Virus record (IMG/VR): IMGVR_UViG_2917802685_000001
Span: 32,001 to 96,000 of that record
Origin: a virus
Lineage: Duplodnaviria; Caudoviricetes
Length of the DNA: 64,000 nt
Direction: 5' to 3' (one strand)
A program made the translations under genes and the position numbers. Below, piece by piece: positions 1-64,000 of this stretch. How positions within the stretch are numbered: the stretch's first letter is position 1; the number at the start of each line of letters is the position of its first letter. Under the pieces are notes generated by a model that was not told the DNA's origin, searched no databases, and worked only from the letters and a program-made list of their open reading frames with translations.

Positions 1-115
1 GCACGCTGAGCATCAACCTGCGCTAGGCATTACGCGATCCCTACGACACCATTACAGCCCCCGCCGCCTCCGCCCGTGACCCGGGCGGAGGCTCGCGGCA
101 TGTGGAAGGACGAAT

Positions 116-610
116 ATGCCTCCCCTGACCCTGGAGCCCATCATCGTCGAGCCCCAAGACCTCACCGCCCGGGTCTCCGACCCCGAGCGCGAACGGTTCA
201 TCCTGTACGACACGGACTTCCCCGTGGAGACCGACCCGAAGTACGCCGTCGCCCCCGGCTTCCGGCCGCTGGCTGTACCGCACTTCGGCGTCGGCGAGGT
301 CGCCTGTTTCGTGTTCGCCGGACAGCTCGACTGGCTCAAGCGCCAGCTCAAGGGCAAGCCCTACAAGCTCACCACCGGCGAGACGAAGACCTGGCCCCTC
401 CTGCTGAACGACCAGGTCCTGACCTTCCGCAGCGTCGCCCGAGGCGGAGCCACTGCCCCCAAGCGGTACACGCTGCCCGACATCGAACGCCTCGCCTGCG
501 CCCTGTACGAGCGCGGCGACATCGACGGCCACGAACTCCAGCGCGTCTGCCAGATCCTCCTCGCCGTCGCCCGCCAGTACTGGGCCCGCACCAAGAAGCG
601 CGAGGACTGA
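116..610 (+). CDS. Hypothetical protein
   Basis: GAAGGA RBS, high GC3, stop overlaps next ATG. Confidence 0.75.
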   Translation: MPPLTLEPIIVEPQDLTARVSDPERERFILYDTDFPVETDPKYAVAPGFRPLAVPHFGVGEVACFVFAGQLDWLKRQLKGKPYKLTTGETKTWPLLLNDQVLTFRSVARGGATAPKRYTLPDIERLACALYERGDIDGHELQRVCQILLAVARQYWARTKKRED

Positions 611-1488
611 TGCGCCCGCTCCTGCTCATCGACGGCAACAACCTCCTCATACGCGCCGTCGAGGCCACCCGCCGCTCCGCCATGCACAGCGACGACGGCA
701 CCGACACCAGCGCCCTCGTCGTCTTCATCAAGACCATCTCCCGCTACATACGCGAAGAGAAGCCCTACCGCGTCATGGTGCTCTGGGACAGCGGCCCGGA
801 CTGGCGCAAGCAGATCTACCAGCAGTACAAGGCCCACCGGCCCCAGGTCACCGACGAGTACCGCAGCGCCACCCGCCGACTCGTCCGAGAGTTCCTGCAG
901 CTCGCCCGGGTGCCCTGGACCTACCTGCCAGGGTTCGAGGCCGACGACCTCATCGCCGCGCACTGGCGCTACGCCCACGAGCCGGTCGTCATCCTCTCCA
1001 GCGACAAGGACATGCTCCAGCTCGTCGGCGAGACCCCGACCGGGCACCCGTGCACACAGATTCGTGTCTCCAGTGCCAACACCCCCACCGACCGCTGGGA
1101 CGAGGCCAAGGTCATCGAGCGCTACGGCTGCACGCCCGCCCAGCGCCCCCTCGTGATGTCCCTGACCGGCGACGCCTCCGACGGCATCCCCGGCGTGAAG
1201 GGCATCGGCGACGTCTACGCCCTCAAGCACCTCACCGCCGCCGACTGGGACCTGGACGCCGTCGAGCACCCGGCCATCGTCGAGGCCCGCGACAAGGGCG
1301 AGATCGCCGTCTACCGGCAGCTCGTCGACCTCCGCGACGTCCCGTACGAGATGATCCCCACCGGCCCCGGCCCGTTCATGCCCGTCACCCCCGGCCCGGA
1401 CGCCGCCTGGAAGGCCCTGTGGGCGTTCCTGAACCGCTACCAGCTGCGCGAGATCGAGCGCCGCCTGATGGCCGGAGAACTCTGGTAG
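610..1488 (+). CDS. 5'-3' exonuclease (PolA N-terminal/FEN-like)
   Basis: IDGNNLL, FEADD, SSDKD, GDASDGIPGVKGIG motifs; true start ATG 610 inside listed 76..1488 ORF. Confidence 0.93.
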   Translation: MRPLLLIDGNNLLIRAVEATRRSAMHSDDGTDTSALVVFIKTISRYIREEKPYRVMVLWDSGPDWRKQIYQQYKAHRPQVTDEYRSATRRLVREFLQLARVPWTYLPGFEADDLIAAHWRYAHEPVVILSSDKDMLQLVGETPTGHPCTQIRVSSANTPTDRWDEAKVIERYGCTPAQRPLVMSLTGDASDGIPGVKGIGDVYALKHLTAADWDLDAVEHPAIVEARDKGEIAVYRQLVDLRDVPYEMIPTGPGPFMPVTPGPDAAWKALWAFLNRYQLREIERRLMAGELW

Positions 1489-1611
1489 GGCGATTTCTTG
1501 CTCTCGACCTGGACCGGCGGTTAGCGTCAAAACGCCTCCCCGCCAGGAGGCCCTCTTCCACGGCAGACCGTCATTTTGCCGTGCCCAGCCACCGCCAGGT
1601 TGGAGACCTCT

Positions 1612-2043
1612 GTGCTCGACTTCTCTGCTGCCGCTTACGGCAAGGCCGCCACCACAACCGTGGTCCGGCCGCTCTCTCCGACGTTCGATGGCATACACCC
1701 GGTGCACGCCCGCCCGGTCGCCACCGCTGGGCCCGTCACCATGGCCGCCAGCGACCTCCTCGACGCCCCCATGGACTGGTCCTGGGAGCAGCTGCGCGAC
1801 TACGTCATGCGCTCCATCGCTGAGCGCCACGGCCCCCAGCCGCGCCACGAGAGCGCCAAGGTCAACTCGATCTTCAAGTCCTTCGCCGCACGATGGGGCA
1901 ACCAGGCCGGGCCGATCGCGCAGTTCGCCTTCGAGCAGCAGGACGGCTTCTGGCGGGACGCGCCGGTCACCATCACCCGCTTCACCAAGGGCAACGACGG
2001 CTACTTCGCAGGCCCGATCTCCGAGCGGCTGGCCGGTGCCTGA
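1612..2043 (+). CDS. Hypothetical protein (replication operon)
   Basis: GGAG RBS before GTG 1612, codon bias. Confidence 0.7.
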   Translation: MLDFSAAAYGKAATTTVVRPLSPTFDGIHPVHARPVATAGPVTMAASDLLDAPMDWSWEQLRDYVMRSIAERHGPQPRHESAKVNSIFKSFAARWGNQAGPIAQFAFEQQDGFWRDAPVTITRFTKGNDGYFAGPISERLAGA

Positions 2044-2344
2044 ACTCATCTTCGTCGTCCCAGAGACGTACCGGTCTCCCCACGGCGAGCCCACCTGCTG
2101 CCCCGACTCCTACATCTGCCTCAGCGGTGGGGCGCCGGAGATGGAGTGCCCGCGCCACGGCGGCTTTGACGTCTGCTGCGACCAGCCGGAGGCGCACGTC
2201 CTGCAGAACCGCGAGGACTGGCATCGGCTCATGGACCGGTGGGAGCAGGGCCTGCTCGACCAGCACATCTCGCGCTACAAGATCCTCCAGGCGTTCGAGC
2301 TGGAATCCACGCCCCTCGCGGACCTGCTCAGCGACCGCATCTGA
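2036..2344 (+). CDS. Cys-rich hypothetical protein
   Basis: Overlapping GTG start, TCCPD/ECPRH/VCCD motifs. Confidence 0.65.
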   Translation: MPELIFVVPETYRSPHGEPTCCPDSYICLSGGAPEMECPRHGGFDVCCDQPEAHVLQNREDWHRLMDRWEQGLLDQHISRYKILQAFELESTPLADLLSDRI

Positions 2345-2391
2345 TCCATCACCGCCCGGCCGCCACCGGGCCCTCATCAAGGACCGCCACC

Positions 2392-3240
2392 TTGAAACGA
2401 CCTCCCCCTCCTCCGACCTGCCAGCCGCTGTCCAACCCGGACTTCGACCGGCTCAAGGCCGTCCGCCCCCGCCTGTGGACCAGCCCCAAGGACACCTGCC
2501 TGACCTGCCTCAAGCGGGACGGCAACACCTACCGCTGGTACGCCGCCGACGCTGCGAACCGCCGCACCGAGGAGGTCGTCACCTACGAGTGCGACTGCCG
2601 CGACCAGTGGCTCATGCACCTGTGGTTCCTCAACGCGGGCATCCCACTGAACTATCAGCGCCTGGGCTGGGACGACATCAAGGCCGTTCCGCAGCACATC
2701 GTTGAGCAGGTCATGGGCTATGCCCTCCAGGCGGCCCGCAACATCGCCTCCGGACGCAACCTGATCCTCTGGTCCAAGGACCCTGGCACCGGCAAGACGC
2801 TTTTCCTCGCCCTGCTGTGCAAGTTCCTCATGGCCAACGGATTTCAGGCCCACTTCTCGCAGTTCAACGACGTCATCGACCTCTTCACCTCCACCTGGCG
2901 CGACAAGGACGAGCGGGAGCACTGGACGCGCCGCGTGCGCAACGTGGACGTCCTCGCCATGGACGACATGGGCAAAGAGAACAAGGGCCGGATCGACGTA
3001 GTCGAGGACATGGTCGACCGCATCATCCGCGCCCGCGTCTCCGACGCCGCGCCCACGATCATCACCAGCAACCGATCTCCCCAGGAGATCCAGCAGGGTT
3101 ACGGCGTCTACGCGATGAGCCTGCTCAGCGAGTCCGCCGACTTCATCGAGATCCCCGGCACCGACTACCGGCCCGCGCGACGCGAACTCTCCCGCCAGGA
3201 AGCCGACCTCGGCCTGGCCCGACCCATCACGGCGGTATGA
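2392..3240 (+). CDS. DnaC/IstB-like AAA+ helicase loader with N-terminal Zn motif
   Basis: CLTC..CDC, Walker A PGTGKT, Walker B LAMDD, TIITSN; TTG start after AAGGA. Confidence 0.88.
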   Translation: MKRPPPPPTCQPLSNPDFDRLKAVRPRLWTSPKDTCLTCLKRDGNTYRWYAADAANRRTEEVVTYECDCRDQWLMHLWFLNAGIPLNYQRLGWDDIKAVPQHIVEQVMGYALQAARNIASGRNLILWSKDPGTGKTLFLALLCKFLMANGFQAHFSQFNDVIDLFTSTWRDKDEREHWTRRVRNVDVLAMDDMGKENKGRIDVVEDMVDRIIRARVSDAAPTIITSNRSPQEIQQGYGVYAMSLLSESADFIEIPGTDYRPARRELSRQEADLGLARPITAV

Positions 3241-3902
3241 CCATGAGCATCGACGACATGTCCTTCAACCTGGACCACGGCACTTCGGTCCCCATGACCC
3301 CCGGCCTTCCCTACGCCTGGCAGGCCACGGCCGACAACAGCGTCACCCGGCACTACACCCCGAAGGCGGGCATGACCGCCGAGAAGGCCGGTGAGCAGGT
3401 CCGCGTCGTCCACCACAAGCTCCAGACCCTGCAGAAGCTCATGGGCACGTCGAGGACCGAGGCCGACGAGCTGGAGAAGCGGATCCGCGACCTGGTCGCC
3501 GACTTCCGGGCCCCCGAGTCCGAACTGGCCACGGCGAACCAGGCCCTGCTCGACCTGCAGAAGCGCAACGACGCCGTGATCGCGGAGTGCCGCCGCTGGA
3601 AGGAACGCTCCGAGCAGCAGCGCTACACCGTGTCCAACGCACTCGGACTCGGCAGCGGCGCCTCGTGGCCCGCGATTTACGAGCGGGCGGCAGAGCTGTT
3701 CGAGAAGACGCTGGCCACCCCGGAGACCCCGAACGTCGTGACCTTCATCCGCCAGCGCACCCCGGGCGACTCCGTCCGCCACCTGGCCGGTGAGATCATG
3801 AAGCACGCCGGGCCCGACGGCAACATCGAGCTGGCTGGGATCGCCGTGGCACTGCGCATGGTCGCCGCCGACGTCGACAGCCTCCCCCAGGGCACCCCGT
3901 GA
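3237..3902 (+). CDS. Coiled-coil hypothetical protein
   Basis: ATGA overlap, heptad-rich middle. Confidence 0.7.
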   Translation: MTMSIDDMSFNLDHGTSVPMTPGLPYAWQATADNSVTRHYTPKAGMTAEKAGEQVRVVHHKLQTLQKLMGTSRTEADELEKRIRDLVADFRAPESELATANQALLDLQKRNDAVIAECRRWKERSEQQRYTVSNALGLGSGASWPAIYERAAELFEKTLATPETPNVVTFIRQRTPGDSVRHLAGEIMKHAGPDGNIELAGIAVALRMVAADVDSLPQGTP

Positions 3903-4138
3903 CCCTGACGGCCAAGAGCCTCGGTGACCCCCTCTCGCCGAGGGAGGGGGAGATCGTCCAACTCGCCAGCCGGGGCTACACAGACCCCGAAATCGCCGCC
4001 GAGTTGACGATCAGCGAACACACCGTCCGCGAGTACTGGCGCTACCGCATCCGCCCCTGCCTCGGCGCCGACAACCGCACGCACGCAGTCGCCCTGGCCG
4101 TCGCCCAGGGCCTGGCGTTCCCACAGGTGACCGCATGA
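3899..4138 (+). CDS. LuxR-type HTH protein
   Basis: LSPREGEIVQLASRGYTDPEIAAELTISEHTV. Confidence 0.9.
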   Translation: MTLTAKSLGDPLSPREGEIVQLASRGYTDPEIAAELTISEHTVREYWRYRIRPCLGADNRTHAVALAVAQGLAFPQVTA

Positions 4139-5439
4139 CCTTGCACGCAGAGACCACCCTCTACGCCAGCATCACCGACGTAGACGCGCTGGAGCAGTTG
4201 GCCGACACCGGCCTGGATCCGGCGTGCATTCCGACGACCGGCATGCGCGACGTCGTCGAGTGGGCGGTCTCGTACTTCTACCGCTCCGGTCGCACCAAGG
4301 CGCCCTCCCGTGAACTCCTGCAGGAGCAGTGGGGGCACAGGCTGGAGCAGTGCAACATCACGCTGCCGGACGAGGACCTGGAAGTCGACGAGGTCTTCGC
4401 GGCGATCGAGTACCTGCAGTCGCAGTACGTCCTCGCCGAGTCCCAGCGCCTGCAGCGCGAGGCCGCCGTCGAGATGGCCAACGCCGAGCCCCACGAACGC
4501 GTCGAGGCCGTCCACCGCGCCTCGGCCGCCTTCCACAACCTCTCCATGTCGGTCCGCAACCGGCAGAACGAAGTCGAAGGCGTCCAGGGCCTGCGCGACT
4601 CCCTCGCCCGCTACGACCAGCGCGCCGCCGCACCGAAGGTCGTCACCGGCATGTCTCTCGGGATGGAGGCCGTCGACAACCACACCCTGGGCGTCCACGG
4701 CGGCGAGATCTGCGCCTGGTGCGCACCCCCCAAGGGCGCCAAGTCGTTCAGCGCCACCCACGTTGCCCACACCGAGTGGAAGCGCGGCCGGGAGACCGTC
4801 CTGGCCACGCTGGAGAACAGCGTGCTCATGACGTACGACCGGCTCGCCTGCCAGATCTGCTGCGTCGACTACCGCGAGTACCAGAAGGGCACCGCCACCC
4901 CCGAGGACGTCGACCGCGTCCGCACCTGGCTCGACGAGAACGAGACGGACCTGAAGGACGGCCTGCACGTCCTCTCCCCGGACGACGGCCTGCGCACTCC
5001 CGCCGCCCTTATTCGGCAGGCCCAGTCCTACGGAGCGAAGTCGATCATCGTCGACCAGCTCTCCCACATCCAGCACCCCAGCCCGAACCCCCGGCGCCCC
5101 AAACACGAAACGATCGCAGAGATCATGAACGAGCTGTCCACGCTCATCACCACCGGCCGCTACATGCCATCGGTGCTCCTGAACTGCCAGATCAACCGTG
5201 AGGGCGTCGCCTCCGCCCAGAAGGCCGGACGCCTGGAGATGCAGCACATCGCCGACTCCTCCGCGATCGAACGCTACAGCTCCTGGGTCTTCGGCCTCAT
5301 CCGCTCAGAAACCGAGGTAGCCGCCGGTATGGCCACCCTGCAGATGCTCGCGTCCCGACGCATGGACCTGACCAACTGGCGCTGCGCCTGGGAGCCCTGG
5401 TACGGCACCCAGCACATCCTCGGCGAGGTGACCCTGTGA
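4135..5439 (+). CDS. DnaB-like replicative helicase
   Basis: Variant Walker A APPKGAKS, TLEN, IIVDQL, QINR, RecA-fold layout, next to primase. Confidence 0.85.
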   Translation: MTLHAETTLYASITDVDALEQLADTGLDPACIPTTGMRDVVEWAVSYFYRSGRTKAPSRELLQEQWGHRLEQCNITLPDEDLEVDEVFAAIEYLQSQYVLAESQRLQREAAVEMANAEPHERVEAVHRASAAFHNLSMSVRNRQNEVEGVQGLRDSLARYDQRAAAPKVVTGMSLGMEAVDNHTLGVHGGEICAWCAPPKGAKSFSATHVAHTEWKRGRETVLATLENSVLMTYDRLACQICCVDYREYQKGTATPEDVDRVRTWLDENETDLKDGLHVLSPDDGLRTPAALIRQAQSYGAKSIIVDQLSHIQHPSPNPRRPKHETIAEIMNELSTLITTGRYMPSVLLNCQINREGVASAQKAGRLEMQHIADSSAIERYSSWVFGLIRSETEVAAGMATLQMLASRRMDLTNWRCAWEPWYGTQHILGEVTL

Positions 5440-6008
5440 CCGCCTACGCCTTCCCCTGCGCCGTCAAGCCCGAGCTGTTCGACACCGGCAAGGGGCGCAA
5501 TACCAGGGTCGTCCGCAAGGCCCTGCGGATCTGCGACACCTGCCCCGTCCAGCTCGCCTGCCGACGCGCTGGCCGCGAAGGCCGCGAGTTCGGCATCTGG
5601 GGCGGAGAGACCCAGCCCGAGCGCTGGGCCGCACTCGGCATTGTCGAGTCGGACGCTCTCCCGCAGGAGTGCGGTACTGAGAAGGCCCTCAGTCGCCACA
5701 AGTCCCTCGGCGTGACCTGCGAGACCTGCGAGCAAGAGCAGAGCAAGCGCGACGAGGAAGCCAAAGCCGCCAAGATCGCCAGCGAGAAGAGCCAGCGCAC
5801 CGAGTCCGAGGAGATCCCCGGGAGCCGGGTGAACCCCTTCCACTCCCCGCTCCGGCCGATCTGCGGCACCGAACGCGGCTACCGCGCGCACCTGAGACGC
5901 AGCGAACTCCAGCTCCCCCCGCACCCCCAGTGCACCTGCCGGGAAGCCCGGCAAGCCCTGCGCGCCGCCGAACGCGCCCTGTTGAAGGAAGCGCAGGTCT
6001 CCGCATGA
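5436..6008 (+). CDS. WhiB-family transcription factor with two CGT..H..C Zn-like repeats
   Basis: C...CDTCPVQLAC...FGIWGG WhiB signature. Confidence 0.88.
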   Translation: MTAYAFPCAVKPELFDTGKGRNTRVVRKALRICDTCPVQLACRRAGREGREFGIWGGETQPERWAALGIVESDALPQECGTEKALSRHKSLGVTCETCEQEQSKRDEEAKAAKIASEKSQRTESEEIPGSRVNPFHSPLRPICGTERGYRAHLRRSELQLPPHPQCTCREARQALRAAERALLKEAQVSA

Positions 6009-6301
6009 CCTCCACCGCCCTGGGGCCGTGGCTCGTCGCCTTCACCGGCGACCCGGAGAGCCGCTGCCCCAAATGCGCAGCCCTGGCTGCCCAGACCGAG
6101 TGGCACGACACCGTCGTCGTCGGCATGTGCAAGGAGCGCCGCGACGCCATCGTCGCCATGAGCGATAACCCCGACGACGTCCCCGACGAGACCACCGAGC
6201 ACCTGTGCCGGGCCTGCTACTGCGGCTACTTCTGGAGCGAGCACGTGGCCTCCCCGGCCGACCTGGCCCGCATCAAGGCCGCCGCCGCCCATGACAACTG
6301 A
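6005..6301 (+). CDS. Zn-ribbon hypothetical protein
   Basis: CPKC...CYCGYFW; overlapping ATG 6005. Confidence 0.7.
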   Translation: MTSTALGPWLVAFTGDPESRCPKCAALAAQTEWHDTVVVGMCKERRDAIVAMSDNPDDVPDETTEHLCRACYCGYFWSEHVASPADLARIKAAAAHDN

Positions 6302-7394
6302 CCTCGACCAGCTCGCCGCGCTCCCCGACGAGCAGAAGTCCCAGATCGCCAAGGACGTCCTCGACTCCCTCGGCATCCAGTTCAAGCGGCAGATCCGGGA
6401 CGAGCTGATCATTCCGTGCCCGGTCGGCCAGTTCCACAACGACCAGGAGCGGAACCCCACCGCCGCCCTGAACTTCAAAAAACTCCTGTTCAACTGCCTC
6501 GGCTGCGACTCCAGCGGCACCATCCTGTGGCTCATCGCCACGGTGCGCGGCGACATCACCATCGACGAGGCCCGCGAATGGCTCCTCGGCGAAGCCGGAC
6601 TCACCCGCGCCGTCGGCCTGCCCGACATGCTCGCCTTCTTCGACGCCCTCTACACGCCGAAGACCCGGCCGCCGATGCCGGTCTACAGCCCCCGCATGCT
6701 GGAGCGCTGGCGAAGCGTCCCCGACTACATCGTCCGCGAACGGGGCATCCCGATCGAGACCTGCGAGCGGATGGACATCTGCCTCGACCCCGACGGCTTC
6801 ATGGGGCCGCCCGAAGCCCGGGTGCGCACCGGCCCGCGCGCCGTCATCCCGCACTACTGGGACGGCCAGCTCGTCGGCTGGCAGTCCCGCCGCCTGCCCG
6901 GCGCCGACCCGAGCACACCGAAGTACCTGAGCACCCCCGGGTTCCCCCGCGACGAGACGATCTTCGGCCGCGAGTACCTCCGGAGCGAAGTCGTCGTCGT
7001 CGAGTCGCCGATGAGCCAGCTCCGCCACCAGCACCACAGCAGCATCGAGGCCACCTTCGGCGCCGTCGTCACCGACGAGCAGATCGAGGAGCTGGTGCGG
7101 GGCCGCAAGAAGCTCATCTGGTTCATGGACAACGACACCGCCGGATGGCGCGCCGTCGCGGGCCGGACCTTCAACGGCCGGTTCTTTCCCGGCGCCCCCG
7201 AGCGCGCCTCCCGCTGGTGCCAGAACTGGGTCGTCCAGAGCCCCTTCGCTGCCGACCCCGCCGAGATGTCCGACGAGCTGTACCACGTCCTCGTCACCGA
7301 GTACGTGGTGCCCTGGCAGGTCTGGGAACAGCCGAAGGTCCTGTACTGCCACCGCTGCTTCCAGCGCGCCCACCCAGGAGCCTGCCGTGGCTGA
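6291..7394 (+). CDS. DNA primase (Zn finger + TOPRIM)
   Basis: CPVGQFH..CLGC, GWQSR, PKYL, VVVES, MDND. Confidence 0.88.
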   Translation: MTTDLDQLAALPDEQKSQIAKDVLDSLGIQFKRQIRDELIIPCPVGQFHNDQERNPTAALNFKKLLFNCLGCDSSGTILWLIATVRGDITIDEAREWLLGEAGLTRAVGLPDMLAFFDALYTPKTRPPMPVYSPRMLERWRSVPDYIVRERGIPIETCERMDICLDPDGFMGPPEARVRTGPRAVIPHYWDGQLVGWQSRRLPGADPSTPKYLSTPGFPRDETIFGREYLRSEVVVVESPMSQLRHQHHSSIEATFGAVVTDEQIEELVRGRKKLIWFMDNDTAGWRAVAGRTFNGRFFPGAPERASRWCQNWVVQSPFAADPAEMSDELYHVLVTEYVVPWQVWEQPKVLYCHRCFQRAHPGACRG

Positions 7395-7551
7395 GTGCCC
7401 TCCCGGCGTCCACTCGATGTTCGACTTCTGCCCCGGCGACTGCACCGAGCCCCTGGAAGACGTGGTACGCCACACCGTGGACGGCGTGGTGTACCTCTGC
7501 TACCCCGACGACCACTACTGTCCTCCCGGCTCCCTGCCACCCAAGGAGTGA
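7387..7551 (+). CDS. Small Cys/His protein (54 aa)
   Basis: AGGAG RBS, GTG start, GC3 bias; not in ORF track. Confidence 0.6.
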   Translation: MAECPPGVHSMFDFCPGDCTEPLEDVVRHTVDGVVYLCYPDDHYCPPGSLPPKE

Positions 7552-7566
7552 CCCAGGGAGGCACGT

Positions 7567-7713
7567 ATGCTCAAGTTCGGCACCGGCACGATTACCGCCG
7601 TCGCGAAGGACACCGAAGAGGGCCAGCTGGTCCGCACCGCCGTGGCACTCACCGAGACGGAGCGCGCGGGCATCCTCGCCGAGGGCGAGGAGACGGACAG
7701 CGAGGGGGAGTAG
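7567..7713 (+). CDS. Small acidic protein (48 aa, MLKFGTG...)
   Basis: GGGAGG RBS, fills gap in operon; not in ORF track. Confidence 0.65.
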   Translation: MLKFGTGTITAVAKDTEEGQLVRTAVALTETERAGILAEGEETDSEGE

Positions 7714-7716
7714 GCG

Positions 7717-8457
7717 ATGACGGGACTGCGGATCGCGGGCCGTCCCGAGCACATCATCATCTCCACCAGCACCGCCCTGGCGCTGCGCCCCGCGCCGGTC
7801 GTCCACGACGTCAACGGCTACTACGCCAGGCTCGACGTATCGCCGACCGCGACCAAGCGGGAGATCCGCGAGGCGTACCAGGCCCTTGGCGGCCCCAATG
7901 ACGCCGAGCTGACCGAGATCTTCAAGGTGCTCATCAACCGCGAGAGCCGGGCCGCGTACGACCACAAGCAGCCCGGCAGCACCTTCGTGGACCGGGCGGT
8001 CGTGCAGGCCATTCTGCGCAAGGCAGCCGCCCAAGCCGCCCAGGAGAACGCCGAGTTCGGCACCGGAAGGACCGCCAGAGACATTATTGGAACTCTGGCT
8101 GAGGAGACCGGAAATCCGCTCCTCCAATTTCTTGCTTCGGGTTCCACCGAAGGCTTTGATGATGACGGAGACAGGGACCGCCATCCCCGATCCGACCCCC
8201 CGGCCGCATGGCCGTACTCCTACCTGCTTCTGGCCTCTACCTGCGACGACGTCGACAGGCTGGCTCGGTGGCGGGAAGGGCTCGCGCAGGCCCTGACGGG
8301 CCGTGGTTGCTCCCACTTCGCCGTGGGATTCCACGCCTTCAACGACCTGCCGTTCCTCGTGGTGCGAGACATCGGAATTCCCGTCGTCTTTCTCCACGAA
8401 GAGGCCACGGTGACCGGGGAGTTGATTACGGCAGCCTCCACCGCCGTCGTCGCATAA
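7717..8457 (+). CDS. J-domain-like protein lacking HPD
   Basis: YYARLDVSPTATKREIREAY...VL....RAAYD. Confidence 0.7.
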   Translation: MTGLRIAGRPEHIIISTSTALALRPAPVVHDVNGYYARLDVSPTATKREIREAYQALGGPNDAELTEIFKVLINRESRAAYDHKQPGSTFVDRAVVQAILRKAAAQAAQENAEFGTGRTARDIIGTLAEETGNPLLQFLASGSTEGFDDDGDRDRHPRSDPPAAWPYSYLLLASTCDDVDRLARWREGLAQALTGRGCSHFAVGFHAFNDLPFLVVRDIGIPVVFLHEEATVTGELITAASTAVVA

Positions 8458-8495
8458 CTGGCTTCACCTGCCATCAAAGATCTTCAGGAGCCTTC

Positions 8496-9488
8496 GTGAC
8501 CGCCAACACGAGCCCCGTCATCAACTTCCGCCGAGGCGGCACCGCCGCCGAGCAGGCCGAGAAGGAGGCAAGCGTCTCCTCCAGCGGCCGACGCGGACCC
8601 GACTACTTCGGCCTCAAGGACGACGGCGACTCCGCAGTCGTCCGCCTCCTCACGGACCACGACGACTGGATCTGGGTCAACCAGCACTCGTTTGTGCCGA
8701 CCAAGCCGGGCCCCAAGGACGCCGAGAAGTGGCCCAAGAACATGACCTCGGTGTGCCGCTACGACAAGGCGTTCGGCGGCCACTACCAGGACTGCTACAT
8801 CGACGACTCCAAGCTGAAGAACTCCTTCGGCAAGGTCGCCACCCCGCGCCCCCGCGTCTGGGCCCTCGCCATCGAGCGGGAGATCGTGCGCGGCGACGGC
8901 AGCGAGGCCCTTGGCGGCCCGGCCAAGCAGGGTGTCGTCGTCGGCATCCGAGACAAGATCGACGAGGTCGACGAGCTGGGCCCCGACGGCAAGCCCACCG
9001 GCCTCAAGCTGAAGTACCCCCGCATCCTGGTGATCAACCAGCCCATGAAGGGCTTCTTCGCCCACTTCAAGGCCCTCCACGGCCTGTACGGGACGGTCGT
9101 AGACCGGGACTTCAGCGTCACCCGCAGCGGCACCGGCACCGACACCGAGTACAAGATCGTCCCGATCGACCCGATCACGGACCCGGCGACCGGCCAGAAC
9201 CTCATCAAGCCGGGCACCCCCATCTGGGAGAAGTACCTCCAGGCCGTCGCCGAGCGCGAGGTCAGCCTGGAAGGCATCGTCGCCGACAAGGCCAGCGACG
9301 AGTACTACGCCCGCTTCTTCGACCCGACCAAGTCGGTCGAGAAGGACGGCACCATCACCGCCGCCACGGCGGCCACCGGGGGCATGGTGAACCTCCCGGC
9401 CGACGCCGCCAGCGGCCCGGCGGACATCTCGGACGACCTGCGCAGCCGCATCGCGAACCTCGGCGTACCGCAGACTCCCGCCGCCTGA
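8496..9488 (+). CDS. Phage ssDNA-binding protein (gp32-like)
   Basis: FGLKDDGDSAVVRLL, VTRSGTGTDTEY, acidic tail, sits before polymerase; AGGAG RBS. Confidence 0.7.
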   Translation: MTANTSPVINFRRGGTAAEQAEKEASVSSSGRRGPDYFGLKDDGDSAVVRLLTDHDDWIWVNQHSFVPTKPGPKDAEKWPKNMTSVCRYDKAFGGHYQDCYIDDSKLKNSFGKVATPRPRVWALAIEREIVRGDGSEALGGPAKQGVVVGIRDKIDEVDELGPDGKPTGLKLKYPRILVINQPMKGFFAHFKALHGLYGTVVDRDFSVTRSGTGTDTEYKIVPIDPITDPATGQNLIKPGTPIWEKYLQAVAEREVSLEGIVADKASDEYYARFFDPTKSVEKDGTITAATAATGGMVNLPADAASGPADISDDLRSRIANLGVPQTPAA

Positions 9489-9614
9489 TCCAGGCGCACA
9501 CATCGCCGGTCCGTCCCGGTGCCGTCAGATACGGCGCTCAGCGTTCTGCGCTGCGTTCTTCCCCGGGACGGGCCGGACCATCTTCAGCACCCTTCACGCG
9601 CAAGGACCACCACC

Positions 9615-12600
9615 GTGCTGCGCCTCATCACCTCATACGCCCATGAGCGCTTCCCCGGCGGGACGCACCGTGTCGGCGGCCTGAACATCCACCTTCCCGC
9701 CCTCGTCGAGCACGAAGACGACGGCACCCGCTGGCTGCTCGTTCCCGCTGTCCCGCCCATCATCGTCACACCGCAGACATGGCGCCGCGCGCTGAACGGC
9801 GGCGCGGCCGGAGTCATGGAGGCGTTGCAGGACGGCGTCACTGCCGTCCCGGCGCACATGATCGAAGAGCAGGACATCGACGGCGGCAGGCTGTGCCTCG
9901 CCTACAGCCGTAACGCCATCTTCGGCGACAACGAGGGCATCCCCACCTACCACGAGGTCCTCGACCAGCTCGAAGCCAAGCAGGACCCGCCCAGGGCGGG
10001 CTCCGGGTTCGTGCACCTGCACACCCACAGCGAGTACAGCCCCCTCGACGGCCTGTCCCGCATGGACGAGATCGTCCGCGAGGTCACCTCCCACGGCCAG
10101 GACGCCGTCGCCATCACCGACCACGGCACCTGTGCCGGGCACCCCGAGCTGCAGCGCGCAGCCGACAAGGCCGGGGTCAAGCCGATCTTCGGCATCGAGG
10201 CCAACCTGTGCGACGACCGGCACCTCCGCCGGGTCGAGGACGAAGACGTCCCCGAGGACAGTCCCATGCGGAAGGTCTTCGACGACAAGGGCAACCCCGT
10301 CCCCTTCCGGCGCCAGATCCTGAACAACTACTGGCACCTGTGCCTGTTCGCCATGGACAACACCGGCCTGCGCAACATCTGGGCCGCCTCCACCGAGTCC
10401 TACCGCGACGGCTTCTACGGCCGCCCCCGCATGGACTGGGACACCCTCTCCCGCTTCAACGAGGGCGTCATCGCCTCCACCGGCTGCCTGCGCGGCCCCG
10501 TGGCCGTCGCGCTCAAGAACGGCGACGTCGAGCTGGCCGCTGCCCGCCTCACCCGCCTCATGGACCTCTTCCCGGGCCGCCTGTACGTCGAGCTGCAGCC
10601 CAACGACATGCCCGACCAGGTCCGCCTCAACCAGATCCTCGTGGAGTTCGCCCGCCAGTTCCGCCTGCCACTGCTGGCCACCGTCGACTCCCACTTCCCG
10701 ACGAAGGGCGACGCGCACTCCCACGACGTCTGGATCGCCTGCCAGACCAACAAGGACGTCCAGGACGAAGGCGACCTGTTCGCCGAGGACCTGAACCTCT
10801 ACGTCATGGGAGAGGCCGAGGTTCGCGCCGGACTCGCCTACCTCGGCGAGGACGTCGTCGAGGAGGCCATCGCCAACACCACGGCGCTGGCCGAGCGTTG
10901 CAACGCCCGCATCGAGGGTGAGACCGCGATGCCGTCCTTCACCGGCGATCCGGCCGAGGACGAGCGGCGCCTGCGCGAACTCTGCCAGAACAATTGGGAT
11001 CGCCTGCCCATGAACCAGACCGGGTTCAAGGTGCCGACCTCGCTGCAACAGGAGTATCTCGACCGCTTCCGCCGCGAGATGGATCTGCTCGTCACGAAGG
11101 GCTTCTGCGGCTACTACCTGATGGTCGCGGATTACGTCGGCTGGGCCAAGGACCACGGCATCCTCGTCGGCCCCGGGCGCGGCTCCGGCGGTGGCTCCCT
11201 CGTCGCCTACCTCGCCCGCATCACCAGCCTCGACCCGGTCAAGCATGACCTCCTCTTCGAGCGCTTCCTGACCATGGGCCGTGCCGGGTTGCCGGACTTC
11301 GACGTCGACTTCCCCGCCTCGAAGAAGGCCGAGATCCTCGGCTACCTCCGCGAGCGCTGGGGCGAGCGCAACGTCGTCTCCATCGGCTCCGAACTGCGCC
11401 TGAAGAACAAGGCCGTCATCAACGAGCTGGTCCGCGCGCTGGCCTCCTCCCTGCCGGAGAACGCCGCCGCCGACCTGCGCCAGGTCTCCGCCCTGATCGA
11501 CGAGGCCGAAGCGGGCACCGCCGGACTCGGCATGTCCTGGGAGGACCTCTGGATCCAGCACGGCGAGCAGCTCCAGCCGTTCGCCGACCGCTACCCCGAG
11601 CTGTTCGCCATGGCAGAGCGCCTGGTCGGCCGCCTGAAGTCCTACGGCCGCCACGCGGCCGGTGTGGTTATCTCCACCGGCGCCCCGCTCACCGACTGGC
11701 TGCCGATGCGCACCATCGACGGCGAAGAGCAGATGGTGACGCAGTGGGCCATGAACGACGTCGAGGCGATCGGCCTGGTCAAGTTCGACATCTTGACCTT
11801 GAGGACCTTGGACACCATCCAGGAGACCCTCGACCTGGTCCGCGAGCAGCGCCGGTACGAGATCGACCTGGAGGCGTGGGAGGTCGAGTTCGAGGATCCC
11901 CTGGTCTGGGACGAGCTGCAGGCCGCCCACACCCTCGGCGTCTTCCAGATCGAGACCCACTCCGGCACCCGCCTGTGCGAGCGCATGCGGCCCAAGAACG
12001 TCGCCGAACTTGCCGACATGGTCACCATCGTCCGGCCCGGCCCGATGAACTCCGGCCTGACCGACCTCTACTTGCGCCGCCGCGCGGGCGAGCAGGCCGT
12101 CTCCTACCCCGACCCCCGCCTGGAGCAGGTCCTGGCGCCCACCTACGGCGCGATGATCTACCAGGAGCAGGTCATGGCCGTCACCCAGCTCCTCGCCGGG
12201 TACGACGAATCCGAGGCCGACGGCGTCCGCCGCATCCTCGGCAAGAAGAAGGTCAGCGCCATCGCCGACGCCGGGCAGGAGTTCCTCTCCCGCGTCGACA
12301 TGCCCCGCGAGCAGGCCGAGCGCCTGTGGTCCCAGATGGCCGAGTTCAGCAAATACGGCTTCAACAAGTCCCACGCCTACGCGTACGCGTTCCTCGCGTT
12401 CTGGACCGCGTTCCTCAAGGTCAACTACCCCCGCGAGTTCCTCGTCGCCGCCATGTCCACCGTCGACAAGGACCGCGTCCCGGAGTTCGTGAAGGAGGCC
12501 CGGCGCCTGGACGTCGAGGTCCTCCCGCCGGACATCAACACCTCCGGTCCCGGCTTCACCGCCGACCCCGAGCTGTACGCCGTCCGCTACGGCCTCGGCT

Positions 12601-13385
12601 CCGTCAAGGGCGTCGGCGACGTCGCCGTCAAGGCCCTCGTCGAGACCCAGCCGTACGCCTCCTGGGACGACTTCGAGGAGCGCCGGAGCCCCAAGGCCAA
12701 CGCTGGAGTCGTCGCCCTCCTCGCACGCATCGGCGCCTTCGACACCCTCGTCCCCAACCGGCGCGGCCTGGAGGCCAAGCTGCTCGCCGTCAAGACCGGC
12801 GAGGACGCCCGCTGCTTCTACAAGGACGACGGCCTGCGGACCAGCCTGGAGCTGCTGCACCCGGACGCCCCGGAGGTCTGCGGGTTCGACTGGCACGCGG
12901 AGCCCGCCCGGGTCAACCAGCGCACCGGCAAGATCCTCAAGCGGAAGGCCCCGGCGAAGCGCTGCACGAAGGCGTGCCGCCAGTACGTACCCCGGCAGCC
13001 GCTGCAGATCGAGTCGGTCGAGCCCTACAGCCCGGTGGACATCCGCACCATCGAGCACGAGATGCTCGGCACCTACCTCTCCAGCACGCCGTTCGACGAT
13101 CTCGACCCGGGCGACCGCGCCGTCTGCCGGGCTCAGGCTGAGCAGCTGGCCGCCGGACCCAACGGCACGTACTACGTCGCCGCGATCGTCGCCGGAGCCC
13201 GCCCCCACAAGACGGGCGACATGGGCTTTTTGACCCTTGAGACCGAACTGTCCACCCTTCGCGTCGCAGTGTTCCGTGACGCCTGGGCCGTCGAGCAGCG
13301 CCGCTTCGTCAAGGGCGCCCTCTGCCTGGCCGAACTCCGCAAGAACGACCGGGGCTTGTCCCTCGTCGCCTACCAGCCCCTGTGA
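9615..13385 (+). CDS. dnaE: DNA polymerase III alpha subunit
   Basis: FVHLHTHSEYSPLDG, GPGRGSGGGSLVAY, PDFDVDF, HAAGVVI, KFDIL, YGFNKSHA, C-terminal OB fold. Confidence 0.97.
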   Translation: MLRLITSYAHERFPGGTHRVGGLNIHLPALVEHEDDGTRWLLVPAVPPIIVTPQTWRRALNGGAAGVMEALQDGVTAVPAHMIEEQDIDGGRLCLAYSRNAIFGDNEGIPTYHEVLDQLEAKQDPPRAGSGFVHLHTHSEYSPLDGLSRMDEIVREVTSHGQDAVAITDHGTCAGHPELQRAADKAGVKPIFGIEANLCDDRHLRRVEDEDVPEDSPMRKVFDDKGNPVPFRRQILNNYWHLCLFAMDNTGLRNIWAASTESYRDGFYGRPRMDWDTLSRFNEGVIASTGCLRGPVAVALKNGDVELAAARLTRLMDLFPGRLYVELQPNDMPDQVRLNQILVEFARQFRLPLLATVDSHFPTKGDAHSHDVWIACQTNKDVQDEGDLFAEDLNLYVMGEAEVRAGLAYLGEDVVEEAIANTTALAERCNARIEGETAMPSFTGDPAEDERRLRELCQNNWDRLPMNQTGFKVPTSLQQEYLDRFRREMDLLVTKGFCGYYLMVADYVGWAKDHGILVGPGRGSGGGSLVAYLARITSLDPVKHDLLFERFLTMGRAGLPDFDVDFPASKKAEILGYLRERWGERNVVSIGSELRLKNKAVINELVRALASSLPENAAADLRQVSALIDEAEAGTAGLGMSWEDLWIQHGEQLQPFADRYPELFAMAERLVGRLKSYGRHAAGVVISTGAPLTDWLPMRTIDGEEQMVTQWAMNDVEAIGLVKFDILTLRTLDTIQETLDLVREQRRYEIDLEAWEVEFEDPLVWDELQAAHTLGVFQIETHSGTRLCERMRPKNVAELADMVTIVRPGPMNSGLTDLYLRRRAGEQAVSYPDPRLEQVLAPTYGAMIYQEQVMAVTQLLAGYDESEADGVRRILGKKKVSAIADAGQEFLSRVDMPREQAERLWSQMAEFSKYGFNKSHAYAYAFLAFWTAFLKVNYPREFLVAAMSTVDKDRVPEFVKEARRLDVEVLPPDINTSGPGFTADPELYAVRYGLGSVKGVGDVAVKALVETQPYASWDDFEERRSPKANAGVVALLARIGAFDTLVPNRRGLEAKLLAVKTGEDARCFYKDDGLRTSLELLHPDAPEVCGFDWHAEPARVNQRTGKILKRKAPAKRCTKACRQYVPRQPLQIESVEPYSPVDIRTIEHEMLGTYLSSTPFDDLDPGDRAVCRAQAEQLAAGPNGTYYVAAIVAGARPHKTGDMGFLTLETELSTLRVAVFRDAWAVEQRRFVKGALCLAELRKNDRGLSLVAYQPL

Positions 13386-13393
13386 GGCCCGCC

Positions 13394-13861
13394 ATGACCC
13401 GCACGATCGAGAACACCACCACCGAGGCCCAACACGACTGGCCCGAGAGCGTCTACATCCAGGGCGGCGAACACGGCGTCGTGTTCGGCGCGGCGGACGG
13501 CCCCTACCAGACAGCCTTCTTCGAGGCCTTCCCCGGCGGCACCTTCCTGCGCGGCGAGGGCAAGACCCTCGCCGAGGCCGAGGAGAAGTGCTGGAAGCAG
13601 TACCAGGTCTTCACCGCCTGCGACGGCACCGGCGAGCCCCACGGGCCTTTCGAGCGTCGCCAGTACACCAATGGCGCCGGATTCTGTACCCGCTGCGGCA
13701 TCTGGATGAGCCAGGTCTTCGACCCCATCCCGGACGACCCGAACCGCGAGCGTCGCCTCATCGAGCGGGTCTTCGTCGACAGAGACCCCGAGGCGATCGA
13801 GGAAGTCCTCACCACCGTGGCGGACGCCGCCAGCCTGCCCCACGCCCCCAGCGGCGACTGA
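13394..13861 (+). CDS. Hypothetical protein with CxxC
   Basis: GAGG RBS, FCTRCG. Confidence 0.7.
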   Translation: MTRTIENTTTEAQHDWPESVYIQGGEHGVVFGAADGPYQTAFFEAFPGGTFLRGEGKTLAEAEEKCWKQYQVFTACDGTGEPHGPFERRQYTNGAGFCTRCGIWMSQVFDPIPDDPNRERRLIERVFVDRDPEAIEEVLTTVADAASLPHAPSGD

Positions 13862-13877
13862 CCCCAGGAGTACCGCC

Positions 13878-14516
13878 ATGTCGATCATCTCCTCCATCAA
13901 CCACCCCTACTGGTCCCCCCTCGGCGCAGCCGCCAAGGCGACCCGCAACGGCCTGCAGATCTCCCAGGCTGCCGTCGCTCAGCACACCGGCCTCACCGTC
14001 CGTCAGTACGCGGCCCTGGAGAGCGGCTTTATCCCGCCCGATGTCGCCGACGGCCTCGGCCGCATGAGCCTCTCCCGCCTCGACGAAGCCCTCGGCTGGG
14101 ACGACGGCACCGCCCGGACCCACGTCGAGAAGGCCATGACGGCCGCCATGTTCCCGACCACCGTCGCCAGCACCTTGCCGGTCGACGGCGAGACGCTCAC
14201 CAACCTCGACCGCTCCACCTACCCGCAGGCCGCCTGGCGCCGTCTCGGCAAGGCCATCCAGGCCTCCCGCATGTCCTTCAACATGAGCCGGGGGGCTCTG
14301 GGCTACGGCGTCCAGTCCACCAGCAAGAGCATCCTGCGCATCGAAGAGGGCCGCGTGTACGGCGATCCGCGCACCGCGCCTCCTGGCGACTACCAGTCCG
14401 AGAGGTACGTCCTCAAGCGCCTGGCGCTGCTGGAGATGGCCCTGGAGTGGGAGATGGGCCAGGCCGCCCAAATCCTCGAAGGCCAGAATCGGGCCTCTGT
14501 CAGTCCTGCGGCGTAA
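13878..14516 (+). CDS. Tandem XRE-type HTH protein
   Basis: RNGLQISQAAVAQHTGLT..YAALESG and SRMSFNMSRGALG....ILRIEEG. Confidence 0.75.
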   Translation: MSIISSINHPYWSPLGAAAKATRNGLQISQAAVAQHTGLTVRQYAALESGFIPPDVADGLGRMSLSRLDEALGWDDGTARTHVEKAMTAAMFPTTVASTLPVDGETLTNLDRSTYPQAAWRRLGKAIQASRMSFNMSRGALGYGVQSTSKSILRIEEGRVYGDPRTAPPGDYQSERYVLKRLALLEMALEWEMGQAAQILEGQNRASVSPAA

Positions 14517-14519
14517 GCT
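14497..14519 (+). promoter_or_regulatory. RecA-NDp (PafBC-type) promoter upstream of recA
   Basis: cTGTCAGTc-N8-TAAGCT fits tTGTCRgtg-N8-TAnnnT. Confidence 0.65.
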
Positions 14520-14591
14520 GCGAAATCGAGCCAACCGCCATTGGCCACAGCTGACCGCCATCAGCTACTCCCTGCAAGGAGACCCCGCACC

Positions 14592-15719
14592 ATGCCTCCC
14601 AAGAGCCGTCTCGCCAAGCTGCGCGCGGACCTGACCAAGGTCTACGGCGACCGCGTCACCCGGCGCGACGCGATGGTCCGACCCACCTTCATATCCAGCG
14701 GCAGCCTCACCCTCGACTACGCCCTCGGTGGCGGCTTCGCCCTGAAGCGCACCCACGAGATCGTCGGTCCCGAGGGCATGGGCAAGACGACGCAGTGCAT
14801 CCTCGCCATGGTCGACGCCCAGCGGATGTTCCCCGACCGGGGTGTCGCGATCATCGACATGGAGCAGTCCTTCGACTTCGAGTGGGCCGAGAAGCTCGGC
14901 CTCGATCTCGATGAAGACCGGTTCGTCCACATCTACCCGGACCACTCCGAGGACGTTTCCGACCAGATCAGCATGTTCCTCCGAGATGGAGAAATCTCCC
15001 TCGTCGTCGTCGACTCCGTCGGCGGCATGGAGTCCAAGGCCGCCTTCGAAAAGCGCGCCGAGGACTCCGCCATGGGCAAGAACTCCCAGGTCATCTCCCG
15101 CATGGTCAAGCGCGTCGCGGGCCTGTGCCGCGCGAACAACGCGGCCGTGATCTTCGTGAACCAGTACCGGGCCGACATCGGCAACCCGCGCGGCGGCCAG
15201 AAGTCCGCCGGACCGAGCGCCCTGAAGTACAACACCACCACGAAGATCAAGATGAGCCGCACCGGTGAGCCGACGAAGAAGGTGTCCATCACCGACGCCG
15301 TCTCCAAGGCCCCGGCCGAGCTGGAAGTCGCCCGCCAGATCCGCGCCAGGGTCGAGCGCAACAAGCTCGCCGCGCAGGGCAGGGTCGCCGACTTCTGGTT
15401 CCGCAACGTCGCCACCGACAAGTACGGACCCGTCGGCATCGACCGCGCCGACGAGGCCATCACCCTCGGCATCGCCACCGGCGCCATCAAGCGCCTGTCC
15501 ACCGTGTCGTACGAGTTCCCCGACGGCAGCACCGTCAAGGGCGGACGTCCCGGCGTCGAGGCCGCCATCGCCGAGCGCCCCGAACTGGTCGAGGTGATCC
15601 GAGAGAGGGCCCTGGCCTCCATCTCCGGCGACGTCAAGGCCGACCACGAGGTCACCTACGACGACGTCCCCGACGGCGTCGACACCACCACCGGCGAGAT
15701 CCTGGAGGACGCCGCATGA
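14592..15719 (+). CDS. recA: RecA recombinase
   Basis: SSGSLTLDYALGGG, GPEGMGKTT, IDME, VVVDSV, IFVNQ, RNK. Confidence 0.95.
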   Translation: MPPKSRLAKLRADLTKVYGDRVTRRDAMVRPTFISSGSLTLDYALGGGFALKRTHEIVGPEGMGKTTQCILAMVDAQRMFPDRGVAIIDMEQSFDFEWAEKLGLDLDEDRFVHIYPDHSEDVSDQISMFLRDGEISLVVVDSVGGMESKAAFEKRAEDSAMGKNSQVISRMVKRVAGLCRANNAAVIFVNQYRADIGNPRGGQKSAGPSALKYNTTTKIKMSRTGEPTKKVSITDAVSKAPAELEVARQIRARVERNKLAAQGRVADFWFRNVATDKYGPVGIDRADEAITLGIATGAIKRLSTVSYEFPDGSTVKGGRPGVEAAIAERPELVEVIRERALASISGDVKADHEVTYDDVPDGVDTTTGEILEDAA

Positions 15720-16162
15720 ACCGCCTGAAGCGCGCATGGGCCATCGCTGGAGAGCCCTGGTTCTTCTACATCGTCATGAGCTTGTGCGCCCTCGTCATCG
15801 CCTACGCCTGGTACGTGGTCGGACAGCAGGTCGACCTCAACCAGATCGGCCAGGACATCCACTACAAGCTCGGCGTCATGGCCGCCCTGACCGCCGTGGT
15901 CCTGGGCGCCTTCCTGGGCGTCACCGCCAGCCACCTCGTCCGCCGGTACGGCCCGACCAAGACCCTGCCCGTCGACCCGGACTTCCCGCCGACCCTGCCC
16001 GTCGATCCCGACTTCCCGCCGACCAAGATGGTCTACCTGCAGGGCGAAGGAGCGCCGGAGCGCTGCGCCTGCCACGACCAGGTCATCGAGGACGGCACCG
16101 AGATCTGGCACTGGCCCCAGCCCGCCAAGCTCGTCTGCGTCAAGAAGGGCGACGCCAAGTGA
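15716..16162 (+). CDS. Two-TM membrane protein with TLPVDPDFPP duplication
   Basis: Two hydrophobic segments; internal 30-bp tandem repeat. Confidence 0.75.
   Translation: MNRLKRAWAIAGEPWFFYIVMSLCALVIAYAWYVVGQQVDLNQIGQDIHYKLGVMAALTAVVLGAFLGVTASHLVRRYGPTKTLPVDPDFPPTLPVDPDFPPTKMVYLQGEGAPERCACHDQVIEDGTEIWHWPQPAKLVCVKKGDAK
15961..16024 (+). repeat. 30-bp tandem duplication (2 copies)
   Basis: gaccctgcccgtcga(c/t)cc(g/c)gacttcccgcc twice. Confidence 0.9.
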
Positions 16163-16344
16163 CCTGGCATGTCTGCGACCGCCTCCCCCCGCCGGGAGCT
16201 TGCATGACCGTCGTCACCCGCTGCGCCGGATGCGGAGTCTTCTGGAAGCGCGTCTACCGCACCGGTGAGGGATTCCGCTGGAAGCCGGTCAACGGCTTCT
16301 CGTCCTGGCGTCTGCGCCGCCGGTTTGCGGGGGTCAAGCCGTGA
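16159..16344 (+). CDS. Small Cys/Trp protein
   Basis: GTGA overlaps at both ends; HVC..RCAGCG. Confidence 0.6.
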   Translation: MTWHVCDRLPPPGACMTVVTRCAGCGVFWKRVYRTGEGFRWKPVNGFSSWRLRRRFAGVKP

Positions 16345-16799
16345 CCCTCGACAAGGGCCTCAACAAGCGCATGGGTGACGCGCACGAGCAGCGGCTGGCC
16401 GAGGTGCTGGGTATGCGCCAGACCCGGGGGAGCGGCAACCAGTGGCGTGACCAGATGGACGCCAAGCACGACCGCACGGCATGCACCTTCGCCTTCGCAG
16501 TCGACGGCAAGTCCACCCTGGCCAAGTCCATCAGCATCACCCGCGCCATGTGGGAGAAGGCCGGAGAGCAAGCCAGCGGCGAACTCCCCATGCTCGCACT
16601 CCGCTTCTACAACAACGCCTCCCTGGAAGTCCACGCCGACCTGGCCGTCTGCGACCTCCTGGACTTCGCCGAGATGCGCGAGGCCGCCGAGAACTGGCAC
16701 AAGGCCAAGCCCATCCTGCAGGCCCTCGTCGAACGCCACCCGCGCTGCATCCCGGTCCTCGTGGGCCTCGCGCAGCAACTCATCAACGCTGATCAGTGA
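16341..16799 (+). CDS. PD-(D/E)XK Holliday-junction-resolvase-like nuclease
   Basis: GDAHEQRLA..GSGN...D...AVDGKST. Confidence 0.7.
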   Translation: MTLDKGLNKRMGDAHEQRLAEVLGMRQTRGSGNQWRDQMDAKHDRTACTFAFAVDGKSTLAKSISITRAMWEKAGEQASGELPMLALRFYNNASLEVHADLAVCDLLDFAEMREAAENWHKAKPILQALVERHPRCIPVLVGLAQQLINADQ

Positions 16800-16813
16800 A
16801 GTGAGACCTCATC

Positions 16814-17224
16814 ATGCACGGTGACCTGAACGACTACTGGAACTACATCCTCTCCGGCATCGACGTCGTCGGCCTGGTCGCCCTGCGCGCCGTCGGCAAG
16901 AAGGACGCGAAGGGCTGGCTGTGGGCGATGTTCACTCAGGCCGTCTGGATGGTGTACTCCGTCTCCACTCTCCAGTGGGGCTTCCTCGCCGTCGCGGCCG
17001 TCAAGTTCGGCGTCTACACCTGGAACTGGATCTCCTGGATCCGCAGCGATAAGGCCGAGGCCAAGCCCAAGACGCGTGAAGAGCTGGCCCTGGAGCTGGC
17101 CCGCGAGCGACTGCCGAAGGGCACCGACGAACTCACGATCCTGCGGGCCGCATCCATGCTGAGCAAGGCGCTCAAGGTAGTGGAGCTGTACCCGGAGCAG
17201 ACGAAGGTGAGACCGACGACGTGA
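16814..17224 (+). CDS. Small membrane protein (PnuC-like)
   Basis: Three TM helices with KK...GW.....Q..W..Y pattern. Confidence 0.6.
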   Translation: MHGDLNDYWNYILSGIDVVGLVALRAVGKKDAKGWLWAMFTQAVWMVYSVSTLQWGFLAVAAVKFGVYTWNWISWIRSDKAEAKPKTREELALELARERLPKGTDELTILRAASMLSKALKVVELYPEQTKVRPTT

Positions 17225-18060
17225 CCTTCACCCCCTCCTTCCGCCGGGTCGGCTCCATCGGCAGCGACCTGGTGCTCATCCCGCTCGTCGAGAACGCCGT
17301 CCAGCAGTGCGCCTTCCCCACGGACTTCGTGGTGCGCCTGGGCTCGTACGCCGCCAAGCGCGAGCCGGACGGCTGGTTCCACCCCTCGACCCACCCGACC
17401 ATGGACGAGCGGCAGCTGTACTACTACCTCGCCCAGCCGGACAAGTGGGACGAGCCGGAGTTCGAGTACGGACCCCGGATGTCGGTCCTCATGGGCACCG
17501 TCATGCACGACGTCATGCAGACCGTCATGACCAAGCTCGGCCTGCTCGTCGCCCCGAGGGGCACCTGCGTGTGCTGCGGCAAGCCCCACGGCAAGGGCCG
17601 GGGCAAGTGCGACGAGTGGGGCGTGCGAGACGACCTCCTCGGCCGACGCGGCCACATGGACGGCCTCCTCAACATCCCCGGCTGGTGCGAGCCCGGCGAC
17701 GGCATCTTCGACCTGAAGACCTGCGCCCCACCCGTCATCCGTGGCATCGACAACAACGACCTCGACGCCTTCAAGATCAAGTGGCCCAAGTACTTCGGCC
17801 AGGCCCAGGAGTACATGGCCTGCACCGGCAAGCAGAAGGCGCTCATCCTCTTCCTCGCCATGAGCGAGGGCTGGGTGATGCGCGAGTTCACCATCCCCCG
17901 CGACGACCTGTACATCGCCCGCCTGGAAGCGAAGTACCGCGCCGTCCGCGCCCACGTAGACGCCGGGACCCCGCCTCCCATCGCCTGCTGCCCCGGTGGC
18001 GCCAAGGCCCGCAAGTGCCCCGCCACCCGTTGCACCGTCAAGACCGGGCTCGCCGCCTGA
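17221..18060 (+). CDS. Cas4/RecB-like PD-(D/E)XK exonuclease
   Basis: FHPS, GTVMH, GHMDG, DLKT, QAQEY, C-terminal Cys cluster. Confidence 0.8.
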   Translation: MTFTPSFRRVGSIGSDLVLIPLVENAVQQCAFPTDFVVRLGSYAAKREPDGWFHPSTHPTMDERQLYYYLAQPDKWDEPEFEYGPRMSVLMGTVMHDVMQTVMTKLGLLVAPRGTCVCCGKPHGKGRGKCDEWGVRDDLLGRRGHMDGLLNIPGWCEPGDGIFDLKTCAPPVIRGIDNNDLDAFKIKWPKYFGQAQEYMACTGKQKALILFLAMSEGWVMREFTIPRDDLYIARLEAKYRAVRAHVDAGTPPPIACCPGGAKARKCPATRCTVKTGLAA

Positions 18061-18093
18061 GCCTCCCACCTCTGACCGCCATCGGAGACCCCT

Positions 18094-18738
18094 GTGAAGA
18101 ACCAGCTCGCCATACCCGCCGTCGAGCGCATTGCCCGCCGCAACGCCTTCCGACCGCCGTCCTTCGAGGACTTCGCCGTCACCACGGTGCAGGCCTTCGA
18201 CCAGTCCCTGAACAACACCGGCGTGGTCATCCTGCGCTCGTACGGCACCGGCATCACCCTCCTGGCCACCGGCATGATCCGCCCCTCCGCCGGGGCCACC
18301 GACCAGGTGAGCTGGGAGGGCAACTACGCCCGCGCCGAGGACATCTACGAGGGCGTCGCCTACCACCGCAAGGGCTACGCCTCCATGGTGGAGAACGTCG
18401 TCTACGAGCGCCCCCCGGTCCACGGCAAGCGGACCGAGTCCATCATCCTGGCCGGACGCGAGGTCCACCGCGCCACCGGCGGCAAGGCCGTCATGGTCGA
18501 CAACCGGCACGCGAAGAAGCTCGTCGTCGGCCGGGCCGGGTCCAGTCAGAACCCCGTCACCAAGGCCCACGTCAAGGAAGCTGTCGAGGCGTACATCACC
18601 CCGCCCGAGGCCAGCGGCAAGCTCATGCCCTGGAACGAGCACGTCCGCGACGCCTGCATGCTCGCCCTCGCATGGCTCCTCGACGAGAAGCAGCGCCAGG
18701 CCCAGGAGGCCGTCGTAGAGCTGGAGGCCGCCGCGTGA
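18094..18738 (+). CDS. RuvC-like resolvase
   Basis: AFDQSLNNTGVV, VYE, K..V....K..V, HVRDA. Confidence 0.8.
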   Translation: MKNQLAIPAVERIARRNAFRPPSFEDFAVTTVQAFDQSLNNTGVVILRSYGTGITLLATGMIRPSAGATDQVSWEGNYARAEDIYEGVAYHRKGYASMVENVVYERPPVHGKRTESIILAGREVHRATGGKAVMVDNRHAKKLVVGRAGSSQNPVTKAHVKEAVEAYITPPEASGKLMPWNEHVRDACMLALAWLLDEKQRQAQEAVVELEAAA

Positions 18739-18899
18739 ACTCCGAGATGACAGGCGAGGGAGTCTGGCGCCCGGCCGTTCCGCTGCCCTTCTACAGCGGG
18801 CTGCTGAAGAAGCGCTGCCCCTTCTGCTGGAAGCCCTTCTGGACCGCGAAGCGCTACCGGAAGCACTGCCGCCGTCAGCACGTGGGAGGAGCCGAATGA
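18735..18899 (+). CDS. Small C2H2 zinc-finger protein
   Basis: CPFCWKPFWTAKRYRKHCRRQH; GGAGG RBS, overlapping stop/start. Confidence 0.65.
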   Translation: MNSEMTGEGVWRPAVPLPFYSGLLKKRCPFCWKPFWTAKRYRKHCRRQHVGGAE

Positions 18900-19594
18900 G
18901 CGACCTCACCGACATGATCGACAACGATCAAGCGGCCAGGCAGGCCACCCGGGTCGTCGGCGAACTCGCCCGCGAGGCCGACCAGCCGCTCAGTGTCGAC
19001 ATCGACCCCGACCGCACCCGTGAGACGGCCACGGCCGGGTTCTCCCGGATGCGCACCGAGTGGCGACCTGGGGAGGCTGCCGAGGTCGCAGGCGTTATGC
19101 AGCAGGCCCAGGGCATCATCCACCGGGCCTTCCCTGGCGTCTACCTGATCATGAACGAGCTGTGGATGACCGTACGAGAACCGGTCGTGGACGAGGCCTC
19201 CGGCGAGATCCAGACCGACATCTTCGGCTGGCCGCTCTGGAAGAAGCTCCCCTCCGGCGCCTACATCGAGGACTACTCCCGCCTCACCGACCGGGAGAAG
19301 GACGACTTCCTGCTGCGCATCACCACCGGCCTGCTGGAGTGGCACCAGCAAGCGGCCAACCTGTGGGGTGAGTCCATGCTGGCCAAGGGGCGCTGGGAGG
19401 AGGCCATGGGTGTCGGCTTCATCTCGCCGACCGGCCGGGTCACCGTCGAGGAGCGCACGCAGCGCGGTCGGGTGTACGCCGCCGAGGACCGCTACCACGC
19501 GATCTTCCGCTCGGCCGTCAACCGCTCAGCCGAGGCCCTCGTCAGAAGTATGGAGCTGATCGGGCAGCGGCTCAAGGACTCCCTGACGGCCTGA
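18896..19594 (+). CDS. Hypothetical protein
   Basis: GGAGGAG RBS, codon bias. Confidence 0.8.
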   Translation: MSDLTDMIDNDQAARQATRVVGELAREADQPLSVDIDPDRTRETATAGFSRMRTEWRPGEAAEVAGVMQQAQGIIHRAFPGVYLIMNELWMTVREPVVDEASGEIQTDIFGWPLWKKLPSGAYIEDYSRLTDREKDDFLLRITTGLLEWHQQAANLWGESMLAKGRWEEAMGVGFISPTGRVTVEERTQRGRVYAAEDRYHAIFRSAVNRSAEALVRSMELIGQRLKDSLTA

Positions 19595-19743
19595 GTCCTG
19601 TCTGTGGTCCAACTTCGATCGACGAAAAGTTGGAGTTGCGGGCGGGGGCCTGCTTATGCTGACACAGAATTCCAGATGTGCTGCCGCCACATGCACATCC
19701 GGGAAGGCGCGACCGCCACGCGTCAGTAAAGGAACCCGCCTGC

Positions 19744-20136
19744 ATGACCATTGACGTGCGCGTGCTCCGGGAACTGTTCCGGCATCTCCAGGCGTGGAAC
19801 ACCCTCTATGAAACGGAGGGTATGGACACGATAACTGGCCCGGACGGTACCGAGTACTGCATCCACGACATCGTCCACCTCTACAAGAACGCCGTCGAAA
19901 GACGCGGCGAAAACGGAAAGCACCTGCTTTCCCCCCGCCAGCGCGAAGCAATTCAGCTGTTCCTCATCGAGAACCGGCCCGAGCGGGAAGTCGCCCGCCT
20001 CATGGGCGTCTCCGAGGACAACCCCGTCGCCTCCTACGCCACCCAGGGCCTCGTCCGCCTCAACGAGCTGATCAAGGCAGGCGTCATCCCCGGCAACGGC
20101 AGCGCCGACGAGGGGCTGGAGGTCGCGGCAGCATGA
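19744..20136 (+). CDS. Sigma70 region-4-like HTH protein
   Basis: LSPRQREAIQLFLIENRPEREVARLMGVS; AAAGGA RBS. Confidence 0.75.
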   Translation: MTIDVRVLRELFRHLQAWNTLYETEGMDTITGPDGTEYCIHDIVHLYKNAVERRGENGKHLLSPRQREAIQLFLIENRPEREVARLMGVSEDNPVASYATQGLVRLNELIKAGVIPGNGSADEGLEVAAA

Positions 20137-20426
20137 GCGACCGCATCCGCAACGGCATCGACGCCGACCTCGAAGCCCAGGCCGACGCGATCTTGCGCCA
20201 GTCCTTCCTCGACAACCCCGATCCCGAGGAAAAGGCCAAGATCCTCACGCCCTACATGCTGCAGAACCGGCTCAAGCGCGAGGTCTTCGTGCCCGGCGGC
20301 ACCCCCGACGGAGCCGTCCGCAAGGGCAGCTTCCACCGGGCCATCAACCGCCAGCACCCCCACCTCAACGCAGCAGAGGGCGTCGCCCGGCCGCAGCACC
20401 GAGTCCCGCTGAAGGCCGAAGAGTGA
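20133..20426 (+). CDS. Hypothetical protein
   Basis: ATGA overlap, codon bias. Confidence 0.7.
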   Translation: MSDRIRNGIDADLEAQADAILRQSFLDNPDPEEKAKILTPYMLQNRLKREVFVPGGTPDGAVRKGSFHRAINRQHPHLNAAEGVARPQHRVPLKAEE

Positions 20427-21070
20427 GCGACAACCTGCCCGAGGTCCTCGACCCTGACGCCTCCGGCCCGGTCAGCATGGTCATGGTGCGCGTCGGCAAC
20501 CGGACCGTGCCCGCCAAGACCGGCTCCCGCTGCCGCGTCTGCCAGTCCCCCCACCGCGCCCAGATCGAGGCATGGATCCTGGAGGGCTACACCCGGCCCA
20601 CCATCCTCGCCTGGCTCAAGGACATGGAGGAAGGCCCCCTCGGCCACCCCACCGAGAAGGCCCTGCGCAGCCACACCGACCGCCACCTCCCGCTCGGCGC
20701 CCGCGCCGAGGCCGCCATCCTGGAGCGCCGGACCGAAGCGCTCGGCGAGGAGATAGAAAAATTTGGCGGCCGTGTCGCAGACCATCTCACCGCCCTGGAT
20801 ATGGTCGTTCTGAAGGGCTTCCAGGCCCTCCAGGAAGGCAACATCAAGCTCGGCGCCTCCGACCTCATGAAGGCCATCGACCTCAAGCAGAAGATCGACG
20901 CTTCTGTCGAGGGCGGGCTGGACGACAAGAAGTGGCGCGGAATCCTCATGGAGTACATGAAGATAGCCGTCGAGTTCATCCCGCCAGAGAACCGACAGGC
21001 TTTCGCAAGAGCCCTCAGCCAAAGCCCAGTACTCACCGCGCTGTCACAAAGCAATCAGCAACAAATGTAA
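20423..21070 (+). CDS. Putative terminase small subunit / Zn-HTH protein
   Basis: CRVCQSPHRAQIE...H...H N-terminus followed by helical region; upstream of terL. Confidence 0.55.
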   Translation: MSDNLPEVLDPDASGPVSMVMVRVGNRTVPAKTGSRCRVCQSPHRAQIEAWILEGYTRPTILAWLKDMEEGPLGHPTEKALRSHTDRHLPLGARAEAAILERRTEALGEEIEKFGGRVADHLTALDMVVLKGFQALQEGNIKLGASDLMKAIDLKQKIDASVEGGLDDKKWRGILMEYMKIAVEFIPPENRQAFARALSQSPVLTALSQSNQQQM

Positions 21071-21133
21071 AAAACTCCGGTCCGCCACCCGGAAACCACC
21101 ACCACTCCTTCCGCCAGAGGAGAACAGCCCGTC

Positions 21134-22126
21134 ATGCACCTCCGCGAGCCCTCAACCACCACACTCGCCGACCTCGACCGCGCCTGGAAGAACCGCGACC
21201 GCGAGTGGACCTCCGACGCCTGCGTCCCCTCCGTCGACTTCCCCCAGGCCCCCGGCGTCGAGCCGACCATCCTCCTCGGCGACCACGAGATCACCCTGGA
21301 CGAGAAGGCCATCGAGCTGCTGTGCGCCTTCTACCAGGTCCCCACCGCGTACTTCCGGCGCATCACCGCCGAAGAGCGGCACTACGTGATGAACATGCGG
21401 ATGACCCACGCCCTGGGCGAGGTGACGATCACCTACAACGACCGAGGCCTCACCGACGTCCGCAAGCCGACCAAGCCCCGCCTGGAGGCCGAGGAGTTCG
21501 TCCGCATCGCCCACCGGCTCTACCCGGCCTCCTCCACCGTGCTGGACGCCTGGGTCACCGCCGACGAGCTGCGCCTGGACGTCCTGGGCCGCCACGCCGA
21601 GGACGGCGTCTGGGGAGGACTGCGCTTCGGCCAGAACCGTAAGCAGAACCTCGCCCCCACCGTGACCCCCATCCTCTTCCACGAGGACACCACCACGGTG
21701 ATCGAGATCCCCGACCCCTCCCTGAAGATCGACGCACGCGGCGTCTCCATCGACAAGATCGGCGAACGTCTCGCCGCCGAGGCCCTGCGCGCCGACGCCC
21801 GCCTGTACAAGGACGCCGAGCACCTGCTGGGCCTGGTCAACAGCTCCATCGCCGGGGACCGCATCATCCGCCTGCACCGCATCGCTGCCGAGCACAAGAT
21901 GCCCGTCCGGCCGCTCGCCGACATCACCGTCGCGCTCTCCCGCAACGACCAGCCGACCCTGCTCGACATGGTGCTGGCCATCGCCAACACGGCCAACGCC
22001 CCCAAGATCCTGCAGGACCCCGACAAGCGGAAGCTGCGCACCACCCTCCAGGCCATCGCCGGAGCCGTCGTGGTCGACGAAGCCGAACGCTGCATCTCCT
22101 GCCACGCCCTCGTCGCCGCCGCCTGA
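21134..22126 (+). CDS. DUF932-like protein
   Basis: LCAFYQVPTAYFRR motif; GAGGAG RBS. Confidence 0.5.
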   Translation: MHLREPSTTTLADLDRAWKNRDREWTSDACVPSVDFPQAPGVEPTILLGDHEITLDEKAIELLCAFYQVPTAYFRRITAEERHYVMNMRMTHALGEVTITYNDRGLTDVRKPTKPRLEAEEFVRIAHRLYPASSTVLDAWVTADELRLDVLGRHAEDGVWGGLRFGQNRKQNLAPTVTPILFHEDTTTVIEIPDPSLKIDARGVSIDKIGERLAAEALRADARLYKDAEHLLGLVNSSIAGDRIIRLHRIAAEHKMPVRPLADITVALSRNDQPTLLDMVLAIANTANAPKILQDPDKRKLRTTLQAIAGAVVVDEAERCISCHALVAAA

Positions 22127-22145
22127 CCGCCACCAGGAGACAACC

Positions 22146-22235
22146 GTGAACATGAACGACAACGCCAGAAGGGCGATCGTCACCGTCGCGTGGCTCGCCT
22201 TCGTCGCCTTCATCTTCTGGCTGGACGCCCGATGA
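22146..22235 (+). CDS. Tiny single-TM peptide (29 aa)
   Basis: AGGAG RBS, AIVTVAWLAFVAFIFWL. Confidence 0.55.
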   Translation: MNMNDNARRAIVTVAWLAFVAFIFWLDAR

Positions 22236-22786
22236 CCGAGAACCTGCGCCAGCGAGACGGCGACCAGCCGCTGCCCACCGAGGGCCAGGAGAACGTCCAG
22301 GACGCCCTGATCGAGCGCATCAAGGAGCGCCGCGCGCTGGGCATCCAGCGCTACGGCCGCCCGCTGCAGACCTTCAACGGCCGCAACGCCGTACGCGATG
22401 CCCTCGAAGAGGCCCTCGACCTCTCCACCTACCTCATGCAGGTCGAGATGGAGCAGAAGGCCGTACAGGCACGGATCAGGCATGCACTGACGCTGCACGT
22501 CTCCGGCCTCAGCGGACTGTGCCTCACCTGCAAGTCGGCGGCCCCCTGTGCCACCCGAGAGGCCCTCACCAGCTCGCGGCCCGCACTCAAGGTCACCATC
22601 ATCGAGCCTTCCGAGGAACTCGTCTGCTCGCCGGACGCCGTGGAGGAGATCCGGCGCCAGTTCGGCGTCACCGAGGAACAGACCGGCCTGACCGGCATAG
22701 GCAGCCTGATGGGCTTCCCCGTCTTCGTGGATGACGAACTTCCGCCAGGCACTGTCCGCCTGCAGCCCAGCACCCCCAAGAAGTAA
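22232..22786 (+). CDS. All-alpha NTP pyrophosphatase (MazG-like) domain protein
   Basis: R..LG..RYG.....NGR....DALEEALDLSTYL. Confidence 0.6.
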   Translation: MTENLRQRDGDQPLPTEGQENVQDALIERIKERRALGIQRYGRPLQTFNGRNAVRDALEEALDLSTYLMQVEMEQKAVQARIRHALTLHVSGLSGLCLTCKSAAPCATREALTSSRPALKVTIIEPSEELVCSPDAVEEIRRQFGVTEEQTGLTGIGSLMGFPVFVDDELPPGTVRLQPSTPKK

Positions 22787-22817
22787 CCACCCCCTCTCCT
22801 TCCGCCAGAGGAGCACC

Positions 22818-23297
22818 ATGACCGCCAGCAACCCGTCCGGCCTGATCCTGCCGCCGGGCGTCCAGTCCTCCAGCCCGTTCGGGCCCGCCGCCGACCGCTT
22901 CGACAAGGAGTACGGCGGCGTCCACCAGCGCAGCGAGCTGGCCCAGGGCGACATCCTCGACAGCGAGATCCTTGCGCTGGAGGCGATCTTCAAGGACATG
23001 CAGGACCGCTACGGCGTCCGCTCCTTCAACGTCACGGAGTTCGAGCGCGAGGCCAAGGACCGCTGCCACGACCAGCTCGGCCTCGCCATCGACATCCGCT
23101 GGAAGGCCCTCGCCGACGGCACCGGCCGCATCATCGAGGGCGCCGCCAGCCCCGAGATCGAGATCGTCGGCCGCGTCCAGAAGAAGGCGTTCGACCACGA
23201 CCACAAGGTCCACGAGGTCACCCGCGACATCCTCGACCTCGGCACCCAGGGCGTCATCGCCTCCGAGGAGCCCGCGCGCGGAGGACACCCCCACTGA
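22818..23297 (+). CDS. Hypothetical protein
   Basis: GAGGAG RBS, codon bias. Confidence 0.75.
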   Translation: MTASNPSGLILPPGVQSSSPFGPAADRFDKEYGGVHQRSELAQGDILDSEILALEAIFKDMQDRYGVRSFNVTEFEREAKDRCHDQLGLAIDIRWKALADGTGRIIEGAASPEIEIVGRVQKKAFDHDHKVHEVTRDILDLGTQGVIASEEPARGGHPH

Positions 23298-23434
23298 TGA
23301 GCTACCTCCGCGCCTTCCTGGTCAGGCGGCTCAGACTGCCCTATCTCCACGACGACATGCCGGACTGGCACGTGGAGTACAGCACCGCCCAGCTGTGGCG
23401 CTGGTATGAGCAGGTGCGCGAGGTGCGCCGATGA
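23297..23434 (+). CDS. Small hypothetical protein (45 aa)
   Basis: TGATG and ATGA overlaps. Confidence 0.5.
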   Translation: MSYLRAFLVRRLRLPYLHDDMPDWHVEYSTAQLWRWYEQVREVRR

Positions 23435-23700
23435 GGGACAGCCGCCTGCACGACTGGGACGACGACAGCGTCACCGTGGCGATCATCCCCCAGGCATGCG
23501 GGAACTGCGGTGAGCGCACCGACCGCGTCCGCATGTCCCTGGAGGTCCTCGCCTCCGGCAGCAGCGGCTTCGTCGGCATCCACACCGTCGCCGAGACGCC
23601 CTGCTGCGGCGGCAAGCGCAACTCCGCCTACCCATCCGAGTACCTGGCCCGGCTTCTGGACCACCTCAAGGTCTGCCCGAACCACCACCGGAAACCGTAA
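23431..23700 (+). CDS. Cys-rich hypothetical protein
   Basis: CGNC..PCC..VCP. Confidence 0.65.
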   Translation: MRDSRLHDWDDDSVTVAIIPQACGNCGERTDRVRMSLEVLASGSSGFVGIHTVAETPCCGGKRNSAYPSEYLARLLDHLKVCPNHHRKP

Positions 23701-23726
23701 ATCCATTTTTCCATTGAACCGTTGAA
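23695..23726 (+). repeat. Four 8-bp units CCGTAAAT CCATTTTT CCATTGAA CCGTTGAA
   Basis: AT-rich periodic array; similar array at 41246-41277 on minus strand. Confidence 0.6.
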
Positions 23727-23739
23727 GGAGAACACCGCC

Positions 23740-24213
23740 ATGTCCCGCAACCGCGAAATCAACCTGGGCCCCGTCGCCCTCGTCGTCGGCGCCATCGTCG
23801 CCCTCGCCCTCGTCGTCGGCGTGTTCATGGGCGCCATCGCAGGCTTCAAGGCGTTCGGCCGCTACCAGGCCGTCACCGACGCGAAGAACGCGGCCACGGT
23901 CGCCCGGATCAAGGCCAACAACGACGTCTCCGTCACCGGCATCCAGATCAAGAACCAACAGCAGCGCGTCCAGGTCGCCAAGCAGCAGGCCCAGATCCGG
24001 TTCGAGAACGCCAAGGGCATCCGCGAGTCCCAGGACGAGATCGCCAAGACCCTGACACCGCTGTACGTGCAGTTCGAGATGACCGAGGCCCTGAAGGAGA
24101 TCGCCAAGAGCGGCAAGAACTCCTCGGTGGTGTACATCCCCTCCGGCGCCAACGGCGTGCCGCTGGTCTCTGGCGTCAACGGCCAGCCGTCGGTCACCAG
24201 CCCGGCGAAGTAG
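23740..24213 (+). CDS. Membrane protein, SPFH/band-7 C-terminal-like
   Basis: N-terminal TM, coiled coil, LTPLYVQ..., VVYIP. Confidence 0.7.
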   Translation: MSRNREINLGPVALVVGAIVALALVVGVFMGAIAGFKAFGRYQAVTDAKNAATVARIKANNDVSVTGIQIKNQQQRVQVAKQQAQIRFENAKGIRESQDEIAKTLTPLYVQFEMTEALKEIAKSGKNSSVVYIPSGANGVPLVSGVNGQPSVTSPAK

Positions 24214-24269
24214 CGGTCGCTGTCCCACCGGCGCCCTCCCGCCCCAGAAGGGGTGAGGAGGGCGCCGCC

Positions 24270-26471
24270 ATGATCAGCAAGAACAACGAGGACACCTCGC
24301 CCCTGGCGAACTTTGATCCCACGGAGATTCACCAGCTGTTCCTGGGATTGGAGGTGCCCGATCCGATTACGTTCGTGGTCTCGCCGAGGTATCTGAACCG
24401 GCCAAACCTCTACCCGCGCCAGGCCACCCTCATGAAGGTGTTCTTCCTGCGCGAGGACCTCTTCACCGACTACGACTACCGGGTCGTCGCCGAGTGGGAC
24501 GAGTCCTACCGCACCGCCAAGTCCTCCAACGAACAGCGGGCCGCGCGCGCCGCTGAACTCGCCGAGACCAGCCCCGAAGCCGCCCTCGAAGCCGAGGTCG
24601 ACGGCATCATGACCGAGGCCCTCGACGCCATCGCCGCCCAGGCCCTGCTGGAGGGCAACGAGGACGCCCCCAAGATGCCCCTGTCCGGCTCCCCGGACCT
24701 CCTGGGCCGCATGCGCGCCTGCAAGGCTCTCGGCTACAGCTGGTTCAAAGAGATCCTCCTGGTCATGGGCCGCCGCGCAGGCAAGGGCCACATCAGCGCC
24801 CTGGCCATGGCCTACGTCCTGTGGTGCTACATGGCCAAGGGCGACCCCCAGGAGTTCTACGGCGTCGACCGCGACAAGAAGCTCGCCGTGCTGATCTTCG
24901 CCGGTAAGCGCGACCAGGCCAAACAGAACCTGTGGCGCGACCTCGTCAACGTCGTCACCGGCGGCCCGTGTTTCGCCCCCTACATCGCCGACAGCCTCGG
25001 CGAGAAGCTCTCCGTCTACGCGCCGAACGACTTCGTCCGCATGGAAGACATGCGCAAGCGCGGCATCAAGACCGCCATGGACATGGCCACCTTCCACATC
25101 CTGCCCAAGGAATCCACCGTCATGGCGGGCCGTGGCCCGGCCTCCATGATCCTCGGCTTCGACGAGATGGCCCACGTCGTCAACAGCGGCGCCAACCGCT
25201 CCGCCGGAGAGGTCTACGACGCCTCCACCCCCTCCCTCGACCAGTTCGGCAGAGACGGCTTCATCGTCGAGCCCAGCTCGCCGTGGGAGATGAGCGGCAA
25301 GTTCTACGACAACTGGCTGCGCGCCACCAGCTACGAGGACGACGGCACCCCCACCTACGCGAACGTCATGATGATCCAGCTCCCCAGCTGGGACGTCTAC
25401 CTCGACTGGCAGATCGCCCACGAACTGCCCCTCTTCCCCGAGGGCTTCACCGGCGACAACGGCGAGTACGCCGACTGCGACCCGCCCGGCTTCAAGCCCC
25501 TCAAGGGCGCCATCCAGAACTTCGACGAAGAGATGCGCAAGCTGGAGAAGGCCGACCCCGACACCTTCGCCGTCGAGCGCCGCGCCCAGTGGGCCACCGT
25601 CCTGGACGCCTACCTCAATCCGGACAAGGTCGAATCCGTCTTCGGCCCCTGGCACGAGCGCCCCGTCGAATACGGCAGCCCGCTCATCCTGCCCACCACC
25701 CAGGGCATCCTCGCCTACACCTACAAGGGCCACGCCGACCCCAGCTCCGTCAACTGCCGCTTCGGCGTCGCCCTCGCCCACACAGAGATCGACGCCGAGG
25801 GCCGCCCCCACGTCGTCTTCGACAAGATCCACTACTTCGATCCGGCCGACTTCCCGAACCACACCATCGACTACGAGGAAGTCGAGGACTGGATCTGGCA
25901 CGACATGATCGTCCCCTTCAGCCCCGACGACTTCACCTTCGACCAGTACCAGTCGGTCGGATCCATCCAGTCACTCGTCAAGCGGACCGCCAAGACGCGC
26001 CTGCCCAAGAAGGTCAACATCTGGGAGCGCACCGCCACCAACCAGATCAACTGGCGCTACGCCGAGACCTTCAAGGCCGCGATCAACATGGGCCTGGTCC
26101 ACGCGCCCGAGCACGAAGAGGGCATGCTGGAGCTGAAGTTCCTCCAGAAGAAGCCCGGCATCAACCGCGTCGATCACCCCACCATCGGTCCCGTCCAGAC
26201 CAAGGACATCGCCGATGCGATCATGATCACAACGTTCGCGCTCATCGGTGACTGGATCGAGGGCTACAAGGAGATGCTCAACGGCGCCAGGCCCGCTGGC
26301 GCCATGGTGGGTGGCCTGCACGGATCCAGCGCCCGCACCCCCGACATGGCCATGCCTGACCAGGACACACAGGCCCGCCTGAACGCCCTGCGCAGCTTCA
26401 CCCGCACCCGTACAGGACGCCAGGGCTGGGATCAAGGCCTCGGCCGCACAAGGTCCGGATATCGCCGCTGA
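24270..26471 (+). CDS. terL: Terminase large subunit
   Basis: MGRRAGKG, QA, GFDEMAH, HADPS, FDQYQS, KDIADA. Confidence 0.9.
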   Translation: MISKNNEDTSPLANFDPTEIHQLFLGLEVPDPITFVVSPRYLNRPNLYPRQATLMKVFFLREDLFTDYDYRVVAEWDESYRTAKSSNEQRAARAAELAETSPEAALEAEVDGIMTEALDAIAAQALLEGNEDAPKMPLSGSPDLLGRMRACKALGYSWFKEILLVMGRRAGKGHISALAMAYVLWCYMAKGDPQEFYGVDRDKKLAVLIFAGKRDQAKQNLWRDLVNVVTGGPCFAPYIADSLGEKLSVYAPNDFVRMEDMRKRGIKTAMDMATFHILPKESTVMAGRGPASMILGFDEMAHVVNSGANRSAGEVYDASTPSLDQFGRDGFIVEPSSPWEMSGKFYDNWLRATSYEDDGTPTYANVMMIQLPSWDVYLDWQIAHELPLFPEGFTGDNGEYADCDPPGFKPLKGAIQNFDEEMRKLEKADPDTFAVERRAQWATVLDAYLNPDKVESVFGPWHERPVEYGSPLILPTTQGILAYTYKGHADPSSVNCRFGVALAHTEIDAEGRPHVVFDKIHYFDPADFPNHTIDYEEVEDWIWHDMIVPFSPDDFTFDQYQSVGSIQSLVKRTAKTRLPKKVNIWERTATNQINWRYAETFKAAINMGLVHAPEHEEGMLELKFLQKKPGINRVDHPTIGPVQTKDIADAIMITTFALIGDWIEGYKEMLNGARPAGAMVGGLHGSSARTPDMAMPDQDTQARLNALRSFTRTRTGRQGWDQGLGRTRSGYRR

Positions 26472-26489
26472 CCTGGAATGGCTGCCTTG

Positions 26490-26726
26490 CCCACGAGGAA
26501 AACTCCGTGGCACGATGGCGTCGTCTCGTGAATGGGTTGCAGCCAGGGGTCCTTTCGGCCCGGGAACAACTGCAGCTGGCAGGCGTGCCTCAACGTGCCA
26601 CCCGGCGCCAGACCGATCAGGTCGGCCGGATGGCGCCGGGGTGTGGTGGAGTCTGGCGGGACTGACCACTACTTAAAACGTCTCACGAGACACGAGATGC
26701 CCCCCGGACAGGTACCGCCGGGGGGC
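26490..26726 (+). ncRNA. Candidate structured non-coding RNA
   Basis: Intergenic gap with closing stem 26517-26531/26683-26701 enclosing four adjacent hairpins; strand assumed from context. Confidence 0.45.
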
Positions 26727-26783
26727 TCTCCCATTCCCATGTCCACCAGCTCTTCACCGACGTGAAGGGCTGGAGGTGCAGGG

Positions 26784-29471
26784 ATGACGGACATCAGCGC
26801 GACCAGCTTCTTCCGCCAGGCGGGCGTCGCCGACGGCGGCATCGACTTCGACCACGAAGAGACCGACACCGGCAGCTCGATCTGGCCGACCAGGATCAAG
26901 CTCAAGGCCCTGCACCCCGAGACCGGCGAGGAGATGGGCTTCCTCGACTACCAGGTGCCCCGCCGCAAGACCAACAAGATCACCGTCCATGAGCTGAAGA
27001 CCCACGAGGACTACCAGCGCAAGGGCGTCGGCTCCGCCCTCATGGACGAGATGCAGCGCCGCCACCCCGGCACGCCTGTAGATCACGGCGACCGCACCCC
27101 CGCCGGTAAGGCGTGGTGGAAGGGCTACACCGACGGCAAGAAGGTCACCCGGGGCCGAACCATGGCCACCCGCACGACGGCCGCCGCCCCGGAGACCTTC
27201 GCGCGCGGCGACGGCGAGGATTGGCTGGCGCACCGCCAGCGCGTCCGCCACGGCCTGTCCACGGGCCGCATCTCCTACCCGCAGGCCCGCGAGCACGGCT
27301 ACGACGGCGATGCGCGAGAGGACACCCGCGACAGCTGGACCGGACAGCACACCGAAGGCAAGGGCTGGCAGCCCCTGCCCCACCAGCTCTACCACACCAC
27401 CACCGACGCCGCCGGAGTCGCCGCCCACGGCCTGCGCAGCGGCGGAGAACTCGGTCAGGACAGGGGCCACGGTCTCGGCGGCACCCCCGAGTGGCTGTCC
27501 CTGACCGACCACCACGACAACGCCCACAACATGCTCGATGCGATGCACGAGTACCACGCCCACCTCAACGGCAAGACCAGCTTCCCTGACCTCCACCGAG
27601 CGGCCGAGAGCGGAGAGGGCGCCCAGCAGCCCTTCCACAAGCCCTTCGTGGACGGCATCTCGGAGATGTACAACGAGCACCACCGAGACTCGCTGATGCG
27701 GGGGAAGCGCATCGAGCCCGGCTTCGCCACCTACGACGAGGCCAAGGAGAAGGGCTGGACGCCACACCCGACCCTCCACAAGGACTTCGGCGAGGACAAG
27801 CACGGCCGCCACATCGGCACCGGCTGGGAGCGCGACTCCAACCTCGAAGAGCGCCACGACGAGTACGGAGCCTTCTCCCGCGCCCGCCAGTTCTCCGGCA
27901 ACGGCAAGCCCTCCGTGCTGTTCACCAGCAACGACCGCCGGGCGTTCGCCGACAAGGACCCCAGGAACTTCGCCGTCCTCCACGTCCGCCCCCGCCCCGG
28001 CGGCCACGGCTTCCCCGGCGGCGACAAGCACGAGTGGCGCACCGGCAGCGGCGACGCCGTTGAGGTCCACGGCGAGCCCATCCGCCGTCAGGCCCTACGC
28101 GTCACGGCGGCCGTCCAGGACGGCGACGACATCCCGTCCCGCCTCCTCAACCCCCACGGCCACCACGTCCGCGCCCGGGTCGAGGGCAACACGAACGTTG
28201 AGATGGTCCCGCGCCACGAGGTCGAGCGCTACGCCAGCCAGCCGACCGACGACGCGCACACCAAGGAGGTCGGCACCCACGTCGCCACCAGCGGCGAGAT
28301 GGAGCCCCTCCTCCTGCACTACCACCCCGCCAGCGGTGAGGCCTACCTCGGCGAGGGCAACCACCGCTTGCGCGCCGCCAAGGCCCTGGGTATGGACCAC
28401 GTCCCCCTGCGCGTGAGCCGCTCCAGCTACGGCCTGCCCGGCCCCGGCGTGAAGGTCCCCCAGGACCACCCCGCCATCGCGGCAGGCGGCCACGTCCCGG
28501 CCGACATCTACCCCAGCCACATCGGCCTCACCGCAGTGGACAAGCCCGCCATCCCGGAGGGTGACCTGCGCAGCGCCAGGAACGACTACAACCTCACCGG
28601 CCGCCCCCGCCTGGCGGCAGCCGACACCCCCGTGCCGGACAACACCCAGCCGTACCAGCACGAGCACGACTGGCTTCCCCACGGCCACTTCTTCGGCCCC
28701 GGGAAGAAGGGCCTGGACCCGCGCCTGTTCGACGAGAACGACCGGATGCACCCGATCGTCCGCCAGCACCTGCTGTCTCTGCTCAACGCCTTCTGGACCC
28801 CGAAGTACGGCGACTCCTGGCAGTCCTGGGCCCGCGTCTACCTCACCGGCTCCGAGGCCTCCCACTGGTACGGCAACGGCGACCTCGACGTCCTCATCGG
28901 CATTGACCACGAGGCCCTCAACCACCACGTCGACCACTTCACCGGCGAGCCGGACGACGCGGTCGACGAGCGCCTCACCAACGAGCTGCGCGAGGGCCTC
29001 AACGACGACCACCGGATGTTCCCCGGCCCGGACGGCAAGGACACCGGCCCCTGGGAGTCGACCTTCTACGTCAACCCGGGCTCGTACGACATCCGCGACC
29101 TCAAGCCCTACGCCGCCTACGACATCACCCGCGACGAGTGGGCCGTCAAGCCGGTCGAGGTCCCCGACGACTTCGGGCCCGAGAAGCTCCCCGAGTCCAC
29201 CTGGGACGTCCTCGACGCGCTGCAGAAGCTCATCGGCGCCATCCAGGAGCTGCCCGCCGGAACCCGGGAGCGCGAGGGCGCCGCGCTGTACGATTACCTC
29301 CACGCTGACCGCCACAGCGCTTTCGGCCCCGAGGGATCGGGCCTCTATGACCCTGCCAACGCTGTCTGGAAGGCCCTCGACAAGGCCCCCGGCAAGCCGC
29401 TGCAGCAGCTCATCGACTGGAAACACGCCCACGACGGGACCGCCGCCACGGACCTGGAGACCGCAGCATGA
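26784..29471 (+). CDS. Polyvalent protein 1: GNAT + ART-like + ParB/Srx-like + nucleotidyltransferase
   Basis: YQRKGVGSALM; LYHTT..V..HGL; EGNHRLRAA; LTGS......DLDV. Confidence 0.8.
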   Translation: MTDISATSFFRQAGVADGGIDFDHEETDTGSSIWPTRIKLKALHPETGEEMGFLDYQVPRRKTNKITVHELKTHEDYQRKGVGSALMDEMQRRHPGTPVDHGDRTPAGKAWWKGYTDGKKVTRGRTMATRTTAAAPETFARGDGEDWLAHRQRVRHGLSTGRISYPQAREHGYDGDAREDTRDSWTGQHTEGKGWQPLPHQLYHTTTDAAGVAAHGLRSGGELGQDRGHGLGGTPEWLSLTDHHDNAHNMLDAMHEYHAHLNGKTSFPDLHRAAESGEGAQQPFHKPFVDGISEMYNEHHRDSLMRGKRIEPGFATYDEAKEKGWTPHPTLHKDFGEDKHGRHIGTGWERDSNLEERHDEYGAFSRARQFSGNGKPSVLFTSNDRRAFADKDPRNFAVLHVRPRPGGHGFPGGDKHEWRTGSGDAVEVHGEPIRRQALRVTAAVQDGDDIPSRLLNPHGHHVRARVEGNTNVEMVPRHEVERYASQPTDDAHTKEVGTHVATSGEMEPLLLHYHPASGEAYLGEGNHRLRAAKALGMDHVPLRVSRSSYGLPGPGVKVPQDHPAIAAGGHVPADIYPSHIGLTAVDKPAIPEGDLRSARNDYNLTGRPRLAAADTPVPDNTQPYQHEHDWLPHGHFFGPGKKGLDPRLFDENDRMHPIVRQHLLSLLNAFWTPKYGDSWQSWARVYLTGSEASHWYGNGDLDVLIGIDHEALNHHVDHFTGEPDDAVDERLTNELREGLNDDHRMFPGPDGKDTGPWESTFYVNPGSYDIRDLKPYAAYDITRDEWAVKPVEVPDDFGPEKLPESTWDVLDALQKLIGAIQELPAGTREREGAALYDYLHADRHSAFGPEGSGLYDPANAVWKALDKAPGKPLQQLIDWKHAHDGTAATDLETAA

Positions 29472-31954
29472 CCGAGTTCAACGCCGTCGCCCACTTCCGC
29501 CAGGCTGCCTGGTCCGACGAGGAAGGCCTGTCCGACAAGACCCGGGCCGCCGTCGACCGGGCCGAGGGCGACTGGCACACCCACCGGCAGTACCTCGCCG
29601 AAGACCACATGAACAAGCAACTGGACCCGGAGACCAACCGGCTCGCCCACCAGGGCCACGCCCAGCGCACCGCCAACAAGATCACCGACGCCGAGGGCCT
29701 GCCCCCCGTCAAGGTCCTCGTCCACGACTCACCGAACGTCGCCGGGCGCGGCACAGCCCACGACGGCAGCCCGGTCATCGCGCTCGGCGAGAACACCCTG
29801 AAGCACACCACCCTCATCCACGAGCTGACGCACCACATGCGCCAGCCCCACGAGGACGACCCCGACCACAACGCGGGCGGCTTCTACGGCGACTACATCG
29901 GCATGCTGCAGCGCCACCACCCCGACCCCGACGCGTACGTGCACATGATGGACGCCAACAAGCTCGCCGTGGCCCACATGCGCGCCCACCCCGGCAACTT
30001 CCCACCCCGGACCGCGAGTGCGGCCTACGATGCCCCAGAAGGAGGCAGCCATGGATCCGAACGAGCAGGACGAGACGATGGACCCCGAGGTCGAAGCGGA
30101 GATCCTGCAGAGGCACGACACTCCCGGGGAGCGCAGCACGGTCAGCGTGAACGAGCTGCGGCACCGGGCCGCCGTGTCCGCGCAGCAGCAGGCGTAGAGC
30201 GCCACCCCGAGCTGCAGGGCGACCTCGACCGCCTCGGCGGAGGCGCCCGCCACGTCCAGGAGACCATCGACGCCCTGCACCACGGCGGCTCCGGCGGCGC
30301 CGTCACCTACCCGCTCTCGCACCCGCTGGAGGGCTGGCACGCAGCCCTCACCAGCGGCGGCCACCAGGTCGTGCACCGGCACGACGGCGAAACCCTCCAC
30401 GTCGGCTACGCCGGACACAACATCGCCGACGCCGAGCAGCGCCTGGGCGCCAGCAACGGAAACGGCTCCCTGCCGGTGGAGTTCCACAAGGGCGCCGAGA
30501 AAGACTTCGACGGCCTCCACCCCGAGGTCCAGGAGAAGGCCCTCAACACCATCGACCGCCTCGCACGCGGCGAGCAGCACAAGTACGACCACGCCCTCAA
30601 CGGCGGACAATGGGAGAGCGGCGGCTGGCGATCGGCCCGCGCCGACTTCCTGCACCGCGTCACCCACCGCTTCGAGGACGCCGACGGCAACCCCACTCCT
30701 CCCGAGCGCGCGGCCCGGCTGTTCGTCGGCCACATTGGCCCGCACAACTACGGCGACGCCGCCAAGCGCCTCTCCAGCCTGACCGGCTTCTTCCGGCAGG
30801 CCAGCCTGCCGCAGGAGTGGTACCACGGCTCCGGGGCCGTCTTCGACCGCTTCGATCCGAGCAAGGACAAGACCGTCCAGGACGAGAGCGCCGAGCCCAA
30901 GCACTGGAACAGCCACCTCGGCTCCCACTTCTCCAGCGACCACCGCGTCGCCCAGGAGTTCGCCCAGCGCCAGGGCGGCGGCCACGTCTACCACGTCCAG
31001 CTCAACCTGCAGAACCCCAAGCACTACGAGTCCGAGCACGACCTGGACAAGGAAGCTGTCCTGTGGGCTCACCACAACGGCCACGACATGGGGCCGTCGG
31101 TGAGCAAACCGGCCTACCGCGAGCACATCGAGCCGGACGAGTGGCAGTTCTTCCCCAAGTACGACGACCACGGCGACCCCCGGCCGAACACCCAAGAGAT
31201 CGCCCACGGCTTCCGTGACCACCTCAAGGCCCAGGGGCACGACGGCATCACCTACGGCAACGAGTTCGAGGGCGCCCACAACGGCTTCCACGCCGGAGAA
31301 CGGCACCTCAGCGCTATCGCCTTCCACCCTGACCAGGTCACCATCACGCAGCGGCACAGAGGCAACGAGCCCCACACCGCCGCCCTGCAACTGACCGAGG
31401 CCGAAAACCGTCTGCTGCAGCGTCAGGCGGCGGCCGTCGAGAACGGCAGTGGCGTGATGGTTGCGTTCGTCCCGCCGCACGAGGTGGCAGAGCAACTCGC
31501 CCTGCACGGCGGCCAATTGGTCGATGACCTGCACATCACCCTGGCGTACCTGGGCAATGTGGCCGACTACACCAAAGAGCAGCTGACACTGCTGCCGCAA
31601 TTGGTTTCGGCCTGGGCAATGAGGCAAAAGGCAGTTACGATCCACATCGGAGGCGTTGGAACGTTCAACAACGCCTACAAAGACCAGCACGTCCTGTGGG
31701 CGCACCCCGACATACCCGGTGGGGTGCAGATGCACGTCAGCCTGGCTGACTACCTGGAACGGTACGGGTACCGTCTTCCCAGTGAGCACGGCTGGACGGC
31801 CCATATGACGCTGCAATACGTCGACCGGCACAAGCGGTTCATGCCGCAGCTGCCAGAAGTCGGCTGGGAGGCGACCGAGGTGGTCACCTTTGTCGGAGCG
31901 GCTCGCCACGCCGCGCGCCTCGGCCTCCGTCCCAGCACACCCACCACGCTCTAG
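29468..31954 (+). CDS. Polyvalent protein 2: zincin + 2 RelE-like + ART + 2H phosphoesterase (Acb1-like)
   Basis: HELTH; VEFHKGAEKDF..L...IG.H; WYHGS..FDRFD..G.HF..NP..GHDG; HITL/HMTL. Confidence 0.82.
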   Translation: MTEFNAVAHFRQAAWSDEEGLSDKTRAAVDRAEGDWHTHRQYLAEDHMNKQLDPETNRLAHQGHAQRTANKITDAEGLPPVKVLVHDSPNVAGRGTAHDGSPVIALGENTLKHTTLIHELTHHMRQPHEDDPDHNAGGFYGDYIGMLQRHHPDPDAYVHMMDANKLAVAHMRAHPGNFPPRTASAAYDAPEGGSHGSERAGRDDGPRGRSGDPAEARHSRGAQHGQRERAAAPGRRVRAAAGVERHPELQGDLDRLGGGARHVQETIDALHHGGSGGAVTYPLSHPLEGWHAALTSGGHQVVHRHDGETLHVGYAGHNIADAEQRLGASNGNGSLPVEFHKGAEKDFDGLHPEVQEKALNTIDRLARGEQHKYDHALNGGQWESGGWRSARADFLHRVTHRFEDADGNPTPPERAARLFVGHIGPHNYGDAAKRLSSLTGFFRQASLPQEWYHGSGAVFDRFDPSKDKTVQDESAEPKHWNSHLGSHFSSDHRVAQEFAQRQGGGHVYHVQLNLQNPKHYESEHDLDKEAVLWAHHNGHDMGPSVSKPAYREHIEPDEWQFFPKYDDHGDPRPNTQEIAHGFRDHLKAQGHDGITYGNEFEGAHNGFHAGERHLSAIAFHPDQVTITQRHRGNEPHTAALQLTEAENRLLQRQAAAVENGSGVMVAFVPPHEVAEQLALHGGQLVDDLHITLAYLGNVADYTKEQLTLLPQLVSAWAMRQKAVTIHIGGVGTFNNAYKDQHVLWAHPDIPGGVQMHVSLADYLERYGYRLPSEHGWTAHMTLQYVDRHKRFMPQLPEVGWEATEVVTFVGAARHAARLGLRPSTPTTL
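30051..30197 (+). CDS. Overprinted 48-aa acidic antitoxin-like peptide nested out of frame in polyvalent protein 2
   Basis: AGAAGGAGG RBS 5 nt before ATG; G/C-ending codons in this frame while host frame turns A/T-ending; stop overlaps start of first RelE-like domain. Confidence 0.7.
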   Translation: MDPNEQDETMDPEVEAEILQRHDTPGERSTVSVNELRHRAAVSAQQQA

Positions 31955-31991
31955 AGTCCCGCCAGACCGGAGCAGTCAGGAGAACGCTCAA

Positions 31992-32792
31992 GTGAGCACC
32001 GCCACCACCACCAAGACCATCCCCACTCAGTACCAGAGCGCCATGGACGACGCCGACGCGATGAACTGGGACGTGGTCTGCAGCGACACCAGCGTCAAGC
32101 TCACGCCGCCCAACGCGAAGAAGGGCGACCAGATCGTCCTGCCCCTGACGAAGCCGCTGGCGCCGCCGCAGCTGCGCGTGACGCTCGTCGACAAGGGCTT
32201 CGTCGCGGCGGTGCAGGCGTGGGAGCGCGAGCAGGGCAAGGGCGAGCCGGAGCCGCAGGCCGAGGAGAAGGCCACGGCGGCCACCAAGCCGGAGAAGCCG
32301 GTGCGTGTCTGCAAGTACTGCGAGGAGGACCCGGAGGTCAAGAAGCCCTTCTCCACCACGCACCCCCCGGCGCTGGGCGTCCACCAGCGCCACAAGCACG
32401 GCATCATGGGCGCCAGCTCCGAGGCCATCCGCAAGCGGGGGGAGACGGCCGCGAAGAAGGCCGCGAAGAAGGCTCCGGCGAAGAAGACCACCCCGGCGAA
32501 GAAGGCCGCTGCCGTCACCGCCCCGGTGCCCGCCCCCCGCGCGGCCGAGCCGGTGAAGAAGCAGGAGCCGCTGGTCAACGTCTCCGGCCTGCCCGTCTCG
32601 GTGGCCGCGCCGCTCGGCGAGCTGCTCAACGCCATCAGCGCCACGAGCGGCGACGCGGCCGACCTGCAGAAGGAGGTCGGGACGCTGCGCGACTTCCGCG
32701 ACAAGGTCGACACCCTGGTCCACGACGGCAACCAGACCCCGCTCAAGGCTCTGGCCGCCATCCAGGACCTCGTCCAGGAGACCAAGAAGTAG
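31992..32792 (+). CDS. C2H2 finger + histone-H1-like AKK repeat protein
   Basis: CKYC...LGVHQRHKH; AAKKAAKKAPAKKTTPAKKA; AGGAG RBS. Confidence 0.75.
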   Translation: MSTATTTKTIPTQYQSAMDDADAMNWDVVCSDTSVKLTPPNAKKGDQIVLPLTKPLAPPQLRVTLVDKGFVAAVQAWEREQGKGEPEPQAEEKATAATKPEKPVRVCKYCEEDPEVKKPFSTTHPPALGVHQRHKHGIMGASSEAIRKRGETAAKKAAKKAPAKKTTPAKKAAAVTAPVPAPRAAEPVKKQEPLVNVSGLPVSVAAPLGELLNAISATSGDAADLQKEVGTLRDFRDKVDTLVHDGNQTPLKALAAIQDLVQETKK

Positions 32793-32821
32793 CTCCTGAC
32801 CTGCGCAGAACACCCTCATTC

Positions 32822-32855
32822 TTGCAACGCATCGAGTGTTGCTATAGAGTGGGGG
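32822..32855 (+). promoter_or_regulatory. Conserved promoter/operator copy 1
   Basis: TTGCAA c GCATC-GAGT-GTTGC ta TAGAGT GGG. Confidence 0.7.
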
Positions 32856-32893
32856 TGTTCCGTTTGACCGCCGCAAACAGGAGGAGGCGTCCC

Positions 32894-33415
32894 ATGCCCG
32901 CCGCCAGCACGACGCGCCCCCAGGGTGGACGCAGGACGAGCGACCCCGACCCGTTCAACGTCGACATGACCGAGGTCCCCATGACCCCGGCCATGATCGC
33001 CCTCCACGAGGTGGGCAAGCTCCGCGCCCGCATCCTGGAGGTGGACCACTACCTCGAAGAACTCGTCCTCGACGGCACGGAACTCACCCTCGCCGAGGGC
33101 CAGACCGCCACCCACACCATGCGCGCCCAGGGCCGAGGGTTCAAGTGGCGCATGCAGCTCAACCGCCTCCTCAAGGGCAAGCGCGGCATCGACCCGGCCA
33201 AACTGAACTGGCGCCACCGCACCAGGGACCTGGAGCCCGAAGAGGTCCCCGCATACATGAGCGAGGAAGTCCTGGCGGCCATGCGCGACCTCGTCGAGCC
33301 GCTCTACGCGATGATCCAGGACCCCTCCGAGCAGCGCGAAGAGCTGTACCCGGCCATCCACGAGCGCACCAAGCCCGCCATCGAAGGCCACACCATCCAG
33401 GCCAAGGCCAGCTGA
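32894..33415 (+). CDS. Hypothetical protein
   Basis: AGGAGGAGG RBS; behind promoter copy 1. Confidence 0.75.
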   Translation: MPAASTTRPQGGRRTSDPDPFNVDMTEVPMTPAMIALHEVGKLRARILEVDHYLEELVLDGTELTLAEGQTATHTMRAQGRGFKWRMQLNRLLKGKRGIDPAKLNWRHRTRDLEPEEVPAYMSEEVLAAMRDLVEPLYAMIQDPSEQREELYPAIHERTKPAIEGHTIQAKAS

Positions 33416-33527
33416 ACGAAACAGCGCCCCCGGCAAGGTCCCTGTTCCGGACCCCATCGGAGGCGCTGTAGTGACACGACCGTCGCCCCGGATTTCCCGC
33501 CTAAAGGAACACAGAGCACGAGGGAAC

Positions 33528-34556
33528 ATGTCTGCCAACCAGCCTACCGTGACCAAAGCCGTGGTGTCCTACACCGGGACCACCTGGAGAACTCGCGCCG
33601 CCCAGGCCGACTGGGACAGGCTCATCACCGACGGAATGATCTACCTCATCGCCATCGGGGGTTTCTACGTCGGCTATCAGACCCTCTACGCCATGGCGCT
33701 CAAGGTCGGCATGCCCGCCGACCAGGCCGCCGTCGTCTCCGCCATCGCCGACATGGCGATCCTTGCCTACTCCCGCAAGGCCGTCCAGGAGATCAAGGAA
33801 GGCCGCTCCGCCTGGGGCATCCGGACCATCGTCGCCGCCGCCTCCCTGGCCACCTTCTCCCTGCAGCTGCGCGCCGCCTGGCCCCACCCCACCAGCCTCG
33901 GCTTCCACGGCCTCGCCCCGGCCGCCTGGATCCTCGGCCACGAGATGATGCTGCGGGGTCGCCTGCGCACCGCCAAGGCCGCCCGCCGCGCCGCCCAGAT
34001 TGCCGCCGGACTCCGTCCCGCCCCGCTCCCGGCCATCCGCCCGGCCTGGTGGCTGCTGGCCCCCTTCAGCACCTTCACCGTCTGGCGCCTGGTGAAGCTG
34101 TGGGAGAAGTCCCAGGACTACGTCATCCGCATCGAGGCCGCCCGCCGCAAGGACAAGGGCAAGAACGTCCCCCGCGCCTGGGAGGGCTACCTGCTCACCA
34201 CCCAGACCCCGGCCGCCGCGTCCGCGCTGGTGCTCCACGAGATCTGCACTGCCTTCTTCACCCCCGAGGACCTCTTCCCCGAGCCGGGATGGGTCCCTCC
34301 GGTCACGTCCACCCTGTACCGGGAGTCCGACCCCGCCGAGAAGGTCCCGTCCTCCGAGGTCGACGCCCTCCTGCGCATGCTCCCGGAAGCCCCGGCCAAG
34401 GGCCGCCCCGAGGACAAGGCGATCGAGTACATCCGCCGCGTCGAGAACCTCGCCGCGCAGCGCGACATCAAGATCACCGGCGTCTTCCTCGCCGAACTCC
34501 TGCAGGTCGACGGCACCCGCATCTCCAAGCTCCGCAAGATCATGACCACCCCCTGA
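33528..34556 (+). CDS. DUF2637-family membrane protein (plasmid/AICE spread-like)
   Basis: Four TM segments (..GF..GY..L...A...G......D..IL), WWLLAPFST..VWR motif, C-terminal HTH-like. Confidence 0.65.
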   Translation: MSANQPTVTKAVVSYTGTTWRTRAAQADWDRLITDGMIYLIAIGGFYVGYQTLYAMALKVGMPADQAAVVSAIADMAILAYSRKAVQEIKEGRSAWGIRTIVAAASLATFSLQLRAAWPHPTSLGFHGLAPAAWILGHEMMLRGRLRTAKAARRAAQIAAGLRPAPLPAIRPAWWLLAPFSTFTVWRLVKLWEKSQDYVIRIEAARRKDKGKNVPRAWEGYLLTTQTPAAASALVLHEICTAFFTPEDLFPEPGWVPPVTSTLYRESDPAEKVPSSEVDALLRMLPEAPAKGRPEDKAIEYIRRVENLAAQRDIKITGVFLAELLQVDGTRISKLRKIMTTP

Positions 34557-34575
34557 TAGGCCGATAGAGTGAACC

Positions 34576-34617
34576 AGCAGGGCCCGGATGAGCGTGACGG
34601 CTCATCCGGGCCCTGCT
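34576..34617. terminator. Bidirectional terminator
   Basis: 18-bp perfect stem between convergent genes. Confidence 0.85.
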
Positions 34618-34623
34618 CTCGTC

Positions 34624-34974
34624 TCAGTAGCTGTACAGGGCCCGGTCCGAGGAGTACAGGTCGTCGGCCACCGTGGCGAGCAGATCATCGCTACGCCCCT
34701 GGTCGCACGCGCTGCTCAGACCGGCCTCGAAGTCCTTGATGGTGCTCGTCGCGGGCGCCCGATCCCCCTCGGTGCCGTCCGTGCCCTTGGCGTTGGTCAG
34801 CAGCTCCTTGGCCGCGTCCCACCGCTGACTGTCACTCAGGTCACCGGCCCAGTCCGAGCACGACTGCGCCCCGTACGGAGCCGACGAGCCCTTGTCATCA
34901 CCGGAGCCGCTGGAACACCCGCTGGCCGCCAGCACCACGGCGACCGCCCCCAGCAACAGACCCACTCTTCGCAT
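34624..34974 (-). CDS. Lipoprotein
   Basis: MRR + hydrophobic + LAASGC lipobox. Confidence 0.8.
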   Translation of the reverse strand: MRRVGLLLGAVAVVLAASGCSSGSGDDKGSSAPYGAQSCSDWAGDLSDSQRWDAAKELLTNAKGTDGTEGDRAPATSTIKDFEAGLSSACDQGRSDDLLATVADDLYSSDRALYSY

Positions 34975-35028
34975 CAGGTACCCCTCCCGGCCGGGCCTCC
35001 CCGGCCCGGCGCGAGCTATTCAACCGCA

Positions 35029-35877
35029 TCAGGCCCGCTCCAGTTCGCCGAATGGGCTGGGGGAGAGGGCGACCATGTCCGGCTTGATGCCGGGCGGCAG
35101 TTCGGGCGCGTCCGGGTCCGGGCACGCGAGCGCGACCAGCACCGTGGCGTGCAGGATGGTGCGCGGCGTGGTGTTGGAGTCGAGCCGGTTGCCTCCCTGG
35201 CCGCCCCGGCTGCTCACGCGGCTCACCAGCAGCGGCCCCCGGTCCTCGAACGACTGCGGCGGCCGGTGGGTGCGCACCGGCAGATACGCCTTCACGGCTG
35301 CCCGCACCTCGTCGGGGAACGCCAGCGGCCGGGTGCCGCCACCCTTCTGCCAGACGGTCGCGACCAGGCGGTGCTGCTCGAAGGCGAGGTCCTGCACGGT
35401 GAGTTCGATGATCTGCCGGGACCGCAGTCCGGCCAGCATGAGGTACATCAGCAACCGGTCGCGCTCGGGGGTCTTGCCCTCCAGCCGGTCGGCGGCCCAC
35501 CGGATCAGCTCCATCTGCCCCGGCGCGAGGCGCTCGGTGCGGGGGGCGTTCCACGCGCCGGTGCCCATCTTGGGGTGCACCGGTGTGGCCACGGCGTGCC
35601 CGAACTGGATGGCGTAGGCGTAGAACGCGCCGACGGCGGAGACCCGCAGGGCCCGGGTGCGGACCTTGCCGCCCTTCATGTCGAGCCAGGTGACGACGTG
35701 GGAGGGCTGGGCGCGCCAGGCACCGATGTGCACGGTGTCCTCGATGAAGTCGAGCCAGTTCGTGACGTGTTCGGCGTACCGCTCGGTGCTGGTGCCCTGC
35801 AGGAGGCGTCCCTGCTTGCCCCGCCGGTCGGGGTTGGTCTCGTCGAGCCAGGTGGTGAGCACGGTGCGGGCGTCCAT
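35029..35877 (-). CDS. Tyrosine-recombinase-like protein lacking HxxR and catalytic Tyr
   Basis: SAM-like N-domain, ERDRLL..L..AGLRSRQ, QKGG; ends IKPDMVALS.. where HxxR/Y expected. Confidence 0.75.
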   Translation of the reverse strand: MDARTVLTTWLDETNPDRRGKQGRLLQGTSTERYAEHVTNWLDFIEDTVHIGAWRAQPSHVVTWLDMKGGKVRTRALRVSAVGAFYAYAIQFGHAVATPVHPKMGTGAWNAPRTERLAPGQMELIRWAADRLEGKTPERDRLLMYLMLAGLRSRQIIELTVQDLAFEQHRLVATVWQKGGGTRPLAFPDEVRAAVKAYLPVRTHRPPQSFEDRGPLLVSRVSSRGGQGGNRLDSNTTPRTILHATVLVALACPDPDAPELPPGIKPDMVALSPSPFGELERA

Positions 35878-35899
35878 GGCGCACCATCCTGGCACGTGC

Positions 35900-36229
35900 C
35901 TACGACAGCGGGCTGGTGAGTGCGGTGCGGGCCTTGCGGATGGCGGTGGTGGGGTCGGGCCAGCAGAAGAGCCGGTCGACGGTGAGGGCGCCGATTGCGT
36001 CCTGCCAGCCCTCCAGGGTCAGGGCCAGCCCGCCTCCGCGTCCCATCGTGGACACGGCCCATCCCTCCCCGTGGAGCAGGGACTGACGGCGGACGATCAG
36101 GGTCTCTCCTCCGGCGTCGGGGAGGAGGACGCGGTACTCGGTGGCGTCGGCGGCGAGGGCCTGGGCTTCCTGCAGTTCGTGCTGCAGGCGGGCGATCTCG
36201 GCGTGGAGGTCGGCGGGGGAGTCGGGCAT
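35900..36229 (-). CDS. Hypothetical protein
   Basis: Codon bias, co-oriented with recombinase-like gene. Confidence 0.65.
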   Translation of the reverse strand: MPDSPADLHAEIARLQHELQEAQALAADATEYRVLLPDAGGETLIVRRQSLLHGEGWAVSTMGRGGGLALTLEGWQDAIGALTVDRLFCWPDPTTAIRKARTALTSPLS

Positions 36230-36266
36230 GTCGCTCACTCTACGGTCGCGGCGCTCCAGACGGGCA

Positions 36267-36390
36267 TCACTTTATACAAAAGCCCAGCCCTCACCCCGGG
36301 AGCGGGAAGGGCTGGCGTAGTACCGAAAGTGCGGGGCGGCGCCGCGCGCGTGCGGGTTGGAGGGTGGTGTCCGGCTTTTGTATAAAGTGA
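36267..36390. repeat. Perfect 18-bp inverted repeat TCACTTTATACAAAAGCC, 88 bp apart
   Basis: 36267-36284 and 36373-36390 are exact reverse complements. Confidence 0.9.
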
Positions 36391-36537
36391 CCACATCTAC
36401 GTGGAAACGCCGGATGACCTGGGGTGCTGCAGGAGGGTTCGGCGGCTGGCGGGCCGCGTGGCGGATACCCCGATCCTGCCACGGCCGCCACCGCGAAAGC
36501 CAGCAGCGCCGCACCCCGTTTCGCTACGCTCCCCCAC

Positions 36538-36948
36538 ATGCGAAGCACCGAGCCTGACCAGCCCCTGGACCCCGACGACCTCGGCCCCGAACTGCAGGAA
36601 GCCCTGCGCAGGATGAGCGCGCGCGGCGACGGCCCCGTGATCGACCTCGGCACCGGCGCCATCGTCGCCAAGGACGGCCACCTCGTCGGCGACCTCGTCG
36701 CCTGCCGCGAATGCGCCCGAGCCGTCGCCCTCGGCTGGTGGGGCAGCACCGCCCGGCACTGCAGCGACCCGGACTCCCCGGTGTGCCAACTGTGCAGTGA
36801 AGGGGAGGCGACCCTGACGGCCGAGGCATGGTTCGCACTGACACTGCAGCTGACCATCCAGAACACCGCGAGCGGCACCCGGCGCACCTGGCGAGACGAC
36901 GCCATCAAGGGCCTCGGCGCCATCGCCATGCCCGAGCCGCCGGGGTGA
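36538..36948 (+). CDS. Cys-containing hypothetical protein
   Basis: CREC..HC..CQLC; codon bias; start uncertain. Confidence 0.65.
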   Translation: MRSTEPDQPLDPDDLGPELQEALRRMSARGDGPVIDLGTGAIVAKDGHLVGDLVACRECARAVALGWWGSTARHCSDPDSPVCQLCSEGEATLTAEAWFALTLQLTIQNTASGTRRTWRDDAIKGLGAIAMPEPPG

Positions 36949-36976
36949 CACGCAACGATTGGTGCGATAGAGTGGG
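36945..36976 (+). promoter_or_regulatory. Conserved promoter/operator copy 2
   Basis: GTGACA c GCAAC-GATT-GGTGC ga TAGAGT GGG. Confidence 0.75.
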
Positions 36977-36979
36977 CGC

Positions 36980-37312
36980 ATGAAGCCGTTGAGCGAGCCC
37001 GACTACCAGCTGTCCATGCGCACCAGCCCCCGCGCCCGAGCCGACGAGCGCAACCAGGGCTTGCGCTCCCTGCTCGTGCACCGCCTGCGCGACGCCGCCA
37101 AGGCCGTCGTCCGGCTGCCGAACAGGACCAGCATCGCCACCGCCCACTCCGGGCGCTACACCGTCCACTGCGAGACCGACAACATCTGGTTCGGCCTGCC
37201 CGACTGGGGCGAGGAGATCGAGTGCCCCGGCGAGTGCGGCCAGATCTTCGCCCTGGAGTTCGCCGTCTTCTCCGCCGTCCCCGCCCCGGCCGCCGGAGCC
37301 GCCGAGGGCTGA
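36980..37312 (+). CDS. Hypothetical Zn-ribbon protein, probably leaderless
   Basis: ATG 7 nt after -10 box; IECPGECG. Confidence 0.6.
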   Translation: MKPLSEPDYQLSMRTSPRARADERNQGLRSLLVHRLRDAAKAVVRLPNRTSIATAHSGRYTVHCETDNIWFGLPDWGEEIECPGECGQIFALEFAVFSAVPAPAAGAAEG

Positions 37313-37475
37313 CATGACGGTCCCGCCGGGCAACTCCGGGGCGGGGGAGGGGAGAAGTCGGCGGGACCTGGGAAGCGTGTACCCGGGTCCCGCCTCTTCA
37401 TGCACACGCGAAAGACCCCGCCCATGCGCCACGGGGATGAGACGCAGGAGCGGGGCCGTATCGGGGCGCTGCGGG

Positions 37476-37856
37476 CTAGCGCCGCGCGGTGGACCGGGCA
37501 GCCCAGGGGAAGCCCTTGGAGCCCTTCAGGCGTGCCTCCATCAGGCGGTCCCAGTAGCCGTGGGGCCTGCCCAGGCGGTCGGCCAGGTCCTCCAGCTGGT
37601 TGGCCTCGATGTAGCGCTTGCACCGGGCGCACGCGTACCACTGCTGGGCGTGGTGGGGGACCTCGATCTCGATGCCGTCCGCCGGGTTCACCCGGGGGAA
37701 CGTGACGTGGCCAACCGGGTAGGCCCAGACCATCTCATCGTCGCTGCACCAGTTGCAGCCCCTGGGAGGCCAGCTCATCGGGAACTTCGCGATCAGAGGG
37801 TGGTACTTACGGGCGGGGGACGGGTCCATGGCCCGACGATACCGGCTGAGAGTCAT
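37476..37856 (-). CDS. CxxC..CxxC hypothetical protein downstream of ATP-grasp gene
   Basis: CNWC...WYACARC. Confidence 0.65.
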   Translation of the reverse strand: MTLSRYRRAMDPSPARKYHPLIAKFPMSWPPRGCNWCSDDEMVWAYPVGHVTFPRVNPADGIEIEVPHHAQQWYACARCKRYIEANQLEDLADRLGRPHGYWDRLMEARLKGSKGFPWAARSTARR

Positions 37857-37861
37857 CTGCT

Positions 37862-38812
37862 CTACGCCCCCTCGGTGGTGGTCGGCGGGTTGGTCAGCCA
37901 GTCCGCGATGGCCTGGGAGATCGGCGCGCCGGTGGTGATCTCCACGAAGCCGAACTGGCCGTTGGCGTTGGCCTCCAGGAACCAGAAGGCGCCGTCGGCG
38001 TCGATGGCGAAGTCGACGGCCGCGTACACCAGCCCGGCCGCCGCCATGTAGCGCAGCGCGGCTTTGCGCACCTCGTCCGGGATCGGCTGGATCTTCCACG
38101 TGCACTGCTCGACCGGCAGGAACCGCCAGTCGAGCGTGCGGTCCTGGGAGGAGATGAAGCAGGGGAACATCGTGTCGCCCACGACCGTGAGCCGGACGTC
38201 GGCGACCTTGTCGACCTTGTCCTGCAGGCACGTGGGGGACGCGGCCACGCCGGAGAAGTCGGCGTCCCGGGGGACCTCGCACGTCGACATCGTCAGCGGC
38301 GGGTCTTCGGGGTGGCGGCCGGAGATGGACTTCACGATGACCGGCCCGGCGCCGGAGGCGAACCGCTCGGCCGCGACCGGGTCGGTCGTGATGAGCGTGC
38401 GGGGAGTGCGGAAGCCCGCCTCCTCGGCGGCGCGGAGCTGCCAGACCTTGTAGTGGGAGCGGTCGATGGCTTCCGGGTGGTTCATCCACGGGAGGTCCAG
38501 GGCGCGGAGCGTGCCGTAGAAGGCGCGCTCGCTCTCCAGGGAGACCCAGTCCTTCTGGATGGTCGCGAGGTGGCCGGGGGGGCCCGGACGGCGGCGCCAT
38601 ACCGAGCGGATGCTGGACAGCTTGACGCGGCGGTGCTTGGTGGCGATGTACCCGGCCACCCCACCGCCCGCATCGCTGCGGGCGGTGAGGTCCACACGGC
38701 CAGGGAAGTGTTCCGGATCGACACGCATCACCGGAGTACCTTGCGCGGTGAGGCGGGTGATCACCATGTCGGCGGTGACGTCTTCCTCGGACGTGAGGAC
38801 GAGGACGGTCAT
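37862..38812 (-). CDS. tgmB: ATP-grasp RiPP (graspetide) maturase
   Basis: VLVLT..EDVTAD, SVWRRRP, WMNHP, KVWQL, PRTLIT, DVRLTVVG, LDWR, FLEANANGQF. Confidence 0.92.
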   Translation of the reverse strand: MTVLVLTSEEDVTADMVITRLTAQGTPVMRVDPEHFPGRVDLTARSDAGGGVAGYIATKHRRVKLSSIRSVWRRRPGPPGHLATIQKDWVSLESERAFYGTLRALDLPWMNHPEAIDRSHYKVWQLRAAEEAGFRTPRTLITTDPVAAERFASGAGPVIVKSISGRHPEDPPLTMSTCEVPRDADFSGVAASPTCLQDKVDKVADVRLTVVGDTMFPCFISSQDRTLDWRFLPVEQCTWKIQPIPDEVRKAALRYMAAAGLVYAAVDFAIDADGAFWFLEANANGQFGFVEITTGAPISQAIADWLTNPPTTTEGA

Positions 38813-38813
38813 G

Positions 38814-39032
38814 TCAGTCGTCGTCGTTGTGGGTCGCGCTGCCCGCCGTGCTGGTGGTCGTGGAAGTGCCCATCAGCAGCGGGAGGTTGTCGGCGGCCCG
38901 GGAGCCGTCCGTGAGCACGTTGACCTGCTGCTTGCGGTCGTAGGAGAAGGGGGCGACAGGGTGCGCCTGGCGGGGCTGGGCGAAGCCCAGCGCGAAGGGG
39001 GCGCTGCGAGGTGCCTGGAGCTGCGTGGTCAC
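38814..39032 (-). CDS. tgmA: Graspetide precursor peptide (72 aa)
   Basis: PFAL leader, YDxxxQVNV, core TSTTTSTAGSATHNDDD; GGAAGGA RBS. Confidence 0.88.
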   Translation of the reverse strand: MTTQLQAPRSAPFALGFAQPRQAHPVAPFSYDRKQQVNVLTDGSRAADNLPLLMGTSTTTSTAGSATHNDDD

Positions 39033-39213
39033 GCGAGATCCTTCCGTCGTGCCGAGGGCAGGCATGGCCGCACTCGGCCCTGTGAGTAGTCGGTTGACTA
39101 CCGGCGGACATGACTGTAGTGACATTTTCTCTCTTTGACTACGGGGCAGGGGAGTTGGGCTGCTGTCCGCCGGTCCCGTTTCGGCCATAGGGGGTGGAGA
39201 GAGGAGCCCCACC

Positions 39214-39462
39214 ATGCCGCCACGCGCCAAGAAGGCCGTCCGTACCGAGATACGCCTCCCCGTCTTTCCTGAGCGGACCTGCCGCGAGCCGGTCGCCGGA
39301 GAGTTCGCGATCCACTCCTGCGAGGTCGTCGAGGGCCACCTGGGCCCGCACGCCTCGCAGTCCGTGGCGAAGTCGATCGAGCTGCGGCTGACGTGGGAGA
39401 ACAGGAACCTCGACAAGCTGGAGCCGACCGACGCGTCCGACCCCTTCGCGAGCACCGTGTGA
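39214..39462 (+). CDS. Small Cys/His protein
   Basis: GAGGAG RBS; C..C....GHLGPH. Confidence 0.65.
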   Translation: MPPRAKKAVRTEIRLPVFPERTCREPVAGEFAIHSCEVVEGHLGPHASQSVAKSIELRLTWENRNLDKLEPTDASDPFASTV

Positions 39463-39656
39463 GCGGCTCTGGAGCGTTCCCGCCGCCCCCGGCGGCCGAT
39501 CCGTCCACCGCCCTCCACGACAGCGCCGTGGCGGCCCTGCAGCGGCTGCACAACTATCTTGCTGTGAACCGGCCGAGGGCGCTTGCGGCGGCCGACGGCG
39601 GCGACGCGGTCGACGTGGCGCTGCAGCTGCTGGACCGACTGCCGCCGGAGCGCTGA
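39459..39656 (+). CDS. Small hypothetical protein
   Basis: GTGA overlap. Confidence 0.5.
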   Translation: MSGSGAFPPPPAADPSTALHDSAVAALQRLHNYLAVNRPRALAAADGGDAVDVALQLLDRLPPER

Positions 39657-39839
39657 GATTTCGGCATATGCCAACTCAGAGAATTCTCGCGTGACTTGAG
39701 AAAATGTCACTCGATCGGGTGCATACTGATCCCACTTCGGCCTCACGGTCGGAGAGCCACACCCCCGAACAGCAGGTGCGGTGCCTGCGGCCTCCGCCGC
39801 CGTGTCCGCTGTAGTGGCTGTCGTCGTCATGTGACACGT

Positions 39840-39873
39840 AGGGCCCCTCTCCACCATCCGGGAGAGGGGCCCT
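39840..39873. terminator. Terminator hairpin
   Basis: 13-bp perfect stem after 39889 stop. Confidence 0.75.
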
Positions 39874-39888
39874 GCTTGCTGCCTGCCG

Positions 39889-40599
39889 TCAGGAGCTGTG
39901 CGCCCGGCGCGCCAGCCGCGCCAGCGGGTGTTCCTTCGAGGCCCTCTTCCACTCAGGGAAGTGCTCCCCGAACACCTGGTCGACCTTCGAACTCTTCCCC
40001 AGGGTGATCTTCACGGCGTAGCCGCCCCTGGAGATCTCGAAGGGCCGCGACAGCTTGGCCAGGTAGTCCACCCGCGTACCGGCCGGGGCCTGGGCATCGA
40101 AGTACGCCGGGAGCACGAAGTTCGACACCGACACCGTCTTACCGCCGACGTGCACCACGTACGCGGTGTCCTCGACCGCGTCGCACGCCTCGTAGGCGTA
40201 CAGGCCGTCGCCGCCGTCGGACGCCCACAGCTGGACGTGCGGGTCGACGAACGTCTCCAGGACCTCGTGGCTCAGGACGGCCGACACGGACAGCTCGCCG
40301 TTCAGGACGGTGCCGCCGTTGTCGAGGACCGGCGAGGCGAAGACCTTGCCGTAGACCGTGCCGTCGGCCTCCTCGGAGTGGTAGCCGAGGGCGTCGGCCT
40401 GGTCGGCGTTGTCGTAGAGGCCGATCGCGTACGACCCGGCGGGGACGGCCGCGCCCTTGGGCAGGAGCACGACGCTGGCCGTCTTGGAGCCCCACGCCGG
40501 GGCGACGTCGTAGCGGACCTGATGGGCCACAGCGCGCACCATCAGGGCGGCGTCGGCGTCGGTCACACGGGTGGAGTGGTTCTGGACGACCACGAACAC
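39889..40599 (-). CDS. Zincin-like metalloprotein
   Basis: LGYH, VLSHEVLETFVDP, YEACD; AGGAGG RBS. Confidence 0.65.
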   Translation of the reverse strand: MFVVVQNHSTRVTDADAALMVRAVAHQVRYDVAPAWGSKTASVVLLPKGAAVPAGSYAIGLYDNADQADALGYHSEEADGTVYGKVFASPVLDNGGTVLNGELSVSAVLSHEVLETFVDPHVQLWASDGGDGLYAYEACDAVEDTAYVVHVGGKTVSVSNFVLPAYFDAQAPAGTRVDYLAKLSRPFEISRGGYAVKITLGKSSKVDQVFGEHFPEWKRASKEHPLARLARRAHSS

Positions 40600-40702
40600 A
40601 AGAAGCCTCCTGCAGAGAGGGGACGGGCCCTGGGAGCAGGCCCTTCATCCCCTGGGGGCCTCTGCAGGAGGCGACACAGGTAAGAGAACGATGAAAACGC
40701 GG

Positions 40703-41203
40703 TCAGCCCATCTCGCGGGCGGCCTGGCGCTCCCTCTCCATCTCGGCGGAGATCATGCGGTACTCCTTGCGCAGGGCCTGCAACAGCGGGCCCGCCTCCG
40801 GCTGGACGGGGACGCGGACGCGGCGCATCTCCTCGCGGGCCACCTCCGCCGACGCCTCCCACTCCCGGACCGCTACGCGCATGGCGGCCAGCACGAACTT
40901 GTTGAAGATCTTCAGGTCTGGGTTCGCCATGAGGAACTTCTGCCAGTGCGCCCCCAGTGCGGGGTCGGCATAGATCGTCTTCTTCGGGAACTGGGGGATC
41001 GCGCCTTCGGCGTACAGCAGGTCCATGGGCGGCATCTGGAAGTCCAGGTCCATGTCCAGCTGCAGCCCGCCCTCGTCGGCCGGGGGATTGGCCTGCGGCG
41101 CGGGCTCCGGCTGGGGCTCCGGCTCCGGTACGGCCTTCAGCGCCGCCTCCTTCGCCCGCTGCTTCGCCAGATACGCCTGCTGCCGGGCCTTGCTGCTTCC
41201 CAC
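40703..41203 (-). CDS. Putative ribbon-helix-helix DNA-binding protein with disordered N-terminus
   Basis: PEPEPQPEP linker then KKTIY-helix-helix pattern; GAGAGGG RBS. Confidence 0.5.
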   Translation of the reverse strand: MGSSKARQQAYLAKQRAKEAALKAVPEPEPQPEPAPQANPPADEGGLQLDMDLDFQMPPMDLLYAEGAIPQFPKKTIYADPALGAHWQKFLMANPDLKIFNKFVLAAMRVAVREWEASAEVAREEMRRVRVPVQPEAGPLLQALRKEYRMISAEMERERQAAREMG

Positions 41204-41245
41204 TGGTCGCCCTCTCGATCGTGGTGGACGACCAGTGTATCCCGT

Positions 41246-41277
41246 TTCAACGGTTCAACGGATTTCCGTTTTTCGGT
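41246..41277 (-). repeat. 8-bp array (minus strand ACCGAAAA ACGGAAAT CCGTTGAA CCGTTGAA)
   Basis: Upstream of RHH-like gene; matches 23695-23726. Confidence 0.6.
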
Positions 41278-41278
41278 G

Positions 41279-42283
41279 TCACAGCACGTCGCGCATCGCG
41301 TTGTCCTTGCTGTTCGGCCGGATGTAGATGTGCACCTGCGTGCCCTCCTTCGACCAGCCGCCCTGGTCGCAGATGGCGCTGGTCGACGCTCCGGCCTGGG
41401 AAGCGGCCGAGGCGCCCGAGCCTCGCAGGGTGTGAGCTGAGTGCCGGGTGTTCTTCGGGGGCGTGAGCCCAGCCGCCTTCGCCGTCGTCTTCACCAGCGT
41501 GTTCACCCACGACGCGTCCAGGCCGTACGGCAGGATGTTGTCGGACCGGGAGACGCGCCGGAACAGCGGGCCGTCCGTGATGCCCTGCGCCGTCAGCTCG
41601 TCCACCCACGCCCGCAGCGCGCCGACGGGGTCGGACAGCTCGTGGCTGCCCGGGGGGAGGGTGACATTGTGCCCCTCGGCCTCCTGGTCGGTCTTGGAGT
41701 ACGTCTTGAGCATGTCGGCGTCGCCGTCGTCGAGGAAGACAAGGTCCTGCAGGTCGAAGCGGACCAGGTTCGAGCGCCGGGCGAAGGACGACATGCCGAC
41801 GGTCAGGATCGCGCGGTCCCGCAGCGTTGCGACGCGGCCGGGCGGCAGGGTGGCCACCATCCGCCGCAGCTCCTCCGGGTTGACGATGGCGGCCTGCATC
41901 GGCCGGTACCCCTTGTCGGCCCGCTCCTTCTTGTACTGGCTCACGATGCGCCAGGCGTCGCCGGTGTCGGGCATCAGCTTCTCGTCCACGTTGGCCTGGT
42001 CGTGGAAGAACACCACGGCGGAGATGCCCTGCTTGATCGCCGACACCGAGTCCCCGGCGTCGGCGCGGTCGGCCACCCAGTTCGTCAGGGTGTCCGTGGC
42101 GCACGGCAGGTCGATCTCACCCCCGGCAGCGCACCAGTCCTCGAACTTCTTCACCTCACGCTTGTAGGCGCGGAACGTCTCGTCCGGCACCGAGCCCTGC
42201 AGGCGGCGCCGGGCGGCATCCGAGAGCCGGGCCCGGCGCGGCCGGACGGCGGGCCCAGCGCCGTTGACAGGCTGCAGGCTCAC
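41279..42283 (-). CDS. Cre-like tyrosine recombinase
   Basis: RDRAIL...ARRSNL, SKTDQ, HTLR, GGW, IY: full R-K-HxxR-W-Y set. Confidence 0.92.
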   Translation of the reverse strand: MSLQPVNGAGPAVRPRRARLSDAARRRLQGSVPDETFRAYKREVKKFEDWCAAGGEIDLPCATDTLTNWVADRADAGDSVSAIKQGISAVVFFHDQANVDEKLMPDTGDAWRIVSQYKKERADKGYRPMQAAIVNPEELRRMVATLPPGRVATLRDRAILTVGMSSFARRSNLVRFDLQDLVFLDDGDADMLKTYSKTDQEAEGHNVTLPPGSHELSDPVGALRAWVDELTAQGITDGPLFRRVSRSDNILPYGLDASWVNTLVKTTAKAAGLTPPKNTRHSAHTLRGSGASAASQAGASTSAICDQGGWSKEGTQVHIYIRPNSKDNAMRDVL

Positions 42284-42708
42284 CGTGCCGTGCCGTAGCG
42301 CTGCTGGATCTCGGCATGGCACGGGATGCAGGTGCTGTGTCCAAACCCGTGGGCCAGGATGGCGAACTCCTCACGGTCGAACCAGGTGAAGCAGGAGCCG
42401 CACAGCTCCTGCCGTACGGGGTCGGCGGGCGGCTCGCAGTGCAGGCGGAAGCCGGTCCGGCGCTTCTTGCCCGCCTTCGTGGTGTCGGTCGGGTGCAGGT
42501 TGCGCAGCGCGATCCACCGGTAGCCGCCCATCCGTTGGCCGCCGGTGGGATCCCAGACCCTGACCCTGTCGCCGTCCACCCCGTCCACGACGAACGGCTT
42601 GCTGCGCGACTCCCCCCAGAGGTATTCCGTCTTGCACGGTGCGTACGTCTGCCACCGCTTCACCTCGAAGGGCGGCTGTGCGTCGGTGGTTTCGGTGCTG
42701 GCGGTCAC
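42280..42708 (-). CDS. Hypothetical protein
   Basis: GAGGGGGA RBS, GTG 42708; C-terminal CGSC..CIPC. Confidence 0.65.
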   Translation of the reverse strand: MTASTETTDAQPPFEVKRWQTYAPCKTEYLWGESRSKPFVVDGVDGDRVRVWDPTGGQRMGGYRWIALRNLHPTDTTKAGKKRRTGFRLHCEPPADPVRQELCGSCFTWFDREEFAILAHGFGHSTCIPCHAEIQQRYGTAR

Positions 42709-42748
42709 CTGGTCCCCCTCAGATTTTTCAATGTCACGGTAACTCAGG

Positions 42749-43006
42749 TTACCGGAGGTGTCGGCTTTCCACGCCGCAACTCCCGTGCCGGTCACGGGGG
42801 AAGCCGCACGCCGAGCCGCCCGCCGTCGGCGCGCTGCAGTCGTCGTAGCCGAGGGACCAATAGTCGCTTTCCTCGTAGAGGACGGCTGTGATCTCGTTGG
42901 GCTCGTGGTCGGCGTCCTCCGGGTGCGGCCCGTACAGCTCGGGCTCGTTCGTCCACTTGATCATTTGGGCGCCGACCGAGAGATCGGTCCACTCTGTTGA
43001 GTCCAT
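42749..43006 (-). CDS. Small hypothetical protein
   Basis: AGGGG RBS, codon bias. Confidence 0.5.
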   Translation of the reverse strand: MDSTEWTDLSVGAQMIKWTNEPELYGPHPEDADHEPNEITAVLYEESDYWSLGYDDCSAPTAGGSACGFPRDRHGSCGVESRHLR

Positions 43007-43144
43007 ACCCCTATGGACGGAGTCACCCGGCCGGTTGTTACAGCCCCCGTCCGCACGCAGCTCACACAGGTTCTACACAGCAACCCCCGTAACCATGTTC
43101 GATCATGATTCGTTGACTCATCAGTAACGTGTCGCTCCACACAT

Positions 43145-43160
43145 TCGAACGAAGATTCGA
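43145..43160. promoter_or_regulatory. Possible LexA SOS box
   Basis: TCGAAC-GAAG-ATTCGA, one mismatch to actinobacterial TCGAAC-N4-GTTCGA. Confidence 0.45.
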
Positions 43161-43460
43161 TAGCGTGGGCGTGAACCGAGAGGAGGTACCGAAGTCGCCC
43201 GAGCGCAGGATCGTTCTCACAAAAGTGTGTCCACGTCGAGAAGTTGACGATAGAACTGAACAAGGCTCATCTGTCTTCACTACGTGTGGCCTGCACTAAC
43301 GTTGCACCCACCCCCTCAATGGGGTAGGTTCCGAATGCCGCGACTTTCAACTATCTGTCTCGACGCATTCTGGGTCCGCCCGGCCACCCGCCACCCGGGC
43401 GAGCGCATCGAGCGATGAGGGCGATAAATGCGCACGTATCGATAGAGAAAAGGCAAGGAC

Positions 43461-43931
43461 ATGAGTGTGGAGTCCTCTGCCGAAAATGACCCGGAATCCC
43501 GCCCCGAGTCATTTCGGCTTGAACACCGCAGAATGCCAAAGCGCGCGTACCTAATGGCAGTGGCAACTGGAGTCGCCTGCCTATTCGCCGGGTTCTCCAT
43601 AGCCTCCCAGTCGATTCCCCCGGCGCCGTTGCCGTCGGCCACCGCAGCGCCGCACACGCTGCAGGCGCCCACCGACTGGACCGTTCCCGGGGAGGGTGAG
43701 TTCCTCGTCGGCATGGGCCAGCAGGCCGACATCCGCCCCGGCCTCTACCGCTCGTCGGGCAACGTTCAGCGGTGCTCATGGCAGCGGGAGAAGGACGCCA
43801 CCGGGGAGCACGTCATCGCCAGCGACAGCGCTCAGGGGATCACGTACGTCGAGCTGCACTCCGGGGAGTTCTTCGATACCTCCCTCTGCACCACATGGCA
43901 TCGTATGGCTAGTCCAAAGGCACCCAGATGA
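43461..43931 (+). CDS. Membrane-anchored/secreted protein
   Basis: TM segment then PGEG.FLVG..DIRPG.Y....C.W.R actinobacterial surface domain. Confidence 0.7.
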   Translation: MSVESSAENDPESRPESFRLEHRRMPKRAYLMAVATGVACLFAGFSIASQSIPPAPLPSATAAPHTLQAPTDWTVPGEGEFLVGMGQQADIRPGLYRSSGNVQRCSWQREKDATGEHVIASDSAQGITYVELHSGEFFDTSLCTTWHRMASPKAPR

Positions 43932-43976
43932 GGCAGTCTTGAGCGACGGCCTCCCGTGGTCGATTCTGGGAACGAC

Positions 43977-44009
43977 GACGCCCCCGGCAACTCATCTGCC
44001 GGGGGCGTC
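43977..44009. terminator. Bidirectional terminator
   Basis: 13-bp stem between convergent genes. Confidence 0.8.
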
Positions 44010-44032
44010 TCCGTGTACGAGGGGCCGCTACA

Positions 44033-44233
44033 TCAGCCCTTGACGCTGGCGACGAACGACGACCAGGCGGCCGGGCTCACCGTGATGACGGTGCTGCGGG
44101 CCGGGTCCTTGCTGTCGGCGACACCAACGTCCACGACGTCGGCGCCGACCGTGCCCTTGCGGGTCTCGATGCAGGCTTCTCCGCTGCCTGCGCTGTAGGA
44201 GGACTTCCTCCACGGGGTGTACTGCTTCTCCAT
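44033..44233 (-). CDS. DUF397 protein
   Basis: WRKSSYS....CIE, DSKDP, AWSSF. Confidence 0.92.
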   Translation of the reverse strand: MEKQYTPWRKSSYSAGSGEACIETRKGTVGADVVDVGVADSKDPARSTVITVSPAAWSSFVASVKG

Positions 44234-44257
44234 CTGTGCCTTTCCTTCCATCTCTCG

Positions 44258-45148
44258 TCAACTCCCCAGCTTCTTGAGGAGTCCGTGCAAGTATCGGCGA
44301 GTTTCCGCCGGAGACAATGCCTGGCTGATGAGCTGCTCATATCTGGCTCGATACGAGCGCACTCGGTCAGGGTCGTCACTGAAAGAGCCGTCGCCGTGGT
44401 AACCCTCACGGAAAATCATGTCGATGTTGTCATCGAGTGTCAGGAGACTGAACGAGCCTGCCAGTCCAGTGTGCAGGCCGGTCTCCATCGGCAGAACCTG
44501 GATGGTCGCTGCCATCTCGCCCTGATCGAGCAGATGCCGGACCTGGTCGGGGTGGGCGGTCTTGTTCGTGACGCTCGGCGGCGTCAGGACGGCCGCCTCG
44601 CCGAGGATGACCCAGAGCCGGGGCGGAGCCGGTTCCACACGGTCGAGGATCGTCTTGCGGGCCTCGCGCAGCTTCATGCGGTCAGTCTCGACACCTCCCT
44701 CGGCAGGGGGGCGCGGGCCGGTGATCGCCGTATCGCTGGCGCGGATGGCCTCCTCAGAGTACGCCTTCGTCTGCAGGAGGCCGTGTATCACGACCGGCTC
44801 GAACGCCCGGATCTCCCGGGCGAGGGACTCCACGTCGGCGTAGTCCTCGAACGAGGGGCCGAGGCTGTTGCCGTAGGGCCCCCAGGGGCCCTTGGTCGCC
44901 GAAATCTCCGCCCACTTCGTCCACTTGGCGATCGTCTCCGGATCGGTGACCTCGTACAGCTCGGCCAGGGCCGGGATCTTCTCCACGGGGACGGGCGCGA
45001 TGCCGTCCTCCTGGCGGTAGACGACCGGCTGCGACATGCCAGTCGCCTGGACCACCGTCTTGACCTCGACGTCGGCGGCCTCGCGGGCACGCCGGAGCAT
45101 GTTGCCGAGGATCGTTCTCCTCAGCGTTTGGCGGGCCTTGTACGCCAC
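44258..45148 (-). CDS. XRE HTH + DUF5753 regulator (WhiJ/Scr1-like)
   Basis: LGNMLRRARE, HGLLQT..Y, LWVILGEA, ALSP.ET. Confidence 0.9.
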   Translation of the reverse strand: MAYKARQTLRRTILGNMLRRAREAADVEVKTVVQATGMSQPVVYRQEDGIAPVPVEKIPALAELYEVTDPETIAKWTKWAEISATKGPWGPYGNSLGPSFEDYADVESLAREIRAFEPVVIHGLLQTKAYSEEAIRASDTAITGPRPPAEGGVETDRMKLREARKTILDRVEPAPPRLWVILGEAAVLTPPSVTNKTAHPDQVRHLLDQGEMAATIQVLPMETGLHTGLAGSFSLLTLDDNIDMIFREGYHGDGSFSDDPDRVRSYRARYEQLISQALSPAETRRYLHGLLKKLGS

Positions 45149-45219
45149 GTGTCCTCCCCGGTCGACGCGCTGGCCCACAGTCTGCACCTCGCAGCCCTCC
45201 TCGACCAACACACGGTAGA

Positions 45220-45259
45220 GAGAATTCTCCCCACAGGGCTTGCGAACGCGAGAATTCTC
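45220..45259. promoter_or_regulatory. Two GAGAATTCTC palindromes 30 bp apart (probable XRE operator)
   Basis: Between divergent XRE and ATPase genes; third copy at 39679-39688. Confidence 0.6.
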
Positions 45260-45346
45260 CGCGACGGTGGGTGACAACCCGCTTGCGCCATGTACCGCAA
45301 CGGTGTGAGGGGGCCTCACCTGCCCATCCTGCAACGGGAGTTACAC

Positions 45347-45826
45347 ATGCACTCCCCGACTCGCCAGGGACCGCCAAACCTGGCTTCGCTTGGGAACATC
45401 CGCTTCACCCAGGCTTACCGGAAGGAACCGGAGAGCGTCCCGCTCGCCCGCCAGCGGTTCCGAGAAGCCGCCCACGACGGCAAGCTCGACGTCGAACTCT
45501 TCCAGAGGGCCGAACTGTGCCTGTGCGAGCTGGCCGCGAACGCCGTCCGGCACGCCCACGACCCCCGGAGGAACAACCAGATCCTCACCGAGGTCACGAT
45601 CCGCGTCATACGCCGCCGCCCCCACCTGGAGATCAGTGTGTGGGACATCGACGGGCGTCGGATCCCCGACATCCCGAACCCGGACACGGCCGCTCTGCAG
45701 CTCGCCGACGTGTCCGACGGGGCAATTGGCGGGCGCGGGCTGCTGCTTATCGCCGCCATGACCGACGAGATCGGCTACGACCTGAGACCGCAGGGCAAGC
45801 GCATCTGGTGCCGCTGGGCCCTCTGA
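45347..45826 (+). CDS. HATPase_c ATP-binding protein (AbaA/anti-sigma-like)
   Basis: SVPLAR, ELAANAVRH, VWD, GRGLLLI, GKRIW. Confidence 0.9.
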   Translation: MHSPTRQGPPNLASLGNIRFTQAYRKEPESVPLARQRFREAAHDGKLDVELFQRAELCLCELAANAVRHAHDPRRNNQILTEVTIRVIRRRPHLEISVWDIDGRRIPDIPNPDTAALQLADVSDGAIGGRGLLLIAAMTDEIGYDLRPQGKRIWCRWAL

Positions 45827-45854
45827 CCCCTCCCCCGGTGGACCGCCCCCGCTC

Positions 45855-45890
45855 TTGACGCGCGCAACAATTGGTGCGCTAGAGTGGGGG
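45855..45890 (+). promoter_or_regulatory. Conserved promoter/operator copy 3
   Basis: TTGACG cgc GCAAC-AATT-GGTGC gc TAGAGT GGG. Confidence 0.8.
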
Positions 45891-46012
45891 TGTCGTCGTT
45901 GAAGTTGGAAATACGTCGCGCAGCCCACCGCCATGGAGCGGCGCATAACGTGAACAGCTCGACGACCGAGTAAGGGCATCCGCCAGTCCTTCACCGTCAG
46001 GAGTCCCCCGCC

Positions 46013-46549
46013 ATGGACACCATTTCTCTTGGTCAGTTCACTTCCGATCTCCGTTCCGATATCGAGGAAAGAATTCCCGCCGGGGAACTCACCCCCGGGC
46101 GAATCATCGCGAGCGGAACATGGAAAGGGCATGTCGTCGTCGAATTGCCGGAGCGGCTGAACGGCCACACCACGACGCTCGTCCTCGCCCTGCGTCACCT
46201 CGCGGGCGGCCACACCGTCCGCCCGTACTACCCCGGCGGCAGCCCTGTACGCGTCTACCGCACGAGCCTGCCGGAGGCCCTCCTCGCCGACGTGCCCTTC
46301 GCCCCGCCGTGCGTCATCCCCGACGAGCCCGCCGTCGGCGACCGCGTCGTGATGCACTGGCACACCGAGGGCCACAGCCCCCACGTCCACGAGTGGGACG
46401 GAGAGGACTGGTTCTCGCCCGCCATCCCGGAGGACGGATACCCCAGGGCCGAGCGGTACAGCACGATGACCGTCCGCGCCTGGGTCCGGCTCACGGACAC
46501 GCCCATCCAGTACGGCTGGTACGTGTACGAGCCCGCAAAGGCCGCCTGA
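46013..46549 (+). CDS. Hypothetical protein
   Basis: AGGAG RBS. Confidence 0.7.
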   Translation: MDTISLGQFTSDLRSDIEERIPAGELTPGRIIASGTWKGHVVVELPERLNGHTTTLVLALRHLAGGHTVRPYYPGGSPVRVYRTSLPEALLADVPFAPPCVIPDEPAVGDRVVMHWHTEGHSPHVHEWDGEDWFSPAIPEDGYPRAERYSTMTVRAWVRLTDTPIQYGWYVYEPAKAA

Positions 46550-46581
46550 CCTGCTCGTTTATCGGGCGTTGATCGAACGGC

Positions 46582-46615
46582 TTGACATAGGCAACAGTTG
46601 TTGCGCTAGAGTGAG
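46582..46615 (+). promoter_or_regulatory. Conserved promoter/operator copy 4
   Basis: TTGACA tag GCAAC-AGTT-GTTGC gc TAGAGT. Confidence 0.85.
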
Positions 46616-46660
46616 ATCTGTTGGAGCAGCGCCCCGCCATCCCGCCACCCGGAGAACACC

Positions 46661-47488
46661 ATGAGCACCGAGACCGTCGAGGCCGTCGAGCCCTACCGCA
46701 TCGCCGAGCACCTCAGCCGCACGATCTTCGCCTCGCTCTTCCCGCACGACCCGGAGAACAACGAGAAGCGCCACGCGGCCCGGCGCAGCAGCCTGGCCCC
46801 CGAGCTGCTCATCCCGCCCGTCGAGGCCGCCGCCGACGTCGAGGTCGACGACATCCTCGTCGTCGTCGAGGACGACGCGTACGGCAACGCCCTGCGCACC
46901 CACACCGCCCGCGACATCCTCATGCGCCAGGCGCGCACCCACCTCGTGCGGGTGCTCTCCAAGAGCGCGAGGTCCCTCGTCGTGAAGTGGGTCGACCTGC
47001 CCCGGGGCAACTGGCACATCAACCTGGCCGAGTTCGGCACGCCGTACGACCTCCACGAGCCGCAGCGCCTCATGCTCAGCTCCACCTCCCGGGAGATCGG
47101 CCGCCTCGGCACCGTCGAGGAGCTGCGCCAGAAGCTGGCCGCTCACCCCCAGTTCGGCGAGTGGCAGGCCGCCTACACCGCCGCCGTCGCCGAGCAGGAG
47201 GCCCGCGACGCCGCCAGCAAGGCCGAACGAGAGTCCGAGGCCGCCCGCCTGGTGCCCCTCAAGGCCGCCGTCGCCGGGCTCAACAAGCTCGCGGGTGAGC
47301 CCCTGGTCGAGCTGACCTACAGCAACTCCGTCATCGGCGTCACCCGCTGGCTGCACGCGAACGACTTCATGCGGACGCGCGTCTACCTCGCCGGACTCAA
47401 CGCCGTCGGCAACCTCCCCGACGACCAGCACCGCGAGGCCCTGCTGCACCTCGACGTGATCATCGCCGCCGCCAAGGGCAAGCGGTGA
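46661..47488 (+). CDS. Hypothetical protein
   Basis: GGAG RBS, codon bias. Confidence 0.8.
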   Translation: MSTETVEAVEPYRIAEHLSRTIFASLFPHDPENNEKRHAARRSSLAPELLIPPVEAAADVEVDDILVVVEDDAYGNALRTHTARDILMRQARTHLVRVLSKSARSLVVKWVDLPRGNWHINLAEFGTPYDLHEPQRLMLSSTSREIGRLGTVEELRQKLAAHPQFGEWQAAYTAAVAEQEARDAASKAERESEAARLVPLKAAVAGLNKLAGEPLVELTYSNSVIGVTRWLHANDFMRTRVYLAGLNAVGNLPDDQHREALLHLDVIIAAAKGKR

Positions 47489-47982
47489 GCGGCCCGCGCG
47501 CCTGCCTCTCCTGCGGCCAGAACTCGGCGTTCGTCCGCCGGGTGCGCTGCGGCCGTTGCGGCGACCAGGTGCACCCGTCCTGCCGGGACCTCACCAGCGT
47601 CTGTTACCAGTGCCGATACCGGCAGGCCCGCGAGGGCGGCATCACCGGCGACATGCTGCGGCCCTCTCAGGCCGGTGAGAGCCCGTTCGAGCGCAACCAG
47701 CCCGCCACCGTCGCCGCCGGTCAGCCGGTGCCGAAGGTGGCGAGCCTGGAGGAGCGGTACGGCAAGAGCGCCAACGAGGTGCGCGTGCTGACGGCCGCCG
47801 TCTGGGCCGGATGGCACATCGAGAAGCGCGAGGAGTACAGCGGCGTCGTGACGGTGCGCAAGCACGGTCGCGGGTACCTGCGGCTGTACTTCTCGGTCGA
47901 CGGCCGCATCGTCAACGCCTCGACCCAGCGCCGGAACCTCCCCCTACAGACCCCCAAGATCATCGAGTACCTGGAGAAGTGA
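47485..47982 (+). CDS. Cys-rich hypothetical protein
   Basis: CLSC..CGRC..H..C..CYQC. Confidence 0.7.
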   Translation: MSGPRACLSCGQNSAFVRRVRCGRCGDQVHPSCRDLTSVCYQCRYRQAREGGITGDMLRPSQAGESPFERNQPATVAAGQPVPKVASLEERYGKSANEVRVLTAAVWAGWHIEKREEYSGVVTVRKHGRGYLRLYFSVDGRIVNASTQRRNLPLQTPKIIEYLEK

Positions 47983-48269
47983 TGGGACTGCCCCGCAAGA
48001 ACCCGCCTGCGCCGGGGGAGTACTGCAGTACGACGACAACCAGATACCCCGGTCCGTGCGGCTCCCCGGCTGTATGGCTCGTGTTCTACGCCTGCGACAA
48101 GACCGGCGAGGCGAAGAACGCGAACGCTTGCGGCTCGCACCTGGGCAAACTGCTGGCCGAACTCACGCCGGAAGCGGAATACTCCCGCGAGATGTTCCGC
48201 GTGCTGCCGTGGGACGTCGCCATCGCTGAGCACAAGAAGCGGGCCGCCGCCGAGGCGGCCACCGCGTGA
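47982..48269 (+). CDS. Hypothetical protein
   Basis: TGATG overlap; C..C..ACGSH. Confidence 0.65.
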   Translation: MGLPRKNPPAPGEYCSTTTTRYPGPCGSPAVWLVFYACDKTGEAKNANACGSHLGKLLAELTPEAEYSREMFRVLPWDVAIAEHKKRAAAEAATA

Positions 48270-48523
48270 CCGGAGAGACCTGCGGCGCCGAGCACCCTGA
48301 GGACCCCCGCACGCTGTGCACCCGCGAGCCGCACCAGAACCAGGGTTTCCACTCCGAGCGCCACACCCGCACCGTCTGGCCCGCCGACCCAGTCCCGGCC
48401 GTCCAGGGCACCGGCCGGGCCGCCCTCGCCGCCATCGCCGCCCGCACCACCCGACACCACCACACCGGCCCCGCCAGTGAGGCCGTCAGCAGCTGGAGGA
48501 ACCACGAGGACGCCGACAGGTAG
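48266..48523 (+). CDS. Hypothetical protein
   Basis: GTGA overlap. Confidence 0.6.
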   Translation: MTGETCGAEHPEDPRTLCTREPHQNQGFHSERHTRTVWPADPVPAVQGTGRAALAAIAARTTRHHHTGPASEAVSSWRNHEDADR

Positions 48524-48532
48524 CGGGGCGGG

Positions 48533-48555
48533 GTGTCAGTGGCCTCCCCTACGGT
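48533..48555 (+). promoter_or_regulatory. RecA-NDp (PafBC-type) promoter
   Basis: gTGTCAGTG-N8-TACGGT. Confidence 0.6.
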
Positions 48556-48583
48556 GGCGCCGGGTGTGAAGCCCGGCGCCACC
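48553..48583 (+). terminator. Terminator hairpin
   Basis: 12-bp stem followed by gcgtttt. Confidence 0.75.
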
Positions 48584-48601
48584 TGCGTTTTCCGGCCCGA
48601 G

Positions 48602-48635
48602 TAGACAGGCAACGATTGATGCCTTAGAGTGGGGG
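48602..48635 (+). promoter_or_regulatory. Conserved promoter/operator copy 5
   Basis: TAGACA g GCAAC-GATT-GATGC ct TAGAGT GGG. Confidence 0.8.
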
Positions 48636-48664
48636 CCATCTTCCCGCCAAGAGGAGCACACACG

Positions 48665-49792
48665 ATGACCGACAAGCCCCTGACCGAGATGACGCCGGTC
48701 GAGATCGACACCGAGCTGTCCCGGCTCTGGAACGACGAGGCGCAGGCCGAGGCCCGCCGCCTCAGCCTCCAGGCCTCCCTGCACAAGCAGGTCGGGGACG
48801 AGGGGCGCCGGGTGCGCGGCGCGCGGGGACTGGTCTTCTCCCTGTCCTGGGAACAGGTCCTGGAAAAGGCCCTGATGAAGGCCCTCGCCCCGCACACCGA
48901 GTTCGAGGCCGTCGTCGCCCGCGACGTCAAGCAGGTGCTGACCAACTGGGCCATGGCGGCCCGGGAGCTGGAGGTACTGGCGGCCGAGATCAAGCCGTAC
49001 GTCGACGAGTACGTGCGCCGGGGCCGCTGGAACCGCGTCTTCCTGGCCCAGAGCCACGACGGCCACGCCCACAACGGCACCGAGTGCACCACCTGCCACC
49101 ACGGCGAGGAGCGCACTCAGTTCGCGTGGCTGATCCAGTACTCCGGTAAGACCGAGGCCGAGATCGTCGCCGACGCCGGATGGCGCGCCTGCACCACCTG
49201 CTACCCGAGCGCCCCGGTCGGCGACGAGAAGACCCTCCCCACCAAGATGTTCACCCCGGACGAGGAGACGGCCCGCAAGGCCCGCGAGGAACGCGAGGAG
49301 GTGCGGACGCGGCGCGCGGCCAACAAGACCGCCAAGGGCATCACCGCCCCCGACGGCGGCCCCCTGCGCGACCGGCACGGCAGCCGGATCGAGACCGAGC
49401 GCGCGGCCGTCATCGAGGCGACCGACGGCCTGTCCGAGCGGTACAAGAACCTGAGGATCGAGCAGATCCTGACGGCCGACCCCGACCTGACGCCGTTCTT
49501 CTTCGACCGCGACAAGCGCACCGAGAACGAGGCCCGTGACCGCTCGCACGCGATGAACCTGATCGTGGCCATCGCGCACAAGCGGGGGGTCAGCGATGAA
49601 GAGGTGCTGGCCGAGCTGGAGCCCAAGGCGCTCGCCAAGGCCAAGCGCGACCTCGGTGGCAAGGACTGGGCGCCCCGCTTCCGCTACTCCGCGTCCTTCC
49701 ATGAGGGCGTGTTCGACGCCTACACGGCCAAGTGCAAGGCCGAGGAGCGCAAGCCCTTCGAGGCCCTGACGCTGCGCTGGGCCAAGTTCTAG
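48665..49792 (+). CDS. Hypothetical protein with H..C..C/CxxC metal site
   Basis: GHAHNGTECTTC...ACTTCYPSAP; GAGGAG RBS. Confidence 0.8.
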   Translation: MTDKPLTEMTPVEIDTELSRLWNDEAQAEARRLSLQASLHKQVGDEGRRVRGARGLVFSLSWEQVLEKALMKALAPHTEFEAVVARDVKQVLTNWAMAARELEVLAAEIKPYVDEYVRRGRWNRVFLAQSHDGHAHNGTECTTCHHGEERTQFAWLIQYSGKTEAEIVADAGWRACTTCYPSAPVGDEKTLPTKMFTPDEETARKAREEREEVRTRRAANKTAKGITAPDGGPLRDRHGSRIETERAAVIEATDGLSERYKNLRIEQILTADPDLTPFFFDRDKRTENEARDRSHAMNLIVAIAHKRGVSDEEVLAELEPKALAKAKRDLGGKDWAPRFRYSASFHEGVFDAYTAKCKAEERKPFEALTLRWAKF

Positions 49793-49860
49793 ACCCCCGC
49801 CCGGCCCCGCCCGCCCAGGGCGGGGCACCCCGTTCCCACCTAGTACCAGGAGTGCCAGTC

Positions 49861-50964
49861 ATGGCCACCACCGACAACCCCGCCCCGGCGGCCAAGGGCA
49901 AGCCCGGCGGCAACCCCACCGTCGTGCACGTCGCCGCGCACCTCAACCGTGCCGGGTTCAGGCTCTCCCGCTACACCGGCCGGATGGGGGACAACCGGGG
50001 GGGCGCCAAGGTCACCAGGAGCCCCCGGTTCGACGTCCCCTCCGTCTCCGTCAACTGGCGCGAGGACTACGACAGCGCGGACCGGCGCCGCGCAAAGCTC
50101 GGTCTCGACGACTTCGCCATGCTGCCCGTCCACCCCGAGGAGGAGCAGCGCATCCGTGACTACGCTGCCGCACTCGTCCCCCGCTACGCCGTCGAGGTCG
50201 AGCAGTACCGGCCCGGCGGCCCCTGGTCGCTGGTCGTCACCCGCCGTGAGGAACTGCCCGTACGTCCCAAGGGGCTCCCCACGGCGAGCAGCGTCGCGCA
50301 GGTCATGAGGGAAACAACCCGCGAGTCGTGGGGGTCGGATGTGGTCGACCAGGTGGACCACATCCGGATCGCGATCGGCGACGAGGACGACGTCGCCCCC
50401 GTGCGGGAGGCGCTCACCGCGAACGGCTGGACGTTCGAGGAGCCCGCCCCTGCGATCGAGCACTATCTGATCCACGTCACCGGGTCGACGCCGGACCGTC
50501 CCGCCCGCCTGCGCAGGCTGCGCGCCGAGCGCGCCGCCCGTGAGATCGAGTTGGCGGGGCGTGAGGCCGTCGCCAAGGTCGAGGAGGGCATCGGGCAGGA
50601 GAAGGCCTCCCAGGAGGCCGCCAGCGCCCCTCAGGAGGTCGAGGAGGACGCCCAGGAGGCTCCCGCCAGCATCCCGGAGCCGGAGCCCGTGCCGTACGCC
50701 TACGACAGCAAGGGGCGCAGCTGGAGGCAGGGGCAGCGCGCCGAGTTCAAGACCGTCGATGGGTTCCTGTACGGAGGTGAGATCGTCGGTTTCGGCGAGG
50801 AGGGCGGGGAGAAGACCGCGACGATCCGGGTGGACACCCGCCGGGGCGCTCCGGCCAGCCGTCGGATGTACAAGGGAGACCCCAACTTGCCCGGCAAGCC
50901 CCGGCCGTTGGACCCGGCGGAGGAGTGGACGCGCCCCCTGGTCAAGCTGAACAAGCCCCTCTGA
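49861..50964 (+). CDS. Modular hypothetical protein
   Basis: AGGAG RBS; C-terminal SH3-like segment. Confidence 0.75.
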   Translation: MATTDNPAPAAKGKPGGNPTVVHVAAHLNRAGFRLSRYTGRMGDNRGGAKVTRSPRFDVPSVSVNWREDYDSADRRRAKLGLDDFAMLPVHPEEEQRIRDYAAALVPRYAVEVEQYRPGGPWSLVVTRREELPVRPKGLPTASSVAQVMRETTRESWGSDVVDQVDHIRIAIGDEDDVAPVREALTANGWTFEEPAPAIEHYLIHVTGSTPDRPARLRRLRAERAAREIELAGREAVAKVEEGIGQEKASQEAASAPQEVEEDAQEAPASIPEPEPVPYAYDSKGRSWRQGQRAEFKTVDGFLYGGEIVGFGEEGGEKTATIRVDTRRGAPASRRMYKGDPNLPGKPRPLDPAEEWTRPLVKLNKPL

Positions 50965-50970
50965 CCTGCG

Positions 50971-51001
50971 GACGGCCCGCCCCACACCGGGGCGGGCCGT
51001 C
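50971..51001 (+). terminator. Terminator hairpin
   Basis: 13-bp perfect stem after stop. Confidence 0.75.
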
Positions 51002-51017
51002 GTCTTCCCGGACCCAG

Positions 51018-51049
51018 TAGACACGCAACGATTGTTGCTATAGTGTGGG
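51018..51049 (+). promoter_or_regulatory. Conserved promoter/operator copy 6
   Basis: TAGACA c GCAAC-GATT-GTTGC ta TAGTGT GGG. Confidence 0.85.
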
Positions 51050-51085
51050 TCTCACCAACCCGCCAAGGAACACAAGGAGGGCCGC

Positions 51086-53098
51086 ATGGCCACCCCGGAG
51101 AACGAGAAGAAGATCCAGCTTCAGGTCGTGGGATGGGTCCCCGCCGACGAGGTCGGAAACCTGGAGGTCGGCGACCGGATCATGTGGAACGGCGGCAACA
51201 CCTCCGAGGTGACCGAGGTCGAGCAGGTGTCGCGCTGCTTCCGGCTCATCTCCCTCAAGTCGTCGAAGACCGGGGAGAAGGAGACGCCGCGCAAGCTGAA
51301 GAACACCTCTCTCGTGGCGCGCATCCCCCAGGCCAAGGAGGAGCCCCCGGCCGCTGCCGTGGAGCGCCCGGCCGTCGAGGGAACCGTGATCCCCGCCGGT
51401 CACACCCTCGGCATCCCGGCCGAGTACGCCGACAACGTCAACGTCCGCGACGCGTACGGCGCCCTCGTGGCTGCCGGACACACCCCGGCCGAGCTGTCGA
51501 ACCAGAGTGATGACGGGGTGGACGACACCGCGTTCGGCACCGGCTTCATGATCTACGCCCGCGAGAGCGCCGTCCTGGTCGGCCACCTGGTCGACGGCAT
51601 CGACATGTGGAACAGCCTGCCCGACGCCGAGCGCCGCCGGATCCTTCGCGCCTACCGCGACACCATGCGCGCCGCCGGGTGGGAGACGGACGGGCGCATC
51701 ATCGGCAAGCGGCTCCACGCCTGGCGCACCTCCCCGCTGCCCGAGGGCGTCACCGCCGCCCAGACCCGGGGCGAGACGGCCGAGGAGCTGCCGGAAGGGC
51801 CGGTGAAGGTCCGGTTCGGCCTGAGCGACGACACCCGCCAGCAGCTCAGGGAGCAGGGCGAGCGGGCCCGCACCGAGCACCGCGCCGAGTTCGCCGAGCG
51901 CCAGCGTGAGGAGGCCGCGCGGCACGCCCCGTTGCCCGTGGGCACCCGTGTGCGGCACGCCGTGCAGGCGTGGGCCACCGTCGTGCAGGCGCCGAAGGGC
52001 ACCGCCGTGGTGGTCGGCCACGGCCGCACCCACCGTGACGGGTCGCTGGAGTACCAGGTTCTTGCGGGGCAGGACATCAGCCGCGCGATCGGCCCGGACA
52101 ACCCCATGACCCACCCGACCGAGTGGAACAGCGACCGCGTGCGGGAAGTCGCGCCGCCGCGCTTCAAGGCCCGCAGCGTGAGCGGCCGAACGACCCATGG
52201 CGTGCTGGACATCGACACGGACCGCTGGGTGAACGTCGGTCTCCGCGAGGAGGACGCGCAGGAGGAGACCCAGGCCCTCAATATTGGCCGGGCCACCCTG
52301 GACGCGTACGGCCGTATCGAGTGGCCGGGGAACCCGCTGCCGGAGATGCCCAAGCCGCCCAAGGGGTGCCGCTTCGAGATCATGCGGACGCCCGCCCGGA
52401 CCACGGTCAACATGTACGACGGCATCCAGGCCGCCCCCGTCCTGAGTGACTGGACCGGACACGCCCCCCACCACGAGGCCGTGACCATGATCGCCCGCGA
52501 GATGGCCCGGGTGCACACCAGGGCCATGAAGGAGACGGCCGCGCTCCTCGCCCTGGATGACGCCACGCTGTACCAGGTGGCCACGTCGGCCGGTGACGTC
52601 GAGACGATGACCGGCGCCGCCGCCCGCGCCCGCCTCCAGTCCTACCGCGAGGAGGCCGGACCGGAGAAGCTCCACGCCAGCTACAACAGCCCGGCCGTCA
52701 CCGTGGCGCACTCCGGCGCGCACTGGATGCTGACCGTGCACGCCTACCGCAGGGACGGCAGCCGGAACCTGGGCGGCATGGTTCGGGTGACGGTTGAGCC
52801 GCTGGTGGTGGCCAAGGCGGCTCACGCGGTCCGTCAGGGCACGGGCGCCGGTACGTATGTGCCCGTGGAGACGCTGAACGTGGACGCGTTCGGGCCGTGG
52901 GTGCGGCCGGTGCCCGACTTCCCCGAGCACGTGGTGTTGCACTGGGTCAGCTGCGGCACGCCGGTGAAGGCGGGCGCCGAGCGGTACGAGGAGCACATGA
53001 AGACCTACCGGGGCGCCCTGGAGGCGGCCGGGTGGCGCTTCGTGACCGCTATCGCCGACGGCGGCATGGTGTTCCAGGACCCCGCGACCCTGGCCTGA
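51086..53098 (+). CDS. Large modular hypothetical protein
   Basis: AAGGAGG RBS; two Y..(T/A)(M/L).AAGW modules. Confidence 0.8.
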   Translation: MATPENEKKIQLQVVGWVPADEVGNLEVGDRIMWNGGNTSEVTEVEQVSRCFRLISLKSSKTGEKETPRKLKNTSLVARIPQAKEEPPAAAVERPAVEGTVIPAGHTLGIPAEYADNVNVRDAYGALVAAGHTPAELSNQSDDGVDDTAFGTGFMIYARESAVLVGHLVDGIDMWNSLPDAERRRILRAYRDTMRAAGWETDGRIIGKRLHAWRTSPLPEGVTAAQTRGETAEELPEGPVKVRFGLSDDTRQQLREQGERARTEHRAEFAERQREEAARHAPLPVGTRVRHAVQAWATVVQAPKGTAVVVGHGRTHRDGSLEYQVLAGQDISRAIGPDNPMTHPTEWNSDRVREVAPPRFKARSVSGRTTHGVLDIDTDRWVNVGLREEDAQEETQALNIGRATLDAYGRIEWPGNPLPEMPKPPKGCRFEIMRTPARTTVNMYDGIQAAPVLSDWTGHAPHHEAVTMIAREMARVHTRAMKETAALLALDDATLYQVATSAGDVETMTGAAARARLQSYREEAGPEKLHASYNSPAVTVAHSGAHWMLTVHAYRRDGSRNLGGMVRVTVEPLVVAKAAHAVRQGTGAGTYVPVETLNVDAFGPWVRPVPDFPEHVVLHWVSCGTPVKAGAERYEEHMKTYRGALEAAGWRFVTAIADGGMVFQDPATLA

Positions 53099-53129
53099 CC
53101 TGCGCTGACACGGCATGGCCTCACTCGAC

Positions 53130-53164
53130 TTGACACGGGCAACACGTGTTGCGATAGAGTGGGG
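53130..53164 (+). promoter_or_regulatory. Conserved promoter/operator copy 7
   Basis: TTGACA cgg GCAAC-ACGT-GTTGC ga TAGAGT GGGG. Confidence 0.9.
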
Positions 53165-53225
53165 TCATGCCCACCGGGGGAAAGCCCCCGGGGACTTCCC
53201 GCCGCTTACCAGGAGGACAGACAGA

Positions 53226-54221
53226 ATGAACGCCACCACCCACCGCACCTACAAGATCAACCGCACCTCCGGTTCGAGCGGCTCCCTGTGCCCTCCCGGG
53301 CACTACAACCACACCATGAGCCTGGAGGAGTACAACGGCCCGCGAGGCCGCAAGGTGATCGGCATCATGAGCCTCGACTACATCGACAACGAGCACGCCG
53401 CCGCCTATGACTTCATGGTCGAGTCGGTCAACAGGGTCCGCGAGGAGTCCCGCAAGAACTGGGTGGCCTCCGAGGCGTGGATCAGGAGCGTCTATGGCTA
53501 CTTCCGGGACAGCTACTCGCCCGACGGCGAGACCCGCGACGTTTCCAAGGCCATCACGTACAGTCCCGTATCCGAGTCCGTGAAGGCGGCCCGCAAGGCG
53601 TTGGCCGACGCGTTCGAGGTGCCCGGGACGCTGTACACGACGGAGATCCGCCCCCTGCCGTGGCTCAATGAGGACGGCCAGGGCGAGGCCGACGCGAAGA
53701 GCTACCGCGACGGCTCGAAGCGCCCGATGCGCGCCGCCCGCCGGGGGTACGAGGTGACGGCCAAGGCGGACGGCTCCCGGGTCTACGTGTACGCCCTCGC
53801 CGACGACGGCACCCGGTACGGCGCGCTGCCGATCTTGCAGCGCTACGCCGACGCGCTGACCGAGGCCGGGTATACCGACGTCCGGATTGAGGAGCCGCAG
53901 AACACCGCCACCACGTTCGTGCCTGAGCGCGTGATCGCCACCCCGGCCACGACCCCCGAGCCCATCGACCCCGCGCGGCACCTGGCCGTGATGTGCATCC
54001 GGGAGTACTTCCCCGACCACGAGCCGCGTACCGAGCTGATCGAGAACCCGGGCAAGGGCCACGGCGCGTACCCCTGCACGAAGTGCGGCGAGAAGGTGCA
54101 GTACGAGGCCAAGTTCGACGCGCACGTGACCGTGTCCACCCGGATGGACGGCAGCGGGATGACGCACTGGACGTACGGCAAGGAGTGCCCGAAGGGCGGC
54201 GCCCACACCATCGAGTACTGA
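53226..54221 (+). CDS. Hypothetical protein
   Basis: AGGAGG RBS; C-terminal CTKC..CP..H. Confidence 0.8.
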   Translation: MNATTHRTYKINRTSGSSGSLCPPGHYNHTMSLEEYNGPRGRKVIGIMSLDYIDNEHAAAYDFMVESVNRVREESRKNWVASEAWIRSVYGYFRDSYSPDGETRDVSKAITYSPVSESVKAARKALADAFEVPGTLYTTEIRPLPWLNEDGQGEADAKSYRDGSKRPMRAARRGYEVTAKADGSRVYVYALADDGTRYGALPILQRYADALTEAGYTDVRIEEPQNTATTFVPERVIATPATTPEPIDPARHLAVMCIREYFPDHEPRTELIENPGKGHGAYPCTKCGEKVQYEAKFDAHVTVSTRMDGSGMTHWTYGKECPKGGAHTIEY

Positions 54222-54227
54222 CTATCG

Positions 54228-54292
54228 GCCCCGGCCCCGCCCACCCAGGGCGGGGCGGCGGACCGAGGCAGGTTCAATGCCTGCCCGGGGCG
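54228..54292 (+). ncRNA. tRNA-like element A
   Basis: 7-bp stem GCCCCGG/CCGGGGC, hairpin, T-arm GCAGG-TTCAATG-CCTGC. Confidence 0.6.
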
Positions 54293-54297
54293 CACAG

Positions 54298-54328
54298 TAG
54301 ACACGCAACGCCTGTTGCTATAGAGTGG
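54298..54328 (+). promoter_or_regulatory. Conserved promoter/operator copy 8
   Basis: TAGACA c GCAAC-GCCT-GTTGC ta TAGAGT GG. Confidence 0.88.
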
Positions 54329-54379
54329 AATCACAGCCGGGGGAACCCGGCGCTTCCCGCCACCAGAGATGAGACCCAC

Positions 54380-55111
54380 GTGAGCACCTTCGACACCCTG
54401 ACCCCCGGCGAAGCCGTCGCCGCCGCCCGCGACGACGCCCCGGAGTACAAGCGGATCACCGGCCTGAAGGGTCTGGCGGCCGACCGTATCCCCCACTACA
54501 CCACCCAGACGGCGGCCGGTAACACCCGCAAGCCCGAGCAGCCGTGGGTCGCCCATGGCCACCTGGACAAGTTCAAGGAGATCGCGCGGGTCGAGTGGGC
54601 CAAGGACGCCGACCCCGGCACGGCCGAGGTGTTCTACGCCGACGACTCCACCGACCTGATCAAGCGTGGCGAACTGCTGTGCGTCGAGCGGCCGATCACC
54701 ACCGCCGACGAGGACGAAGACCGCACGCTGTCCGAGCTGATCACCGCCGACGGCGTCACCCTCACCTCGCAGCACATCGCCACCGGCACCGACGCCGACG
54801 GGTGGGCGCACCACGAGTACCGCGTAACGATCGCCTACGACGGCCGGACCTACACCCAGACCGTTCTTCACGGCATCGGCAACAAGGAGGCCCCGGAACT
54901 GGTCGAGACCGTTCACATGCTCGTCTCCCAGTCCATGACCGCGCTCGCCGCCGACAGTTACGAGGACTGGGCGAGCGACTTCAGCAGCGACCCCGCCGAC
55001 TGGATGCCCGAGAAGACCTACACCGACAACGTCCAGATGGCCAAGGATCTGATGATGCTGCTCGGTACCGAGCGCTACGAGCGTTACGCCAAGGCCGACC
55101 ACGACGCCTGA
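54380..55111 (+). CDS. Hypothetical protein
   Basis: GTG start, codon bias. Confidence 0.75.
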   Translation: MSTFDTLTPGEAVAAARDDAPEYKRITGLKGLAADRIPHYTTQTAAGNTRKPEQPWVAHGHLDKFKEIARVEWAKDADPGTAEVFYADDSTDLIKRGELLCVERPITTADEDEDRTLSELITADGVTLTSQHIATGTDADGWAHHEYRVTIAYDGRTYTQTVLHGIGNKEAPELVETVHMLVSQSMTALAADSYEDWASDFSSDPADWMPEKTYTDNVQMAKDLMMLLGTERYERYAKADHDA

Positions 55112-55119
55112 GTACCACA

Positions 55120-55183
55120 GCCCCGGCCCGCCCCCGCGAGGGGGCGTGGCGGCTCGGGTCCGGTTCGACTCCGGCCCGGGGCG
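55120..55183 (+). ncRNA. tRNA-like element B
   Basis: GCCCCGG/CCGGGGC stem, GCGA-capped hairpin, CCGG-TTCGACT-CCGG T-arm. Confidence 0.6.
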
Positions 55184-55224
55184 CTCACCACATCCCGCCA
55201 CCACCACGAGGGGGAACCCACCGC

Positions 55225-56406
55225 ATGAACGCGACCGACACCACGGCGCCGACCGCCGCCGAGATGGACCTGATGATCAAGGCCGTCACCAGCCGCGAGA
55301 AGCACCTGATCGGCCCGCCCGAGCTGCGCGACAGCATCGAGGCCAAGGGGTACGCCTACCGCCTCCAGGGCAAGCACGTCGAGGGGGTCATGGTCCTCAC
55401 GCAGAAGGGTTCTGACCTGGCGTACGAGACCCACATGGCCCGGGAGGGCGTGACCATCGAGCCGCCGTTCACGGACGCTGACGCCCTGGAAGACTCCGCC
55501 CTGTTGAAGGCGCTGGAGGTCAAGAGCGGCAACGTGCACGCCCCCGACGGCGCCCGCCTGGTCGCTCAGGGCCTGGCGTGGGTCGACGAGGAGCGCGGGC
55601 ACTACTTCCTGACCGACGACGGCCGCGCCGCCGCCGAGGCGCTCCGCGACATCGAGCGTGACCTGATCACGGATGAAATGCTGGAGGTGATCAACCAGTG
55701 CGGCGGGGGCCGCGCCCAGGCCAAGGCAACCGGCTGGATCGCGGGTGTCACCCAGTTCGAGCAGCGCGTGTACATCGAGCGCGTACGGCTGCCCCACACC
55801 AGCCCGTACACGTTCAGCACCTTCGACGGCTGGACGAACCTGCGCTTCCAGCTGTTCAGCAAGCTGGGCATTCACGCGGAGATCGAGGGCAACCGCCTGT
55901 ACTTCGGCGCGCTGCGCCCCTCGCGCCGGGGGAACACGCCCCAGCTGGGCGAGCCCGACGAGGAGCGGAGCGAGCGCATCCACGCCGGGCAGCACGCTGA
56001 CGCCGTGTGGTCCGACCTGTGCAACCAGGAGGCCGGAGCCCCGTTCCGACTGGCCGTGATCGACGCCGACGGCCCCCGGGACGTCTACATGCCTCCGGCC
56101 GCGTGGATCTTCCACCACTTCAGCCGTGACGTCCGCCTCGACCTCGACGAGCACGGCCGCTATCGGGTCACCGTCACGGCCGCTCCGGACGCCGGATGGG
56201 ACACCCCGCCCGCCGCCGCCGTCTGGACCGGGCACCGTGCCGACGTCGCCGTCAAGGCCATGGCGCGCGCCCTGTACAGCACGAAGTGCGCCCACGGGTA
56301 CGGCACCGGCCGCGACTCCTGCCCCGGCTGCGACTACACGGCCGAGCTGTTCGAGGAGCGCTACCCCCTGCGCGGCTACGGAATGCGCAGCCTGGTTCTC
56401 CACTGA
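55225..56406 (+). CDS. Modular hypothetical protein with two winged-helix-like units
   Basis: GAGGGGG RBS; ..KGYA...LTQKG and L..QGLA...LTDDG; C-terminal CAHG..CPGC. Confidence 0.75.
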   Translation: MNATDTTAPTAAEMDLMIKAVTSREKHLIGPPELRDSIEAKGYAYRLQGKHVEGVMVLTQKGSDLAYETHMAREGVTIEPPFTDADALEDSALLKALEVKSGNVHAPDGARLVAQGLAWVDEERGHYFLTDDGRAAAEALRDIERDLITDEMLEVINQCGGGRAQAKATGWIAGVTQFEQRVYIERVRLPHTSPYTFSTFDGWTNLRFQLFSKLGIHAEIEGNRLYFGALRPSRRGNTPQLGEPDEERSERIHAGQHADAVWSDLCNQEAGAPFRLAVIDADGPRDVYMPPAAWIFHHFSRDVRLDLDEHGRYRVTVTAAPDAGWDTPPAAAVWTGHRADVAVKAMARALYSTKCAHGYGTGRDSCPGCDYTAELFEERYPLRGYGMRSLVLH

Positions 56407-56412
56407 CCAACC

Positions 56413-56481
56413 GCCCTGGCCCCGCCCGCCGCCGACCGGGCGGGGCACGGTCCGAGACAGGTTCGATGCCTGTCCGGGGCA
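56413..56481 (+). ncRNA. tRNA-like element C
   Basis: GCCCTGG/CCGGGGC stem, hairpin, ACAGG-TTCGATG-CCTGT T-arm. Confidence 0.6.
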
Positions 56482-56515
56482 CTCCTGAATATCCCGCCAG
56501 ACACAAGGGGGAGCA

Positions 56516-57070
56516 GTGAAGCCGTACACCGTGCGGACCAACCCGATGCCCGAACCGCTAAGGGCCGCATTGACGAGCCTGATCAGGAACGGCGCGCGCG
56601 TAGGTCCCGAGGACACCTACGCCGACGAGCACGGACACCACCTGATCGCCCGTACTGACACCGTGGAGGTGCGCGCCGTGCTCGCCCTCGACCACTACGC
56701 CGACGGCGTTGGTTCGGCCGATGGTGAGCTGAGGTGGACCGTCACCCGCGACGGCGCGCCGCTGGAGTGCGCCCGCTGGTCCGCCGTCGTCGCGCTCGTC
56801 CGCAACCCTGACGTACTCCTGCCCGAGCACATCGCCGACGGCGACGCCTTCCTGATGGAGGTGAGCGGCGACCACGGCGAAACCTGGCGGGAGTTCGGCC
56901 ACTTCGCCGGAATGATCGCCCGCGAGCAGATCGCCACCATCATGCGCGAGCACCACGGGCACGCCGAGTACGAGCCGGGGCGCCTGATCATCCGGGGCAC
57001 GCTGCTGAGCGGAAGCTACAGCCGCCACACCTGGCGATTCACCCGCACCCGCACCGCCCAGGGGGAATGA
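56516..57070 (+). CDS. Hypothetical protein
   Basis: GGGGGAG RBS. Confidence 0.7.
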   Translation: MKPYTVRTNPMPEPLRAALTSLIRNGARVGPEDTYADEHGHHLIARTDTVEVRAVLALDHYADGVGSADGELRWTVTRDGAPLECARWSAVVALVRNPDVLLPEHIADGDAFLMEVSGDHGETWREFGHFAGMIAREQIATIMREHHGHAEYEPGRLIIRGTLLSGSYSRHTWRFTRTRTAQGE

Positions 57071-57429
57071 TCATGGACGCTGAGCAGACGTTGAAGGCCG
57101 TTCGTGAACTGATCGGCGCGCCCGCGCCGGTCGTCCAGCCGACCAACATGGATGAGCTGTTGGAGCAGGCCAAGAGCCTGCCCGCCGACTTCAAGATCAA
57201 GTTGATCACGGCCATGGGTTTCTCGCCGACGGGCTCGGATCATCAGGACGACTGCATTCGGTACACGCACGGGACTGGCTTCCGCTGCGGGTGCGTGCCT
57301 CCGGCCACCTGGTGGAACTCGCCGAAGGACGTTCAGGAGTTCCGCAAGGAGACGTGGGACGACCAGTTGGCCAAGGCCAAGCAGTGGTCCCGCGAGGGTA
57401 CGCACGGTCGCGAAAAGGAAGAGGACTAG
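57067..57429 (+). CDS. Hypothetical protein
   Basis: ATGA overlap; H..DC....CGC. Confidence 0.7.
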   Translation: MIMDAEQTLKAVRELIGAPAPVVQPTNMDELLEQAKSLPADFKIKLITAMGFSPTGSDHQDDCIRYTHGTGFRCGCVPPATWWNSPKDVQEFRKETWDDQLAKAKQWSREGTHGREKEED

Positions 57430-57466
57430 TTCGTGATCCCGTACATCCCGCCGAGGAGGTGAGCAC

Positions 57467-57637
57467 GTGAGTCAGCAGGAGACGACCAAGCCCAGGCCGT
57501 TCGTGGTGGGCCGCATGCTCTTCGTTCGCATTCCGAGGGTCGGTCTGTGCCACATGGGCTCTTGGGGCTGGGAGCCCTGCCCCGAGGGCTTCCTGACCAC
57601 CCACCAGGAGATCGCAGAAAGGCAGGTGACCGGATGA
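57467..57637 (+). CDS. Small hypothetical protein (56 aa)
   Basis: GAGGAGGT RBS, GTG start; not in ORF track. Confidence 0.55.
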   Translation: MSQQETTKPRPFVVGRMLFVRIPRVGLCHMGSWGWEPCPEGFLTTHQEIAERQVTG

Positions 57638-57736
57638 CCCACCCGCGCCACCCCAAGAAGCCGAAGCGCCCCCGGTAGGGGCCGACCACCGCGAGCAGGA
57701 GGGGAGCCGCCTAGACGGTTGCCGACGGCGGGAGTT

Positions 57737-57779
57737 CAGCAGGCAGGACCAGGGCAGTGCGCCCGGTTCCTGCCTGCTG
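57737..57779 (+). terminator. Terminator-like hairpin
   Basis: CAGCAGGCAGGA/TCCTGCCTGCTG stem. Confidence 0.65.
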
Positions 57780-57792
57780 GCATTTCAGGGGG

Positions 57793-57824
57793 TAGACGGG
57801 CAACGATCGTTGCTATAGAGTGGG
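57793..57824 (+). promoter_or_regulatory. Conserved promoter/operator copy 9
   Basis: TAGACG g GCAAC-GATC-GTTGC ta TAGAGT GGG. Confidence 0.88.
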
Positions 57825-57861
57825 CACGTCCCGCCGGACATCACCACCGAAGGAGCGCCCC

Positions 57862-59172
57862 ATGGCCACCACGAAGCTCAGCGACACCATGATCACCACC
57901 ATGCTCGGCGCACTGCGCCACCGCAACAACGAGGGGCGTTACGAGATCATCGGGGGTGCCCGCCGCACCGTCGACTCGCTGATCTCGCGCGGCAAGGCCG
58001 AGGCCGTTGAGATCGTCCTCATTCGGGAGACGGCCACGGGCAAGCCCGTCAGCACGCGCATGGCCACCTACCTCACCGAGGAGGGCGTGACCTTTCTGCG
58101 CGAGGCCCTGACGTACATCCTGGGAAAGCGCGGCGACGAGCGTGACGCGGTGTGGCAGGACTGGCTGACCGCCGAGCGCCGCAACGAATGGGCCTTGATC
58201 GACTTCCTCGGCCTGACCGCCGACACGTACGAGGTGGCCACCACCACGCCCCACGAGCGCGGCACGCAGCGCGAGACCCTCGGCCGCGCGGACGCCTGGG
58301 AGCAGATGGGCAACGCGCTCCGCAACGGCCAGCGCATCACCATCGACGCCCGCACCATGACCGTGCACACCAAGATGGGCGCCCGCTGGACGTTCACGTG
58401 CACCGAGAAGGAGCCCACCCCCGTCACGGCCGAGGACGTTGAGGACGTCGACTACCGCATGTTCGTCGGCGTGCTGTTCGAGGACGCGAAGGACATGGGT
58501 ACCTACAAGGCCGCGAACGTCCGCGCGGCGATCAAGAACAACGCCGACCAGGGCCACCGCGCCGTGCGCACCGAGGACGGCATGATCCACGTGTACTACT
58601 CCTGGTTCGTGCCGCAGCGCCCCGGGGCCGAGGAGAGCCCCGCCGCGCCCGCCGAGGAACTGGACCGCATGGGGCGCCCGCACATCGCGATTGCGCCCAA
58701 GCCCGGCGAGGACTCCGTCTCTCACCTGTCGGCGGGGAGCGCGCTCACCCGTGGCCTGCCGCTGAACATGCTGGCGCATCCGGCCGTCGAGGAGCAGCCC
58801 GGCGCGCCCGTGGCCATCAACCCCCAGGAGCGCCCGCCCCTCGCCGAACGCGTGACCGTGGGTGATCTGAACGTGGGCGACGAGTTCGTGACGCGCTGCG
58901 GGTGGACGGTGCTTGCCATCGACGGCGGCACGTTCACCGCCGAGCGCTACGACGGCGGGCAGACCGTGACTCAGACCGTGCCGGAGAGCACCGAGGTACT
59001 GCGCACCCGCCGCGCCCCGCAGGTGCGTGGTGTGGTTCCCAGCCCGCACGGTGTGGGGACTGCCGTGGTGCTGGCGCCCCGCAGCGTGGGCGACACGGAG
59101 CCCTGGGCGGACGCGGCTGACACGAGGTACGGCGCCCGGTACGAGGAGACGGAGGTGGAGCGCGAGGCGTAG
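57862..59172 (+). CDS. Modular hypothetical protein, N-terminal winged-helix-like unit
   Basis: GAAGGAG RBS; RTVDSLISRGKA...LTEEG. Confidence 0.8.
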   Translation: MATTKLSDTMITTMLGALRHRNNEGRYEIIGGARRTVDSLISRGKAEAVEIVLIRETATGKPVSTRMATYLTEEGVTFLREALTYILGKRGDERDAVWQDWLTAERRNEWALIDFLGLTADTYEVATTTPHERGTQRETLGRADAWEQMGNALRNGQRITIDARTMTVHTKMGARWTFTCTEKEPTPVTAEDVEDVDYRMFVGVLFEDAKDMGTYKAANVRAAIKNNADQGHRAVRTEDGMIHVYYSWFVPQRPGAEESPAAPAEELDRMGRPHIAIAPKPGEDSVSHLSAGSALTRGLPLNMLAHPAVEEQPGAPVAINPQERPPLAERVTVGDLNVGDEFVTRCGWTVLAIDGGTFTAERYDGGQTVTQTVPESTEVLRTRRAPQVRGVVPSPHGVGTAVVLAPRSVGDTEPWADAADTRYGARYEETEVEREA

Positions 59173-59254
59173 CCGGGGGCACGCAGACACAGCAGGGGCC
59201 GGGAGGGCATCCCGCGCCCCTGCTGGCGTGTCCGCGATTGGTCGGCACCCCGGC

Positions 59255-59288
59255 TTGACACTGGCAACAACTGTTGCTGTAGAGTGGG
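59255..59288 (+). promoter_or_regulatory. Conserved promoter/operator copy 10
   Basis: TTGACA ctg GCAAC-AACT-GTTGC tg TAGAGT GGG. Confidence 0.9.
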
Positions 59289-59327
59289 ACGCGTCCCGCC
59301 GGACACCACCACGAAGGAGCACACCCC

Positions 59328-60758
59328 ATGAGCGTGATCGAGATCAAGCGCAAGCCGACCGCCCGCCAGGTCGAGGCGCTGCGCACCGGGACCACGAACC
59401 CCGAGGGCATCATCGAGGTGACCGCCGACAAGCGCACCCATGAGGGGCTCGTGGGCCGTGGCCTGGCCGACTGGAAGCGCCCCGAGACCCTGGGGCTCGG
59501 CCGCAGCGTCCACGGTACGGCCCTGTGCGTGATCAACAGCCAGGGGCGTGACTACCTCGCCAAGCTGGACGGTGTGGAGATCACCCGCGACGACGTGGCC
59601 GAGGGCAAGCGGCTCGCGCTGGCCTACCTCGGGTTCGGCGAGCGCCGCCGGGAGGCCGAGCAGGCCCCCGCCTCCGTGGTGTTGAAGGGTGAGTTCGCCC
59701 GGGTGCGCCGCGTGATGCGCCGCGCCATGCGCAACGCCGGTGCCGAGGCCGCGAACAACGCGCTGAACCAGTACAACCGCACTCACGCGCTGCTGCTCGC
59801 GGCGCGTAGGTTCGACCAGGAGGACGCGGCCACGGCCGCGCAGGACACCACCACCACGACCGAGGAGGCCCCCGTGGCCGAGACCCCCGTGCACGACCCC
59901 TACGCCCCGACCCCGGGCATCGACGTGGACGGACGCCCGTACGCCGTGGGGGACACCGTGGAGTCCACCCACCGCGCCCGCACCGGCGCCCGGCGCGGTA
60001 AGGCCGCTGAGGTGGGCACCGTGACCGCCGTGGTTGACGGGCGCCCCGTGGTCCGCTTCACCACCGGCGACCAGGACGAGACCGACGTGCGCCCTGACCT
60101 GTTCCGTATCACCACCCCCGCCGCGCCCGTCAACGAGCCTGCCGACTTCCGGGGCCTCACCCGCGACGACGTGGCCCACGATGCCGCCCAGGCGCTCGCG
60201 ACGCTGTCCGACGACGACCGCGCCACGGTCGAGGGCAAGGCACCCTCGGTGGTGCTGGGGCTGGCGTTCCGCCGGGCGCAGACGGCATGGTGCGCCACCC
60301 GCCGGGAGCACACCGCCGAGGAGTCGGCCGTGTACGACCGTCAGGCGAACATCGCGAGCGCTGCGCTGATCTTCGAGCGAGCCGACGACCCCGAGGCCGC
60401 CGCCACCGCGCGCGCCGACGACTTCCGCATCACGAACGCCGAGCGCGCCGCCAAGGCCAAGCGCATCGAGGAGGCCCGCGCTCGGGCGCTCGTCGTCGAG
60501 TGGGCGAACTCCGAGCCCTACCGGGGTTACGCCGTGCGCACCGAGGACCGTGGCCACGGCATCATCGCCGTCTACGTCCGGGGCAGCGCCGACGAGAGCA
60601 GCAAGATCGAGAAGGCGGGCAACGCGTACGCCCGGGAACACCTCACCTTCGAGCCGGGCCTGTCGGCCCACGCGAACGGGGGCGGGGAGTTCTTCCAGGG
60701 TGAGTACATCGCGCAGATGATCTACACCACGAAGCGGCTCGCCCCGCGCGAGGACTGA
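59328..60758 (+). CDS. Modular hypothetical protein, N-terminal winged-helix-like unit
   Basis: GAAGGAG RBS; RTHEGLVGRGLA...INSQGRDYLAKLD. Confidence 0.8.
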   Translation: MSVIEIKRKPTARQVEALRTGTTNPEGIIEVTADKRTHEGLVGRGLADWKRPETLGLGRSVHGTALCVINSQGRDYLAKLDGVEITRDDVAEGKRLALAYLGFGERRREAEQAPASVVLKGEFARVRRVMRRAMRNAGAEAANNALNQYNRTHALLLAARRFDQEDAATAAQDTTTTTEEAPVAETPVHDPYAPTPGIDVDGRPYAVGDTVESTHRARTGARRGKAAEVGTVTAVVDGRPVVRFTTGDQDETDVRPDLFRITTPAAPVNEPADFRGLTRDDVAHDAAQALATLSDDDRATVEGKAPSVVLGLAFRRAQTAWCATRREHTAEESAVYDRQANIASAALIFERADDPEAAATARADDFRITNAERAAKAKRIEEARARALVVEWANSEPYRGYAVRTEDRGHGIIAVYVRGSADESSKIEKAGNAYAREHLTFEPGLSAHANGGGEFFQGEYIAQMIYTTKRLAPRED

Positions 60759-60862
60759 CACCAGGGCGCCCAGGAGCGCCGACTAGCGCCCGGTCGACCC
60801 CACCGGCCGGGCGCGCCCCGCAGGACCACCACACGCCAGCACGGCCACGAGGAGACACCACC

Positions 60863-61306
60863 ATGAACGAGACCATCAGCCCCGCCGCCCGCGCCGTCCT
60901 GGGGATCATCGTCACCGTCACCGCGACGGGGGAGTACGCCCGCGCCCGGCTCGCGTTCGGCGAGGGCAGCGAGCACGCGGGCATGGTCGAGATCGGCATG
61001 GCCGACGGCACCAAGCGGTACGTCACCGCCATGGAGATCGCTCCGGCCCAGGGGTTCCCGATTCAGATGCGGGCCATCCCGGTGTACCCGGACGCCGCCG
61101 ACGGTTCCAGCCGCCCCATGGGACTGTGCCAGAACGAGGGGTGCGGGCTGGTCGAGTCGAACGTCATCGACGTGGTGGCCACCAAGGGAGCGCGCTACAC
61201 CTGCGGGGACTGGTACGTGAAGCGGGGAGGGCGTGACGTGAAGGCGCCGACGGCCACCGTGTGTACCCACTGCTACGCCCAGGGGCGTACGCCTTTCAGC
61301 AGCTGA
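60863..61306 (+). CDS. Hypothetical protein
   Basis: GAGGAG RBS; CQNEGC..CTHC. Confidence 0.75.
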   Translation: MNETISPAARAVLGIIVTVTATGEYARARLAFGEGSEHAGMVEIGMADGTKRYVTAMEIAPAQGFPIQMRAIPVYPDAADGSSRPMGLCQNEGCGLVESNVIDVVATKGARYTCGDWYVKRGGRDVKAPTATVCTHCYAQGRTPFSS

Positions 61307-61388
61307 CGCAGCATCACCACGGGCGCCCCGACCACACCGGGGCGCCCCGCCTGGCAACGACCACACGACCACGCCCAGGGGGGCAGCA

Positions 61389-61865
61389 GTGAGCACACTG
61401 GAGACGTTGACGCGCTACGTGTGGGCGGAGTCGCCCAGCCTCGCATGGGGACTGGTGAACCTGCGGGAGGCGGATGACGGCGCATGGCTCTCCGGGCAGG
61501 TCCACACCGCCCAGGAGGACGCGGAGCGCCAGGAGGACAAGCGCACGGGGACGGCTCTCTACCGGGTGACGCGCACGAGCACGCTCGCCGACGAGAGCAC
61601 GCCCGCCCCCGAGGGGGAGGACTGGGTGTTCACCTACAGCACCGAGGGCCGACACGACGTGTGGAGCAAGCCGAATTGCTACAGCTCTTTCCCTGGCGTG
61701 AAGCGGCTCGATGGGTTCTGGACGTTCCCGGAACCCAGGGAGCCTATCGAGCGGGCAGCGTGGGCGAACCTGGAGCCGCGCACCGTGGGGTACGGGACAG
61801 CGTTCAGGGCGTATCTGCTGGCGTGGTCGGTGGACGTGGTGGGAGGGCAGCAGGGGGACGAGTAG
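61389..61865 (+). CDS. Hypothetical protein
   Basis: AGGGGGG RBS, GTG start. Confidence 0.65.
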   Translation: MSTLETLTRYVWAESPSLAWGLVNLREADDGAWLSGQVHTAQEDAERQEDKRTGTALYRVTRTSTLADESTPAPEGEDWVFTYSTEGRHDVWSKPNCYSSFPGVKRLDGFWTFPEPREPIERAAWANLEPRTVGYGTAFRAYLLAWSVDVVGGQQGDE

Positions 61866-62023
61866 CCAGGGGCAGGGACTACCGGCGGCAGGGGCAGGGG
61901 ACAGCATCCCGCCCCTGCCGTTCTGTGTGGGTGCGTGCGCATATGGGGTGAGTCGGACACCCCTCGGAGGGGGCGAGACCCGGGCCGGGCCAGAGCGCTC
62001 CGGAATTGATGGGGCGCACCCGC

Positions 62024-62057
62024 TTGACACGGGCAACGACTGTTGCCCTAGAGTGGG
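62024..62057 (+). promoter_or_regulatory. Conserved promoter/operator copy 11
   Basis: TTGACA cgg GCAAC-GACT-GTTGC cc TAGAGT GGG. Confidence 0.9.
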
Positions 62058-62084
62058 TACTCCGCCACACCATGAGGAGCAGCA

Positions 62085-63509
62085 ATGGGCATCACGATCT
62101 GCAACGGCAAGCGAGTCGAGGGCTACGACCCCAACAGCGGCAGCAACAGTGAGGCCGCCGTGGCCGCCCACAACGCCGAGTGCCACGAGCGCACCTACGA
62201 GGGCGCGGTGCTGCGCCTGCGGGAGCGCAACGGCTACGACGACAGCGACTTTTACGCCCTGGTGTGGGACGAGGAGCAGCAGCGGGTACGGGAGATCCAG
62301 TACGCGACCACCCGGGGGTGGACGTACCACAACGGGGCGAGCATCGACGCGACGCACGAGGTGATCGCCAAGGCGGTCGCGCAGATGACCGAGGCGCGGT
62401 TCGCCCTGGTGCAGGAGGACTACGCCCAGACGCCGCGCAAGGAGTACACGGCGCGCGCCACGGTCAAGGGCGCAGCGGTCGAGGGTGTGATCGCGTGGGT
62501 GGGCAAGTCGCGTAACCGGTACATCGACATCGCCCGCTACGGGATCAAGGTCGAGGGGCGCAAGGGCTACGTGTTCCGTGACGCGACCGACGACGACTTT
62601 GAGTTCGACGTGCCGCCGGTGAGCGAGGCGGACATGATCACGTGGCGCAGCAACTGTGAGCACAACGTGCGTGCGGAGCTGGCGCAGGCGCAGGCGATTG
62701 CCGACCAGCGTGACCCGCGCCCCGCTGCTCCGGCCCCGGGGACGATCGTGGATGCCCAGGAGGAGGACGAGACGGGCATGCGGCTGTACGCGGTGGGTGA
62801 GTCGTTCTGTGAGGACGGCTGGGCGCAGCAGGTTGCGGCGGCTGTGGTGGACGAGTCGGCGGCTGAGTACACGGTGATGGGTCACCGGGCGGACGGGTCG
62901 AAGATGCCCGCCCGTGAGGTGACGGTGTTCCGGGCGCTGGGCATGGTGGCGCGGTGGGTGGAGAACGACGGGGCGCAGGTGTGCCACGACGGGCGTGGGG
63001 TGGTGCGGATCGTGCGGGAGGACGGGGCGCGGCTCATGCTGGCGCCGGTGCGCCCCCAGGAGGCCGCCCAGGGCCCCCAGGAGGACGCGGAGCGCCCCGG
63101 GGTGGCCGAGGAGACCCAGGAGGCCCCTACGGGCGCTGAGACGGCCGAGGGGGGCGCCCAGGAGGCGCAGGGGGCCGAGGAGCGCCACGACATGGTGAGC
63201 GGCCTCCCCATGGGGCAGATGGCTTGCCTGTGCGGGCTCACGGACGTGGATGCGCTCCTGGGGCACTGGGTGGCCACGGGTGTGCTGCCGGTGGTGCCGC
63301 TGGTGGAGATGAGCGGGGTGTGGCGGATCACGGGGCGTGGCGCCGAGGTGTACGCGGAGGGGGCGACGCAGGCGGAGGCGTGGGCGGACGCGGCGCGCCA
63401 GGGGTTCGAGCGGGACTACTTCCACGCGATCACGCACCTGAGCATGGCGGAGCTGGAGGCCCTCACCGCGCCCCAGGAGGCCGCTGTCGAGGGTGAGCGC
63501 GTGGCGTAG
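62085..63509 (+). CDS. Modular hypothetical protein
   Basis: GAGGAG RBS; ERNGYDDSDFYALVWD motif. Confidence 0.8.
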   Translation: MGITICNGKRVEGYDPNSGSNSEAAVAAHNAECHERTYEGAVLRLRERNGYDDSDFYALVWDEEQQRVREIQYATTRGWTYHNGASIDATHEVIAKAVAQMTEARFALVQEDYAQTPRKEYTARATVKGAAVEGVIAWVGKSRNRYIDIARYGIKVEGRKGYVFRDATDDDFEFDVPPVSEADMITWRSNCEHNVRAELAQAQAIADQRDPRPAAPAPGTIVDAQEEDETGMRLYAVGESFCEDGWAQQVAAAVVDESAAEYTVMGHRADGSKMPAREVTVFRALGMVARWVENDGAQVCHDGRGVVRIVREDGARLMLAPVRPQEAAQGPQEDAERPGVAEETQEAPTGAETAEGGAQEAQGAEERHDMVSGLPMGQMACLCGLTDVDALLGHWVATGVLPVVPLVEMSGVWRITGRGAEVYAEGATQAEAWADAARQGFERDYFHAITHLSMAELEALTAPQEAAVEGERVA

Positions 63510-63603
63510 CTGCGGATTCCGTTGCTCTCGCCGGTGGGCCGACCGTGAGTTTTCGTTGCGACGGCCCTCGGTGGGTGCGGATTTCGTTGTTTGGGCGCCC
63601 CCT

Positions 63604-63637
63604 GGTACACGGGCAACAACTGTTGCGCTAGAGTGGG
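63604..63637 (+). promoter_or_regulatory. Conserved promoter/operator copy 12
   Basis: GGTACA cgg GCAAC-AACT-GTTGC gc TAGAGT GGG. Confidence 0.85.
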
Positions 63638-63675
63638 CACCCCGCCAGACACTGAGACACACCGAGGAGCACACG

Positions 63676-64000
63676 ATGGGCGACCTGATCACCCGCAAGC
63701 CGACCGCGATCATGATCGAGCTGCTGCGCCAGGGCGCGGCGAGCCCCAAGGGGATCATGTCGCTGCTCGACCACAACGACCGCACCCACGACGGCATCCT
63801 CCGCCGGGACATGGCCGACGTGACGCCGGAGCCGGGCGCTACGCACTCGTGGCTCGTGATCAACGACCGTGGGCGCGCCTACCTGGCCAAGCTCGACGCG
63901 GCGCAGCAGGAGCCCGTGAGCGCCCCGCAGACGGCCGAGGAGCACCCGGTGGCCCCCAAGGGTCCGGCGCTGGCCGACATCGCCCGTGTGAGCCTGGAGA
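63676..64000 (+). CDS. Partial CDS (runs off window), paralog of 59328 N-terminus
   Basis: GAGGAG RBS; RKPTA...RTHDGI...INDRGRAYLAKLD. Confidence 0.8.
   Translation, partial: MGDLITRKPTAIMIELLRQGAASPKGIMSLLDHNDRTHDGILRRDMADVTPEPGATHSWLVINDRGRAYLAKLDAAQQEPVSAPQTAEEHPVAPKGPALADIARVSLE

Follow-up and report, generated by a model that had tools for sequence, protein, structure and literature searches.

Phage proteins that travel inside the head with the DNA are known from several systems. The T4 internal proteins IPI–III and Alt have a 10–19-residue N-terminal leader with a site, (L/I)-x-Glu, for the prohead protease gp21; T4 internal proteins are packaged in the head, are injected with the DNA and counter host defences. 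In phage phiKZ many head-internal proteins are cut by the prohead protease gp175 at (S/A/G)-x-Glu, with several fragments per product. The prohead proteases of tailed phages share the fold of the herpesvirus assemblins, which cut at (V/L/I)-X-Ala|Ser. In polyvalent proteins (Iyer et al. 2017, PMC5512222), between two and fifteen different effector-type domains share one polypeptide encoded by a phage, plasmid or conjugative element. Iyer, Burroughs, Anand, de Souza and Aravind predicted that they are delivered with the DNA and proteolytically processed, and proposed MPTase or assemblin-like domains for the processing; the searched text of that article gives no cleavage motif and does not contain the word "linker".

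The locus described here lies on the circular plasmid pRLB1-9.1 of Streptomyces sp. RLB1-9, a 154-kb phage-plasmid whose portal, capsid, protease, tail and terminase genes are akin to those of Cluster C mycobacteriophages; pRLB1-9.1 is a Bxz1/Myrna-like Streptomyces phage-plasmid. The window, to which all coordinates refer, is a stretch of 64,000 nucleotides from it (positions 32,001–96,000 of IMGVR_UViG_2917802685_000001). Positions 26784–31954 are occupied by two overlapping forward ORFs, P0001 (26784–29471, 895 aa) and P0002 (29468–31954, 828 aa), which are joined by an ATGA overlap and are probably translationally coupled. As the original prediction of two multi-enzyme ORFs right after the terminase had it, they directly follow the large terminase subunit gene (TerL, Table 1), whose product aligns over ~90% of its length with annotated terminases from Gordonia phages and Cluster C mycobacteriophages at 29–30% identity, and the order TerL, P0001, P0002 is retained in the related loci L009–L014. 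The sequence upstream of P0001 conforms to the pattern TGT[CGT][CG]-N16-24-AAGG[GA][GC]TG[AG], which has 10 forward matches in the 154-kb element vs 0.11 in shuffles, with further copies 13–18 nt 5′ of the baseplate wedge, minor tail and TerL genes. This motif is common to P0001 and those three genes, and P0001 thus appears to be co-regulated with them as a late gene. Integrase genes and a DUF2637 gene are found close to the polyprotein genes.

Table 1. Features of the polyprotein locus; positions are those of the 64,000-nt window and residues those of the respective protein.
Feature	Position	Strand	Evidence or remark
Large terminase subunit (TerL)	24270..26471	+	phrog_2 E 1e-11; P0001/P0002 directly after
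Late-type upstream motif TGTCC-N-GAAGGGCTGG	26740..26773	+	10 nt 5′ of P0001 start codon
P0001 leader, residues 1–13, MTDISATSFFRQA	26784..26822	+	pLDDT <50; short predicted helix 6–14
Module 1, GNAT acetyltransferase, residues about 14–124	26823..27155	+	Pfam, VIA, motif
Joint 1, RTMATRTTAAA, residues 125–135	27156..27188	+	pLDDT <50 over 118–132
Module 2, ART-superfamily-like, residues 136–433	27189..28082	+	pLDDT 85–96
Joint 2, RRQALRVTAAV, residues 434–444	28083..28115	+	two tandem motifs; pLDDT <50 from 437
Module 3, ParB/Srx-like, residues about 445–608	28116..28607	+	poorly modelled
Joint 3, RLAAAD, residues 609–614	28608..28625	+	pLDDT <50 over 536–622
Module 4, Pol-beta-type nucleotidyltransferase, residues 615–895 + stop	28626..29471	+	pLDDT ~90
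P0002 leader, residues 1–13, MTEFNAVAHFRQA	29468..29506	+	start overlaps P0001 stop (ATGA)
Module 5, putative HExxH zincin-like cassette, residues 14–183, FPPRTA end	29507..30016	+	conserved motif
Passenger-frame spacer, residues 184–241, between RTA|SAA and RRVRAAA	30017..30190	+	GC3
Embedded 48-aa gene, +1 frame, candidate antitoxin	30051..30197	+	RBS AGAAGGAGG at 30037–30045
Module 6, RelE/YafQ/YoeB-like fold, first copy, residues about 242–330	30191..30457	+	VIA
Module 7, RelE/YoeB-like fold, second copy, residues 335–435	30470..30772	+	VIA, Foldseek
Internal leader-motif joint SSLTGFFRQAS, residues 436–446	30773..30805	+	BLAST breakpoints 435–447
Module 8, ART-PolyVal ADP-ribosyltransferase, residues 447–630	30806..31357	+	Pfam PF18760
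Joint ...EPHTAALQLTEAENRLLQRQAAA, residues 631–656	31358..31435	+	pLDDT <50 over 595–657
Module 9, 2H phosphoesterase, residues 657–828 + stop	31436..31954	+	Pfam, Foldseek, VIA

P0001 comprises four modules and P0002 five, with separate fold or Pfam support. They belong to the known polyvalent-protein class, being multi-domain, element-encoded and equipped with an ART-PolyVal domain, and like other members they combine ART-PolyVal, ParB-like, zincin, GNAT, nucleotidyltransferase (NTase) and 2H domains, the ParB-like domain here being probable and the zincin putative. Of the nine domains originally read from the sequence, seven are backed by a fold, a Pfam match or a motif, and the case is weaker for the first ART-like domain and the zincin.

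Module 1 of P0001 is a GNAT acetyltransferase by fold (VIA Z 8–9.4 against many GNATs, residues 17–128) and by acetyl-CoA motif, with QRKGVGS at residues 78–84 conforming to (Q/R)-x-x-G-x-(G/A); its Pfam matches to Acetyltransf_7/1 are below cut-off, and homologues score above it, with PF00583. Module 2 may be a member of the ART superfamily: it gave one VIA match, 9ld3_A (an ADP-ribose complex; Z 9.3, rmsd 2.5 over 86 of ~300 residues), weak Atlas structure leads to RNA 2′-phosphotransferase (Tpt1) and DUF4433 (DarT) at TM 0.29–0.31 by query length, a weak Atlas feature lead to Arr-ms, and no match in a Pfam search. Module 3 matches ParB_N (PF02195) at E 0.005 on the isolated segment (17 bits vs a cut-off of 26) and has GNHRLRAA at 525–532, which resembles the G-x-[HR]-R-x-x-A box; PF02195 is also present in its homologues, one of which NCBI names ParB/Srx. 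Module 4 is a Pol-beta superfamily nucleotidyltransferase, with Atlas features of 0.95 to phage clusters with NTP_transf_2, structure TM of 0.65–0.83, and the motif hG[GS]-x9-13-Dh[DE]h in the form of invariant or nearly invariant G689/S690 ... D700-L-D702. It has weak Foldseek matches to CdnE and CCA-adding enzyme and is the constant C-terminal module of gene 1, C-terminal in most homologues.

In P0002, module 5 has LIHELTHH at 115–122 (HELTH at about 118–122), and the same hhHEhxHH pattern recurs in many homologous polyproteins. Its weaker assignment as a putative zincin comes from this conserved motif in a poorly modelled module (strands at 82–107, then a helix at 108–123, pLDDT <60), and a Pfam search with it found no match. 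Modules 6 and 7 have, in the predicted models, the small alpha/beta fold of RelE, aligning with whole toxin chains at rmsd 2.2–2.7 over 77–84 residues. The VIA matches of module 6 are to YafQ (9lew_B, Z 10.2, model 241–323) and YoeB (7bwf_A, Z 10.1, model 238–320); those of module 7 are to RelK, YoeB and ParE-type toxins over whole chains (Z 10.2–10.4; Foldseek TMt 0.70–0.73), and in this second copy R397, H400, R401, H426 and Y428 are nearly invariant. Module 8 matches PF18760 at E 1.4e-9 (39.2 bits vs a cut-off of 31.2, residues 448–624). Module 9 is a 2H phosphoesterase (PF13563 E 2e-10; Foldseek E 1e-8 to LigT; VIA Z 17.5 to CPDase and LigT), and its two HxT motifs, HIT at 689–691 and HMT at 779–781, are invariant in 29 sequences. 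Its fold also matches phage Acb1 and viral 2′,5′-phosphodiesterases, though more weakly, and it is the constant C-terminal module of gene 2.

The joints between these modules are where the two proteins are most distinctive. The ten motifs listed in the original prediction all lie where it had placed them: FFRQAG (9–14), RTMATRTTAAA (125–135), RRQALRVTAAV (434–444) and RLAAAD (609–614) in P0001, and HFRQAA (9–14), RTASAA (181–186), RVRAAA (236–241), FFRQAS (441–446), HTAAL (636–640) and QRQAAA (651–656) in P0002. All ten are in segments of pLDDT <50 at module edges, between confidently folded domains, and they match the points at which BLAST alignments break among 95 homologues whose modules are shuffled. 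Within these homologues 231 of 280 internal [RKH][QT]A occurrences (82%) fall in junction zones that make up 27% of the residues, a large effect, to be read with the proviso that the homologues are related, so that motif counts are not independent events and the p-values of the junction test are inflated. Parity with background, the finding that had been named as counting against the prediction, was thus not observed, and the claim that nearly every boundary carries the motif stands except at the joint between modules 6 and 7, a Gly/Ser linker in which the motif is absent. For [RK][QT]A[AS] the count in junction zones is 108/115; for the reversed motif the figure is 29%. Position scans find junction localisation for a first K/R/H (67–89%), a middle Q/T (80–83%) and a last A (or M), vs 14–35% for V, S, E, G, L and reversed controls, and [RKH]VA in the polyprotein homologues is not enriched (22% in junction zones). 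A composition effect of Ala/Arg-rich linkers was considered and is ruled out by the position scans and by the reversed controls at background.

Judged from the homologous sequences, the motif tracks the joint and not the neighbouring modules. EPIRRQA closes module 2 whatever module lies downstream, RRTAAV[QE] stands 5′ of module 3 whatever lies upstream, and most homologues have LLQRQAAAV ahead of the 2H module. At joint 1 the breakpoints fall at 125–145, where homologues have GRTMA and then KTAAA, RTTAAG or similar; at joint 3, ~40 homologues have, before TPVPDN and irrespective of the upstream module, KTASAD, RRTASAD, RRQA.. (IRRQA-TA), ARQASVD, IRQAFE (IIRQAFE) or similar. Presence and absence of the zincin cassette break exactly between FRQA|A and RTASA|A. 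Some single joints hold tandem motifs (RRQA-LRVTAA; KTA-x-RRTAAV).

That both proteins start with a short leader ending in FRQA is borne out by FFRQAG and HFRQAA at residues 9–14, and the leaders share the 13-residue consensus M-T-x-x-S-A-T-x-F-F-R-Q-A. The P0001-type leader is N-terminal in most homologues and also occurs internally, at module starts; internal leader copies are found in P0006 (residue 222), P0007 (484), P0009 (222), P0017 (185), P0024 (337), P0025 (352) and P0031 (619), the one in P0006 being of P0002 type (GGHQAVAHFRQAAWSDEE). The ART module that follows the internal copy in P0002 stands directly after the N-terminal leader in P0023 and P0025, and in L009 and L012, which have no clean zincin cassette, the leader runs straight into AYDA.... 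FRQA occurs four times in the 42,369 aa of the element, three times in P0001/P0002 and once as an off-frame artefact.

The proposed proteome-wide check gave the expected result: the motif is enriched in the head module (z 2.6–2.8) as well as in the polyvalent pair (z 4.3–6.4) and is not enriched in the tail, replication and accessory genes of the element. No FRQA was found in its head proteins. In capsid, scaffold-like protein and portal the motif stands at what are plausible processing sites. A variable N-terminal extension of 13–30 residues in the capsid protein ends in RTA, RVA or VTA before an invariant KKSDDYV, and in many relatives this putative site is R-V-A; the polyprotein leaders show no matching change, those of L013/L031 staying FFRQA although the capsid site differs. 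The site of the scaffold-like protein, [KRH]-[TQK]-A-D-[IL], varies across relatives only inside these classes, and the portal has GRRKTA|AAG at residue 49. A candidate prohead protease domain lies at the start of a 1197-aa head protein, from a single PHROG match (E 3e-23), with no Pfam or PDB support. Compared with assemblin sites, the joints here also have Ala at P1, a small P1′ and a tolerated polar P2; P3 is basic, whereas that of assemblins is aliphatic, and the candidate protease is assemblin-like only through its PHROG match. Two published studies of Myrna capsids do not give N-termini, and the literature was found to hold no proteomic or biochemical reports of packaging or cleavage in the element or its relatives. 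The protein most enriched in the motif is TerL (5 observed vs 0.6 expected), which a cutting model does not predict, processing of TerL being unlikely.

The spacer of P0002 is unlike the modules around it. Its GC3 is 0.35–0.55 in the P0002 frame vs 0.9–0.97 in the +1 frame, its model has pLDDT ~27 and no secondary structure, and in homologues it is R/G/P/A-rich with indels; it must nevertheless be translated, since module 6 lacks its own start codon. The +1 frame holds a 48-aa gene, overlooked in the first reading of the sequence, whose 3′ end coincides with the start of module 6 and which is conserved in L009–L013 (41–56 aa), each time with its own Shine-Dalgarno sequence and ATG. RTASAA and RVRAAA were considered as an ordinary linker, which was rejected, as both flank the shadow frame of this gene. 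The arrangement resembles RelBE and YefM-YoeB in that a small upstream ORF stops at the start of a RelE/YoeB-fold module (and the second copy here keeps a conserved His-x-Tyr near its C-terminus); the 48-aa product is a candidate antidote that would probably neutralise the two RelE modules within the cell that makes them. Unlike in those systems, the toxins are internal to a polyprotein and the candidate antitoxin ORF is overprinted; a Pfam search with its product found no match, to an antitoxin family or otherwise.

The same short Arg/Lys-Gln/Thr-Ala signal at nearly every joint, together with the tag, suggests that the chains are probably loaded into the head and cut. We infer that P0001 and P0002 are late-expressed polyvalent cargo proteins, head-packaged and cut at [Arg/Lys]-[Gln/Thr]-Ala joints, and judge the case for this to be evenly balanced. 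The chains would be strings of enzyme cassettes and disordered joints, each joint with the tripeptide and then a small residue. Produced together with the virion proteins, they would be taken up by the procapsid and then split by a phage protease, behind the tag and at the joints, to give eight or nine individual enzymes. For this protease the best candidate may be the prohead protease domain of the 1197-aa head protein, with the built-in zincin as an alternative. Delivered with the DNA to the next host, an acetyltransferase, two ADP-ribosyltransferase-type domains, a ParB-like domain, a nucleotidyltransferase, a metalloprotease, two RelE-type mRNA nucleases and a 2H phosphodiesterase could then act on the nucleic acids, proteins and immune signals of that host, modifying or degrading them. 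The spacer between two joints would be the shadow frame of the 48-aa gene.

This arrangement resembles the T4 internal proteins in its short leader followed by a putative protease site. The T4-type (L/I)-x-Glu is not found there: F-R-Q-A closes the leaders, and the joints read [RK]-[QT]-A, with no Glu at the last position. The T4 proteins are single-domain and share no sequence similarity with these polyproteins, whose targeting and cutting are predicted. The phiKZ cargo is mostly structural inner-body protein of another lineage, whereas P0001/P0002 are enzyme chains whose cutting is predicted.

The joints and tag could also belong to chains that are never cut, serving as linkers, as docking elements for a packaging or chaperone partner, or as a linker form that survives shuffling. 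Such uncut travel is known for the N4 virion RNA polymerase, ArdC and TraC1 (searched text of PMC5512222); it would sit well with the motif-free joint between the two RelE copies and with the enrichment in TerL, where cutting is unlikely, and the short predicted helix of the leader would suit a binding element. We nevertheless consider it unlikely. A passive linker leaves unexplained the three-position specificity with the reversed motif at background, the retention of internal copies of an N-terminal tag, and the occurrence of two motifs in tandem within one joint; the copies use different codons (CGG CAG GCC, CGC ACG GCG, AAG ACC...), so that DNA microhomology is a poor explanation; and a 58-residue shadow-frame spacer would burden a functional chain less if it were cut out. 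If it were instead their own HExxH zincin that cut the chains, within the head or once injected and with the prohead protease uninvolved, the recurrence of this cassette and its conserved motif in many homologous polyproteins would be accounted for, and the MPTase self-processing proposed for P1 DdrB (searched text of PMC5512222) would be a precedent. In the two recovered proteins of several elements, though, among them P0023+P0060, P0025+P0069 and the L009/L012 forms, there is no zincin, and leader and joints are kept, the motif is enriched in head-module proteins too, and the zincin fold is itself putative, so that we regard this reading as quite improbable.

Finally, the proteins might not be virion cargo at all but cytoplasmic conflict or maintenance proteins (toxin-antitoxin, abortive infection), with a motif that serves a host protease or has no function. 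The circular plasmid form, the nearby integrases and DUF2637 gene, the RelE-like toxins with an upstream small ORF and the distance of 60 kb between these genes and the head module all point that way. Against it stand the late-type upstream motif common to baseplate, tail and TerL genes, the conserved position directly after TerL, the ART-PolyVal and 2H domains in head-module fusion proteins of other actinophages, the absence of Cys from both proteins (0 in 1723 residues vs 1.0% in the proteome), and the enrichment of the motif in head proteins and not in the plasmid/accessory region; we think this very unlikely. Returning to head-packaged, cut chains, a further step may tentatively be proposed, with some doubt: a plug-and-play capsid cargo built of tag and cut signal, with cassette exchange at the cut-site alanine and an overprinted antidote. 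If so, a universal 13-residue entry tag and [RK]-[QT]-Ala would admit any enzyme cassette into two head-delivered polyproteins, cassettes would swap between phage-plasmids exactly at that alanine, and the head protease would free eight or nine effectors per chain pair. Since the discarded spacer would encode the RelE antidote in another frame, the polyprotein would carry its own overprinted safety gene.

Relative to the scheme in the searched text of PMC5512222, P0001/P0002 differ in that nearly every joint carries one sharply defined tripeptide, the N-terminal tag is reused internally, cassettes are exchanged exactly at the motif, the C-terminal NTase and 2H modules are constant and a small gene is embedded in a spacer. 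They are also comparable to the MuF-toxin and "capsid maturation protease and MuF-like fusion" proteins of actinophages, in which effector domains are part of head-module proteins; the partner of a MuF-type effector, however, is a structural or assembly domain encoded in the head operon, whereas P0001/P0002 have no structural domain and adjoin the terminase gene. The same 2H domain occurs, at 30–35% identity, in head-module proteins of Streptomyces and Arthrobacter phages.

The window covers bases 32001–96000 of a source record (154,158 bp) identical to NZ_CP041653.1, the circular plasmid pRLB1-9.1 of Streptomyces sp. RLB1-9, and the genes discussed here reside in the plasmid of an isolated strain. 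This plasmid is a phage-plasmid (see table). Its capsid protein has 59% identity to those of the Cluster C mycobacteriophages (Myrna, Bxz1 group), Rhodococcus phage E3 and Gordonia phage Skog, and the 733-aa ORF preceding the two polyprotein genes is the large terminase of the same phages (~30% identity over ~90% of its length). The paper on strain RLB1-9 makes no mention of a phage in connection with the plasmid, and polyvalent genes are absent from the terminase neighbourhood of the Cluster C mycobacteriophages. The two polyproteins, P0001 and P0002, are encoded by ORFs that share an ATGA overlap; PGAP labels the first a hypothetical protein and the second a "2'-5' RNA ligase family protein". 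Their domain content and host element make both of them members of the polyvalent protein class (Iyer et al. 2017). A DUF2637 protein, of a family common in actinomycete conjugative elements and phages, lies two annotated genes beyond the pair.

Features of the element, with positions in the window and in the whole record
Feature	Window	Record	Remarks
Large terminase	24270–26471		733 aa
Bipartite motif, P0001 copy	26740–26773		
Bipartite motif, other copies		10839, 14079, 19153, 39519, 56221, 151466, 152872	
P0001	26784–29471		895 aa
P0002	29468–31954		828 aa
48-aa ORF	30051–30197		+1 frame inside P0002; strong RBS AGAAGGAGG upstream
DUF2637 protein	33471–34556		
Tyrosine recombinase	35029–35895		minus strand
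MvdD/RimK-type ATP-grasp gene	37862–38812		minus strand
Tyrosine recombinase	41279–42322		minus strand
Minor tail protein		14127–18311 (L002)	1394 aa
Scaffold-like protein		143095–144000 (L006:7095–8000)	upstream of capsid gene
Portal, 1197-aa protein with head-maturation-protease region, HK97-fold capsid protein, baseplate and tail proteins			encoded on element
DnaB, primase, Pol III alpha, RecA, integrases			encoded on element

Database searches returned ~95 homologues of 475–1552 aa, many on 150–157 kb contigs, and the elements that bear them are a family of related phage-plasmids. The homologues carry the same modules in many different orders, and BLAST breakpoints along P0001 and P0002 cluster where the original prediction had placed ten joint motifs, all ten of which are present at the positions quoted. 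Inspection of every homologue upstream of each module shows residues of the pattern [R/K/H]-[Q/T]-A-[A/S], irrespective of the neighbouring module; the nucleotidyltransferase module (TPVPDN...), for example, is preceded variously by KTASAD, RRTASAD, IRRQA-TA, ARQASVD, IIRQAFE and others. The RelE1–RelE2 joint is without the motif. The predicted concentration of motifs at domain boundaries also holds, in that 231 of 280 internal copies of [RKH][QT]A fall within breakpoint zones, which account for 27% of residues; p-values for this overstate independence because the homologues are related, but the effect is still large and extends across many module contexts. The automatically drawn zones are noisy, with the strict motif in 216 of 561 as against 87 random zones, and many are HSP ends inside domains or joints with variant motifs (R-x-T-A-A, R-x-x-A-A-A).

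The reversed motif falls in breakpoint zones at close to the background rate (29% vs 27%). When each position was scanned, only Q (80%) and T (83%) were junction-localised as the middle residue, only A (82%) as the last, plus M owing to one conserved "GRTMA" tail, and K (89%), R (85%) and H (67%) as the first; V, S, E, G, L and the remaining residues were near background. This specificity at three positions rules out a plain Ala/Arg-rich linker composition as the source of the pattern. Judged from the sequences, [RKH]-[QT]-A is a real and specific junction signal.

Both chains, like most full-length homologues, begin M-T-x-x-x-A-x-x-[FH]-F-R-Q-A. The same nine leader residues recur within longer chains at module starts (homologues P0006, P0007, P0009, P0017, P0024, P0025 and P0031); the internal copy at residue 222 of P0006, GGHQAVAHFRQAAWSDEE, is the same as the P0002 N-terminus. 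The ART-PolyVal module follows an internal leader copy in P0002 and the N-terminal copy in the homologues P0023 and P0025. Among the element's real genes FRQA occurs in P0001 and P0002 only. A fourth apparent case (MTNFRQA, at 22731) is an off-frame extension: the gene really starts at the ATG at 22818, behind a GAGGAG RBS, as PGAP also has it. A search for shorter forms of the polyproteins gave only gene calls beginning inside module 6, the first RelE-like module, and no stand-alone tagged modules.

AlphaFold models built on homologue alignments gave confident domains at residues 20–110, 135–435 and 640–885 of P0001 and 241–330, 335–435 and 660–820 of P0002, with 520–595 confident in part. 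The first module of P0001 is GNAT-like (fold Z 8–9.4, a QRKGVGS motif and Pfam matches in homologues). Module 2 has one fold match, to an ADP-ribose-bound chain (Z 9.3 across 86 residues), and weak Atlas leads to Tpt1, DarT and Arr, so that an ART-like assignment is plausible but not secure. The ParB/Srx module is assigned from annotated homologues, a sub-cut-off Pfam match and the presence of a GNHRLRAA box. P0001 ends in a nucleotidyltransferase module of the Pol-beta type, with an Atlas score of 0.95 to NTP_transf_2-bearing phage clusters and an invariant or nearly invariant GS...DxD. This module is C-terminal in almost all first polyproteins and ends in a conserved tail, DWKHAHDG-x-AATD-x-E-[TN]-A-A, which the start of the second gene directly overlaps.

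In P0002, the zincin-like module is poorly modelled and takes its name from a single feature, a conserved hhHEhxHH motif. Each of the two RelE-like copies has fold matches to YoeB, YafQ and RelK at Z ~10, and the ART-PolyVal module is above the Pfam cut-off. The assignment of the 2H domain is unambiguous (Z 17.5, both HxT motifs invariant); its fold also matches phage Acb1 and viral 2',5'-phosphodiesterases, though less strongly. Isolated segments of modules 2, 4, 5, 6 and 7 gave no Pfam match at E up to 10, and P0001 gave none in PHROGs. The two chains contain no cysteine in 1723 residues (proteome 1.0%, whole homologue set 0.40%), and histidine reaches 6.9–9.1% in them vs 2.6% in the proteome.

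Third-position GC (GC3) agrees with the annotated frame across both ORFs except at ~30020–30200, where codon bias shifts from the P0002 frame (0.35–0.55) to the +1 frame (0.90–0.97). Here lies a 48-aa ORF that, together with its Shine-Dalgarno sequence and ATG, is conserved in the relatives L009, L012 and L013. The P0002-frame product of this spacer is rich in R, G, P and A, shows indel variation and is disordered in the model. The second polyprotein of L009 and L012 consists of the leader MTEFNAVAHFRG, the spacer and the RelE modules; the RelE part has no alternative start there, and the spacer is therefore translated. Comparison with these two relatives also shows the zincin to be a cassette inserted precisely between FRQA↓A and RTASA↓A, and the spacer edges read FPPRTA↓S and RRVRAAA↓G (arrows mark the edges). 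If the joints are cut, the spacer would merely be discarded. Over the small ORF, the window and L012 differ by 13/11/9 substitutions at the three codon positions, which does not tell the frames apart; the arguments for the gene are GC3, conservation and the presence of an RBS and ATG of its own. The ORF has no family match. It stops at the start of the first RelE-like module, and antitoxin followed by toxin is the usual gene order; its product may act as antitoxin to the RelE-like modules.

Enrichment of the motifs in the head module had also been predicted, and this was borne out for the joint tripeptide while the FRQA form proved confined to the pair. [RK][QT]A occurs 7 times in the polyvalent pair (1.7 expected, z 4.3; z 6.4 with a small residue next) and 19 times in the head module (11.2 expected, z 2.6), without enrichment in the tail (z -0.5), replication (z 0.3) or accessory genes (z -0.9). 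The scaffold-like protein has a site, [KRH]-[TQK]-A-D-[IL], at residue 66 that varies among relatives only within motif classes (AKTAD, RRQAD, LKQAD, MHQAD, LHTAD) and is tandemly duplicated in one of them (AKTAtvKTADIA), and close to its N-terminus the portal reads GRRKTA↓AAG. The protease-fusion protein also has an RQA, at residue 670; it lies within DUF7178, lacks conservation and is probably there by chance. The protease assignment of this 1197-aa protein comes from one source, a PHROG match; its protease region found no match in a PDB sequence search, and the head-module proteins matched only DUF7178 in Pfam.

A bipartite motif, TGT[CG][CG]-N16-24-CAAGGGGTGA, has 10 forward matches in the element vs 0.11 in shuffles. 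The P0001 copy, TGTCC-N-AAGGG(G/C)TG(A/G), is 10 nt ahead of the start codon, and others are 13–18 nt ahead of baseplate wedge, minor tail and terminase genes. It resembles a control element of late genes.

The original prediction was that P0001 and P0002 are packaged in the head and cut at their joints. The observation behind it is confirmed and the interpretation supported in part: the specificity of the motif for joints and its enrichment in the head module agree with it, the capsid protein speaks on both sides, and the terminase is a weak point. The capsid proteins of ~67 related loci carry N-terminal extensions that vary (13–30 residues) and end in HVRTA, GRVA(A/S) or GGVTA immediately ahead of an invariant [KR]KSDDYV. 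This putative site is R-V-A in many relatives, yet polyprotein junctions show no excess of [RKH]VA, and the polyprotein leaders show no co-variation with it. The large terminase is the most motif-enriched single protein, with five [RK][QT]A (residues 50, 81, 267, 572 and 587) where shuffles would give 0.6–0.7; relatives keep all five, which carries little weight as the whole protein is 74–97% identical, and the enrichment is unaccounted for by head cleavage. Our searches of the literature on Bxz1/Myrna-type phages found no mature N-termini, virion proteomes or packaging or cutting data, and two papers on capsids report nothing on cleavage. On balance, we give about an even chance that the chains are loaded into the head and cut at their joints by a phage protease.

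Processing of polyvalent proteins by zincin or assemblin-like peptidases has been predicted, with no cleavage motif given in the text searched (Iyer et al. 2017, PMC5512222). Some elements show no zincin in their polyprotein pair, which makes obligatory self-processing by that domain less likely. The T4 internal proteins offer a likeness in their scheme of a tag and a prohead-protease site, but P0001 and P0002 fail the T4 sequence rule. Assemblin cuts between Ala and Ser in (V/L/I)-X-Ala-Ser; joints with Ala at P1 and a small residue next may recall this rule. New here are the exact tripeptide, the reusable tag, motif-based cassette exchange, a constant C-terminal module in each of the two chains and a small gene overprinted in the spacer.

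Polyvalent proteins are a catalogued class that has hardly been tested, and since 2017 their cleavage and its sites have been a matter of prediction. The present family supplies a precise, falsifiable cut rule, backed by ~95 natural module-shuffling variants. If true, it would reveal the way in which a temperate actinophage brings in a variable repertoire of enzymes for anti-defence and host takeover, supply a tag and a linker with which foreign proteins could be put into capsids, and add a further example of a gene overprinted within a discarded spacer. Myrna, which can be grown on M. smegmatis, has comparable motifs (L008, 1252–8390): gp96 (1155 aa) has 5 [RKH][QT]A and gp97 (1211 aa) has 7, both proteins being without Pfam domains. 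Gp97 is annotated as a tape measure but is positioned like the protease-fusion protein.

Elsewhere on the element, the minor tail protein has an N-terminal poly-gamma-glutamate hydrolase domain (Pfam E 5e-59) and is possibly a capsule- or wall-degrading tail enzyme. On the minus strand at 35029–42322 in the window, the two tyrosine recombinase genes lie around the ATP-grasp gene, whose region is possibly a microviridin-like peptide cluster aboard the phage-plasmid.

Follow-up and report, generated by a model that had tools for sequence, protein, structure and literature searches.

A conserved small gene nested in a polyvalent protein gene of a Streptomyces phage-plasmid is a candidate antidote to the RelE-like domains encoded behind it

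Introduction

How can a cell make a phage protein that carries toxin domains without being poisoned by it? The safety of the producer cell is a point left open in the literature on polyvalent proteins of phages and conjugative elements, some of which have BECR-fold RNase domains (PMC5512222). Term searches of that paper yielded no gene nested in or overlapping another and no antidote built into polyvalent proteins.

The question is raised by a locus in a 64,000-nucleotide stretch of viral DNA (the window; positions 32,001 to 96,000 of IMG/VR record IMGVR_UViG_2917802685_000001). An initial annotation had proposed that a toxin-antitoxin operon was captured in frame into a polyprotein gene at this locus and that the antitoxin was kept as a nested gene.

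Results

The host element is a 154-kb Streptomyces phage-plasmid with terminase, baseplate J and ParA genes, and blastn against phage records gave no match. The features of the locus are given in Table 1. The ATG of the 828-aa ORF overlaps the stop codon of a preceding 895-aa polyvalent ORF (ATGA). The 828-aa product combines several unrelated conflict-type domains (PF18760 ART-PolyVal, 2H phosphoesterase, two RelE-fold domains and an HExxH motif) and on this ground belongs with the polyvalent proteins. There is one CDS at the locus in the RefSeq record, where the nested gene is not annotated, and the small ORF is called in few assemblies only, as 'hypothetical protein'. The whole 154-kb element has one peptide gene and one RelE-like module.

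Table 1. Features of the locus, with positions in the window
Feature	Position	Strand	Remarks
Large terminase subunit gene	24270..26471	+	two genes upstream; phrog_2, E 1.2e-11
828-aa polyvalent protein ORF	29468..31954	+	annotated as one CDS, '2'-5' RNA ligase family protein'
HELTHH (HExxH) motif, N-terminal zincin-like domain	29819..29836	+	motif only
Shine-Dalgarno AGAAGGAGG	30037..30045	+	5-nt spacer before nested ATG 30051
Linker (nested-ORF bases in polyprotein frame)	30050..30196	+	Arg/Gly/Pro/Ala-rich, basic, pI 11.8
Nested +1-frame gene	30051..30197	+	48 codons + TAG (30195-30197)
RelE/YafQ-fold domain 1	30194..30448	+	beta-alpha-alpha-beta-beta-beta-beta-alpha
RelE/YafQ-fold domain 2	30476..30784	+	family consensus DHAL...HRVTHR...GPHNY retained
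ART-PolyVal ADP-ribosyltransferase domain	30809..31339	+	residues 448-624; Pfam PF18760
2H phosphoesterase (LigT-like) domain	31484..31861	+	residues 673-798; Pfam 2H

The initial annotation had read a strong ribosome-binding site, an ATG at 30051 and a 48-aa out-of-frame ORF with its stop at 30197, and all of these coordinates are correct; the ORF is in the +1 frame relative to the 828-aa ORF. It had also described the nested codons as ending in G or C and the polyprotein frame as A/T-rich at third positions, and this agrees with the composition. The third-position GC of the polyprotein frame falls from about 0.95-1.0 to 0.28-0.48 between 30030 and 30200 (about 0.4 over the linker), whereas that of the nested frame over the same bases is 0.9-1.0. 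Among the window's long ORFs of high GC3 (54 ORFs, 17,095 codons), no other internal frame-switch island occurs. An open +1 frame of 48 codons is not evidence by itself, because open runs in that frame have a median length of 48 codons. The GC by codon position is 0.75/0.40/0.94 in the nested ORF and 0.78/0.46/0.93 in the RelE module. With the module as a yardstick, the profile of the nested ORF is that of genuine local coding DNA, which supports a true gene. The encoded peptide is acidic (pI 4.4). Its TAG is carried by the rare polyprotein codon GTA (30194-30196) and lies inside the codons of the first strand of RelE-like domain 1. Judged from these signals, about 150 bases carry two reading frames, one for the predicted polyprotein linker and one for a putative, separately started small peptide.

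The initial annotation had made its reading depend on homologues keeping the ribosome-binding site, the ATG and the open frame. These, and the position of the stop, are kept in 21/21 distinct related loci, including those for 2321-aa proteins whose similarity is no more than remote and which have one RelE-like domain instead of two. The 14 close homologues all have AAGGAGG, AGGAGG or GGAGG 3-6 nt before the ATG. The ATG is borne by differing polyprotein codons (CAT-G, TAT-G and AAT-G). The nested stop is TAG in 20 of the 21 loci and TGA with an overlapping GTG start (GTGA) in L027. There is a GTAG context as in the window in 15 loci, with a TAG that begins one base after the first codon of strand 1, and in the 6 others the nested stop lies 1-5 codons upstream of the first strand of the domain. 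In the close homologues (14/14) the nested frame has a gene-like GC profile and the GC3 of the polyprotein frame over the nested ORF is ~0.45 rather than 0.94, and the same is seen in the distant L029; the low-GC3 positions of the polyprotein frame are therefore maintained in their role as second positions of nested codons. The small ORF is thus wholly embedded and conserved and has its own start signals, as nested genes of the Rz/Rz1 kind do.

The nested ORF and the RelE-like domain follow zincin, NUDIX, GNAT or Zn-ribbon domains, or follow directly on the 16-residue leader, and from this comparison the two evidently move as one cassette between architectures. Among the remote polyvalent relatives, about 25 of 31 have the tell-tale linker ahead of the RelE-like domain, and an AT-hook-like TAGRG(K/R)PRR motif is kept in the polyprotein frame. 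In three remote relatives (P0021, P0056 and P0058) the domain stands directly behind the linker motif and there is no space for a nested gene.

The frame-specific synonymous-site analysis suggested in the initial annotation did not separate the nested frame from the polyprotein frame. The Nei-Gojobori ratio is 0.87-0.95 in the nested frame, compared with 1.16-1.18 in the polyprotein frame and 0.84-0.88 in the third. Of the isolated single changes, 22 are synonymous in the nested frame alone, 25 in the polyprotein frame alone and 27 in neither frame, against neutral expectations of 16.5, 22.6 and 34.4, respectively; both tests are constrained by the extreme bias in GC3. All 20 loci tested have an open polyprotein frame, which is uninformative because this frame is open by chance at P about 0.66 per sequence.

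As modelled, the domains downstream of the nested ORF have a RelE/ParE fold. The AF2 model of the tandem domains has a pLDDT of 85, and Foldseek ranked HP0892, YafQ, RelE, RelJK and YoeB highest, with a TM by target of 0.7-0.8. The claim that the nested stop overlaps the start of two tandem RelE-like domains is borne out by these models. The sequence support for the fold is weak: the RelE-like module reached no Pfam or NCBIfam threshold and matched no PBECR Pfam model. Domain 1 is divergent, with GHNI where relatives show H-x-Y and with the C-terminal Tyr of the family motif missing. Typical ribosome-dependent RelE toxins are basic; the domains here are acidic to neutral (pI 5.9 and 6.5). There is no start codon that belongs to the toxin domains, as GTA stands at the homologous position and no in-frame ATG, GTG or TTG occurs until well inside domain 1.

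The nested peptide is predicted to form two helices (residues 12-23 and 33-47; model pLDDT 85), and the members of its family are 38-60 aa long. The peptide family was compared by hhalign with PF09720 (Unstab_antitox), a family of antitoxins that pair with ParE/RelE toxins. It aligns weakly with the C-terminal half of these antitoxins (score 19.6, P 0.002, probability 13%), and none of 400 column-shuffled control profiles reached 19.6 (maximum 15.4). None of the 20 peptides matched PF09720 at its gathering threshold or even at E 10, the peptides reached no threshold against Pfam and NCBIfam, the peptide profile gave chance-level matches only against PDB sequences, and Foldseek found no match to the peptide model. 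With two helices and an alignment to the C-terminal half of PF09720 only, the peptide has no recognizable DNA-binding domain. In M. tuberculosis ParDE2 (PDB 8C26) the toxin is contacted only by residues 36-71 of the antitoxin, which make up its C-terminal half (PMC10899793). In the protein atlas the nearest named clusters of the nested peptide are three antitoxin families, at lead-level scores of 0.77-0.80.

The arrangement of the locus is that of a small gene directly upstream of a RelE-fold domain, with a stop codon that overlaps the first codons of the domain. The GTAG of the window occupies the place of GTGA or ATGA in ordinary toxin-antitoxin operons. PF09720 genes lie upstream of ParE_toxin genes in 7/8 tested loci, mostly with a 4-nt overlap. 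There is also a stand-alone relative, P0054 (87 aa; E 0.006 against PF05016), with a 40-codon gene ahead of it that overlaps its start by 4 nt.

A further protein, P0101 (86 aa), weakly matches DUF6290, a family whose function is unknown, near its N-terminus and has the same PEVEAEILRRAATP motif behind this match.

Discussion

The proposal of a captured toxin-antitoxin operon with a nested antitoxin is upheld in part. The layout in all 21 loci, the linkage to the RelE-like domain, the weak likeness to PF09720, the operon-like position of the stop, the stand-alone pair and the place of the polyvalent gene soon after that for the large terminase all speak for it. Taken together, they suggest to us that a RelE/ParE-type toxin-antitoxin cassette, with the gene for its antidote nested in it, was probably captured in a phage polyvalent protein gene.

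The antitoxin-like gene would have retained its own ribosome-binding site, ATG and stop inside the polyvalent gene. Ribosomes making the polyprotein would read the nested bases one base earlier, as a basic and probably disordered linker, and continue in frame into the two RelE-fold domains. The ancestral toxin start (GTG or ATG overlapping TGA) would have become GTA overlapping TAG, so that the toxin domains would be producible only as part of the polyprotein. The peptide would be made separately from the strong internal Shine-Dalgarno sequence, may bind one or both RelE-like domains by its two helices, in the way of the C-terminal half of PF09720/ParD-type antitoxins, and would keep these domains harmless in the polyprotein-making cell. 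From the place of the gene after the terminase gene, it is plausible that the polyprotein is delivered into the newly infected cell without the peptide. We suggest tentatively, as a possibility, that there are cassettes with an overprinted antidote in the injected polyvalent proteins of actinobacterial phages and phage-plasmids, that toxin and antidote are shuffled together, and that the antidote stays in the producer while the toxin goes to the next host. Such captures would be easy, because at so extreme a third-position GC the frame read through tends to stay open (P about 0.66 per sequence).

The coding signature and the conservation are silent on the function of the nested peptide. It might be translated and yet be something other than an antidote; for example, it could serve the polyprotein as a chaperone, as an adaptor for packaging or as a regulator of processing, or it could be an effector in its own right. 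The RelE-like domains, being acidic, may not be classical toxins, and three relatives carry such a domain without the nested gene. We consider a role of this kind unlikely, however, as the peptide accompanies the RelE-like domain and no other domain, its stop is at the operon-overlap position, its alignment to the toxin-binding half of PF09720 exceeds every shuffled control, and its nearest atlas clusters are those of antitoxins. It is still less likely that the fusion engulfed an ancestral antitoxin gene that is now an unexpressed relic, with the polyprotein and its basic linker, which may itself matter, as the sole product. A relic would lose its Shine-Dalgarno sequence, ATG and open frame, and none of these has been lost in 21 loci of deep divergence; its former second codon positions would also drift to high GC, and there is no such drift. 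The substitutions, which show no frame asymmetry, would fit a relic, as would the conserved basic motif in the polyprotein frame and the openness of that frame in every locus tested, but the last is expected by chance.

Recoding would also bring the nested frame into use, by a +1 shift near the Shine-Dalgarno-like sequence and a return at the TAG, and would place the acidic peptide within the polyprotein or at the end of a shorter product. Internal sequences of this type stimulate frameshifting in prfB and dnaX, and the one inside this gene could do the same. This would require two coupled shifts, however, and neither end has a slippery sequence common to the 21 loci. In L002, L005 and L028 there is hardly any upstream protein to shift from, and the ATG, being strictly conserved and canonically spaced, speaks for initiation instead. 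We regard recoding as very improbable. Paired frameshift errors in sequencing or assembly are ruled out by the same layout in independent isolates, metagenomes and virus contigs; additionally, the nested frame ends in a stop and therefore cannot simply be rejoined to the polyprotein frame.

If the peptide is an antidote, as we favour, it would explain how a toxin-bearing polyprotein is produced without poisoning the producer cell. The locus would then have a compact toxin-antitoxin layout, with the antitoxin wholly inside the toxin-bearing gene and the toxin stripped of its own start. The nested gene also draws attention to a class of small gene missed by the annotation of the record. A single mutation that leaves the polyprotein sequence unchanged would suffice for a direct test of the hypothesis.

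With the polyvalent proteins described by Iyer et al. (2017; PMC5512222), the locus shares a multi-domain conflict protein encoded on a phage-plasmid beside packaging genes. With type II RelE/ParE operons (RelBE, DinJ-YafQ, YefM-YoeB, and ParDE with PF09720-type antitoxins) it shares a small acidic upstream gene and the same one-base offset of the stop; in addition, the peptide shows a weak alignment with the antitoxin's C-terminal half, the part that binds the toxin, and a stand-alone two-gene relative is known. In contrast with those operons, the antitoxin-like gene here lies wholly inside another frame and is without the DNA-binding half, and the putative toxin is without its own start (GTA), is a tandem duplicate, is fused to other enzymes and has domains that are not basic. 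Rz/Rz1 of phage lambda and comS inside srfA of Bacillus subtilis are small embedded genes with their own start signals that are functionally linked to the product of the host gene. The nested gene described here is likewise small, wholly embedded in another frame and equipped with its own start signals. Those genes, however, do not form toxin-antidote pairs, and here it is the embedded frame that looks older and the host frame that looks like the passenger.

A probable gene nested in the polyprotein ORF

The initial annotation placed an out-of-frame ORF with its own Shine-Dalgarno sequence (SD) inside the ORF for the 828-aa polyvalent protein. The SD, the ATG, the 48 open codons and the stop are all present (see table), and the claimed difference in codon endings is borne out by composition. 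GC3 in the polyprotein frame is 0.93-1.0 throughout except at 30030-30200, where it is 0.28-0.48, and over these bases nested-frame GC3 climbs to 0.90-1.0. The GC1/GC2/GC3 values of the nested ORF (0.75/0.40/0.94) match those of the adjoining true coding DNA. A run of 48 open codons is unremarkable alone because this is the median open run in the +1 frame. The nested ORF is, though, the sole internal frame-switch island in the 54 long high-GC3 ORFs of the window (17,095 codons), and the analysis confirmed the initial observation, which is far beyond chance. For the only other GC3 switch in these long ORFs (48172-48276), the candidate explanations are a wrongly placed gene end, overlap with the gene that follows, and a frameshift.

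Features of the nested gene and its surroundings (window positions)
Feature	Position	Strand	Remarks
SD AGAAGGAGG	30037-30045		5 bases ahead of the nested ATG
Nested ORF	ATG 30051, TAG 30195-30197		+1 frame, 48 codons
GTAG, counterpart of GTGA in locus L027	30194-30197		
Long multi-domain ORF, first after terminase gene	26784-29471		
Long multi-domain ORF, second after terminase gene	29468-31954	plus	Annotated as one 828-aa CDS
Leader/boundary motif sites	26796, 29480, 30008, 30788		
ORF with second GC3 switch	48163-49116	minus	Switch at the 3' end of the ORF

Conservation of the nested ORF

There are 14 distinct close homologues with DNA, from virus contigs, one Streptomyces genome, metagenomes and read assemblies, in which the module of two RelE-like domains is 63-86% identical. 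All 14 have a +1-frame ATG 3-6 nt past AAGGAGG, AGGAGG or GGAGG, an ORF of 38-60 codons and a gene-like GC profile in the nested frame. The ATG is retained despite differing polyprotein codons that bear it (CAT-G, TAT-G, AAT-G), and the TAG, counted from the first strand of domain 1, always falls on the identical base, within the rare polyprotein codon GTA (14/14). The peptides share the core P-E-V-E-A-E-I-L-R-R ... T-P ... D-R ... V-S-L-N-E-L-R. Some assemblies, including two NCBI Streptomyces records, annotate the small ORF as 'hypothetical protein'.

Among 1.8 billion proteins, a profile search identified 70 with the RelE-like domain; most are polyvalent proteins that have one domain copy and reach 3306 aa in length. 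An Arg/Gly/Pro/Ala-rich stretch stands right before the domain in about 25 of the 31 remote relatives inspected, and many such stretches open with YFGGGH, which would encode GGAGG and ATG in the +1 frame. A nested ORF with SD, ATG and stop just upstream of the domain is found at each of the seven single-domain loci with DNA (L007, L027, L028, L029, L031, L032 and L127), and the GC3 switch at L029, the only one of these measured, which encodes a 2321-aa protein. The RBS, ATG and open frame are therefore kept at 21 of 21 distinct loci (14 close and seven single-domain). Because the nested ORF and the RelE-like domain occur together behind zincin, NUDIX, GNAT or zinc-ribbon domains, or right after the 16-residue leader MTEFNAVAHFRGAY, the nested ORF belongs with the RelE-like domain rather than with the domains beside it. 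In three remote relatives (P0021, P0056 and P0058) the domain is present and there is no room for a nested ORF.

Constraint on the two frames

The frame-specific synonymous-site analysis proposed in the initial annotation gave Nei-Gojobori ratios of 0.87-0.95 for the nested, 1.16-1.18 for the polyprotein and 0.84-0.88 for the third frame, which do not set the nested frame apart from the others. Isolated single changes between nearest-neighbour pairs were silent in the nested frame only in 22 cases, in the polyprotein frame only in 25 and in neither in 27, against neutral expectations of 16.5, 22.6 and 34.4. The peptide evolves fast (about 50% identity, versus 73% for the module). Composition is the stronger argument for selection: in the 15 lineages measured, the would-be free third positions of the polyprotein frame are held at about 0.45 GC, not 0.94.

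Across the nested gene, the polyprotein frame is open in 20 of 20 loci, which is mild evidence only, because it would be open by chance with P of about 0.66 per sequence; by the same figure, such a fusion can easily arise in high-GC DNA. Three facts speak more strongly for a continuous polyprotein: the upstream domains lack a stop, the RelE module lacks a start, and a conserved inter-domain motif (TATAFF type) lies farther upstream in this frame. In remote relatives (P0023-P0060; L029:1440-1470; L031, L028, L007) the linker, that is the nested bases read in the polyprotein frame, keeps an AT-hook-like TAGRG(K/R)PRR, over which the nested frame reads P-Q-D-E. The linker may therefore be more than passenger sequence, with a possible constraint on both frames there.

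The RelE-like domains and operon geometry

The module had no match in Pfam. Its model (30191-30790, pLDDT 85) consists of two successive beta-alpha-alpha-beta-beta-beta(-beta)-alpha units, and in Foldseek it comes closest to the H. pylori HP0892/HP0894 toxins, YafQ, RelE, the M. tuberculosis RelJK/RelBE toxins and YoeB (TM by target 0.7-0.8). The predicted fold thus agrees with the two tandem RelE-like domains claimed initially; in a sequence profile search the same H. pylori toxins rank first, at an E value of only 0.26. HMMs of the two domains match each other, which indicates a tandem duplication. Domain 2 retains the wider-family consensus DHAL, HRVTHR and GPHNY, and domain 1 has GHNI where the family has H-x-Y. 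The pI values of 5.9 and 6.5 are acidic to neutral, which is unusual for ribosome-dependent RelE toxins.

The overlap of the nested stop with the first RelE-domain codons was also found as described: the stop starts one base past the first RelE-strand codon (G-TAG), the exact geometry of the ATGA/GTGA overlaps in toxin-antitoxin (TA) operons. L027 still has GTGA (L027:130-135), with the GTG in frame with the domain. We infer that a change from GTGA to GTAG in the window and most relatives kept the stop of the small gene and removed the in-frame GTG start of the toxin. A stand-alone 87-aa relative, P0054, touches PF05016 at E 0.006 and is preceded by a 40-codon gene with a 4-nt overlap.

Likeness of the peptide to antitoxins

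None of the peptides reached a Pfam or NCBIfam model. In hhalign the peptide core aligns to the C-terminal half of PF09720 (Unstab_antitox; 20 ORFs from actinomycete genomes) with a score of 19.6 and P 0.002, though the probability is only 13%; all 400 column-shuffled controls scored lower (maximum 15.4, mean about 8). In seven of eight loci tested, these PF09720 genes precede PF05016 ParE_toxin genes, most with a 4-nt overlap, and the PF09720 profile has a weak match to M. tuberculosis ParD2 (8C26, E 0.17). In that crystal structure only antitoxin residues 36-71, the C-terminal half, lie on the toxin (PMC10899793). The nearest named clusters in a language-model search are the antitoxin families RelB3_C, DUF6290 and Unstab_antitox, with lead-level scores of 0.77-0.80. 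The peptide is modelled as two helices (pLDDT 85) and has a charge of about -7, versus +5 for the overlapping linker. Taken together, these comparisons show positional and weak sequence homology of the peptide to the toxin-binding half of ParE/RelE-associated antitoxins.

The 86-aa protein P0101 has a weak match near its N-terminus to DUF6290, a family of unknown function (E 0.17), followed by PEVEAEILRRAATP, which is near-identical to the nested peptide core. This protein is a possible free-standing member of the same antitoxin lineage in its full length.

The element and its polyvalent proteins

The window sequence is identical to part of the circular 154-kb plasmid pRLB1-9.1 from Streptomyces sp. 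RLB1-9, and the virus record has an estimated completeness of 99%. The element, which encodes baseplate J, an NlpC/P60 protein, ParA, a DnaB-like helicase and a DNA polymerase III alpha subunit, and whose gene 24270-26471 has a match to the large terminase (phrog_2, E 1.2e-11), is therefore a phage-plasmid. Many relatives are on contigs of 151-157 kb, several Streptomyces isolates among them, which suggests a phage-plasmid family of uniform size. The module is present in only two of 401 Streptomycetaceae species genomes sampled. At L029 the gene before the polyvalent ORF (L029:1-123) encodes a protein of 1197 aa that faintly matches intein and LAGLIDADG models and may be an intein-bearing terminase.

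The 828-aa protein has a HELTHH motif, ART-PolyVal (PF18760) and a 2H phosphoesterase, and is therefore a polyvalent protein as defined by Iyer et al. (2017; PMC5512222). Both polyvalent ORFs start with a leader that follows the pattern M-T-x-x-x-A-x-x-(H/F)-F-R-Q-A, and a similar motif (RTATAFF / LTxFFRQA) stands at nearly all domain boundaries in homologues (alignment A1). The motif may be where the HExxH domain cleaves, or a joint at which recombination shuffles the domains.

A putative nested antidote

In summary, the data show that one stretch is dual-coded and that its nested gene, which is very probably real, is conserved and linked to a RelE-fold domain. The initial proposal of a captured TA operon with a nested antitoxin is partly supported by the conserved ORF (21/21), the operon-like stop and the PF09720 likeness; for its antidote part, an action of the peptide against the RelE-like domains next to it has the best support of the readings and is somewhat probable. 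Translation of the peptide would start from its own strong SD and probably outpace that of the polyprotein, and in the producing cell the peptide would bind the RelE-like domain(s) and hold them inactive. In the next host the polyprotein, which its own zincin-like domain may have cleaved at the repeated linker motifs, would then act without the peptide.

Term searches of Iyer et al. gave no nested genes or antidotes, and we found no nested antitoxin gene in the literature searched. The locus unites three known kinds, the type II TA module, the nested gene and the polyvalent protein, and their combination is a variant.

Follow-up and report, generated by a model that had tools for sequence, protein, structure and literature searches.

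Within the window analysed here, a 64,000-nucleotide stretch of pRLB1-9.1, twelve promoters carry the same 14-bp palindrome between their -35 and -10 boxes, always at the same distance from the latter. Judged from its sequence pattern, this palindrome is a protein site rather than promoter filler or an RNA stem, and the protein is probably a dimeric repressor, predicted to be encoded by the element itself, that would sit between the -35 and -10 boxes of early promoters. The array is an undescribed example of a familiar control logic. The element, a phage-plasmid from Streptomyces sp. RLB1-9, is maintained as a plasmid; its genome comprises 154,158 bp (about 154 kb), and its terminase is distantly Bxz1/E3-like, with about 30% identity.

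The motif consists of a -35 box, GCAAC-N4-GTTGC, 2 nt and TAGAGT-GGG, in this order. An earlier note on this DNA had listed twelve copies in the window, with the palindrome always 2 nt upstream of the -10 box, and all twelve were found in that register and at its positions, which are the starts of the -35 boxes; the -10 box is TAGAGT throughout, except for TAGTGT at 51041. The two geometries that it had described are also present: a 19-nt spacer follows six -35 boxes of the TTGAC(A/G) type, one of them GGTACA, and a 17-nt spacer follows the other six, of the TAGAC(A/G) type, among which GTGACA and TTGCAA are counted. The twelve promoter-operators are:

32822 to 32850, plus strand: TTGCAA, 17-nt spacer with GCATCGAGTGTTGC, TAGAGT; heads the 173-aa gene at 32894.
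36945 to 36973, plus strand: GTGACA, 17 nt, GCAACGATTGGTGC, TAGAGT; heads a 110-aa gene.
45855 to 45885, plus strand: TTGACG, 19 nt, GCAACAATTGGTGC, TAGAGT; heads the gene of p178 (46013).
46582 to 46612, plus strand: TTGACA, 19 nt, perfect dyad.
48602 to 48630, plus strand: TAGACA, 17 nt, GCAACGATTGATGC; heads a conserved 375-aa anchor gene (48665).
51018 to 51046, plus strand: TAGACA, 17 nt, perfect dyad, with the TAGTGT -10 box.
53130 to 53160, plus strand: TTGACA, 19 nt, perfect dyad.
54298 to 54326, plus strand: TAGACA, 17 nt, perfect dyad.
57793 to 57821, plus strand: TAGACG, 17 nt, perfect dyad; the counterpart in a close relative has TTGACA and 19 nt.
59255 to 59285, plus strand: TTGACA, 19 nt, perfect dyad.
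62024 to 62054, plus strand: TTGACA, 19 nt, perfect dyad.
63604 to 63634, plus strand: GGTACA, 19 nt, perfect dyad.

The 110-aa gene behind the second promoter is probably leaderless, as its ATG, at 36980, lies 6 nt after the -10 box; a terminator-like hairpin (48553-48583) stands upstream of the fifth promoter.

Eight of the twelve sites hold a perfect GCAAC-N4-GTTGC, against 0.04 expected from shuffled sequence. When the dyad was searched together with the -10 box and up to three mismatches were tolerated, the window gave 12 matches, all on the plus strand, against 0.16 expected and a maximum of 1 in any shuffle. The whole genome holds 19 copies, all on the plus strand (genome 64.8-114.3 kb), seven of which lie beyond the window (97052-114282), and each copy stands 7-128 nt upstream of an annotated gene start. 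Together, they make up nearly all host-type (sigma-70-like) intergenic promoters of pRLB1-9.1, with spacers of 19 nt in seven, 17 nt in ten and no -35 box in two (genome 103335 and 113617). The dyad ends 2 nt before the -10 box, that is, inside the spacer, in 19 of 19 copies (promoters were assigned by consensus only), and the GGG that follows this box is conserved in 19, 18 and 17 of the 19. Conversely, 19 of the 22 TAGAGTG words in the genome carry the palindrome, and away from a -10 box only three one-mismatch matches, which look like chance, occur genome-wide. A search of 185,579 species genomes with the exact motif returned 23 contigs with one match each, about as many as chance predicts, and a host regulon was rejected on this count. 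Some of these matches are promoters of TetR genes in Saccharothrix and Williamsia, unrelated to pRLB1-9.1. No match was obtained by megablast against the phage collection, and Pfam and PHROGs left almost all of the genes behind the promoters without a family.

The consensus of the copies is the full 14-bp palindrome, GCAACAATTGTTGC. Pairs 1, 2, 3 and 5 are 95-100% complementary, position 4/11 is loose (A or T on the left; T, A or G on the right) and the centre is variable. Apart from this loose position, the arms are 95-100% fixed, while all flanks, the four central nucleotides and the two that precede the -10 box are randomised, which points to selection and not to recent copying. Consequently, there is next to no chance that the similarity is the trace of a recently duplicated promoter cassette with no separate function. 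Repeated cassettes can spread via recombination, and one orthologous site does differ in geometry between close relatives; however, positions in and around the motif are saturated with changes amid the fixed arms, the layout is retained in relatives at 52-75% protein identity, and the arms change in concert between genomes, a pattern that already contradicts such an origin.

In homologous phage-plasmids, both arms are switched together at all copies, and the 14-bp length and the 2-nt register are always kept. Four operator classes were distinguished, with 0-1 matches in the reversed-pattern controls of the class searches:

Class A, GCAAC/GTTGC: pRLB1-9.1 (G000), G001/2, L070, L073 and L078.
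Class B, GCATC/GATGC: L071 and G417 (10 sites).
Class C, GCACT/AGTGC: G326 (13-15 sites), L072 (9) and L074 (8-9).
Class D, GCAYA/TRTGC: G415 and G416 (6 sites each).

Class-C promoters have 18-nt spacers, and the -10 box differs somewhat between classes. In more distant relatives (G003, G004 and L076), the same register is occupied by other dyads, and the promoters of one related clade are the same but lack a palindrome. The orthologous promoter of the conserved 375-aa gene comes with a dyad of class A, of class B or of class C, with one of the CCAAC type or with none, so the dyad is separable from promoter function. The earlier note had proposed a single regulator for the whole set, and, as relatives change both arms at all copies together, one sequence-specific trans factor is by far the best reading; since specificity differs between related elements of one host genus, this factor would be encoded by the element. 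On this pattern, related elements form specificity groups with different half-sites, like heteroimmune phages.

The echo of LexA boxes that had been seen in the N4 spacing is a resemblance of layout only. The actinobacterial LexA/SOS box is TCGAAC-N4-GTTCGA, and GCAAC is not its half-site. Moreover, GCAAC becomes GCATC, GCACT or GCAYA in relatives within the same host genus, an element-specific operator switching that, as far as the half-sites tell, host LexA cannot explain.

Between relatives, the two arms change in a compensatory way, as those of RNA stems do, and one of the copies with no -35 box lies inside a longer inverted repeat. It is nevertheless highly improbable that the inverted repeat is an RNA or single-stranded DNA hairpin, for instance a terminator or processing signal for upstream read-through. 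The stem would have only 5 bp, the arm sequence is shared by all copies of a genome, which a stem does not need, pair 4/11 has a non-wobble mismatch in 7 of the 19 copies (A-A, A-G or T-T) and T-G in an eighth, and the site keeps a constant distance to the -10 box, upstream of the presumed RNA start.

The 12 sites of the window, and the 19 of the genome, would belong to early promoters of pRLB1-9.1 that are read by host RNA polymerase. The likeness to primary-sigma promoters, which had been noted before, is borne out, as both boxes, -35 and -10, conform to the primary-sigma consensus of the host. Each promoter would combine a near-consensus -35 box, the TAGAGT -10 box and a GGG discriminator with a 14-bp two-fold symmetric operator in the spacer, whose fixed register would correspond to about -28 to -15 for a transcription start some 7 nt downstream of the -10 box. 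The operator would be occupied by an element-encoded protein, either dimeric or with two domains, that binds DNA sequence-specifically and, as the operator fills the space between the -35 and -10 boxes, would most likely block RNA polymerase. In this way, about 50 kb of fast-evolving early genes may be silenced together, in the plasmid-prophage state and/or as an early shut-off in lytic growth. Promoters that are near consensus, and nearly the only sigma-70-like ones of the element, fit default-on promoters that need a repressor.

We give only a small chance to the opposite sign, in which the dyad would bind an activator or dual-function regulator (acting by MerR-like spacer remodelling or similar) needed by sub-optimal promoters. 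In four class-A genomes, the -35 type is tied to the spacer with no exception: the perfect TTGACA always comes with the poor 19-nt spacer, and where the spacer has the good length of 17 nt, the box is the weakened TAGACA. This strict pairing is a small unexplained rule of promoter design, and the lack of any promoter with both a perfect -35 box and a 17-nt spacer could mean that the promoters need help, as could the two copies with no -35 box at all. Additionally, the dyad is nearly centred in the 19-nt spacers, and in MerR promoters the dyad is centred in the spacer. WhiJ9 of S. venezuelae, a relative in kind of one candidate discussed below, is an activator (PMC10294661). By contrast, neither the -35 boxes nor the -10 box with its GGG depart far from consensus, and in the dyad-less clade the same promoters do without such a site. 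MerR-type control, which the 19-nt spacers had suggested, did not hold up: a six-frame search of pRLB1-9.1 for the MerR family (PF13411, E <= 0.01) gave no match, and spacers are 17 nt long in about half of the promoters and 18 nt long in those of class C, lengths at which untwisting of the MerR type would be of no help. A MerR protein of the host is an unlikely explanation, since it would not account for element-specific half-sites.

The two candidates for the predicted repressor and three further proteins are:

13878 to 14516, plus strand: XRE-212, candidate regulator in the replication module, with two XRE-type HTH domains in one chain (Pfam HTH_31/HTH_19/HTH_3).
19744 to 20136, plus strand: 130-aa protein resembling sigma-70 region 4 (Pfam Sigma70_r4_2).
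44033 to 44233, minus strand: small DUF397 (BldB-like) protein by annotation, partner of the WhiJ-like protein, whose gene it adjoins in relatives.
44258 to 45187, minus strand: WhiJ-like candidate regulator (Pfam HTH_31 and DUF5753), just before the main promoter array and on the opposite strand.
45347 to 45826, plus strand: AbaA-like HATPase_c_2 protein (Pfam) with an anti-sigma-kinase fold, divergent from the WhiJ-like gene.

XRE-212, already named as a candidate in the earlier note, remains a good one and may well be the regulator, at a chance somewhat short of even. Its AF2 model has two helical domains and a disordered linker, and its best fold matches are the HTH domains of P22 c2, 434 and ClgR (with weak E-values). 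Its recognition-helix residues and whole-protein identity follow operator class in part, but the helix is the same in one class-A and one class-B genome, and also in class-B and class-D genomes. The WhiJ-like protein is a possible, if doubtful, regulator. Its gene adjoins the array in all examined relatives with GCA-type (class A-D) operators, and its recognition helix has a distinct signature for each of the four classes across 12 genomes; however, overall similarity does not follow class (the protein of L073, of class A, is closest to a class-D protein), and a distant WhiJ-like gene is present in a dyad-less phage. Operator class therefore co-varies partially with both XRE-type proteins and cleanly with neither, and counterparts of both are missing in G003 and G004, the two genomes searched among the three more distant ones. 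That the regulator is something else is about as possible as the WhiJ-like protein.

The region-4-like protein had been proposed as an operator binder and was rejected, because its HTH is letter-for-letter identical in classes A, B, C and D despite their different half-sites. The same identity counts against the dyad being a promoter part read by RNA polymerase with a phage sigma-like subunit, such as this protein, which we regard as very unlikely. Every dyad-bearing genome in which the protein was sought has it, and these genomes cover all clades with dyads; the dyad-less clade, whose genomes are incomplete, did not show it. The variation of the -10 box between classes would also suit a sigma-like subunit. 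On the other hand, the promoters have host primary-sigma boxes, and we know of no sigma factors that read two-fold symmetric spacer sequence.

Other candidates were discarded. The product at 35029 is a tyrosine recombinase with no counterpart in the relative G326, and that at 32894 has no recognisable DNA-binding domain; both had been named before. A GerE-type 79-aa protein (3899) has no counterpart in G326, G003 and G004, and a winged-helix 414-aa protein (genome 26817-28061, minus strand) is missing from G003 and G004 and, given a weak Rep-like Pfam match, more likely serves plasmid replication. p178 follows class best, but it folds into tandem SH3/KOW-like barrels with no recognised DNA-binding fold, and it had no usable match in the protein atlas. 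A one-mismatch dyad at 45331, before the AbaA-like gene, is not an operator, as it is kept in relatives of every class and covers the ribosome-binding site.

Operators of the 434/P22 type, bound by dimers of XRE-type HTH proteins (CI/Cro, c2), are two-fold symmetric and about 14-18 bp long, with conserved outer bases and a free centre. Those of pRLB1-9.1, at 14 bp, are alike in these respects, in their overlap with the core promoter and in half-sites that differ between related phages (heteroimmune variants), and the weak fold matches of XRE-212 include the P22 c2 and 434 repressors. Unlike the tripartite OR/OL arrangement, however, pRLB1-9.1 has one isolated operator at each of 19 dispersed promoters, and no divergent repressor/cro pair was recognised in it. 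The phage-plasmid P1 is likewise a plasmid prophage whose repressor, C1, acts on many scattered operator-bearing promoters (in pRLB1-9.1 the repressor is only predicted), but its operators are asymmetric and 17 bp long, and its host and phage lineage are different. Mycobacteriophage L5 is likewise an actinobacteriophage, with dozens of repressor sites, the gp71 stoperators, that all point the same way with respect to transcription; these are asymmetric, 13 bp long, mostly within transcription units and halt elongation, unlike the symmetric spacer sites of pRLB1-9.1. In the Streptomyces phage phiC31, the c repressor binds conserved 17-bp inverted repeats (CIR sites) in early intergenic regions, a likeness in host, repeat and single (here predicted) repressor, although its early promoters differ from the host primary-sigma type and its repeats are not locked in the spacer 2 nt from the -10 box.

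The WhiJ/BldB/AbaA system of Streptomyces development is matched by the HTH_31+DUF5753, DUF397 and HATPase_c_2 trio (Pfam, annotation), which stands directly before the promoter array in all examined class A-D relatives. For WhiJ9, DNA binding is proven, and its repeat has CTCAAC at the end (PMC10294661), which is close to the GCAAC half-site. Unlike the inverted repeats on 19 promoters of pRLB1-9.1, its sites are direct repeats, and it activates one neighbouring gene (PMC10294661); the link between module and dyad is a correlation of helix with class. With rather low probability, the switch on all early promoters would be the WhiJ-like protein, sitting on the dyads as part of a host developmental signalling module captured by the virus, and not a classical phage repressor. 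The DUF397 partner and the class-specific AbaA-like protein (58% identity within operator class and 42% between) would then set its activity. In that case, the choice of the phage-plasmid between a silent plasmid existence and lytic growth would depend on its reading of the developmental or stress state of the host, and at least four mutually orthogonal operator/regulator pairs would be available from the family.

The array defines the early transcription programme for Streptomyces phage-plasmids of about 150 kb, a widespread but unstudied group; the homologue lists contain over 20 contigs of this kind (150-158 kb, from named strains). From the operator-specificity groups, it can be predicted which elements could share a cell and which would exclude each other. 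Additionally, the family is a source of strong Streptomyces promoters whose built-in operators come in four or more natural versions, probably orthogonal; with the regulator in hand, these would be a ready-made kit of repressible promoters with which to engineer antibiotic producers.

The window corresponds to bases 32001-96000 of a single contig of 154,158 bp (69% G+C), identical to NZ_CP041653.1, the circular plasmid pRLB1-9.1 of the forest-soil isolate Streptomyces sp. RLB1-9; the publications consulted on the strain do not describe this plasmid. Its terminase is ~30% identical to those of Rhodococcus phage E3 and of the Bxz1/Myrna/I3 mycobacteriophages, and further products are an HK97-fold capsid protein, the element's own DnaB, DNA polymerase III alpha and WhiB-like protein, and a ParB-containing protein. 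This gene content identifies pRLB1-9.1 as a phage-plasmid.

The window contains 8 instances of the palindrome GCAAC-N4-GTTGC, whereas shuffled sequences would give 0.04, and a search for the dyad plus its -10 box with up to three mismatches returned 12 window sites, all on the plus strand, where 0.16 were expected; these are exactly the twelve promoters listed in the earlier note. From 5′ to 3′, each site has a -35 box, the 14-bp dyad at a distance of 1 or 3 nt, TAGAGT (TAGTGT in one window copy) after a further 2 nt, and GGG. In the whole genome there are 19 copies, on the plus strand throughout and spanning 64.8-114.3 kb, every one with an annotated plus-strand gene start 7-128 nt downstream. 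The dyad is present at 19 of the 22 TAGAGTG words of the genome, and dyads lacking a -10 box are limited to three one-mismatch matches. Across the whole element, intergenic pairs of TTGACA-like and TAnnnT boxes are almost exclusively these sites, which, judging by their sequence, would be promoters usable by unmodified host RNA polymerase, that is, of the early class.

Arm positions 1, 2, 3 and 5, together with their mirror positions, show the same base in 18-19 of the 19 copies, and the -10 box and GGG are similarly fixed; little or no information is present at the four central nucleotides, at the 2 nt that separate the dyad from the -10 box or anywhere in the flanks. The dyad consensus is a perfect palindrome, GCAACAATTGTTGC, with variation at position 4/11, where the left arm has A or T and the right arm T, A or G. 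Such fixed elements within a varied centre and flanks point to selection and not to recent copying as the source of the likeness.

Several other features accompany the array. The short leaders after nearly every copy carry CCCGCC(A/G) a few bases 5′ of the ribosome-binding site (e.g., window 48640-48650, 51056-51062 and 57828-57834), a trait common to all class A-D relatives described below. The promoters precede large genes (up to 670 aa) in window 45800-64000 and further on to genome 115 kb; these genes turn over fast, and almost none belongs to a Pfam or PHROG family. Even the related Streptomyces contig G326 lacks counterparts of many of them, though the promoters in between persist. Two copies past the window end, at genome 103335 and 113617 (window-equivalent 71335 and 81617), have no -35 box and read CCACC..ATG-GCATC, the former inside a longer inverted repeat (CGACCCCAC ... 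GTGGGGTCG); roughly half of the G326 copies show a comparable upstream element, CCACCCCAAC, in place of the -35 box. Additionally, a dyad-less TAGAGT -10 box lies in the opposite orientation at window 35900-36242 (minus strand). The start codon 7 nt downstream belongs to a 109-aa gene, the first of a minus-strand operon that includes a tyrosine recombinase, and the box may belong to a promoter that works in the plasmid state.

Homologous elements of ~150 kb were collected in three ways: through a conserved array gene (window 48665-49792), through a whole contig of the Streptomyces genome G326 and through virome records. In close relatives from soil viromes (82-89% protein identity) the motif is kept at corresponding sites, and all the collected homologues bear, on one strand and before successive genes, a 14-bp dyad ending 2 nt before the -10 box. 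The arms are uniform within an element and different between elements, which yields four classes (G and L handles denote related genomes or contigs, G000 being pRLB1-9.1), with 0-1 matches for reversed-pattern controls.

Operator classes among related elements (arms; sites per element)
Class A: GCAAC/GTTGC; G000, 19; L070, 6; L073, 7; L078, 10
Class B: GCATC/GATGC; L071, 7; G417, 10
Class C: GCACT/AGTGC; G326, 13-15; L072, 9; L074, 8-9
Class D: GCAYA/TRTGC; G415, 6; G416, 6

Classes A and B overlap, because G000 and L073 use GCATC arms at some sites. The promoter of the conserved gene itself, situated ~55 nt upstream of the start codon and followed by the same leader, is of class A, B or C depending on the element. 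More distant genomes have other dyads in the same register, CCAAG-GATT-CTTGG or CCAAC-AATC-GTTGG in G003 and G004 and CCTGC-AATC-GCAGG in L076, and the clade of G005-G008 has plain TTGACAAC-N17/18-TAGNNT promoters with unrelated spacers. This comparison implies that the promoter works without the dyad, that dyad symmetry is kept by selection and that each genome has one trans-acting reader whose specificity has diverged.

Taken alone, compensatory changes in the arms would also fit a hairpin in RNA. However, a stem needs no shared sequence at every copy, and this one would have only 5 bp, with a non-wobble mismatch at pair 4/11 in 7 of the 19 copies (A-A in four, A-G in two, T-T in one) and T-G in an eighth; moreover, the dyad is locked to the -10 box, upstream of the RNA that follows. 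We therefore reject an RNA stem as its function. From the sequences compared, concerted switching of the arms is the hallmark of operators and a dimeric DNA-binding protein that reads them, and the resulting specificity groups resemble those of heteroimmune phages.

Identical words also occur outside these elements: chromosomal GCAAC-N4-GTTGC-NN-TAGAGTGG is found, exact, in L015-L017 and L024 (Saccharothrix/Actinosynnema) and in L019, L020 and L029 (Williamsia), before TetR-family (TetR_C_11) genes and frequently with another GCAACTGGAGT(T/C)GC a short way downstream. The probable role of these words is as operators for TetR autoregulation, with no relation to the element.

To identify the reader, candidate proteins were compared against the operator classes of their genomes. 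The XRE protein proposed in the earlier note (XRE-212, window 13878) has two XRE-type domains in one chain in its AF2 model, with weak but consistent fold matches to P22 c2, 434 and ClgR. In its first recognition helix, class A has TVR(Q/E)Y, class D has SVREY and every class-C genome has SVRDL; the class-C helix also occurs in a fourth genome, G418, where a class-C-like site is present. However, L073 (A) and G417 (B) share one helix, as do L071 (B) and class D, although classes A and B overlap in their operators, as stated above.

The second candidate is a WhiJ-like protein (window 44258, minus strand), which, with its DUF397 and AbaA-like partners, occupies the same place in every class A-D relative examined. 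In 12 genomes, its recognition helix has a distinct signature per operator class.

Recognition helix of the WhiJ-like protein
Class A: xP(V/T)(V/I)YR(Q/N)E
Class B: VPA(L/I)YRHE
Class C: x(A/S)T(I/V)YRQE
Class D: KPTLYRYE

In S. venezuelae, WhiJ9 is a proven DNA binder that recognizes the direct repeats CGnnCTCAAC (PMC10294661). Against this candidate, the whole WhiJ-like protein of L073 (class A) is closest to a class-D protein (72%), and a distant WhiJ-like gene was found in a dyad-less phage. The WhiJ/AbaA intergenic region has its own palindromes, with the 10-bp GAGAATTCTC present twice (window 45215-45265), ~30 bp apart and flanking a CTTGCG box. This word is kept in class-A and class-B relatives, and GCGAATTCGC or AGATCT-type words replace it in L073 and class C; it thus follows the WhiJ-like family tree and not the 14-bp operator class. 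Near the WhiJ-like gene of two class-D contigs (L082, ~8977; L083, ~8934), an SOS-box-like dyad, TCGAAT-N4-GTTCGA, directly precedes a TACGGT -10-like box. Both XRE-212 and the WhiJ-like protein are absent from G003 and G004, which bear other dyads. Overall, XRE-212 is our tentative first choice, at somewhat below an even chance, and the WhiJ-like protein and some other product follow closely, each with the same, slightly lower chance.

The best class-trackers are the AbaA-like HATPase_c_2 protein (window 45347-45826) and the 178-aa p178 (46013-46549), which diverge strictly by operator class (58-59% identity within a class vs 36-42% between). Neither looks like a DNA binder, p178 being modelled as tandem SH3/KOW-like barrels; the N-terminal portion of a ~358-aa protein corresponds to p178 in classes B and C. 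The sigma-region-4-like product of 19744-20136 (130 aa), also suggested previously, turned up in all dyad-bearing genomes in which it was sought, representing every such clade, whereas the incomplete genomes of the dyad-less clade gave no counterpart. Classes A-D have one and the same HTH in this protein, although the elements are otherwise 50-85% identical, which excludes it as the specificity determinant; a role as transcription factor at another (middle or late) promoter class is probable. The GerE-type protein (3899), the winged-helix protein (genome 26817) and the previously proposed recombinase (35029) are missing from dyad-bearing relatives and were discarded.

As for its effect, repression by the dyad-bound protein is favoured over activation, as read from the promoter sequences, because the dyad takes up the spacer, the -35 and -10 boxes come close to consensus, almost every host-type promoter of the element, which must stay silent as a plasmid, belongs to the set, and the dyad-less clade shows that such promoters need no helper. 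One strict rule speaks against this: in four class-A genomes, TTGAC(A/G) always lies 19 nt from the -10 box (18 cases) and TAGAC(A/G) always 17 nt (19 cases), and class C has 18-nt spacers with imperfect -35 boxes. As no promoter is optimal in both -35 box and spacer length, this strict pairing could reflect either tuned strength or a need for help, the latter pointing to activation. Control of the MerR type, suggested earlier, does not fit, since the spacers vary in length and no MerR-family domain was found in the element; the likeness to LexA boxes is one of layout only.

A single phage regulator acting on many operator-bearing early promoters, with specificity groups among relatives, is a known logic, exemplified by 434/P22, P1 C1, the L5 stoperators and the phiC31 CIRs. 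What is new here is the full site count in pRLB1-9.1, the concerted change of both arms, seen in no fewer than 14 elements of at least four classes, the pairing rule between -35 box and spacer, and the exclusion of several regulator candidates. The main practical promise of these elements is a natural set of orthogonal repressible promoters for Streptomyces.
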